Below are positions 1 through 34,769 of a DNA stretch of 34,769 nt, piece by piece. The notes beneath the pieces are model-generated. The model was not told the DNA's origin. It saw nothing but the letters and a program-made list of their open reading frames with translations, and made no database searches. The DNA lies in NCBI GenBank assembly GCA_964014485.1, contig CAXHAT010000078.1, positions 1 to 34,769 on the forward strand, read 5' to 3'. Position 1 is the stretch's first letter. Each line of letters begins with the position of its first letter. Source of the DNA: an uncultured Deferribacteres bacterium. GTDB lineage: Bacteria; Zhuqueibacterota; Zhuqueibacteria; Zhuqueibacterales; Geothermadaptataceae. The position numbers and the translations under genes were made by a program.

Positions 1-640
1 CGATTTGCAGCGCGGGCCACACGAGTTCATCACTTTCAAAAAAGCGTTTTAGTTCTTCGTCTAAAAGCAATCCCGCCGCCGCGTCATCGTCGCCTTCCAG
101 AAGAAAAAAGACGTCGTCAGCTAAATTTTCCGAGGCCTCGAGCTTGAAAAATTCACCCGGTTTCTGTTCTTGCGGAAAAACGACGCGCTGCAAATAGGGC
201 AGATCAAACGAGAACGTCGTGCGAATGGTTTTGTTTTTCAATGCTTCGAGGCTAGTAGAACCGTTGTTTTTCGAGGTCACGATATAAAATCGTTCGACGT
301 TTTGCCCGAATCTGGGAACCTGTGCAACCGGCTTGGCGCTCGCCTTTTTCAAGTTTTTCAAATAGAAGCCCGGCGGCGAAAATACGATAACCGGTTTCTC
401 GTCACGCAAAAAATCTTCGGCTTCTTGCAAGCGATTGAAAATACGGCATTCCGGCGCTTTGCCCTTGAAGAATTTGACGTTCTCGCCAATAAACGCGGCC
501 ATTTTGGATAGGTATTCGCCCGCCAGTTCTTGCGTCGCCGCTTCGTCGCCGGGTTTAAGAATCAGGATTTTGTCCGTCTGCGCGTAGAGCGGACGTCCAG
601 CAAATAAAAAAGCGATTAATAGGATTTTGAAGGTATTCAT
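1..640 (-). CDS. Periplasmic solute-binding protein, PhnD/SsuA-like (3' end runs off the window)
   Basis: Not in the ORF track; translated by hand. ATG at 638-640 overlaps the MMPL stop (ATGA). Reads MNTFKILLIAFLFAGRPLYAQ (signal peptide) and RFYIVTSKNNGSTSLEALKNKTI, a PhnD/SsuA-type motif. The frame is open to the window edge. Confidence 0.65.
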   Translation of the reverse strand, partial: MNTFKILLIAFLFAGRPLYAQTDKILILKPGDEAATQELAGEYLSKMAAFIGENVKFFKGKAPECRIFNRLQEAEDFLRDEKPVIVFSPPGFYLKNLKKASAKPVAQVPRFGQNVERFYIVTSKNNGSTSLEALKNKTIRTTFSFDLPYLQRVVFPQEQKPGEFFKLEASENLADDVFFLLEGDDDAAAGLLLDEELKRFFESDELVWPALQI

Positions 641-3426
641 GATTCAAGTTTGTGGGAAATTGTTGTCGAAGAATTTAAAAGCGTCAAAGCGGCGGGAAGA
701 ACGGTTAATGCGCTAACAAGGATAAACGAAATGCCGCAAAAAAGGATAACGCCAAGCGAGCTCACGCCCATGTGATCGCTGGCCGCCAGCATACCGAAGC
801 CGATCATCGTGGTCAACGCGCTCAGGACGACGGCTTTTACCGCGCCCAAAAACACGCTTCGTTCACCCGTGTGCCAAGCCTTCACCAGATGAACGCCGCA
901 AGCGACGCCAACGCCGATCAAAATTGGCAGCGCAAAGAAATTGGCGAAGTTCCACTTGACCGCCAGCGGCCCCCAGCGCATTAGGCCGAGCAATGCGCCG
1001 ACGCCCGTAACCAGCGGCAGCACCGTCAGCAAGGTCCATTTTATCGATTTCGACCATAGCAAAACAAGCGCAATGATGGTTATGAGAGCGTAGAGCGCGG
1101 CTTCCAGAAAACTAAAAATCAGCATCTGGCCGTTTTCATAAACATTGACCAGGCTTCCAAAAATGCGGCCATGCACGCTTTTGGCGCTTTGCATAAACGC
1201 CGCCAGATTTTCGGATTCCCAGATATTGATGCTCGAATAAATCTGCAGCGCGAAGGAGCCGTCCTTGCCCAAAAATCTCTTTTTCAGTAAAGGCGAAGCG
1301 TTTTGCACTGAAACCGGCGGCGGATTCAAAAACCGCTTAACCTCATTGATCCCTTCGCTAATTTTTGTGAACATCTCGCTTTCCAGACGCTGCAAGTTGG
1401 CGTTAAACTCAGTTTCCGAAACCGCGCTTATCGTGCTGTACAGCGAACTAATTCGTTCGTCCAAACGCGCCAGCGCCCCATACGATTCGGCGCTTGAACG
1501 GCGGAATTTCCGCGTCGTATGTCGGAGCTTGAACAATTCGCGGCGAAGCGCTTGTTTGGAGCCGACATTTCCTGGAGCGACCTTCAATGAGTCCAAAGAA
1601 AGGCTGAGTTTGGCCAATAGCGCACGTTTCTCATTTTCACGAGCCGGGAAAAGGCTTTCCGTTGCCGCAACGTTGGGCGCATTTTCAAAAGCTTTTTGCG
1701 CCGCCGTGAGTTCCTCGCGTGACGAAAACGTCGCTATGGCGAAAAGCGCCCGATCATGCTTACGAATCAGTTGCTTCTGCCAATGGCTGGCCGGGCTGTC
1801 TCCGGCTTGCAGGTTGAGCAGGTTCGTATCGAATTGAAATTGCCCCAGCGCCAATCCTGAGATCATCACAACGCAGCCAATGATGAGCGCCAGGCGCGCG
1901 GAGAGGTGAGACTTTGGCAGAAAGACGGGGATTCTTGAGCTCAAACCTTCGGGCGCCTTGCCTGAGAGCGACTTCGCGCCATTTTTTCTGCGCGAGAATG
2001 ACAAGCGTTGAAAAAGTTGAGATTTCGCGAAATTTGTATCGAGAAAAAGCAGCATGACCGGGTAGACGAAGTACATGCACGCCAGACAAATCAGCAGGCC
2101 GCCGCCCGCGATCAGGCCGAGTTCAGAGAGTCCGACAAAATCCGTGAACCAGCCTGAAAAAAACGCCGCCGCCGTTGTGATGGCGCCCATCCAAAGTGCG
2201 CCGCCAATGGTTTCGTAAGTATGGAAAATCGCTTTTTTCGGCGACAGATTGAGGGATAGCGCCTTTTCATAATGCGTGGTAAAGTGAATGGCGAAATCGA
2301 TGCCGAGAGCCACCAGAACGACGGTAAAAATCATCGCGATCATATTCAGATGACCGACGACAATCCAGGTAAACAGGAACGTCAGCCCGATGGTCAGCGC
2401 CAGACAGATTGCCGCCAGCGCCGGGCGCAAAATATTGCCAAACCCAACAATAAACAAAATTGAAACGAAGACGAGCGTCAGTATCGCGCCGCGGGTGAAA
2501 TCCCAGTGCACGGTTTTCATTTCTTCATATTCCAACGCCGGCAGTCCCGCTAATCCTGCACTTATTTTTACGCCGCGCATTTCCTCCGCCAATGCATCGT
2601 CCAAAACGGACTGCGCGAATTGCATCGCTTGCTCGAAGCGATTTCGCTGCTCCGGCTGCCCCATAACTTGCGCGTAAACGGTGAGCATTTTGCCGTCTTG
2701 CGTAAAGAAATACCCGTCCGGGTCAAACTGTCCAAAACCGGGAATTGACGGCAACTTGGGTGAGCTTCCGTTGCCCGATCCATTCCCAAAACCACTTGGC
2801 CCAAGCTCGTGATTCAGCGTTTCAAAAAGCGTTTCCAACCCTGAAAGCGCTGCTTGCGCTTGAGCGGGATTCTTTTGAGCGGCGTTACCGTCAATGTCAT
2901 TTATTGTCGTGTTGATCGTCGAAACGAGATTTTGCACGGACGGTTTTTCCAGCAATGGGCGCGCTGTCGACCAATAGCGCCGAAAAGCATGAACCATCGC
3001 TTCGATCTGCTCATACGGCAAGTAGAGCAAGGCGTGCTCGCCTAACTCGCTCGGATCGACGCGCTCAAAAACGTTTGGAAACACATCCGGACGCGTGCGC
3101 ATCTTCTCCGCCCACGACGCGGCAACGCGCTTCATCGCTTCGCGGCCCTGGCTTTTCAAACTTCCGCCAGCGGAATCTTCCGCTTCAACGACCAAAACCA
3201 GGACGTCCTGGGTAAAGCCGAATTCTTCCTTGTAACGGTCGAAGCGCTGGTTGTGCAAAGCGCTGCGATCCGCCATGCGCTCCCGATCAGTGGTGATTTC
3301 CAAGTGGAAAAAATAGATGTAGAACCCGAAAAGTCCGGGGACAATTGCCACCAGAAGCGTGAACGCCGCCTTTTGCATGCTCAGCTTTTCGGCGAATCTC
3401 TTTATTTTTGAGAAGTGTTGTAACAA
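637..3426 (-). CDS. MMPL/RND family transporter, HpnN-like
   Basis: 929 aa with two TM repeats and large periplasmic loops. Motifs LVALGIDFAIHF and LPILIGVGVACGVHLV...SALTTMIGFGML. Start uncertain (TTG 3426 or ATG 3378). Confidence 0.85.
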   Translation of the reverse strand: MLQHFSKIKRFAEKLSMQKAAFTLLVAIVPGLFGFYIYFFHLEITTDRERMADRSALHNQRFDRYKEEFGFTQDVLVLVVEAEDSAGGSLKSQGREAMKRVAASWAEKMRTRPDVFPNVFERVDPSELGEHALLYLPYEQIEAMVHAFRRYWSTARPLLEKPSVQNLVSTINTTINDIDGNAAQKNPAQAQAALSGLETLFETLNHELGPSGFGNGSGNGSSPKLPSIPGFGQFDPDGYFFTQDGKMLTVYAQVMGQPEQRNRFEQAMQFAQSVLDDALAEEMRGVKISAGLAGLPALEYEEMKTVHWDFTRGAILTLVFVSILFIVGFGNILRPALAAICLALTIGLTFLFTWIVVGHLNMIAMIFTVVLVALGIDFAIHFTTHYEKALSLNLSPKKAIFHTYETIGGALWMGAITTAAAFFSGWFTDFVGLSELGLIAGGGLLICLACMYFVYPVMLLFLDTNFAKSQLFQRLSFSRRKNGAKSLSGKAPEGLSSRIPVFLPKSHLSARLALIIGCVVMISGLALGQFQFDTNLLNLQAGDSPASHWQKQLIRKHDRALFAIATFSSREELTAAQKAFENAPNVAATESLFPARENEKRALLAKLSLSLDSLKVAPGNVGSKQALRRELFKLRHTTRKFRRSSAESYGALARLDERISSLYSTISAVSETEFNANLQRLESEMFTKISEGINEVKRFLNPPPVSVQNASPLLKKRFLGKDGSFALQIYSSINIWESENLAAFMQSAKSVHGRIFGSLVNVYENGQMLIFSFLEAALYALITIIALVLLWSKSIKWTLLTVLPLVTGVGALLGLMRWGPLAVKWNFANFFALPILIGVGVACGVHLVKAWHTGERSVFLGAVKAVVLSALTTMIGFGMLAASDHMGVSSLGVILFCGISFILVSALTVLPAALTLLNSSTTISHKLES

Positions 3427-3740
3427 GAAAGCTCCTGAATTTTGCGATGATCGACCATAACACTCAACCGTTCACCGCAACTAACAAATCAATGATAAAC
3501 AAAGGTTTACTCTACCGTTCGAGGCAAAGACAAACGGGCGGAAAACTAATGAAGGCGCCCAAAAGAGTCAATTCTTTTCGCGTTTTTTGTGGCAAGCTTT
3601 CACGGTGCGTGGTTATGTGCTTTTGGCGGGAATTATCCTGATAAAGCAGAAATCGCAGGCTATTTTCTTGTAGATTTGATATAGTTACTAACTCATGTTA
3701 CGCGCGTTAACGCACACCTTGAGTGTTCGGGCAAGTCTGA

Positions 3741-3874
3741 TCTCATTAGCGCCGGGCTTCAGCCCGGTGACGCGCAAAACGCCCATTTTCATCTCTTCCG
3801 CCGCGCTGGCGCGGCGGAAGAGATGAGATGGCCGTCTTCAAAAATCTCCGCTCTGAAGAGCGGCGCTAATGAGA
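3741..3874. repeat. REPIN-like palindromic element: two inverted REP hairpins around a central 18-bp palindrome
   Basis: Outer IR TCTCATTAGCGCCG (3741-3754) / CGGCGCTAATGAGA (3861-3874). Hairpins CCGGGCTTCAGCCCGG and CCGCTCTGAAGAGCGG. Perfect 18-bp stem 3789-3806/3809-3826. Confidence 0.85.
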
Positions 3875-4001
3875 ATCAAAAGTTGCCCGCAGGCTTTGAT
3901 CGCGGGCGCCAAACGACGTATGTGTATCATCAATTACTAACTGGCATGGACTGATTGCTTGGTGCAGGGAAAAGCGTGATTTAACCGTATTATGAAAATC
4001 G

Positions 4002-5405
4002 ATGGCGACATTACAGGAAAACTTCGAAAAGCTGCTTAAAAACAAACGTGCGATACTGGCAATTCTGCCCGGATCGTTGCTGCTCGTCTTGTTTGCTTTC
4101 AATTTGGCCGGATGGTTTTTTCTTGGCCAGTTCGAGAAAACCTTGGAAGCCGAACTTGGCGAACGTTTAAAGCGCATCGCCGGCTTGAGCGCCAAAATCA
4201 TCGAAAAAGAGATTCGCCGCGTGGAGCAGGGTTCCGGCTTCGATGACCTTGCTTTGGCTCTGTCGCAAATCGATGATCTGCCGGAGCGCGCCAAGCAGTT
4301 AATTTTGCAGGATATGCTTTTGATCCAGGAAGAAAATCAACTGGAAGCCCTGCACATCGTCGATTTGAATTTTGTAGCCTTCATCTCCTTGCCGGAGACC
4401 GGGTTTAAGCCGGGCGAGACCATTCCGTATTTTCAGGAAGACAGCACCCGAATTGAAATCGCCGTTTTGGGCGCGCCTGAGACTTCATTGCTGCGTGAAT
4501 TTGAAGGCAGTAAATTTAAATCGGGCTACGCAAGAATCGAGAACGCTTACGGCGAAGTGATCGCCGTTGTCGCCGCGGAAGCCTCCGCAGATTTTTTCGC
4601 GATTTTGGATCGTATCGAAAACGGTTTGATTTTAGGGATATTTTTAAGCTTAACGTTAGTTCTTATTTATGGAGCGTTCACGCTTTGGGTGGTTGCGCTT
4701 TTTGTCAGGCTGCAGGAAACCATGCGGCGCCAAGATCGGTTGGCGGCAATGGGACGCATGGCCGCGACTGTCGCCCATGAAGTTCGCAACCCGCTTGGCA
4801 TCATCAAGAGCACGGCGGAAGTGCTCAAAAGTCTCTATCAAAAAGAAGAAAACGAGTTGTTCGATTTCATCCCGTCCGAAGTCGATCGGCTCAACAGATT
4901 GGTCAGCGATTTTTTGACTTTTGCTCGCGACAAGCGACTGGATTTGGTTGATCATAACCTAAGCGAGACCGTCGAACGCGCAATTTCCGACGTAGAACGA
5001 GAGCCGAATTCTCAAAAAGTGAAGATCAGTTTTTCTACGTCCCGAGATGCGAGCGCCGTCCCCCACAATGCGGACGGAATTCGCCAAGTCATGCTGAATT
5101 TGATTCGAAACGCCGTTGAAGCCATGGACGGTGCGGGACGCATCGATATTTCAATTGCAATAAACGGGAAAAAGAGCTCTGGAGAAGCGATGATAGAAAT
5201 CAAGGATTCGGGACCTGGCCTGCCAAGCGCCCCCGACAAGCTTTTCGAGCCGTTTTTTACGACCAAAACCAAGGGCAGCGGCTTAGGACTTGCCGTCACT
5301 CAGCAAATTATTGAACGGCATAACGGTTCGATAACCGCCAGGAATACTGAAACGGGCGGCGCCTGCATTACATTGCGGCTGCCGTCAACGCAAAAAGAGG
5401 CGTAA
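4002..5405 (+). CDS. Membrane-bound sensor histidine kinase (HisKA + HATPase_c)
   Basis: Two TM helices flank a periplasmic domain. H-box VAHEVRNPL, N-box NLIRNA, G1 DSGPG, F-box FEPFFTTK, G2 GSGLGL. Confidence 0.93.
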   Translation: MATLQENFEKLLKNKRAILAILPGSLLLVLFAFNLAGWFFLGQFEKTLEAELGERLKRIAGLSAKIIEKEIRRVEQGSGFDDLALALSQIDDLPERAKQLILQDMLLIQEENQLEALHIVDLNFVAFISLPETGFKPGETIPYFQEDSTRIEIAVLGAPETSLLREFEGSKFKSGYARIENAYGEVIAVVAAEASADFFAILDRIENGLILGIFLSLTLVLIYGAFTLWVVALFVRLQETMRRQDRLAAMGRMAATVAHEVRNPLGIIKSTAEVLKSLYQKEENELFDFIPSEVDRLNRLVSDFLTFARDKRLDLVDHNLSETVERAISDVEREPNSQKVKISFSTSRDASAVPHNADGIRQVMLNLIRNAVEAMDGAGRIDISIAINGKKSSGEAMIEIKDSGPGLPSAPDKLFEPFFTTKTKGSGLGLAVTQQIIERHNGSITARNTETGGACITLRLPSTQKEA

Positions 5406-5510
5406 ACGCCGCCTTTACGACTCTGTCTAAAACTGAAGCCGACAAATTCAATGGAGCGGGTAAATAGCCAAATCGCTTGCTTTCAGAACGAAATATATTT
5501 AGCCTGCTTT

Positions 5511-5714
5511 TCACGACCTGACACTTTTTGTATAGGCTTCTAAAACTGGCGAAAAAGTCGGAATTGTCATGCGAAAGCATCTTTTTTAATCAGCCCTTTG
5601 AACTTTTGAGCATGATCTGCACTGGGCGATAACAAAGATTCCTTCAGAATGACAAAATCGGGACCTTTCAACGGTTCGAAAATGCTGTTTACAAAAAGTG
5701 TCAGGTAGAGAGAA
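5511..5714. mobile_element. MITE-like non-autonomous element, copy 1
   Basis: Perfect 17-bp TIR ACCTGACACTTTTTGTA (5516-5532) / TACAAAAAGTGTCAGGT (5690-5706). Flanking direct repeat CCTGCTTT (5503-5510, 5715-5722). Homologous to 17721-17926. Confidence 0.85.
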
Positions 5715-5755
5715 CCTGCTTTAGAATTTTAGAGTCGTAAATACACAATTCTCAA

Positions 5756-7039
5756 ATGATATACGGAAGTTTTATGCTTTTCAAGTTACAGCCGCTCCGC
5801 CATGTGTTCCTTTGCCTGGCGCTTGCAACGATGGTTCTGGGGTGCGCCAGTTCAACCACCTCCCGCGCTCGGATTATCGCGCAAGAAACGCCGCTCGCAT
5901 TCTCGGCAAGGGCGCTAAACGTCCCGTTCGACAAGCCGGGCTACGGCAAGGTTCTGATCATCGCCGAAGTTCGTTTTCTCGACCTGCAGTTCACCAAAGC
6001 TGACAGCATGTACTACGCCGGAGTGGAAGCGACTTTTACTCTCGAAAGCCACCAAAACTCTGAACAAATTATTCTTCAAGATATTGAAAAAGATGTTGTG
6101 GTCGGCAGTTTCCTCGAAGCGGCTTCCCCGGACAGCGTTCTTCGAATTGTGCATGAACTTGAGGCGCAATACGGCAATTATACCGCGAAGATTTTGATCT
6201 CTGACAAGAATTCGAGCGGCGCCGGAGGGGTTTCCCACATCATCCAGGTTCGGGATTTACGAACGACTTTTTCGATAACAGAGCCGCTTTTAACTAGAGA
6301 AGCGTTGACCCGATTCGACGTCAACAAACTCATTCCGTTAAAAACGCAAAGTTTTACCGATGACTTTTTCGCTATCGTGATGTTGGGCGGTCTCAAAGCC
6401 GAGCAACCGATCTCCATCGGTTACCGCTTGACGGATACGCAAGAGACCACGCTGTACGAAAGAAGCGTCAACGTTTCTCCTGACCAATCGACCGTATTGA
6501 TTTCTCTTCCCATTCCGGCGGACAAGCTTGCGATTGGCACAACGATTCTTCGCGTTGCCGCTTCGCAACTGGGCCAAACCGTTTCCAGCGTTTTGCGAAT
6601 CAAGGCCACCTTGGGTTATACCGCGAGCAAGGAGATGGACATCGGGACCTTGGTCGGGCCAATGCGCTACGTCATGAACAAATCGCAATTCAATGAACTT
6701 CGCAATGCGACGCCGGAAGAACAGGCGGAGCTTTTTGGAGAGTTTTGGAAAAAGCGTGATCCGACGCCGAAAAACGACGCGAATCCGCTGCTGGATGAAT
6801 TTTATCGGCGCGTTGAGGTCGCAAACGCGCGATTTGATTGGGCGGGAACGCCGGGTTTTGAAACTGATCGCGGCCGCACCTTGATTGAATACGGCCCGCC
6901 GGATTCAATAGAAAACACCAACCGCGTCGGTTCTGTAACGAATTATGAAATTTGGATTTATCACGAATTTCGGCGACGCTTCGTCTTCATCGACCGACAC
7001 AATGACGGCAACTACCAGCTTCTCACGAGTACGCAATAA
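5756..7039 (+). CDS. GWxTD domain-containing lipoprotein
   Basis: Lipobox VLGC. C-terminal FWKKRDPTP...EFYRRVEVAN..F...GFETDRGRTLIEYGPPD...YEIWIY is typical of the GWxTD domain. Start may be the second Met (5774). Confidence 0.85.
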   Translation: MIYGSFMLFKLQPLRHVFLCLALATMVLGCASSTTSRARIIAQETPLAFSARALNVPFDKPGYGKVLIIAEVRFLDLQFTKADSMYYAGVEATFTLESHQNSEQIILQDIEKDVVVGSFLEAASPDSVLRIVHELEAQYGNYTAKILISDKNSSGAGGVSHIIQVRDLRTTFSITEPLLTREALTRFDVNKLIPLKTQSFTDDFFAIVMLGGLKAEQPISIGYRLTDTQETTLYERSVNVSPDQSTVLISLPIPADKLAIGTTILRVAASQLGQTVSSVLRIKATLGYTASKEMDIGTLVGPMRYVMNKSQFNELRNATPEEQAELFGEFWKKRDPTPKNDANPLLDEFYRRVEVANARFDWAGTPGFETDRGRTLIEYGPPDSIENTNRVGSVTNYEIWIYHEFRRRFVFIDRHNDGNYQLLTSTQ

Positions 7040-7052
7040 AGTCGTTTTAAGG

Positions 7053-7820
7053 TCAACCGATCCAGTCAGAATCTTTATCGCCCGCACGATGCAGTGGAAT
7101 TTTGATTGAACACAAAGCTTCGTCGGCGTCGTAACGCCAGGTTAATTCCACACCCGCCGCATTGAGCTCAGCTTCAACCGCTTGCGCGAACAAGCCCAGA
7201 AACTCATCGTTGCATTGATCCGTCTGGAAAGGTAACAAATACGTTTTATCCCCTGCTTCCCGCCACGAATCATCGGCCCCAAGAATTGAACCGCTCGTCT
7301 TCCAATTCACGAGGTATGCATTTTCGCCTTTTTTCCCCTCTAAAATGATCAATTTTTCGATCTGATCGGATACGGCCCCAAACTCCTTGATCGCGGAGAT
7401 AATCGTATAGCACAAAAGCGCAAAAGCGGCCGGGCCAAGATTGAGCGCCGCATGATTCTCGATCTCTTGACTTTCGAGCCTTAGGCCGTCACGCCGCCAA
7501 TGGGCGTTCATGACCATAGAAAGGCTTTCAATAATCCGCCTTGCGTTAATCAGACGATCTCCCTCGTTTTGCGCCTTAACAATTACGCGAGCGGCGTCAC
7601 TCAACTGCACCAGCTTTTCAATGCTAGGCGCAACCGTCGACATTAATTCGCGCACAAAACGGCGTTCCAGGTTGTCATCGTCCAGCATTTTAGCGCCGCT
7701 TGAAAGCGCGGTAAGCGGATTATTTATTTCGTGCAAAAAGGACGGGATGCTTCTCGCGATCATCTTGCTGTAAGCGTAATCGAACAGCAGTTTTTGAGGA
7801 AAGCCTTCAAATTGTTCCAC
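7053..7820 (-). CDS. Sensorless histidine-kinase-like protein (intact DHp, degenerate ATPase domain); possible phosphotransferase
   Basis: H-box FLHEINNPL is present. No recognisable N, G1 or F boxes, and no TM or sensor domain. Confidence 0.65.
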   Translation of the reverse strand: MEQFEGFPQKLLFDYAYSKMIARSIPSFLHEINNPLTALSSGAKMLDDDNLERRFVRELMSTVAPSIEKLVQLSDAARVIVKAQNEGDRLINARRIIESLSMVMNAHWRRDGLRLESQEIENHAALNLGPAAFALLCYTIISAIKEFGAVSDQIEKLIILEGKKGENAYLVNWKTSGSILGADDSWREAGDKTYLLPFQTDQCNDEFLGLFAQAVEAELNAAGVELTWRYDADEALCSIKIPLHRAGDKDSDWIG

Positions 7821-7822
7821 TC

Positions 7823-8617
7823 TTACTGCCCCCGGAGAAAAAAGTAGAACCCAGCGCCAAAACTAATCTGAAAGACGCCGTAACTCGCGGCGGCGTATCG
7901 GTCGAAACGCTTGGTTCGGTTAAACAATGCGTCGGCGTGATTTGGCTCTGCGGTTGCATTATATTCGTCAAATAAATTGTCGGCTTTCTGTTTAAGCAAA
8001 ATGGCGGAGAGCGCGGAAGCGAAACTAACGCCGGCCAGTAAATAGGCGTTTCTTTTTCTCTTCGCCTTTTTGCCGCGGAGCGATTCCTGCAATCTTGCAA
8101 TTTGCGCTTCCCGGAAATCATTAATTGGCCGTAATTCCACCATTCTCAAACTCGGCGTTTCCGGCGAGCATACTATTTCGCTTGCCGTGAAGCCCGGCTT
8201 TGCAATTTGTAATGTTCGCGTGGCTGTGTCCGGGATAGAGAAAACGAAAGGCGTGGTTCCAAGCTCAAAGCCATTAGCCAAAACGCGCGCGCCAAACGGC
8301 TTGCTGCGAATTTGATAATTTCGCTGAATTTCAGCTTCAATAAAAAGCGTATCTCCAGCGGCAACCGGGATATTTTTCACCCAATCCGGAGCCGCCCAAC
8401 TCTGGCTTTCGTTCGTTCGAATGAGCACTTCAACCTCCCCCGCTCCGACGGTCAAATCTTCGACCGGCGTTCTGCCGACGGAGACACCGTTGACAAAAAC
8501 TTCGTAACCAGGGCTGGAAGTTTCGATGCTCAAACGCCCGGTTGGCTCCAAGAATTGTGCATTCATCAGATTGGAAAGCAGGAAAAACAATGGGGTAAAA
8601 ACAACGGTTTGAAACAT
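7823..8617 (-). CDS. PEGA domain-containing exported protein
   Basis: Signal peptide, two PEGA repeats (SSPGYEVFVNGVSVGRTP; SKPFGARVLANGFELGTTP...IAKPGF) and a C-terminal hydrophobic helical hairpin. Confidence 0.85.
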   Translation of the reverse strand: MFQTVVFTPLFFLLSNLMNAQFLEPTGRLSIETSSPGYEVFVNGVSVGRTPVEDLTVGAGEVEVLIRTNESQSWAAPDWVKNIPVAAGDTLFIEAEIQRNYQIRSKPFGARVLANGFELGTTPFVFSIPDTATRTLQIAKPGFTASEIVCSPETPSLRMVELRPINDFREAQIARLQESLRGKKAKRKRNAYLLAGVSFASALSAILLKQKADNLFDEYNATAEPNHADALFNRTKRFDRYAAASYGVFQISFGAGFYFFLRGQ

Positions 8618-8684
8618 GAAATCTATTGTCTACAAATTTGGCAAAGTCTAAAAACAGTTTTTATTTGAGCGCCATAAATCGACG

Positions 8685-8891
8685 CTACAGATTTTTTGAT
8701 ATTCTTACGAGAGCAAACATTGCCGCAATATGAAATACAACGACGACAAAAAAAGACAATTGCAGCATTCCCCATTCGAGCGTCAGATCAGGCTCGCCGT
8801 GCGCAATATCCGTCAAGGCGAGAAAGCTGAGAATCATTGCGATAATTGATAAAACGCCCAGAGCCAACGTGATTCCAATTGTATTTTTCAT
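8685..8891 (-). CDS. Small two-TM membrane protein, hypothetical
   Basis: 68 aa, two hydrophobic helices joined by DIAHGEPD. Co-oriented with its neighbours. Confidence 0.65.
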   Translation of the reverse strand: MKNTIGITLALGVLSIIAMILSFLALTDIAHGEPDLTLEWGMLQLSFFVVVVFHIAAMFALVRISKNL

Positions 8892-8936
8892 GGTCTTTCC
8901 GCCAGCTTCGTAGCTTTTTTCGATTTTTTGCCCGAA

Positions 8937-10118
8937 TCATTCGGAAGGCGCGAGTTTGCTGGAAGCTTCTTTAAAGAGAAAAACATGCTTGTCTTCACTG
9001 CCGACGACAACATAATCGCCGACAACAAGCGGATTGGTGCGAACGCGACCTCTGAGCTCGGCCTGCCACAGACGTTTCCCCGTTTGCAGATCAAGCGCAT
9101 AGAAATTCTTGTCCAATGAGCCGAAATAAACGACTTCGCCTAAAATAAGCGGCGAAGTGCTGATCGCTGAACCAGCCTGGAAAGACCAGAGCATTTCGCC
9201 GGTTTTGGCGTCGAGACCGTAGCATTTGCCGTCCCCGGCGCCCAAAGCCAGAACGCCGCCGCCGATGGCGGGAGTTTGGCGCACGCCGCCGCCCGCTTTC
9301 CACCGCCAGACTTCCCCGCCGTCCGCGAGACGCAGTGCACGAACCGTGCTGTCAATCGATGCGACAAATATTAATTCATTTTGAATCACAGGTGAAGCGA
9401 AAATCGCCGCCCCTCCCCCGCTCTGCCAACGCAGTTCGCCGGTCGCGCGATCCAACGCGTGAACGTTTCCGCCGTCGTCGCCGAAAATCATCAGTTTTTC
9501 AGACAAGCTTGACGAGGTGTGCGCCTGACTGTCGAATGCGTATTTCCACAAGTGTTCGCCAGTCGCCAAACTATACCGGTCGGCGTGTTTGAATCTCGCC
9601 ACGACGTAGACCGATGAATCCGCAACGACGGGTTGCCCGGAAAGCAGCCCGGCGCGCCGCTTCCAGCGGTACTTCGCGGTTTGCATGTCGTAGCACGCCA
9701 GTGTTTCGCGCCCCAATTTCACGCCCAGCAGCAGAAGCCCGTCTTTATGGGCGCTCAGAATCGGCTCAATTTTGTCCTGTAATTTAATTCTGCCGTGCGC
9801 TTTTTTCATAGCCGTGTCATAAGCGTAAATACGCCCGCGTTGCGTTCCCACGATCAAAACGTCGTTAATCGCGGTTAAATTTTGCACCGGCGCGGCATTA
9901 AAAGTGAAAGTGTTCACCAATTCCAAAGGTGGCGTGGGCCCGGTTTCACGAAAACCGGTTTGCGCCAAATCGCCGCCGGCGGTGAGCCAGCTTTTGGAGC
10001 CGCCGGGTTCTTGCAGTTGCAATTGCAGAACTTTACAGCCGCAGAGAGATGATGAGATGATTGAAAAAAGCAAAGGTAGGCAAAATATCGAAAGTTGCCG
10101 CTTATGCCGGCTTGTCAT
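8937..10118 (-). CDS. PQQ-like beta-propeller lipoprotein, BamB-like
   Basis: Repeated Trp-docking motifs (ALDRATGELRW, GLDAKTGEMLW, ALDLQTGKRLW). A start at 10118 gives MTSRHKRQ, a hydrophobic stretch and lipobox LCGC. The track's TTG start at 10202 runs through a repeat. Confidence 0.8.
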   Translation of the reverse strand: MTSRHKRQLSIFCLPLLFSIISSSLCGCKVLQLQLQEPGGSKSWLTAGGDLAQTGFRETGPTPPLELVNTFTFNAAPVQNLTAINDVLIVGTQRGRIYAYDTAMKKAHGRIKLQDKIEPILSAHKDGLLLLGVKLGRETLACYDMQTAKYRWKRRAGLLSGQPVVADSSVYVVARFKHADRYSLATGEHLWKYAFDSQAHTSSSLSEKLMIFGDDGGNVHALDRATGELRWQSGGGAAIFASPVIQNELIFVASIDSTVRALRLADGGEVWRWKAGGGVRQTPAIGGGVLALGAGDGKCYGLDAKTGEMLWSFQAGSAISTSPLILGEVVYFGSLDKNFYALDLQTGKRLWQAELRGRVRTNPLVVGDYVVVGSEDKHVFLFKEASSKLAPSE

Positions 10119-10197
10119 TTTGAAAAGCCGTAAGGCCGGCGAAGCAAAATCTTTTTTTGTCAAAAGCACTGAACTCCTGATAAAACTCAAAAATGAA
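10114..10197. repeat. Degenerate GTCATT(C/T)TGA-type palindromic element
   Basis: GTCATTTTGA...GCGAAGCAAAATCT...CTCAAAAATGAA resembles the GTCATT...AATGAC elements elsewhere in the window. Confidence 0.4.
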
Positions 10198-10236
10198 GGC
10201 AAAAAAACGCTTCTAACATGACAAACTTAGTCGATA

Positions 10237-13155
10237 CTAAAAATCCCAACCGAAGAAAATTTTGTGGAGCCAGCGGGATTCCAATTGGAAAGCGTCGCCG
10301 TCGAAGCCGCTGCGAATGTTTTGAATGTTAAATCGGCGGCCAAAATCGTAGCGCATCACGAGAAATCCGCCAATGCGAACACGCGCGCCAAAACCCGTTG
10401 CACCCAAAACGCTGTCCAACCTGCGATCCCAGGCATTGCCAACGTCAAAAAACGCCGCGCCTTGAATGGAGCGAAATCCAATGCCGCCAAAAGGAAAGTT
10501 AAGCGAGAAGCGTTCGATGAACGGGAAACGGATTTCCTGGCTGACCAAGAAAAGCTTTTTGCCCCAAATCTGCCAGCGCGGGTAGAGGCGCAAATCCCAG
10601 CTTCCGCCCATAAAAAAACGGTAACGCTCCGCGCCCTTGCCTTCGTTAATCGCCGTCCAGAGACGCGTGGCGTAGGTGATGCGCGGGGTCAGTCGGAAAT
10701 AGCGTCGGTAGTCGGCCATGATCGTATAAAAATTTGTTTTTGCGCCGCTCACATCAAGCGTGTTTCCGAGCGTCAGGCTGAAACGCGAGCCGTCCACCGG
10801 GCCGCTTGCGCCCCACAATGAATTGTCTTTCACCAGCGAGACCAAATTTGACAGCAAAAGCCCGTTCACGATGCCGCCGAAGCCAAAATCTTCGCGATTG
10901 GATTGGCGAAAATTCACGCTGGCTTCAACTCTTTTAAATACCGAGAGCGGATAGCTCAAGGAGGCAAATCCGCCGTAGCGCCGCTCAAAGAAAAAGCCGT
11001 CGGCGCGGTTGTAATAATTTCCGGCGTAATGGTAAACGCCGAAAGCCTTGTTCATACGGCTGCCAAGATCGACTTTGGTCACGGCAAAATTGAAGCTTTT
11101 CAGAAAATCGTTGCGCGTGTTGGCCGTGTTGTAAAGCAAAAAATAGTATTGCGAATTGCCAAGCATGTCGCTCATCGCCACCTGCGCGCCGCCGAAAGTG
11201 CCGAAAATCGGATCTTGCGCCACCTGGCTTTGAGCGATGTCCAGGCTGAATTTTTTCTTGTAACTGATGCTCGACGCTTCAGATTCGCCGCCCAATTTTG
11301 GCGGAACCCAAGCCAGGGGAACGCTGTGCATACTATCCGTCGCCACGACCTCAGCCTTTTCAAAAGGATCTTGCAAGCTGCGCAAGCGGCGCAATTGGAA
11401 AGAAAATCCTTCGAAGGCCGTGAAAAGCAACGCGCCGTCGGAAGTCCACGCGGGATCGAAAGCTCCGGTGATAAAATTGGTGAGTTTTTTGAGCTCGGTC
11501 GATTCCTTAATCGCGGAAGGGTATTTGTTTTTCGAACGATCCAATCCGTTCGTCTCGCTGCCGCCGTTCAAGCTTGCCACAAGATGCGGCTTTTGCTCCG
11601 GCGCCTGCATCATCCAAATATTGAAAGCGCCGTCGCGGTCGGAAGTAAAAACGATTGATCGGCCGTCCGGCGACCAGACCGGAGTCAGATCCTTCTGTTC
11701 GCCAAATGTCAGATAAGAAATGTCGCCGCTGCCGATTTGATAAAGAAAAAGATTGTACGCGCCGTCTTCGCCGCCTGTGGTTCTGTCTGAACTGAACACA
11801 ATGTAATCGCCGTTCGGCGACCAGGAAGGATCGCGATCATCGTAAAAATCGTTGGTGAGCTTTTGCAGCTCTTTGCTGACGAAATTGTAGGTGTACAGGT
11901 CGCTTCGCCCGCTGAAATCGATGCCGGTAAATACAACTTCCAGATCGTTCGGCGCCCAATTCGGCGAGTAGAGCGAGACAAGATTTTCCGGCTGGACACG
12001 CTCCAACACTTCCTTGCTGCCGATGTCGATTTTATAAATCGCATCCTTGCCCTTGCTTTTTGCAACAATGGCAAGTTCGCCGTTATTGTTCGCGTGAATT
12101 TTACTTTTGAGCAGATTGAACGACTCAAACTCCGTCGTGCGCTCGCCCTTCACAACCACGCGCAGTTCTTCCCCCGGCTTCCGAATTTCGTAAGGCATTT
12201 CGTAAACATTCGAATAGCCGACGCGATTCGATACAAATACGACGCTTTCCTTGCCATCGTACGCGCAATAGGCTGGCTTCGTGCTAATGCCTTTTTTGGT
12301 CAAACGCTCGGAGACCATGCTTGGCAGATCGCTGTCTTCAAGAATCGGATATTTTTTCTTCATCTGGTCATAAAACCAGATCTCATCAAATTCCTGATAG
12401 CTCACGCCCAAGGTTAAGCGCATGACTTCGGAAAAGCTGTCCGACATCCAGATATTTTCCATCATCTGCAGCAGCTTTTCTTCCCCAAATCGCTCCGCGA
12501 TGAAACGACAAATCGACTGGCCTTCCTTGTACATTAAAAACGAGCCGTAAATGCGATACATTTGCGTCAGCGGCACCAGGTAGCCGGAAATCGTGGCGTC
12601 TCGCAGGAACATCTCGGCTTCCGTATCCCAGCCCTCGCCCCAGTATTCCGCAAGTCCTTCCGTGAACCAAAGCGGCGGTCCCGGAGAAGTTGTTTTGCGG
12701 TGGTTTTTAAGCGTTCGCCCAACTTTGCTTCGCATAAAAACATGGACCAATTCGTGGTTGATGACATGTTTAAAATCGTGCAAAGAGCCGTTGGCGGGAA
12801 TAACGACGCGGCCTTTGAGAAATTCAAAAAAACCGCCGACGCCCGGTGAAATCAGGTTTGGAATGGTGTTGGTTTGCTGAAAATGCAGATGGTTCGAGTA
12901 AAAAATCAGGGGGATCTTTCGCAGAATGTTGTGGTCGAATTTGTCGACCAGCCGCGTGTAGGCGTCTTCCGCGTATGAAGCGCCGATTTCGGCCAGATCG
13001 CGCATCTCGGGATAGTAATAAATATCGAAATGCTCGGTCTTGAGAATTTGCCAATCAAATTTATCGTACTGGACTTTGTTACGGCCAAAATAATATTGGG
13101 AAAAAAGCGGCGTTTGACAGGCGAGAAGAAGAAAGGTTAGAAAAAGGCGCTTCAT
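10237..13155 (-). CDS. Omp85/BamA-family barrel fused to an N-terminal gluzincin (MA clan) peptidase and a PD40/TolB-like propeller, paralog 1
   Basis: Signal peptide; HELVH plus WFTEGLAEY; PD40 repeats (PSWSPNGDYIVFSSDR, PVWSPDGRSIVFTSDR); barrel motifs GGSWDLRLY and FFDVGNAW; C-terminus FFGWDF. Confidence 0.85.
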   Translation of the reverse strand: MKRLFLTFLLLACQTPLFSQYYFGRNKVQYDKFDWQILKTEHFDIYYYPEMRDLAEIGASYAEDAYTRLVDKFDHNILRKIPLIFYSNHLHFQQTNTIPNLISPGVGGFFEFLKGRVVIPANGSLHDFKHVINHELVHVFMRSKVGRTLKNHRKTTSPGPPLWFTEGLAEYWGEGWDTEAEMFLRDATISGYLVPLTQMYRIYGSFLMYKEGQSICRFIAERFGEEKLLQMMENIWMSDSFSEVMRLTLGVSYQEFDEIWFYDQMKKKYPILEDSDLPSMVSERLTKKGISTKPAYCAYDGKESVVFVSNRVGYSNVYEMPYEIRKPGEELRVVVKGERTTEFESFNLLKSKIHANNNGELAIVAKSKGKDAIYKIDIGSKEVLERVQPENLVSLYSPNWAPNDLEVVFTGIDFSGRSDLYTYNFVSKELQKLTNDFYDDRDPSWSPNGDYIVFSSDRTTGGEDGAYNLFLYQIGSGDISYLTFGEQKDLTPVWSPDGRSIVFTSDRDGAFNIWMMQAPEQKPHLVASLNGGSETNGLDRSKNKYPSAIKESTELKKLTNFITGAFDPAWTSDGALLFTAFEGFSFQLRRLRSLQDPFEKAEVVATDSMHSVPLAWVPPKLGGESEASSISYKKKFSLDIAQSQVAQDPIFGTFGGAQVAMSDMLGNSQYYFLLYNTANTRNDFLKSFNFAVTKVDLGSRMNKAFGVYHYAGNYYNRADGFFFERRYGGFASLSYPLSVFKRVEASVNFRQSNREDFGFGGIVNGLLLSNLVSLVKDNSLWGASGPVDGSRFSLTLGNTLDVSGAKTNFYTIMADYRRYFRLTPRITYATRLWTAINEGKGAERYRFFMGGSWDLRLYPRWQIWGKKLFLVSQEIRFPFIERFSLNFPFGGIGFRSIQGAAFFDVGNAWDRRLDSVLGATGFGARVRIGGFLVMRYDFGRRFNIQNIRSGFDGDAFQLESRWLHKIFFGWDF

Positions 13156-13465
13156 TCGAGAACCTCATGTTGGCGCTTTGAAATCAACGAGAAAGAGGTA
13201 AGCAAATTTCCTTCCGCAATCAAGCGAATTTTCATGATGCGACGGCGGCGAATCAGGCTGGCGTATTCTTATTTCAACACGCTGATCCGCCGATCTATTT
13301 CTCATTGATCTCCAAAATGAGCCGTCCGTGCTCGTTTTCTAAAAATACCTTTCATCCCGACAAATTCGGAGAGTTTTGAACAAAGTTTGTTTTATGGCAA
13401 GTTGTTTGGACCAGTATTCGTCAATCCTTTTCCGAGACTCAAGCTCAAACAATGCTTCATTACGG

Positions 13466-13589
13466 CTCGTTCCCAAACTCCGGCTTGGGAATGAAAATGG
13501 GCGAGAAACTCCAGTTTCGAACCAAGGAATTCACTCGAAACTGGAGTTTCGAGTACAATTGCCTTCCCAATCCAGAGATTGGGAAGGAG
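13466..13589. repeat. REPIN-like palindromic element (CTCGTTCCCAAACTCC family)
   Basis: Terminal hairpins TTCCCAA...TTGGGAA (13466-13493, 13563-13589) and an inner 16-bp IR GAAACTCCAGTTTCGA (13505-13520 / 13535-13550). Confidence 0.85.
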
Positions 13590-13707
13590 TGCTGTGGGTA
13601 TTTCAAAATCAGGTTGGCGGGAATGACGTAGAAGCAATGTTTTAATTGAGTCGCTCTTTTTTTGCCGCGCGTAACAACAGACGGCAAATCGCTTCGGCCA
13701 ATATTCG

Positions 13708-14865
13708 TCAATCTTTGCCGAAAACGTAAACATGCGTAAACGTCAATTCCCCTTCGCTCTCAGGCACCTCTCCAAAATCGTTCCACTTTCGGATTTTGTT
13801 GATGATGCAATACTCCAAATCATCTTTCAAATCTTTGTTGTTGAGCGTTGACCTGACAATTTCCGCGAAAGAAACACGTCCCCAAATATCTACCGTGACG
13901 CGAACGGTGACCTTGCCCTTAAACTGATCATCTTCCTTCAGGCCGATGCGGTAACAATCTTGAATCGCCGTATTGTGGCCGACAACTGCGTCTTTGATGT
14001 GCTTGGTCGTTCTGCGGGCGTAGCGTCGTCGAACTTTGCGTTTCAACCCGCTCAAGGCACCGCCCGTCGGTTCTTCTGAAATGCGTTTGAATTCGCTGTT
14101 TTTGGCGACTGTGTGTTTTGGCGTCTTGGCCAGGCTGCTGACAAATTTTTCCGGTTTGGCCTTTGTTTCGCGTATGCGGGTATTGGGTTTCGCCGATCTT
14201 TCGGCAAGGTAAATATTCCGATCCTTTCCTAAGCCGCGCCCATGAAAATCCTTGCCGGGCCGCGGCACTTCCAGGCTCGTCAACCCTTCCAATTTTTTCT
14301 TCAGGTCGAGGGAGGTGGAATCGGCGAAATTCAAAATATCGGTCACGCTTTTCGGATTCTGGGAGTCCCGGCGTGAGGTCAACAATCCAAGTAAACCGAC
14401 TTTTTCGATTTCATCGCGCTCATCATCCCGCCCTTTCTTCCGTCGTTCCGCGTCCGATTCACGCGCTTTCCGCCGATCTTCGAAGTTTTGAGGCGTCGGG
14501 ATCAAAGACTGATCTCGCGCGCCCCCTGAAGGCAGCGTAGGCTGGACGGCGTCCGGGTTTAACGTTTCGTGATAAAGCAGATTCGCCCATTCGGCGGCCG
14601 AACGTGCGCTCACCGTTGCAGTCGGACGCTCAACCATCCGCGCATCCGCATTTTCCAGCAAGCGGTTCACATAGCGATTCTGTATTTCGATCACAAAATC
14701 GCTGTCCGTGCGCGGAAAATTCTGCACCATCCAGACGATAGTGACGCCGGTGGCCAAAAACGAAAAAAGTAGTATGTATAAAAAGCGCCAATCCGTGGCT
14801 CGCCAAAAGTCTCTTTTCAACTCTTTGGGAAAACGCTTGAGTTTGCGTACAGACTTTTCTGACAT
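13708..14865 (-). CDS. TonB-like energy transducer with an AgmX/PglI-type C-terminal domain
   Basis: Single N-terminal TM, charged linker with GLLGLL, and C-terminal AIQDCYRIGLK...KGKVTVRVTVD..GRV...LEYCIINKIRKW. Confidence 0.75.
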   Translation of the reverse strand: MSEKSVRKLKRFPKELKRDFWRATDWRFLYILLFSFLATGVTIVWMVQNFPRTDSDFVIEIQNRYVNRLLENADARMVERPTATVSARSAAEWANLLYHETLNPDAVQPTLPSGGARDQSLIPTPQNFEDRRKARESDAERRKKGRDDERDEIEKVGLLGLLTSRRDSQNPKSVTDILNFADSTSLDLKKKLEGLTSLEVPRPGKDFHGRGLGKDRNIYLAERSAKPNTRIRETKAKPEKFVSSLAKTPKHTVAKNSEFKRISEEPTGGALSGLKRKVRRRYARRTTKHIKDAVVGHNTAIQDCYRIGLKEDDQFKGKVTVRVTVDIWGRVSFAEIVRSTLNNKDLKDDLEYCIINKIRKWNDFGEVPESEGELTFTHVYVFGKD

Positions 14866-15139
14866 TTATTTCAATCCTTGCCTGTCGAAATTTTGGGCAA
14901 CCCTTCAGACAAAAGCGCATCGTTTTACGCTCAGCTAGTTGCTTCAAAACGCCGGCAGATCTCCTAAAATCAAGAATGCTCGTTCCTCGCCCTTAAATCC
15001 TTTGAAGCAGGCCTTGATGTATGTGCTCGTAGAAGAAGCTATTCAGGACGGCATGACGAGGCGGGCGTTCTCACCCTGAGACAATTTAAAGCGTGCAGTT
15101 CTCATATTGATACGCCAGATTTCACGATTTGCAGAAATT

Positions 15140-16048
15140 TCACGCATATAATGCATTGTGAATTCGCGAAAGCCCGGTTTTGCAATCGCTCAAGCGTCCG
15201 TCGAGAATGGCGGCGAGACGATCTGTGTTTAACGACAGGTTTTTTGGGGAAATGTGAGCGAACGGATAATCGCCCAAAGGCGTGGGTTTTATCAAGTCGT
15301 CGGGAAGATTAAAAATATCGCAGACGTGTTTGCCAAAAGTCACGCGGTCTGTTTTTTCGCCGCCTCCAACATTGACCACGCCGCAGACGCCCAGCTTTGC
15401 CAGATGTACAAGCGTTTTCGCGAGTTCAATCACTTCAACGGGAGTTCGAGTCTGGTCAAAAAACAGCGGAGCTTCCTGGCTGTTTTGCAGCCGCTGAAGC
15501 AGCCAGAGTAAAAATGACGATCCGCGCCCCTCCTGAACCGGGAAACCGTAAATCAGCGAAACACGCGTTGCCAACGCCTTGGGATTGACTTTGAGAACGC
15601 CTTGCTCGGCGGCGCGCTTGGTTTTACCGTAATGGCTTTGCGGCTTCGTCACGTCGTTCTCAGCGTAATCGCCCTTCTCGCCGTCGTATACCATGTCCGA
15701 CGAAACAAACACCATTTTACAACCGATTTCGGCGCAGACTTTGGCCAGATGAATCGAAGCTTCCGTGTTAATGATCCAAGCTTGTTTTTTATTTTTCTCA
15801 CACCATTCAACGCGGCTGTTCGCAGCGGCATGGATCAACGTCTTTGGTTGAAGTTGATGCAGAAAATCCCGCACAGCAGAAAAGTCTGTCAAGTCAAGTT
15901 GGCGATAATTGTATCGGGGATCATCAGGAGGGTTGGCATGATATAAGCCGACAACGTCTTTGGGTTCGTTTAAATGCACGAGATGCGAGCCCAAAAAACC
16001 AGAAGCGCCGGTCACGAGAAGTGGTGTATTCGAAGCTGATTTCGACAT
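15140..16048 (-). CDS. SDR oxidoreductase, dTDP-4-dehydrorhamnose reductase (RmlD)-like
   Basis: VTGASGFLG Rossmann motif, SSDMVYDG, catalytic YGKTK, DQTRTP. Confidence 0.85.
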   Translation of the reverse strand: MSKSASNTPLLVTGASGFLGSHLVHLNEPKDVVGLYHANPPDDPRYNYRQLDLTDFSAVRDFLHQLQPKTLIHAAANSRVEWCEKNKKQAWIINTEASIHLAKVCAEIGCKMVFVSSDMVYDGEKGDYAENDVTKPQSHYGKTKRAAEQGVLKVNPKALATRVSLIYGFPVQEGRGSSFLLWLLQRLQNSQEAPLFFDQTRTPVEVIELAKTLVHLAKLGVCGVVNVGGGEKTDRVTFGKHVCDIFNLPDDLIKPTPLGDYPFAHISPKNLSLNTDRLAAILDGRLSDCKTGLSRIHNALYA

Positions 16049-16087
16049 GTTCCGTCGCCATGAAAAGAAATCATTTTTGCGCCAAAA

Positions 16088-16888
16088 TCAGAATTTCAAT
16101 TTCATTTGCAAACCCCAGCCGCGCGCGCGTTCGACTTTTTGCCAGCCGAATTTATATTTCAATTCTTTCGATGTGGATTTCGCGTTGTTCTCGGATTTTC
16201 TTGCCTTCCACATCGCGTGAATCGCGCTGGTCAAGTGGTTGGTGATCACGCCTATGACAGCAAATGAGCTACGTTCCGAAGCCCTGTCGCGACGAATCCG
16301 AAGGTTTTCAAACTCGCGTCTGTTCTCCCGGTCGTTCCAGGTCCAAAATTCATCACCAGCCGGATCGCGCAAATCAAAGGTATTGCGCTGTCGCAGCTTT
16401 TCATCGTTGAAATCCCGGATCGAGTCAAAGTTACCGACGTCCACCCAGTATTGCGCCGTTTTCGCTTGCGTATTCGTTACGCCCGCATGTTGCATCGCCA
16501 AAGCGCTGAAATCGTCTTCTAGCCAATTACTGTAACGATGGAATGCGACCGCGCCGCCAAGAAACGCTATTTCAGAAAGAATAAAAGTTCGCGCCGACTT
16601 TTTTGCGCCCAGGCTATGTTGTCCCCACCCCGGCAGTAATAACGATTTGAAAAAAGCGGATTTCGAGCCGCCGCTCGCCTGAACTTTCGGCGCGTCTTCC
16701 GAAATCGCCAAAGCGCCGGAGTTCGCATTTTGCCGCAGGTTCAAACTGAACTCTGCATTTGTAAAAGCGTCAGCGGCGGTCTTCGGGTTCAAGTTCTGCG
16801 CCTGTAGCGTCGCACAGCAAAAGAGTGCGCAACAGGCTGTTAAACAACAAAAATTTGAGAGTCTGGGAGCGTTCTTATTTTTAGTCAT
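16088..16888 (-). CDS. DUF5683-like exported protein, paralog A
   Basis: Signal peptide, SLLLPGWGQ motif, NHLTSAIHA, and a C-terminal alternating strand GLQMKLKF. Confidence 0.7.
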   Translation of the reverse strand: MTKNKNAPRLSNFCCLTACCALFCCATLQAQNLNPKTAADAFTNAEFSLNLRQNANSGALAISEDAPKVQASGGSKSAFFKSLLLPGWGQHSLGAKKSARTFILSEIAFLGGAVAFHRYSNWLEDDFSALAMQHAGVTNTQAKTAQYWVDVGNFDSIRDFNDEKLRQRNTFDLRDPAGDEFWTWNDRENRREFENLRIRRDRASERSSFAVIGVITNHLTSAIHAMWKARKSENNAKSTSKELKYKFGWQKVERARGWGLQMKLKF

Positions 16889-16894
16889 AGCTTC

Positions 16895-17689
16895 CTACCA
16901 GGAAAACTTAAACGCTAATGCAGGAACCAGTTCATTTTTGTAAGGCTTCATTTCCATTCGCAAGGAAGTTTGAAGCTTTTTGTCCTGCTTCCGCGCCGTC
17001 CATGCAGCTTCAAAAGCGCTGAGCACGTGGTTGATGATAATCAGCGACGATGCGGCGCGGGCGCGCTCAAAAGCGTCGTTGCTGTCTTTCCGCATAAATG
17101 TATAATCTTCACGGTTTTGGCTGTCCGTTGCGCGGTGCGAATTGGTATCGTCCCAGCCGACGTTGAATTGATTGTACTTGCCGATATTTTCGTAATACGT
17201 CTGGTTTTTCTCTTCCGGCAAATGGTGGCTGAACGCGCCGCGCTCATATTCGCGCAACGCCGTCATATCGCTGCGATCTATCCCGCTTTCCTGCGCGATA
17301 GCATTCCAGTATGTGTCTTCATCCCAGTGCAAATCAGCGTACTCTTCAAAAACCGCTTCGAGTTCGCGGCCTTCTTTGCGCTGATCTCTGCCGTAAAGAA
17401 TAAGCCCGACTTCCGCCGCCAGAAATGCGCCGGCTCTTAAATAAGAGTGGTTATAAATTTGTCCGAGTCCCGGAACAGCGACGGAAAGCAACAACGCCTT
17501 CGGCGCACGACTGGTTGTCGTTTTTTCAGCAGACGTTTCTTGCCATGGCTCCGTTTCTATCCGGCTAAAGCTGTAATAATCGCGAAAGTCCACCGGCAAT
17601 GGTTTGACGTTTTCCGAATTTTGCGCTGCTGCTGAAGAAAAAACGAGCGAAACAGCCAAGCTGAAATATACGATTTTTCTCAATCCCAT
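16895..17689 (-). CDS. DUF5683-like exported protein, paralog B
   Basis: Start reassigned to MGLRKIVYF (17689) because the track's upstream extension reads through the MITE. Signal peptide, SVAVPGLGQIY, NHVLSAFEA, C-terminus PALAFKFSW. Confidence 0.75.
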   Translation of the reverse strand: MGLRKIVYFSLAVSLVFSSAAAQNSENVKPLPVDFRDYYSFSRIETEPWQETSAEKTTTSRAPKALLLSVAVPGLGQIYNHSYLRAGAFLAAEVGLILYGRDQRKEGRELEAVFEEYADLHWDEDTYWNAIAQESGIDRSDMTALREYERGAFSHHLPEEKNQTYYENIGKYNQFNVGWDDTNSHRATDSQNREDYTFMRKDSNDAFERARAASSLIIINHVLSAFEAAWTARKQDKKLQTSLRMEMKPYKNELVPALAFKFSW

Positions 17690-17720
17690 TTTTCTTCCCG
17701 GAACATTCTTAATTATCAGT

Positions 17721-17926
17721 TCACTAGCTGATACTTTTTCTATAGGCTTCCAACGCTGGCGAAAGAGGCCGGAATTGTCACGCTGGAAGCATCTTTTTTG
17801 ATCCAACCCTTGAACTTTTGGGCATGAGCTGTACTGGGCGATAACAAAGATTCCTCCAGAATGACAAAACGAGGCTTTTCGACGGCTCGAAAATGCAGTT
17901 TACAAAAAAGTGTCAGGTAGAGAGAA
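17721..17926. mobile_element. MITE-like non-autonomous element, copy 2
   Basis: Colinear with 5511-5714. Ends AGCTGATACTTTTTCTA / TACAAAAAAGTGTCAGGT. Flanking direct repeat (AA)TTATCAGT at 17711-17720 and 17925-17934. Confidence 0.85.
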
Positions 17927-17929
17927 TTA

Positions 17930-20900
17930 TCAGTCCAAATACCCAAAAGTAATCCCGAAATAATACCGCCACTCTTTACCGTAAGTAATCTGACGATTGC
18001 TGAATTGATCCATCCCGTAGGCTGCGTCGAAAAAGATGCGCGTCGGCAGACCGTAAAAAGAATAGGCGTTCAACCGCACTTGCGTTCCGACGGTTCGCTT
18101 GAAATTATCGAAATCCAGCTTGCCGTCAAAGGCGTCGCCGTAATCCGCGAATACGCCAAGAAAAAGCTTGTCAAATTGCACCGGCCCGACGGTTAAACCA
18201 ATTTTTTTCAAAAGCGGCACGCGGTAAGCCACGGTGCTCTGGATCAATTTGCGCCCTTCCAATGAATAGAACGGATAGCCGCGCATACCATCCAGACCGC
18301 CGCCGAAGAAATTGTAAAAACTATCGATTTCCTTGTCGATAAACCCGCCGCGGACGCGCAGCATGGCGGAATGAGACAACGAAATTCCCGGCAAGTACTG
18401 CCGCACGTCGCCGTGGAAACGATTGAAATAGTGATTATCATAAACTTCTTGCAACGTGCCGAAATTGGTGTTGACCTCAAAATCGCGGATAAATTGATTC
18501 CAGTCGCGATTGAATTCCAGCGTCACCAGTCTGCCGTTGCGCGGGCTTGCGCTGGCGGCGAAAAACCCGCCAATGCCGTTGTACGAATAGCGGAATTGCG
18601 CCGTTTTGCCAATGTGGTAGGCATATCCAAAAGAAAGCGGCTGGCGCTGCACAATCGTGTTGATTTTCGCCGTGTACCGACTGTAAATAAACGCCGCGCG
18701 CAAAGTGTGCTGCGGCCGGTACGGCAACTTATACTCAATCCCGACGTCAATTTCGCCAAGACTGTACCGGAAATCGTCTTCACCTACTGAAGTATGCTGC
18801 ACCTGGCTGTAGGCTTCCAGAAAAAGGCGCGGGCCGAATTTATAATAATCAAACAGCAGAAAAAGATCGTAATCGCGAGATCGATTTATGCCCAAGCCGC
18901 CAAACAAAAAATAGTTATTGAGAATCTCGCCGGAATTGAAGTATGTGCCCAGCTTGGTCGTGCCGTAATCACGCATCACGCGCGGGAAGAACGAAATCGG
19001 GCTGAAGACGCTTTTGTAACGCTCAGTCTCATAGTTCGGCAAATTCGTATCGTCGTAATTCGGCGATTTTATTTTGTCGACGTCATAATTCGATGCGCCG
19101 TTTCCATTCGCCCCGTCGTTGTTCTCCGCCATTTGCAGGCTCGGCGCATAGGTCAGGTAGCGCGTGTTTTTATCCAACGGCTTTGCTTGAGAAAGCTGTG
19201 CGATTTTATACCCCGACGCTTGGTAGCGTGAAAAGATCAACTCGCCCGAGTTTCGAATCGTCGGCATAAAGGCGCCGCCGAGAACGTTCGTCAATTGCGC
19301 CATCTCTCCGGTCTCAAGGTTCTTTTTGTAAATATTGAAAACACCGGTTCGATCAGAGCTAAAATAAATCGTGGCGCCGTCATCGGCGAAAATTGCGTTG
19401 CGATGATCGCCAAGACCATCGACGATCGGCGAAATATTCGACGTTTCCAAGTCAAAGACATGGATTTGACGGCCTTCGCCTTTTGTAAACGAGAACAAAA
19501 TCGTCTTGTCGTCCGGTGACCAGCGCGGGTGAAAAACTTGCTCGCCATGTTCAAAATTCGTCAGGCGCTCAATTTCTTTCGTGGCCAAATCCAACTTAGC
19601 GATGTTCTGCGTTCCGTCGCCGTTAAGGACAAAAATAACATTCTCGCCGTCCGGTGAAAACGCCGGGCTGTGGGCGCGTGCGTCTTTCGTCAGTCGCTTT
19701 TCCTTGCCGCTTTTCCGGTCAAAAGTGTAGAGATCGAAAAAGGCGGAACCGTGCCTGCTTGCGTCGCTTTTTTTGGCGTAGATAAATTGATTCTTTTCCG
19801 GCGACCAGTCAAACGGCGTTTCAACGCGCGAGCGAATGACCTCAAGCTTTTTCTTTTCCAAATTGCGTACGACCAAAGAAGTGCGCGAAAGTCCTTCCGC
19901 ACCCATCGTGGCGAGATAAGCGATTTCATTTTCACCCATCGCAAGCGGGAAAAAGTTGCCGATGCCTTTTTTCTCAATGAGCTCGCCTTCCGCCAAATTT
20001 TCGCTGATTTGCTGCGTGCGAAAGGCGTATTTCTTTTGCAGGTGCGCTTTCCATTCCTGATAGAGCGAACCGCCGGATTGTCCGGTCGCCGCGCCAATCG
20101 CGCCGCCAAACGATGTTCGCGTCAATTTTCGCATGGATCGCGAAGCGCGTTTCAGGCTGGCGTCACCGTGCTTCTTGGCCATGTACGAAACAAGCGAAAA
20201 GCCTTGGTTGTAAGCCATTTCGTTGCCGATGCTGTTTCGCCCGAAACGGCTCATTTCGTCAAAAGTGAGCAGCGAATCCCGCAGGACGGCGGAGCGCAGA
20301 AGCATGTCGCGGTGGGAATCCCAATTGTCGTAGCCGAGACCGGGAACCTGGTACTGCGCCACGCCCTCGGCAAACCAGCTTGGAATCGAGGTCATCAAAA
20401 TCGGGTAAGAAATGATGGTGTTGGGAAACCCGCGCAAAACGTCCGGGCGCGCCTCTTCTTCGTAGGCGATCCATTGAAAATAAAAGACCGGAATTTTGCG
20501 GGTGATTTTGTTGGCCGTTTGCAACTGGATCATGTGGACGAACTCATGCGTCACCACATTACGCAGCCAATCGTGCGAACCGCGCAACTCGAAATCCATG
20601 TAGGTCGCCCAGATTTCAACCTTGTTTTCAAAATAGTAAGCGGCGCCGTTGGAGTAATCGTCGTGGTCGCGAATAATGAAGTGAATATCGCCCTTCGGCT
20701 TGTAATTGTAGAGCGAAGTGATCGGCTCGTAAATATCCTCGGCAATCTTTGCCACGACCTTCCCGGTGCGCTCGGCGCCGTTATGAAAATGGATCTGGAA
20801 ATGATCGGTTTTGATGGTTCGCCACGTGAGTTCGGGGTGGCTGTTGATGTCGAGTTGGGCGAAAAGCAGGGTTGGCGTAAGAAGGAAAAACAGTACAAAG

Positions 20901-21124
20901 GGCGTCATGTATTTACCCGCCCCTTGCCCTTCCCAGGAAGGGATGACTCGCGCTCGTGTTCGCCTTGCGAACGCCCAATTCCCCTCCTGGGAGGGGTTCG
21001 GGGCGGGTTTTGAGCGTAATCGAGACTGACGCGCCGCTGCCCTGGATTCCCGCCTGAGTGGGAATGACGGAGGGAAAACGTTCCGAACTATTTTTTTAGC
21101 TTTTCTGAATCGATCCAAAATCAT
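17930..21124 (-). CDS. Omp85/BamA-family barrel fused to a gluzincin peptidase and a PD40/TolB-like propeller, paralog 2
   Basis: HEFVH plus WFAEGVAQY; PD40 repeats (PAFSPDG, PRWSPDD, YFSSDRTG); barrel motifs GGGLDGMRGY and FADYGDAF. Start is either 21124 (purine-rich RBS) or 20908 (MTPFVLFF). Confidence 0.85.
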   Translation of the reverse strand: MILDRFRKAKKIVRNVFPPSFPLRRESRAAARQSRLRSKPAPNPSQEGNWAFARRTRARVIPSWEGQGAGKYMTPFVLFFLLTPTLLFAQLDINSHPELTWRTIKTDHFQIHFHNGAERTGKVVAKIAEDIYEPITSLYNYKPKGDIHFIIRDHDDYSNGAAYYFENKVEIWATYMDFELRGSHDWLRNVVTHEFVHMIQLQTANKITRKIPVFYFQWIAYEEEARPDVLRGFPNTIISYPILMTSIPSWFAEGVAQYQVPGLGYDNWDSHRDMLLRSAVLRDSLLTFDEMSRFGRNSIGNEMAYNQGFSLVSYMAKKHGDASLKRASRSMRKLTRTSFGGAIGAATGQSGGSLYQEWKAHLQKKYAFRTQQISENLAEGELIEKKGIGNFFPLAMGENEIAYLATMGAEGLSRTSLVVRNLEKKKLEVIRSRVETPFDWSPEKNQFIYAKKSDASRHGSAFFDLYTFDRKSGKEKRLTKDARAHSPAFSPDGENVIFVLNGDGTQNIAKLDLATKEIERLTNFEHGEQVFHPRWSPDDKTILFSFTKGEGRQIHVFDLETSNISPIVDGLGDHRNAIFADDGATIYFSSDRTGVFNIYKKNLETGEMAQLTNVLGGAFMPTIRNSGELIFSRYQASGYKIAQLSQAKPLDKNTRYLTYAPSLQMAENNDGANGNGASNYDVDKIKSPNYDDTNLPNYETERYKSVFSPISFFPRVMRDYGTTKLGTYFNSGEILNNYFLFGGLGINRSRDYDLFLLFDYYKFGPRLFLEAYSQVQHTSVGEDDFRYSLGEIDVGIEYKLPYRPQHTLRAAFIYSRYTAKINTIVQRQPLSFGYAYHIGKTAQFRYSYNGIGGFFAASASPRNGRLVTLEFNRDWNQFIRDFEVNTNFGTLQEVYDNHYFNRFHGDVRQYLPGISLSHSAMLRVRGGFIDKEIDSFYNFFGGGLDGMRGYPFYSLEGRKLIQSTVAYRVPLLKKIGLTVGPVQFDKLFLGVFADYGDAFDGKLDFDNFKRTVGTQVRLNAYSFYGLPTRIFFDAAYGMDQFSNRQITYGKEWRYYFGITFGYLD
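20915..21008. repeat. Inverted pair of CCCCTCC..GGAGGGG-type REP hairpins
   Basis: ACCCGCCCCTTGCCCTTCCCAGGAAGGGA (20915-20943) versus TTCCCCTCCTGGGAGGGGTTCGGGGCGGGT (20979-21008). Confidence 0.8.
21042..21068. repeat. Half copy of the GTCATTCCCGCG/GGGAATGAC palindromic element
   Basis: CTGGATTCCCGCCTGAGTGGGAATGAC differs at one base from 33620-33646. Confidence 0.85.
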
Positions 21125-21151
21125 TCCCTTTCCTGCTCCAATTCGCCGTTT

Positions 21152-24100
21152 CTATTTTACAACGGCAATCTTAAAAATCGCAAACTCCGGCGAGCCTTCG
21201 CCGCGCGCTTCCACCCTGGCGATGTAAACGCCTTCCTGAATATTGTCCAACGGCCACGCCACTTCATTCACGGTATTGGGCGTGCTTGGGCCGGAAAATT
21301 CATCCACGAGCTCTCCAGCCAAATCGATGATCTTGATGCTCACGTCCGCCGCGCCGTTCAAGCGGTAGCGAATCGTCGTCGTTGCGCCTTCCGTGGGATT
21401 CGGATAATTATAAACTTCTTTGACCGGCAGCAAATCGTTTCCCGGCGTTTGCGGCGTTTCGCGTTCGAGATTCGCTCGTGAGTGTGCGGAGTTGCCGCCC
21501 CAGAACGGCCAAACCACGCGGCTGCCGGCATTCGCTTGCTCCAATCGAAAAACGTAAAGAAATTGATCGCCGGAAATCGCCGCCGCTTCAAGGGCGCCGT
21601 CGTCGTCAACGTCTCCGAGACCAAGGGCACTCGCATTTCTATTGCCAAGCGCGAGCGGGAAGTTCATACTTTGTCCGCCGTTTGGCTGCACGACAAAAAG
21701 ATCGCCGTTCCCATCCGGGACAAAAATTTCGACTTGCCTGTCGCCGCCCAAATCGGCAAGCACAGGCTCGATAAATTCCCCGGCGGAATCGTCGCCCACA
21801 GGTGAAAAAATGACCGGAAAATTCTCCAAAAGCGCGCCGGTGAAGTTCAGCGCCCAAACGCCTTCCCTGCTGCTGAAAATCAAGTCCTTGTAGCCGTCTG
21901 CGTCAACATCAGCCACCGCCAAGCCCGTTGCTGCGGCCAACTCTGGCCGCGAAAACATATATTTGGTTTGTCTTGCGACGTTGACGTCAACAAAGGCTAT
22001 AATTTCGACATTGCCCTCCACATCCTTGAGAACAGCCTCAAACTCGCCGTCATTTTCGAAATCGGCGATGGCAATATTTTCGATTGTCGATGTTATAAAT
22101 GCCGGAGTGAAATTTTCATCTGACGCGCTTAAGCTCGCAATTTGCGGCGACGAGCTTGATTCCGAAATGAGCGTTGTGAGCCTGTTTTCTGAAACCGCGA
22201 TTGCGACATTTGGCGCGGCCGCAACTTTCGAAAAGCTGGAAAGCGATCCGAACCCGGTTCGCAATACCCCGTTTAGAGTATACTGATTCAGTCCGCCTTC
22301 TTCGAGGGCGACCAGAATATAATCCGGCGATGGTTGAATCGTCAGAACGTTCGCCCGGCTCTCAAGCTCGGTTTGCCACAAAATATCCGGCGAGTCGTCT
22401 GCGTTTTCATCCATACTTTTGAGCGCGATAAGTTTCGTGCTCCCGGCAATAATGATCTCTTTGGCGCCGTCGCCGTCCAAATCATAAAACACCGGCGCCG
22501 CATGCAAATTCTCTCCGAGATCGAAAAAACGCGCCAGTTCGTACGCCTGCGTTTCGCCGCCAAAAGTAACCGCGTCCTCAAGAATCGTTGGGAAAAATGG
22601 CTGACCTTCCGCCGACCAGGCCAAGATGAGTCCGTCTTTTCTGGCGACGATAATTTCTTTGCCGGGAGACGCGTCGTCAATTTCTTCGATGACCGGCGGG
22701 AAAGCGCCGTCGCCAATATATTTCGGGAATCCTGAAACGACCGCCGCATTTTCATAACGGAAACGCATCACTGGCTGGCTGTCGCTGAAACCGGTCAAAC
22801 GAATGGATGTTCGTGCGCCGGAGTTGGCGTCCGAGGAAGGCAGGGTCTCCGGGCCGAAAGCGACCGGCTCGTCAGGGCGCAAAAATTGGGTGATCACCGG
22901 ATTATCGCTCCACCAGGCGTCTTCCGGCACGCCGTTTTCAGCTCCAGCTCCTGCACTGAGAAAGCCATAAACTTGTCCAATGTCCTGGGCGCCGTCCGCT
23001 TCTTCCAAATCCACGCCGCGATTTTCACGATCAGCATTGATGCGATTGTCCGCTAAATTTTCGCGAATGATTTTTTCGTCGATGTGCCAGATTAAGACGC
23101 CGGAGCCGGGCAGGCCAAAATCGTATTCGTCAACTGAAACGATGACTCCTGCGCTCTCGGCTAAAAGCTGCTCAAAGCCGTCGACCAGCTTGAACTCGAC
23201 CTTTCCGCCTGTTTCGTTTAGACCAACGGCAATCTCGTCGCCGTTGACGTCGCGCTGCCTGTTTTCAATTAAAAAATATTCGTCGGCGCTGATCGGAATT
23301 TTATAGATTCGAGGGGCGCCCGAAGCCTTTGATGCAGCGATTTGATTGAGTTCGCTTGCGGAAACCGCAACCGGCGCTTCCCACCCCATGAACACTTTTT
23401 CCCAAGCACTTGGCTCAGCCGGGAGCAGTCCTTGAAAATTCCCGGAACCTTGATCCATCAATCCCCACCTGCCTACCCCGGACGTACCATTGTCTGGATT
23501 AAACAAACTCGGCAAACCTAGCTGGAAGCCGAACATGATGGTCGCCGTACCAAGCAAGCCGATCTCAAATCCTTCCTGACTTTCGGTTTCCGGGAGGATG
23601 ATTCCGTCAGGGACGAAAAACGATCCGTTTTGCACTTCAACGCCTTGATAGGCAGGGTTGTTACCTCCAACTGACTCGCGCAAGTCGCTCAAATTGAGAA
23701 AGGCCGAAGGTACGTCATTTGGCGTCGGATCAAAATCAAAGCCCACGTCTCGCCCGACTCCGGCATGAAAAACGATGAAGCTGTCAAAGTCAGAAAATGG
23801 AACGGCGTCTTGCTGATCCGCCGCCTGAACCGCATCGCGAAAGAGCTCGCTCAAGCGTTGGTCGCTCAGAGAATCGCCGTCTTCAGGAGCGTAGTGCAGC
23901 ATGTTATTTGGCAATTGATAGGCGGCGTCTTCCGCTTCCGGATAAATTTCCCACTCGATAGAGAGCGCGTTGTTGGAGACTTTTTGATAATAATTGGCGA
24001 GCGCTTGAAGCTGTGCGTTAAAATAAGACTTGTTATGCGGCGGCGGATCGATCACCGGCTCTTCGGCGGGCGTGAGCAAAAATTTGCCGTCGCCGGTCGT

Positions 24101-24334
24101 TTCAGCTAACGAATCAAGCTGAAACTCGACGCGGATCGCCAGAATTCGAACCGTTTGATTGGCGCCGGAGAACCCGAGTCCGTCGGTTTTGGCCTGCAAA
24201 ATCTGGCGTTGCGCGGGCTGTCCGTAAATTTGGAGTTTTGCAGTCTCGTTCGACTTTTCATTCGCCCAAGCAGACGCGGCCAGCAAAATGAAAACGAATC
24301 TAAAAAAAGGTTTTATGAGAATATTGTATTTCAT
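21152..24334 (-). CDS. T9SS type A CTD protein with an M6 (immune inhibitor A)-like domain lacking the zinc motif, plus FG-GAP/VCBS repeats
   Basis: M6-like motifs FHAGVG, QLGLPSLF, GRWGLMDQG, EYFLIENRQ, GVLIWHIDE. At least five DxDxDG repeats. CTD YNYPNP...GVYIARV...KIAVVK. Start moved to MKYNIL (24334); the track's ATG at 24400 abuts a terminator hairpin. Confidence 0.8.
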   Translation of the reverse strand: MKYNILIKPFFRFVFILLAASAWANEKSNETAKLQIYGQPAQRQILQAKTDGLGFSGANQTVRILAIRVEFQLDSLAETTGDGKFLLTPAEEPVIDPPPHNKSYFNAQLQALANYYQKVSNNALSIEWEIYPEAEDAAYQLPNNMLHYAPEDGDSLSDQRLSELFRDAVQAADQQDAVPFSDFDSFIVFHAGVGRDVGFDFDPTPNDVPSAFLNLSDLRESVGGNNPAYQGVEVQNGSFFVPDGIILPETESQEGFEIGLLGTATIMFGFQLGLPSLFNPDNGTSGVGRWGLMDQGSGNFQGLLPAEPSAWEKVFMGWEAPVAVSASELNQIAASKASGAPRIYKIPISADEYFLIENRQRDVNGDEIAVGLNETGGKVEFKLVDGFEQLLAESAGVIVSVDEYDFGLPGSGVLIWHIDEKIIRENLADNRINADRENRGVDLEEADGAQDIGQVYGFLSAGAGAENGVPEDAWWSDNPVITQFLRPDEPVAFGPETLPSSDANSGARTSIRLTGFSDSQPVMRFRYENAAVVSGFPKYIGDGAFPPVIEEIDDASPGKEIIVARKDGLILAWSAEGQPFFPTILEDAVTFGGETQAYELARFFDLGENLHAAPVFYDLDGDGAKEIIIAGSTKLIALKSMDENADDSPDILWQTELESRANVLTIQPSPDYILVALEEGGLNQYTLNGVLRTGFGSLSSFSKVAAAPNVAIAVSENRLTTLISESSSSPQIASLSASDENFTPAFITSTIENIAIADFENDGEFEAVLKDVEGNVEIIAFVDVNVARQTKYMFSRPELAAATGLAVADVDADGYKDLIFSSREGVWALNFTGALLENFPVIFSPVGDDSAGEFIEPVLADLGGDRQVEIFVPDGNGDLFVVQPNGGQSMNFPLALGNRNASALGLGDVDDDGALEAAAISGDQFLYVFRLEQANAGSRVVWPFWGGNSAHSRANLERETPQTPGNDLLPVKEVYNYPNPTEGATTTIRYRLNGAADVSIKIIDLAGELVDEFSGPSTPNTVNEVAWPLDNIQEGVYIARVEARGEGSPEFAIFKIAVVK

Positions 24335-24360
24335 GCGAAGGGCGCTTTCCGGGATTATAT

Positions 24361-24398
24361 AAAAAAGGGCAAGGCGAAATTCGCTTTCACACTTGCCC
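24361..24398 (-). terminator. Intrinsic terminator downstream of porV
   Basis: Minus-strand RNA GGGCAAG-U-GUGAAA-gcgaa-UUUCGC-CUUGCCC followed by UUUUUU, about 30 nt after the porV stop. Confidence 0.75.
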
Positions 24399-24426
24399 AT
24401 GAAACTGTCGAGAAGTCAGGTGCGGA

Positions 24427-25476
24427 TCAGAAGCCGATGATAAGCGAGAAACGCATGGTGTCGCTCAGCGGGTGTCCTTCGCCTGCGGACACGTAGCCAA
24501 AATCAAAGCCATACAATGAGTACTTGATGCCCGCGCCAAAGGTGAGGTATTTGACCTTGCCGATCTTGTCATAGTGATAGCCTGTTCTGATCGCGATTAG
24601 ATTGCTGTACCAATATTCCATGCCGATGTTGGCGATGGTGCGGTCGATTTCGGTACTGAAAGGCTCGTCGGTCCAGGAACTGAAAATCGCTTTGTACCAA
24701 GAGTCGGAGGTGCCGTCTGCGTTTTTCTTGACCAAAACTTTGTCAAATTCGACGGCGACTTTCAGTTGATTAAATTCACTTTCGACAATGCCGTACGCGA
24801 AACCGAAGCGTAGATTCGTCGGCAGCGGATCGGCTTGCGCGGCGTCAATATAGGTGACTTTTGGCCCCATATTGGTGAGATTCAGCCCGAATGCGAGCCG
24901 CTTGATCAATAGATTCTTTTGCAAAATGCCTAAATCGAAAGCAACGGCATTTGCTCGCCCGTCGCCTTTTTCAGAGCCTGCGCCAACGCTGGCGAGGTTG
25001 CTTCTGATGTATTTGAGGTTCAGGCCCAAGCCTGTATTTTTGGCGAGGGTCGTGCCGTAGGAAAATGCAACGGCAAACTCGTTGGAACTAAACCGTCCGA
25101 GTTCAGTCGGATCGCTTTCGCCGGTAATAATCTGTTCGCCAAGGTTGAGGTAAGTGATCGAAGCGCCAAAAGTTCCCAAGCCTTCTTTTGGAACGACAAA
25201 ACTCGCGTAGTCATAGAACAAATCGCTGGCCAGGCTCGGCAGCCAGTTTGCGTGCATTAAGGAAATTTGTTTTTGGGTTTGAAAAGCAAGTCCGGCGGGA
25301 TTCCAATAAGTTGCGGTAGCGTCATCTGCAATGGCTACGAATGATTCTCCCATTCCAGAAGCTCTTGCCCCTGGGGTAATGAGTAAGAACGGGACTGCCG
25401 CTTCACTTTGAGCGAACAATGAATTCGTTGAGAAAATGCTGGCAAAGGCGAGAGTTATTAGAGCGGTTTTTTTCAT
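24427..25476 (-). CDS. porV: PorV/PorQ family outer-membrane protein (T9SS shuttle)
   Basis: AVPFLLITPGARASGMGE...ADDATATYWNPAGLAF, DPLPTNLRFG, YLTFGAG, HPLSDTMRFSL. GGAGG RBS upstream. Confidence 0.88.
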   Translation of the reverse strand: MKKTALITLAFASIFSTNSLFAQSEAAVPFLLITPGARASGMGESFVAIADDATATYWNPAGLAFQTQKQISLMHANWLPSLASDLFYDYASFVVPKEGLGTFGASITYLNLGEQIITGESDPTELGRFSSNEFAVAFSYGTTLAKNTGLGLNLKYIRSNLASVGAGSEKGDGRANAVAFDLGILQKNLLIKRLAFGLNLTNMGPKVTYIDAAQADPLPTNLRFGFAYGIVESEFNQLKVAVEFDKVLVKKNADGTSDSWYKAIFSSWTDEPFSTEIDRTIANIGMEYWYSNLIAIRTGYHYDKIGKVKYLTFGAGIKYSLYGFDFGYVSAGEGHPLSDTMRFSLIIGF

Positions 25477-25503
25477 TGTTTTGCCTCCACTATCTTAGAA
25501 ACG

Positions 25504-25543
25504 AAAAAACCGAATGAAGTAATGACACTTACTCTCATTCGGT
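25504..25543 (-). terminator. Terminator-like hairpin in the porV leader
   Basis: 13-14-bp stem (CCGAATGA-AGTAA / TTACT-C-TCATTCGG, one bulge) followed on the minus strand by a U-run ending 27 nt before the porV ATG. Confidence 0.55.
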
Positions 25544-25751
25544 CTCGAATTGTGCCTACTTTCAACCTTCATAAATGTTAAGTATGAATACGGAACGTTC
25601 AAATTAAATACGCTTAACAGTAAACGCCGGATTTGCGGCGGCGCGAATTATATATTTTTAGTATTCGTATTCAGTTTAACTGTATCGAAGGATGATAGGC
25701 TTTCTCCTGAATCTCGATTATAGCCTTTGTCTTGAAGCAAAAACGTCGGCA

Positions 25752-25780
25752 AACATACGTACGGGCATATTAAATGTCAA
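25752..25780 (-). promoter_or_regulatory. Sigma70-type promoter upstream of porV
   Basis: TTGACA-N17-TATGTT on the minus strand. Confidence 0.55.
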
Positions 25781-25977
25781 GCGAATTCTCGAGGCTCAAA
25801 CTGTTAGAATTAACCTGGAAAATTTGCTTTCAGATCAATTCTGCAACACTCAAAAACGGCTTTTTATTTCCAGAGAATTGTAGCGTTCAAGAACGCTATT
25901 AGCGTAAAAATTAGCTCTGATTTGTTTTCGGAACAAATATGAAACTGCACTAAAGAATTGAAGTTCCGCTACTTCTC

Positions 25978-26358
25978 TCAGCCGATCAATTCTTTGTATT
26001 TTTCGTGCGTCAGCAAAGCGTCCATTTCGCCTGCGTCACTTATTTTAACCTTAATCATCCATCCCGCACCATACGGCTCCGAATTGACGTTTTCCGGATT
26101 CTCTTCGAGATCTTCGTTGACTTCAACGACCTCGCCGCTGACCGGGGCAAATAAGTCGGAGACCGCTTTCACGGCTTCTACCGAACCAAAAGCTTCGTCC
26201 TTGGAAATTGCGTCTCCGGTTTCCGGCAATTCAACAAAGACGATGTCGCCAAGCTCGCTCTGGGCGTGATCAGTTATACCAATCGTCGCAATATCGCCTT
26301 CGACGGAAAGCCACTCATGTTCTTCAGAATATTTGAGGTTTTCGGGGATGCTGCTCAT
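25978..26358 (-). CDS. gcvH: Glycine cleavage system H protein
   Basis: [26 protein letters not shown], lipoyl site [24 protein letters not shown] before MSSIPE (26358). Confidence 0.96.
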
Positions 26359-26420
26359 GCTTTTCTCCTGGTTCAATTGGTTCAGCAAGATCGTCGGTTA
26401 AGCGTCAGACTCATTTTCGC

Positions 26421-27764
26421 TCAGGCAAAGTTCGCCGAATCGAGCGTTTCAACGAACTTCGTATCAAATTCGCCGCTAAAAAATTTATCATGCTGCATAA
26501 TGTAACGATGAAAAGGAACGGTGGTTTTTACGCCTTCAATGATAAACTCTTCAAGCGCTCTTTCCATCCTCTCAATCGCTTCAGCTCTGTCTTTGCCGTG
26601 AACGATGAGCTTGGCAATCAAGGAATCGTAAAACGGCGGGATCACGTATTCTGCATATGCGTGTGTATCAACGCGAACGCCCGGACCGCCTGGTACATGA
26701 AACGTCGAAATGACGCCTGGGCTTGGCCGAAAATTATGCGCGGGGTCTTCGGCGTTTATTCGACATTCAATCGCGTGGCCGCGTAATTTGTAGTTTTGAT
26801 TTAAATGCAGCTTTTCTCCGGCGGTCACACGAATTTGCTCCTTCACTAAATCAAGATCGAAAACAGCCTCCGTTACCGGATGCTCGACTTGAATCCGCGT
26901 GTTCATTTCCATAAAGTAAAACTTACCTTCATCGAACAGGAATTCTATCGTACCGGCATTTTCATAGTTGACGGATTTGGCTGCGCGAATCGCCGCATCG
27001 CTCATTTTTTTACGCAGCTTGTCGTTGACGACGGGAGAAGGCGATTCTTCGATGAGTTTTTGATGCTTTCGCTGAATCGAACATTCCCGCTCGCCAAGCG
27101 CGAAAACGTTTCCGTGGCTGTCCCCAATGATCTGAACTTCGATGTGGCGCGGGTTCTCAAAAAACTTTTCCATATACAAGCCGCCGTTCCCAAACGCGGC
27201 TTCCGCTTCTTGCGTAGCTTGGTTGAACGCTTTTTCCAAGCTCTCTTTTTCACGCACAACGCGCATTCCGCGTCCGCCGCCGCCCGCGGTGGCTTTGACA
27301 ATAATCGGATAACCGATCGAATCCGCCAATTCCAGCGCTTCATCAACGGAAGCAAGCAATCCTTCGCTCCCGGGGATCACAGGGACTTTGGCTCGCTTCA
27401 TCGTTTCTTTCGCGAACGCCTTGTCGCCCATGTTGGTAATCATCTCAGGCGTCGGGCCGATAAATTTGATGTTGCATGAGCTGCACATCTCGGCAAAGCG
27501 TGCGTTTTCGGCGAGAAACCCGTAGCCGGGATGAATAGCGTCGGCGTTGGTCACCTCAGCGGAGCTAATGATTCCCGGGATATTTAGATAGCTTGCAGCG
27601 CTTGGGCCGGGGCCGATACACACCGCTTCGTCGGCAAAACGAACATGCAGTGAGTGCGCGTCAGCTTCCGAATATACCGCCACTGTTTTTATGCCAAGCT
27701 CTTTGCAGGCCCGAATGACTCGCAACGCGATTTCACCGCGATTCGCAATGAGTATCTTCTTCAA
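26421..27764 (-). CDS. accC: Acetyl-CoA carboxylase biotin carboxylase subunit
   Basis: [55 protein letters not shown] start. Confidence 0.97.
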
Positions 27765-27843
27765 ACTGAAATGTTCCTTTGAGTGCTGGGGGATATTCTA
27801 CAACTTTGAATGTTGATCGATAGCGAAAACCGTAAGTCTCAAA

Positions 27844-28344
27844 CTATAGCTTTTCGACGATAAACAAAGGTTGATTGTACTCGACAGGCTGGGTGTTTTC
27901 AACGAGAATTTCAAGAATACGGCAAGGGTATTCCGCTTCAACCTCGTTCATAAGCTTCATTGCTTCTATTATGCACAGCACTTGGCCTTCTTGCACTGTG
28001 TCCCCAACTCTAACGTAGGGGTCTGCGTCCGGCGCCGGAGAACGATAGAAAGTGCCCACCATCGGCGCTTTCATTTCCTCCCCTTTCACCGCAGCCTGAG
28101 CCGGTTCTTCTTGCGCAACGGGAGCGGCTGCATCCGCTGCTGGTGCTGCCGGAGGCGCTGCTACGGGCGCTTGCGGCATTGCGGCGGGTACGCCATAATG
28201 AACAGGTTGCCCTACCTGCATGACGCCTCCGTTAAACGGCACCTTTGAAATCTTGACTTTGCGGCCCCATTTGCTGACTTCCAATTCGGCAATATTCGCG
28301 TCTTCGACGATCTTGACCAGACGTCTAATTTCTTCCGAATTCAT
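27844..28344 (-). CDS. accB: Biotin carboxyl carrier protein
   Basis: Ala/Pro linker, [11 protein letters not shown], biotinylation motif [16 protein letters not shown]. Confidence 0.97.
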
Positions 28345-28372
28345 AAATCCTCCTCAATACGTCCGGTAAGCG

Positions 28373-28936
28373 TTATGACTTGACGCGTTCAATATACGCT
28401 CCGGTTCGTGTGTCTACTTTAATAACCTCTCCCTCGGAAATAAACAACGGCACAGTTACGACGGCTCCCGTTTCCAGCGTAGCGGGCTTGCCGCCGCCGG
28501 AAGCCGTGTCCCCTTTCAAGCCAGGATCCGTTTGCGCGATCTTCAACTCAACCGTGATAGGCAATTCTGCATAGACGGGAGTCGCGCCGTCAAAAGCGAT
28601 ATCAATTGACTCGCCCTCTTTGAGAAACTTCGATGCGTCGCCAACCATCGCGGGCTGCACGTTGATTTGATCGTAAGTCTCATTGTCCATGCACACATAA
28701 TCGTCGCCGTCGCGATACAAGTATTGCATCTTCTTGCGTTCGACCATCACGTCTTTGACCTTCTCGCCTGAACGGAAAGTCTTCTCCAGGACGCGCCCTG
28801 TGCTAAGATTCTTCATCTTGGTGCGCACAATCGCCCCGCCGCGCCCCATTTTTACATGTTGAAATTCAAGAATCGACCAAATAGCTCCATCGATTCTTAG
28901 CGTAAATCCGTTTCTAAAATCTGCCGTACTTGCCAT
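28373..28936 (-). CDS. efp: Translation elongation factor P
   Basis: QHVKMGRGGA loop, YLYRDG, PGLKGDTA, KPATLETG, VPLFI, DTRTGAY. Confidence 0.97.
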   Translation of the reverse strand: MASTADFRNGFTLRIDGAIWSILEFQHVKMGRGGAIVRTKMKNLSTGRVLEKTFRSGEKVKDVMVERKKMQYLYRDGDDYVCMDNETYDQINVQPAMVGDASKFLKEGESIDIAFDGATPVYAELPITVELKIAQTDPGLKGDTASGGGKPATLETGAVVTVPLFISEGEVIKVDTRTGAYIERVKS

Positions 28937-29067
28937 TGCTGTAATTGTATTATAGATTTGGTGAAGGTTGCAGGACAGCCTTAATCTTGAAGAATTATCG
29001 ACTGTAGGCTTAATAAAAATAAAGACTTTGATCAGAAACCAAGAGTGGCGTTTTTTGCAAAGGCCGC

Positions 29068-29096
29068 AATATAGCCCTACGCTCTAAAAAAGTCAA
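29068..29096 (-). promoter_or_regulatory. Sigma70-type promoter for efp-accB-accC-gcvH
   Basis: TTGACT-N17-TATATT on the minus strand; same hexamers as the promoter at 30478. Confidence 0.65.
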
Positions 29097-29111
29097 TCTC
29101 TAAGTGGCTTA

Positions 29112-30347
29112 ATGAATTTCAAAGAAAAACTGCGCCAACTGGAAGGCGCAACAGAAGCCCGTCGCAGCGATCGAGTTCAGAATCACGACTTCGAGCATCT
29201 TGCGGAATATCTTGGCGGTGAAATCTTGCAACGGCGCGATGAAGCGTTTATCATCGTGCGTTCAGAAAAACCGCTTACCGAAAAACACGGTCAAATCAAC
29301 CTCAATATCGGCTCTCGCATCTCGGGCGAAACCATCTCAACCGCTTCAAAAAAGACCGTCAACAAAGATTTTGATCTTACTCGCGCCGTCTTTCTCGATA
29401 CCGAAACAACCGGACTCGCCGGCGGAACCGGCACATACGTTTTTCAACTCGGCGTCGGCTACATCCGGAACCAGATTTTCCACGTAGATCAATTTGTCCT
29501 GCCCCGACTCAGCGACGAAAGCTGGATGCTTGAGTATTTGAACCAATACTTCGAAAACCGCACAGGCATTATTAGCTTCAACGGCAAATCATTCGACGTA
29601 CCCTTGCTGCAGACGCGATTCATACAAAACCGCACCCATTCGTCGCTGGACATGCAGCAGCACTTCGATTTGTTGCACGCGGCGCGGCGCATTTGGAAAG
29701 ACGATTTTGGCGATTGTCGTCTGGGCACCTTGGAATCTAGGGTGCTTGGCTTCCGCCGCGTCGGAGACATTCCCGGCGAACAAATACCTCAAATCTACAT
29801 GGACTACTTGCGTTTTGGCGAATATCAACCGTTGAAGCCGGTCATCGAGCACAACCGCCTGGATATCGTCAGCCTGCTTGCCCTGGTCATCAAAATTTCA
29901 GAACTCATTCACGACAGCGACAAACTTGCATTTCAGCAAAAACAGCGCGTCGCACAGCTCTTCTCAGCAACCAAAAAACACCAAGACGCTTCGAATATTT
30001 ACCGACAAGCGCGAAACGAAAAAGCGCCGTCCCCTTATGCGCAAGCGGAATATCTTTGGGAGTACGGCCAGAGCCTCAAAAGAGCCAAAGATTTTGTTGC
30101 AGCGGAAAAGGTGTGGCTGGAAATGGTCGACCTGCCTCACCGCAGCGTTGAAGCGATGATCGAACTGGCAAAGCATTTTGAACATCGGCTAAAAGATTTT
30201 AAGCAAGCGCTCGCATTTACGGAACGTGCGATCCACAAAATTCAAATCAGAACGGAACTCGCAATTCGAACAGCCAAAGACGAAATGCTTCTCGCCGAAT
30301 TAAACCATAGGAAAACGCGCGTTGAGGAAAAACTGAACAAACTATGA
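29112..30347 (+). CDS. YprB-like RNase H-fold (RNase_H_2) exonuclease with C-terminal TPR-like helices
   Basis: FLDTETTGL, SFNGKSFDVP, HFDLL, HNRLDI, and C-terminal ELAKHFEHRLKD. Confidence 0.85.
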   Translation: MNFKEKLRQLEGATEARRSDRVQNHDFEHLAEYLGGEILQRRDEAFIIVRSEKPLTEKHGQINLNIGSRISGETISTASKKTVNKDFDLTRAVFLDTETTGLAGGTGTYVFQLGVGYIRNQIFHVDQFVLPRLSDESWMLEYLNQYFENRTGIISFNGKSFDVPLLQTRFIQNRTHSSLDMQQHFDLLHAARRIWKDDFGDCRLGTLESRVLGFRRVGDIPGEQIPQIYMDYLRFGEYQPLKPVIEHNRLDIVSLLALVIKISELIHDSDKLAFQQKQRVAQLFSATKKHQDASNIYRQARNEKAPSPYAQAEYLWEYGQSLKRAKDFVAAEKVWLEMVDLPHRSVEAMIELAKHFEHRLKDFKQALAFTERAIHKIQIRTELAIRTAKDEMLLAELNHRKTRVEEKLNKL

Positions 30348-30477
30348 GAACAGGAAGCGCTGAGTACAGACGCGGCAAACTAAAGAAACTTGTTCAATAC
30401 GACGCTTTTCGCAACGCACGATACTGCAAACAAAACCGAAGAAAAATTCTATCCGCCTGAACTGTCTACCGAAATTC

Positions 30478-30506
30478 TTGACTTAAGGCCATTTTCGCCC
30501 TATATT
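30478..30506 (+). promoter_or_regulatory. Sigma70-type promoter for the leader peptide-TBDR-lipoprotein operon
   Basis: TTGACT (30478-30483), N17, TATATT (30501-30506), 40 nt before ATG 30546. Confidence 0.7.
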
Positions 30507-30545
30507 TCGCCTGCCTTGATAAAATTCTTTAACAAAAGGGAAAGC

Positions 30546-30893
30546 ATGATGAACAGCAGATTCAGAAAAATCACCTCGGTTTTTCTCACTGCTATGCTGC
30601 TCTTCCTGACCGTCGGCGCTGAATTTTCCCATTCAAACTGCTTCTCGACAAACAAAGGAGCGCCGCTTGCTTTTGAGAACGGTCAAAAAGAAAGCGCTCC
30701 GGAATCGACGGAATTTGGAACGCTTTGCGCAGCATGCTTCTTTCATTCCGAACAAACTGCAATGGTTTCTTCGGAACACTCACTCGACGCGTCGTCCTCC
30801 GATGGCACGATAGGCGTGATAGTAACGTTTATCCATTCTGCATGTTCTTCATTTCATTTCGCCCTTCGCGCACCTCCAAAACGCCTCGCATAA
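30546..30893 (+). CDS. DUF2946/CruR-like leader peptide (TM segment, CxxC, C-terminal RAPP)
   Basis: 115 aa from ATG 30546. Hydrophobic N-terminus, CAAC at 30726-30737, RAPP at 30867-30878 four codons before the stop. Lies upstream of a TonB-dependent receptor. Confidence 0.8.
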   Translation: MMNSRFRKITSVFLTAMLLFLTVGAEFSHSNCFSTNKGAPLAFENGQKESAPESTEFGTLCAACFFHSEQTAMVSSEHSLDASSSDGTIGVIVTFIHSACSSFHFALRAPPKRLA

Positions 30894-31152
30894 CCCTACA
30901 CTCCCAATCTTTTCGATACATTTTTTGACTTGAAACGCATTTTCAGCAGAAAAGCGAAGATTAGGCTGATCTAACGCTTAAACCGCCTTTTGGCGCAATT
31001 ATTCGCTTTGACCGAAAACGAAATTTCTAACGAGCCTGGCTTAGACTTCTGCCTGGATAAACGAGATTCTCTCAGCGTTTCTATTTCCAATCTCGCTAAT
31101 TCTATGATTGCTTAAAGCGATTACAGAGTTTGAGGGAAAGAGCAGGTAAAAA

Positions 31153-33531
31153 ATGAAAACTTACAAAAAAACAATGGTAACCCGCATCGCAAAATCAGTT
31201 TTCCGGATCATAATTTTATATCTGATCTTCTTTGCCCCCGCCGGAAATCTACTTGCCAACCTAAGCGAACCTGTTCACCTTTTTGGCAAAGTGATAAATC
31301 GGGAAACCGGCAGGCCCTTGCCCGGCGCGGAAGTTTTTGTGCCGTCTCTACAAATCGGCAGCGTGACCGACCAAAACGGCGAGTACGACATTCGCGTTCA
31401 CAAAAGAGGAAAGTTCAAAGTCATTTGTCGGTTTATTGGATTTCAGGAAATCGTCATAGAAATTTCCCTTACCGAGCAACGCACCAAGCATGACTTTTCG
31501 CTCGTTCCCAGAGCCTTGGAAATGGACGAAATCGTTGTCCGCGGAGACCGTGAACCCGGAATAGACCTAACCATCGCCAGTCAATCCGTCACGATTCTTT
31601 CCGACCAGAAGCTGGAACAAATTCGCGGGCAAACGCTCGGTGAAACCGTTGCGGAACTGCCGGGCGTGACCACGCTGCAGACCGGGCCGTCCATATCCAA
31701 GCCGGTCATTCGCGGCGTACATAGCCAGCGTGTTGTCATCGCCAACGCCGGCGTGCAGCAGGAAGGGCAGCAGTGGGGCGCGGAACATGCGCCGGAAATC
31801 GATCCGTTCGCTCCGGCGCGCATCGAAGTGCTCAAAGGTGCGGCGAGCGTGCAATACGGCGCGGGCGCCATCGGCGGCGTCATTCGTGTCGAGCCGCGTG
31901 ATCTCCGGGAAACCGGCGGCGTCGGCGGGCAGGCGACCATCAACGCATTTTCCAACAATTCACAAGGCGCGGGATCACTACTTCTTGAAGGCGGATTTGG
32001 CAGCGTCCCCGGTTTTGGCTGGCGGACGCAGGGCAGCTTCCGGCGTGCCGGAGATTCACGCGCGCCAAAGCATATAATTCGGAACTCAGGTTTTGACGAG
32101 CGCAACTGGTCGGTCGCAGCCGGGTACAGCAAATTCCGGACTGGGCTTGAGTTACATTTTAGCCACTTCGGCACCGAGCTTGGCATTTTTCGCGGCGCGC
32201 ACATCGGTAATTTGAGCGATCTGCTGGCCGCCATCGAGCGCGGCGAACCAGCCGTGGACGCGGATTTCACTTATGACATCCGCGCGCCGAAACAGCAGAT
32301 TTCTCACAATCTGTTTTCATTGCACAGCGACACGCATCTCGGCAAAGTTGGCGTGCTGGAATTGCAGTACGGCTGGCAGCAAAATCAGCGACAAGAGTTT
32401 GACGCGCACCGACGCTTCTCCTCCGAGCCGCCGACCGATCCCGCTTTCGATCTGGTTTTGACCACCCATTCCGCCGATCTGACTTTTCAGCACGATCCGG
32501 TCGGTAATGTTTTCGGAAAAATCGGCGTCAGCGGCATGCGGCAAGGAAATGTGCGCAAAAGCACCGGCTTTCTCATCCCGAATTTCCGCGCCTACTCCGG
32601 CGGCGTTTTTATGATCGAAAACTGGATTTATAAAAACTGGACGGTCAACCTGGGCGCGCGCTACGATTATCGCTGGATGAAAGTCTTTGCGGTTCCAAGT
32701 AAAAACATCCCGGAAGCCGTACTCAAATATTCAAACGTCACCGGCGTGCTCGGATTGATCTGGCAATTTGCTGAAAACTGGTCGATTGGGACAAATTTGG
32801 GCACGGCGTGGCGACCGCCAAGCGTGAACGAACTTTTCAGCGACGGCGTACATCACGGCACCGCCCAGTATGAATTAGGCGATCCCAACCTGAAGCGAGA
32901 ACGCAGTTTGAGTCTGGACGCGACGCTCCGTCACGCCGGATCGTGGGCGCGCGGAGAAATCAGCGTTTTCAACAACCGTTTTGACGATTTCATTTTTCTT
33001 CTCCCGGAAGAAGAGTTTGCGCTGACGATTCGCGGCGCCTTCCCCGCTTTCAGCTACCGTCAGGCTGATGCACGCCTGCGCGGAGTCGACGGCTCTTTCA
33101 CGTTCGATTTGAATTCAAAAATTCATCTTGATCTTTCCGGTTCGGTCATACGCGGCGACAATCTGGAAACGAACGAGCCGCTTTTTCTTTTGCCTTCCGA
33201 CAGATTCAAGGCGGGCGTTCAGGTCGATCTGCCAAACCTCGGAGCGCTGCAATCCAACAGTGTCGAAATCGGCGGCGCATTTGTGACGAGGCAGAATCGT
33301 TATCCTGAAGGCGTCGATTATACCGACCCGCCGGACGGCTACAACCTTTTCGATTTTAACTTGACCTCCAAACTGCAAATCGGGACGCAAGAGTTGAATC
33401 TTCGGTTTAGCGTCAACAATATTTTCAACACGCGCTACCGCGATTACTTGAGTCGTTTCCGCTACTTTATTGATGATCCCGGCAGAAATGTCATTTTAAG
33501 AATAAACGCGCCCTTTGGAAAATTCAATTAA
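31153..33531 (+). CDS. TonB-dependent receptor, probably metal uptake
   Basis: N-terminal carboxypeptidase-regulatory-like domain; plug KPVIRG...QQWGAEHAPEID...IEVLKGAASVQYG; barrel with DGVHHGT; terminal NNIFN..YRDYLSRFRYF...GRN. Confidence 0.92.
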   Translation: MKTYKKTMVTRIAKSVFRIIILYLIFFAPAGNLLANLSEPVHLFGKVINRETGRPLPGAEVFVPSLQIGSVTDQNGEYDIRVHKRGKFKVICRFIGFQEIVIEISLTEQRTKHDFSLVPRALEMDEIVVRGDREPGIDLTIASQSVTILSDQKLEQIRGQTLGETVAELPGVTTLQTGPSISKPVIRGVHSQRVVIANAGVQQEGQQWGAEHAPEIDPFAPARIEVLKGAASVQYGAGAIGGVIRVEPRDLRETGGVGGQATINAFSNNSQGAGSLLLEGGFGSVPGFGWRTQGSFRRAGDSRAPKHIIRNSGFDERNWSVAAGYSKFRTGLELHFSHFGTELGIFRGAHIGNLSDLLAAIERGEPAVDADFTYDIRAPKQQISHNLFSLHSDTHLGKVGVLELQYGWQQNQRQEFDAHRRFSSEPPTDPAFDLVLTTHSADLTFQHDPVGNVFGKIGVSGMRQGNVRKSTGFLIPNFRAYSGGVFMIENWIYKNWTVNLGARYDYRWMKVFAVPSKNIPEAVLKYSNVTGVLGLIWQFAENWSIGTNLGTAWRPPSVNELFSDGVHHGTAQYELGDPNLKRERSLSLDATLRHAGSWARGEISVFNNRFDDFIFLLPEEEFALTIRGAFPAFSYRQADARLRGVDGSFTFDLNSKIHLDLSGSVIRGDNLETNEPLFLLPSDRFKAGVQVDLPNLGALQSNSVEIGGAFVTRQNRYPEGVDYTDPPDGYNLFDFNLTSKLQIGTQELNLRFSVNNIFNTRYRDYLSRFRYFIDDPGRNVILRINAPFGKFN

Positions 33532-33576
33532 TCGATGTTACGCACCAGTCCTGGAACGCAAAGAGCGCTTTTTGGC

Positions 33577-33646
33577 GTCATTCCCGCGCAGGCGGGAACC
33601 CAGCAAATCGCGCAAATCTCTGGATTCCCGCCTGCGTGGGAATGAC
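33577..33646. repeat. Complete GTCATTCCCGCG...GGGAATGAC palindromic element
   Basis: GTCATTCCCGCGCAGGCGGGAACCCAG / CTGGATTCCCGCCTGCGTGGGAATGAC in inverted orientation. Confidence 0.9.
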
Positions 33647-33709
33647 AGAAGGAATGTGTTCCGGGGCAAAACGCGTGACGTCAAGCATTCATCTTTTGGA
33701 GATATTTTC

Positions 33710-34306
33710 ATGACTACTAAAAAATTATTTCAATGGACTTTACCGCTGGCGGCTTTTCTTGCTTTTTCATTCGGTTGCGAAGACAATCCCGCGGATCCCG
33801 ATCACGGTCCCGGTGAAGAAGAACTGATCACAACCGTCAATTTAACGCTGACGCCGCAAGGCGGGGGACAGGCTGTGACTGCTCAATTTCAAGACCTCGA
33901 CGGCGACGGCGGCAATGCGCCAACCATCACCGCGCTCGGTTTAACCGCGGGCGTAACGTACGACGGCATGGTCTCGGTTTTGAATGAAGCTGAAAGTCCG
34001 GCGGAAGACATAACGGAAGAAGTTGAAGAAGAGGCGGAAGAGCATCAGTTTTGGTTTACAGTTTCAGGCGGGATTGCTGGCAGAGTGACGGTCGCTTACG
34101 CGGACGCCGAATCGGACTACGGCACGAATTCCGGCACTGATCATCCCGTCGGCGTGAAATTCACCGTCACGGTCACGGCGGGCGCCGACGCAAACGGCCA
34201 GCTCAATGTTGTTCTGAGCCACTACGACGACGCCCCCAAAGACGGCGTCAACCGAAGCGATGAGACGGATATTGACGTAACGTTTCAGGTTAACGTCACG
34301 CAATAA
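33710..34306 (+). CDS. Acidic lipoprotein partner of the TonB-dependent receptor (EEELITT type)
   Basis: GGAGA RBS, MTTKK...lipobox SFGC, DHGPGEEELITTV, EEEAEEHQFWF, ETDIDVTF. The track's longer start translates the upstream repeat. Confidence 0.8.
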   Translation: MTTKKLFQWTLPLAAFLAFSFGCEDNPADPDHGPGEEELITTVNLTLTPQGGGQAVTAQFQDLDGDGGNAPTITALGLTAGVTYDGMVSVLNEAESPAEDITEEVEEEAEEHQFWFTVSGGIAGRVTVAYADAESDYGTNSGTDHPVGVKFTVTVTAGADANGQLNVVLSHYDDAPKDGVNRSDETDIDVTFQVNVTQ

Positions 34307-34533
34307 CTCTTTCAACGCGAATCAAGTAAATAAAAAGCCGTTCTACGCAGGCACAAGGCTCTGATCATTTTTTGTTACCCACAAAACAAGGAAGGAATCT
34401 CGCACGAGGGCGCATTGAGATTCTTTCGTCTTGAAAATGGTCAAGCTTCAGATGCAGCGATGAACGGCTTTTTGCATTTAATTCATGATGGATGTCGGAC
34501 GCCAAACATAATGCTAAAGGAACTCTTGTTATA

Positions 34534-34551
34534 GTCATTCCCGCGAAGGCG
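34534..34551. repeat. Truncated GTCATTCCCGCG element
   Basis: GTCATTCCCGCGAAGGCG matches the start of the 33577 element. Confidence 0.6.
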
Positions 34552-34586
34552 CACGCGCGATAAAAAGAATGTGGATAACTCAAATC

Positions 34587-34769
34587 AGTCCCAGCGGGAC
34601 GACCGAAACTAGCCCGCCAATTCATTGGCGGGGCAAAATCAGCCGTGTTTCGAGTGAAGTCCCGGCAGGGACGACTGAGATTTTTACACGACGCTCAACT
34701 TCAATCGTCCCTGCCGGGACTTTATGGAAATCGGGCGTAACTTCAGTCCAGCCAATGAATTGGCTGGCT
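34587..34769. repeat. REPIN-like palindromic cluster (AGTCCC..GGGACGAC plus GCCAATTCATTGGC); probably continues beyond the window
   Basis: 21/22-bp IR at 34657-34678 / 34701-34722. Inverted hairpins at 34611-34632 and 34748-34769. Confidence 0.85.

Follow-up and report, generated by a model that had tools for sequence, protein, structure and literature searches.

Proteins with a TolB-like propeller N-terminal to an Omp85 barrel were catalogued in 2014 as subfamily WD40-Omp85, a layout likened there to BamA and BamB fused together (Heinz and Lithgow 2014, PMC4104836), and WD40 and peptidase domains were mentioned in 2024 (PMC11358297). The available parts of these two papers gave neither a function nor partner genes, a link to type IX secretion (T9SS) or a plug hairpin for this subfamily. 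In BamADGHMP, the BAM complex of Bacteroidota as described in the accessible text of PMC12611786, an Omp85 barrel adjoins a FadL-type barrel of 14 strands and is accompanied by surface subunits, and BamP sends a loop through the lumen as far as the lateral seam. BepA of E. coli is a periplasmic zinc peptidase that acts at an Omp85 seam, where it promotes the assembly of clients or degrades them (PMC8423444, in part). The T9SS mechanism was worked out in Bacteroidia, in which cargo release requires the GldLM motor.

The locus considered here belongs to a KSB1 bacterium and lies in a window of 34,769 nucleotides, i.e. the whole stretch of DNA that was analysed. Reading of the ORFs yielded eleven genes between 7823 and 25476, every one of them on the minus strand, which was in line with the 18-kb co-oriented run of envelope genes announced in an earlier note. 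Family matches agreed with its porV, its CTD-bearing pseudo-protease (here M6i) and its two peptidase-propeller-Omp85 paralogs (here P1 and P2), as did those for its two DUF5683-like proteins. Its SDR was indeed a reductase, more specifically an RmlD-like one. Start sites were likely to require revision to 24334 (M6i), 20908 (P2), 17689 (DUF5683a) and 10118 (PQQ lipoprotein). The genes are:

24427..25476, minus strand: porV, module A; NF033710 247.9 bits; leads the module in 20/20 KSB1 loci
21152..24334, minus strand: M6i, module A; ORF opens at 24400; NF052323 622 bits
17930..20908, minus strand: P2, module A; ORF opens at 21124; peptidase, TolB-like propeller and Omp85 barrel
16895..17689, minus strand: DUF5683a, module A; PF18935
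16088..16888, minus strand: DUF5683b, module A; paralog of DUF5683a (HHalign 99.8%)
15140..16048, minus strand: RmlD-like NAD(P)-dependent reductase, passenger; PF04321 173 bits
13708..14865, minus strand: AgmX/TonB-like transducer, passenger; NF033768
10237..13155, minus strand: P1, module B; Peptidase_MA_2, PD40 propeller and Omp85 barrel
8937..10118, minus strand: PQQ-type beta-propeller lipoprotein, BamB-shaped, module B; lipobox Cys and PQQ propeller
8685..8891, minus strand: two-helix membrane protein of 68 aa, passenger; from the ORF reading
7823..8617, minus strand: exported PEGA-domain protein, module B; PF08308

This row consists of two sets of envelope genes that are inherited separately. 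Module A comprises porV, M6i (an M6 protease that is catalytically dead and ends in a T9SS tail), P2 and the two DUF5683 genes; module B comprises P1, the PQQ lipoprotein and the PEGA protein, and the three passengers sit between or within them. Among 251 Bacteroidota genomes, module A was found in 112 and module B in 54, of which 45 were common to both. We lean, with slightly better than even confidence, towards a porV-led T9SS accessory in genomes where GldKLMN were not found, accompanied by an independent barrel-lipoprotein-membrane protein unit. The earlier note had instead proposed that the eleven genes could form a single PorV/Omp85 machine of non-canonical type, possibly with the AgmX protein as its energiser. 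Co-orientation speaks for such a machine, as do the distance between both modules, which was 15 kb or less in the host genome and in 4/40 relatives from two families (G000, G003, G008; G031, G036), and the position of the AgmX gene between them in G000, G003 and G008. This proximity was limited to those two families and may be left over from an older linkage in their ancestors. The differing distributions of P1 and P2 largely refute the single machine; furthermore, P1 and P2 fall into old separate clades, a gap of 552 bp precedes P1 (others breaking the run measure 240-274 bp), and the AgmX and RmlD genes are mostly located elsewhere. We therefore hold it to be very improbable. The energising role was not supported either, the AgmX gene being present at 6/20 P1 loci and 1/20 module A loci and having no exbD neighbour; its paralogs on contigs C369 and C51 follow exbD-type genes.

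The product of porV matched NF033709 with 321 bits and NF033710 just below the cut-off of 250, while the second-best of the 16 genome matches reached 106.7 bits. Judged from these scores, it is probably the main PorV ortholog of the genome. M6i belongs to NF052323, "T9SS-dependent M6-like inactivated metalloprotease" (cut-off 600 bits), a family whose name carries no function. It combines an M6-like domain, an FG-GAP propeller and a type A T9SS CTD (TIGR04183 29 bits, cut-off 23) with conserved tails such as KIAVVK; a signal peptide was recognised by eye. The HExxH zinc motif was missing before LGLP in 29/29 aligned orthologs, by which the M6-like domain is to be considered catalytically dead. 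It was nevertheless better conserved than the propeller (0.55 versus 0.32). PorZ and PorQ are part of the attachment complex PorU-PorV-PorZ-PorQ. M6i was also considered as a substitute for PorZ, which was unsupported, a PorZ-N-like match being present elsewhere in the genome.

Order porV-M6i-P2-DUF5683a was conserved in 20/20 KSB1 loci, as expected by the earlier note for relatives, and M6i-P2-DUF5683a in 17/20 Bacteroidota loci, where porU directly preceded porV in 16/20. M6i and P2 were adjacent in 69 of the 75 KSB1 genomes that contained both, and on different contigs in the other six. Some genomes displayed unrelated insertions inside module A (CreD, small barrels). DUF5683a displayed a signal peptide, hydrophobic helices and, in its model, a C-terminal beta-hairpin with an aromatic end; its final residue was W or F in 114/114 proteins. 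The model had no PDB structure match at E <= 0.001. DUF5683b is homologous to it, the DUF5683 profile itself matching one gene of the pair. DUF5683b was observed in KSB1 only, being directly visible in 18/20 loci, with the remaining two recovered in overlapping loci (L019, L020), and was found in 0/20 Bacteroidota loci.

Could shared regulation of essential envelope genes be the sole reason for this order, with P2 and DUF5683 as a unit of their own that lacks a mechanistic T9SS link? Housekeeping genes gcvH, accC, accB and efp likewise adjoin porV in most KSB1 loci, so that long-lived synteny by itself proves little. They are however absent from Bacteroidota loci, where M6i-P2-DUF5683 persists. 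M6i and P2 were moreover retained together even when unlinked (~860 kb apart in G114), and P2 was missing along with SprA in 52/53 genomes. Mere co-regulation is rated as improbable.

The earlier note had stated that porU and sprA are absent, which holds for the window and not for the genome. A search of the latter, which it had proposed, located sprA, porU and a bamA-type gene, all on other contigs. A non-canonical PorV machinery had been suspected as well; the machinery is unusual, whereas a stand-alone exporter was not supported, given these genes and the fact that this porV is the best PorV match of the genome. Models that found GldK, GldL, GldM and GldN in controls detected none of them in the host genome, which is 97% complete; very divergent homologs could escape these models. 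GldM scored above cut-off in 0/42 KSB1 and 0/24 module-positive Bacteroidota genomes, compared to 10/10 controls. Well over 40 CTD-like matches were counted in the host. In terms of gene content, the host T9SS is thus an unusual one, which shares SprA, PorU and PorV with the canonical system of Bacteroidia and in which the GldLM motor and the GldKN ring were undetected. Whole related phyla retain SprA, PorU, PorV and many cargo proteins, with motor and ring undetected.

M6i and P2 occurred in an identical set of 112/251 Bacteroidota genomes, 111 of which contained SprA and none GldN. Only 1/53 SprA-negative genomes harbored the pair, and 0/63 GldN-positive ones. The GldN-positive genomes probably represent one class and the SprA-negative ones probably mostly one group, so that this co-occurrence reflects few independent events. 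The module was missing from 25 of 136 SprA-positive, GldN-negative genomes and is therefore not obligatory; PorU was kept in 23 of these 25. A closer association of the module with PorU than with SprA was considered and rejected. Altogether, order and co-occurrence support a tie between the porV half and type IX secretion, and module A is likely a so far unstudied surface-processing or quality-control accessory of it. Its resemblance to the PorV shuttle and attachment complex lies in the probable main PorV ortholog, the type A CTD cargo and porU-porV ahead of the module; M6i, P2 and DUF5683 are not among the T9SS components listed in the available parts of PMC10994853 and PMC5445135, and no GldN-positive genome contained them. 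Module A adds three uncharacterised proteins that track, gene for gene, a version of the T9SS in which motor and ring were undetected.

One may ask whether module A replaces the missing GldKLMN, by freeing or recycling cargo-loaded PorV from SprA through proteolysis or through ExbBD/TonB-like force supplied from elsewhere. Such a role would suit the requirement for a motor in cargo release in Flavobacterium (PMC10994853, in part), the strict exclusion of module and GldN, a host rich in CTD-like proteins in which GldKLMN were not found, and the ExbD-AgmX pairs on other contigs. The exclusion nevertheless mirrors taxonomy, the 23 genomes with SprA and PorU lack both GldN and the module, and no inner-membrane motor part belongs to module A. 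We regard the replacement as unlikely.

P2 matched Peptidase_MA_2 and PD40. Its AlphaFold model (pLDDT 92, pTM 0.90) placed peptidase and propeller in residues 1-580, followed by 16 C-terminal strands. The barrel matched BamA structures (Z 21-23) and the propeller TolB (Z 25-26); the peptidase domain had no match in a sequence search of the PDB. Zinc residues H121, E122, H125 and E181 (HExxH plus a downstream Glu, clan MA) formed a motif kept in 231/232 orthologs. P2 displayed the characters of WD40-Omp85 proteins: a C-terminal 16-stranded barrel with loop-6 xRGY and FxDxG motifs, an N-terminal TolB-like propeller and, in a domain profile search, no match to POTRA. Both P1 and P2 share the propeller and barrel layout of this subfamily (PMC4104836, in part) and differ from it, as presented there, in forming two old clades, each with fixed partners. 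The genome contained five such barrels, three of them without T9SS neighbours, so that the fold is not T9SS-specific. A DUF5683 gene next to every such barrel was rejected, since the paralogs on contigs C4, C10 and C11 have none.

A hairpin insert (residues 137-175) separates the zinc ligands of P2 and was present in 217/232 orthologs. Within the region tested, covariation was strongest between hairpin residue 159 and barrel residue 704 (z 11.8; effective depth 182, the signal having been weak in an earlier run at 104). Pair 166-697 followed the same register, and the corresponding ladder scored 5.1, a value that non-neighbouring strands did not approach (2.9 at most), whereas the ladder of seam-side pair 144-644 (2.6-2.7) remained within the null range. 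Strand 1 of many closed BamA barrels aligned to model residues 139-141, while in several open or hybrid-barrel states it aligned to 636-639; several hybrid-state chains started at other residues. Model, alignment ranges and covariation together suggest that the hairpin of the active-site domain threads its own barrel as a self-plug, which is the new element here. The lateral gate is predicted to be self-occupied, and insertase activity is putative. An 18-stranded seam insertion was discarded, as covariation reached just 1.4 (hairpin strand 1 to barrel strand 16) and 1.2 (hairpin strand 2 to barrel strand 1). Shared with BamADGHMP are an Omp85 barrel next to a FadL-type one, surface subunits and a predicted hairpin path that resembles that of the BamP loop; P2 differs from that complex, as far as described in the accessible text of PMC12611786, in lacking POTRA domains and in having the plug in its own chain and a protease attached, bamA being separate in the genome. 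BepA is a free M48 protein, in contrast to the Peptidase_MA_2 domain fused to the barrel here (PMC8423444, in part). No paper on module A, module B or the M6i-P2 pairing was encountered among those listed in a literature search.

For module A, we infer the following mechanism. SprA would export M6i by means of its CTD tail, and PorV would hold or deliver it at the surface, where M6i would serve as a scaffold without catalytic activity; a parallel is seen in PorU and PorZ, which remain on PorV and PorQ. The barrel of P2 would reside in the outer membrane, and its propeller and peptidase would lie on the periplasmic side. Its hairpin is predicted to ascend the lateral seam next to strand 1 and to return through the lumen next to strand 5. 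The resting barrel would be plugged in this way, and gate opening and active site would be coupled. P2 might thus combine the tasks of BamA, BamB and BepA in a single chain, as a station dedicated to assembly and quality control. It would assemble or hold DUF5683 through the C-terminal beta-hairpin of the latter and cleave T9SS-related envelope proteins that have stalled or been mis-assembled. A similar job for other clients would fall to module B. More tentatively, a distinct GldKLMN-free T9SS could exist outside Bacteroidia with a station of its own, composed of PorV, the dead-protease scaffold, DUF5683 and a self-plugging gate-coupled Omp85 protease that gate opening would switch on. If true, this protease would provide a first function for the WD40-Omp85 class, which in any case gains a set of partners and a concrete prediction on structure, namely that the seam plugs itself and is coupled to a zinc site.

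P2 and P1 could alternatively be nutrient-capture proteases. Movement of the plug would then admit peptides to the barrel, and the gated peptidase would cleave them, M6i serving as PorV-dependent surface peptide binder. Gating of a peptidase by a propeller is known from other proteins (tricorn and S9 matches), five paralogs exist in the host, and the dead M6 domain is conserved as a binding domain would be. Inheritance of P2 is nevertheless single-copy and near-universal (76/81 KSB1 genomes, counted with a query that still included the upstream extension and ended 70 residues before the C-terminus), the loci examined contained no conserved peptide transporter or TonB receptor, and P2 kept its Omp85 loop-6 xRGY and its location behind porU-porV; nutrient capture appears improbable. 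The same query gave two weak propeller matches in a scan of genome contigs, which served merely as entry to the Bacteroidota sample.

Module B was conserved with a distribution and partners of its own. P1 also matched Peptidase_MA_2 and PD40, and its barrel passed PF01103 (27.3 bits; 16/21 orthologs match). Its zinc residues H134, E135, H138 and E166 were intact in 21/21, and the loop-6 motif was LRLY in 15/21 and LRGY in 6/21. P1 lacked the hairpin insert of P2, to which it was 22% identical; both formed separate, seemingly old clades in a tree built with a quick method and containing two long branches. The PQQ gene followed P1 in 20/20 KSB1 and 11/12 Bacteroidota loci, and its lipobox Cys was invariant in 18/18. 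The BamB-like lipoprotein of the earlier note was correct as to propeller and lipobox and fell below the curated BamB cut-off (TIGR03300, 135.6 against 285.2); its neighbour P1 is devoid of POTRA. The PEGA gene was present in 18/20 KSB1 loci, and its start was visible in 7/12 short Bacteroidota loci. The protein ends in hydrophobic helices, a tail whose likeness to DUF5683 was dismissed (HHalign 0.5%).

The passengers were less constant. The RmlD-like gene occurred in 3/20 loci of each KSB1 set. The AgmX protein has one membrane helix and an AgmX/PglI C-terminal domain (54.5 bits, cut-off 40). The 68-aa protein had no Pfam match, and most relatives offer no space for its gene, since the PEGA gene directly adjoins the PQQ gene there. 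Scans for promoters and terminators remained near chance (21 versus 15.1 +/- 4.2 and 26 versus 34.0 +/- 6.1, respectively). A promoter-like site (10/12 match) lies at 25780-25752, upstream of porV.

The run of eleven co-oriented genes and its domain assignments held up on re-examination, and the run is here newly divided into two units:

25476 to 7823, minus strand: the eleven-gene run
Module A: porV, M6i (dead M6-like protease with a T9SS tail), P2, DUF5683a, DUF5683b
Module B: P1, PQQ lipoprotein, PEGA protein
Passengers: RmlD, AgmX, small 68-aa gene

P1 and P2, two peptidase-propeller-Omp85 paralogs, shared 22% identity and formed separate clades, each spanning both phyla, in a quick tree. 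Named near relatives of P2 were mostly labelled KSB1, Zhuqueibacterota or Calditrichaeota, and the host was accordingly taken as KSB1. The class to which the P1 and P2 barrels belong has been on record since 2014 (PMC4104836; also PMC11358297, both available in part) and M6i is already named in NCBIfam. Literature searches found no paper on module A or B, and the accessible portions of PMC13067283, PMC11205867 and PMC5445135 mentioned neither.

Strong orthologs of P1, M6i and P2 were found in 38, 39 and 38 of 41 genomes (host included), respectively. Twenty loci for P1 and 20 for M6i/P2 were fetched, picked for long contigs; M6i-P2 adjacency is no test in the latter, because they were picked where both genes share a contig, and their flanking genes remain a valid one. 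All 20 displayed the order porV-M6i-P2-DUF5683a, with DUF5683b directly present in 18 and recovered through overlapping loci in the other two. P1-PQQ was found in 20 out of 20 P1 loci and PEGA in 18, while AgmX appeared in six P1 loci and one module A locus, and RmlD in three of each. The earlier note had suggested that all eleven genes could encode one non-canonical PorV/Omp85 machine, perhaps energised by the AgmX/TonB-like protein. Gene order was indeed conserved within each module; a single machine of all genes is made unlikely by the relatives, since P1 and P2 lay on one contig within 15 kb in the host and in only four out of 40 of them. Mere synteny is a further rival reading for module A. 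Among 81 unselected KSB1 genomes, 75 harbored both M6i and P2, less than 5 kb apart in 69 and on separate contigs in six.

Most KSB1 loci had efp-accB-accC-gcvH (25978-28936 in the window) ahead of porV, frequently with gcvP in between, and porU was displaced from the porV neighbourhood in the loci seen. Three genomes displayed a small gene between M6i and P2 (L044:4053-4733, L039:3420-4154, L032:10044-10685), with weak outer-membrane barrel matches in the two scanned. A degenerate histidine-kinase-like gene (7053-7820) started 2 bp past the PEGA gene, a position kept in five family-level relatives.

In 251 genomes of Bacteroidota, the phylum of the Ferruginibacter genome G099, M6i and P2 shared an identical set of 112, a co-distribution newly set here against SprA, GldN and PorU. 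SprA was present in 198 and GldN in 63. Module A was found in none of the 63 GldN-positive genomes, in 111 out of 136 SprA-positive, GldN-negative ones and in one out of 53 lacking SprA; related genomes are not separate observations, and a small number of gains and losses may underlie these figures. The 25 exceptions are a still more reduced T9SS:

SprA present, GldN and module A absent: G101, G106, G116, G134, G143, G147, G170 and 18 other genomes

As 23 of them kept PorU, module A is usual, not obligatory. In 20 of the 112 genomes, a selection of long contigs that covered the range of scores, porU stood before porV in 16 and porV before M6i in 19; P2-DUF5683a followed in 17, P2 being retained elsewhere in the remaining three. 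P1 was present in 54 of the 251 genomes, nine of them without module A; of the 12 best loci, 11 had the PQQ gene beside P1.

The searches for sprA and porU proposed earlier located both in the host genome (97% complete), on contigs C104 and C135. GldN, GldM and GldL were not found there, and all hits for GldK were partial and far under cut-off; GldM exceeded the cut-off in none of 42 KSB1 genomes versus 10 out of 10 GldN-positive controls. The porV of the window was the top match among 16 PorV matches. Thirteen Omp85 matches included an 811-aa bamA-type gene flanked, as read by eye, by tamB-like and skp/fabZ-like genes.

A link between module A and T9SS is quite likely. That it serves lineages without GldKLMN as a T9SS accessory, a dedicated assembly and quality-control station, is the best reading but only slightly favoured, since a quality-control mechanism, for which BepA at the seam of BamA (PMC8423444, seen in part) offers an analogy, is added to that link. 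Module B would be a parallel unit with different clients. Replacement of the motor by module A, a rival reading, would accord with the dependence of T9SS cargo release on the motor (PMC10994853, in its accessible part), but the 23 genomes with SprA and PorU had neither GldN nor module A. Peptide capture is another rival to the quality-control reading.

Two more AgmX/TonB-like genes (C369:169-1819 and, on C51, L083:1486-3265), each after an exbD-type gene, could serve as an alternative energiser of T9SS in this genome, which has no detectable GldLM. The host also harbored four PorP/SprF-like barrels fused into longer proteins and a second, divergent PorU-like C25 protein (C8:23-4759; 1588-aa frame, 273 bits, under cut-off), similar paralogs of which occurred in many non-GldN Bacteroidota genomes. 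Three more peptidase-propeller-barrel paralogs (C4:25081-28248, C10:67013-69934, C11:50881-53898) displayed an intact HExxH..E motif, the C10 one followed by a CTD cargo gene.

HExxH was absent from all 29 aligned M6i orthologs; this dead domain is nevertheless the best-conserved part, which suggests a binding role. The zinc site was intact in 231 out of 232 P2 and 21 out of 21 P1 proteins. The P2 model (pLDDT 92) combined a peptidase, a propeller of TolB type (Z 25-26) and a BamA-like barrel of 16 strands (Z 21-23); given Omp85 topology, the first two domains would lie in the periplasm. DUF5683a was helical and lacked matches in the PDB; we infer that its C-terminal hairpin, whose last residue was W or F in all 114 sequences, resembles a beta-signal. 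The PQQ protein displayed an invariant lipobox Cys and scored under the BamB cut-off.

A predicted plug in P2 is also new. P2 carried an insert of about 30 residues that P1 lacks, placed after HExxH and before the third ligand, modelled as strands 141-149 and 162-171 and present in 217 out of 232 members. Strand 1 of many closed BamA barrels aligned on model residues 139-141, and that of several open or hybrid-barrel states on 636-639, as if the first hairpin strand wedged the seam. Mean-field covariation (232 sequences, effective 182), not independent of the model as the alignments overlap, ranked hairpin-barrel pair 159-704 first (z 11.8), and pair 166-697 shared its antiparallel register. 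The ladder formed by these pairs scored 5.1; strands that truly adjoin scored 2.4-6.7, and those that do not reached 2.9 at most. Two further pairs, 144-644 and 137-637, pointed to strand 1, yet lay inside the null range. The modelled hairpin probably enters its own barrel, a feature reminiscent of BamP and its loop in the BamA of Flavobacterium (PMC12611786, partial text).

Elsewhere in the window, an HpnN-like RND transporter and then a substrate-binding-like protein lay at 2-3426, cut by the contig end. At 30390-34306, a TonB-dependent receptor preceded by a small Cys/His-rich gene and followed by an acidic lipoprotein suggests metal uptake. The AgmX-P1 gap displayed imperfect repeats (13390-13700) resembling, by eye, KSB1 intergenic elements.
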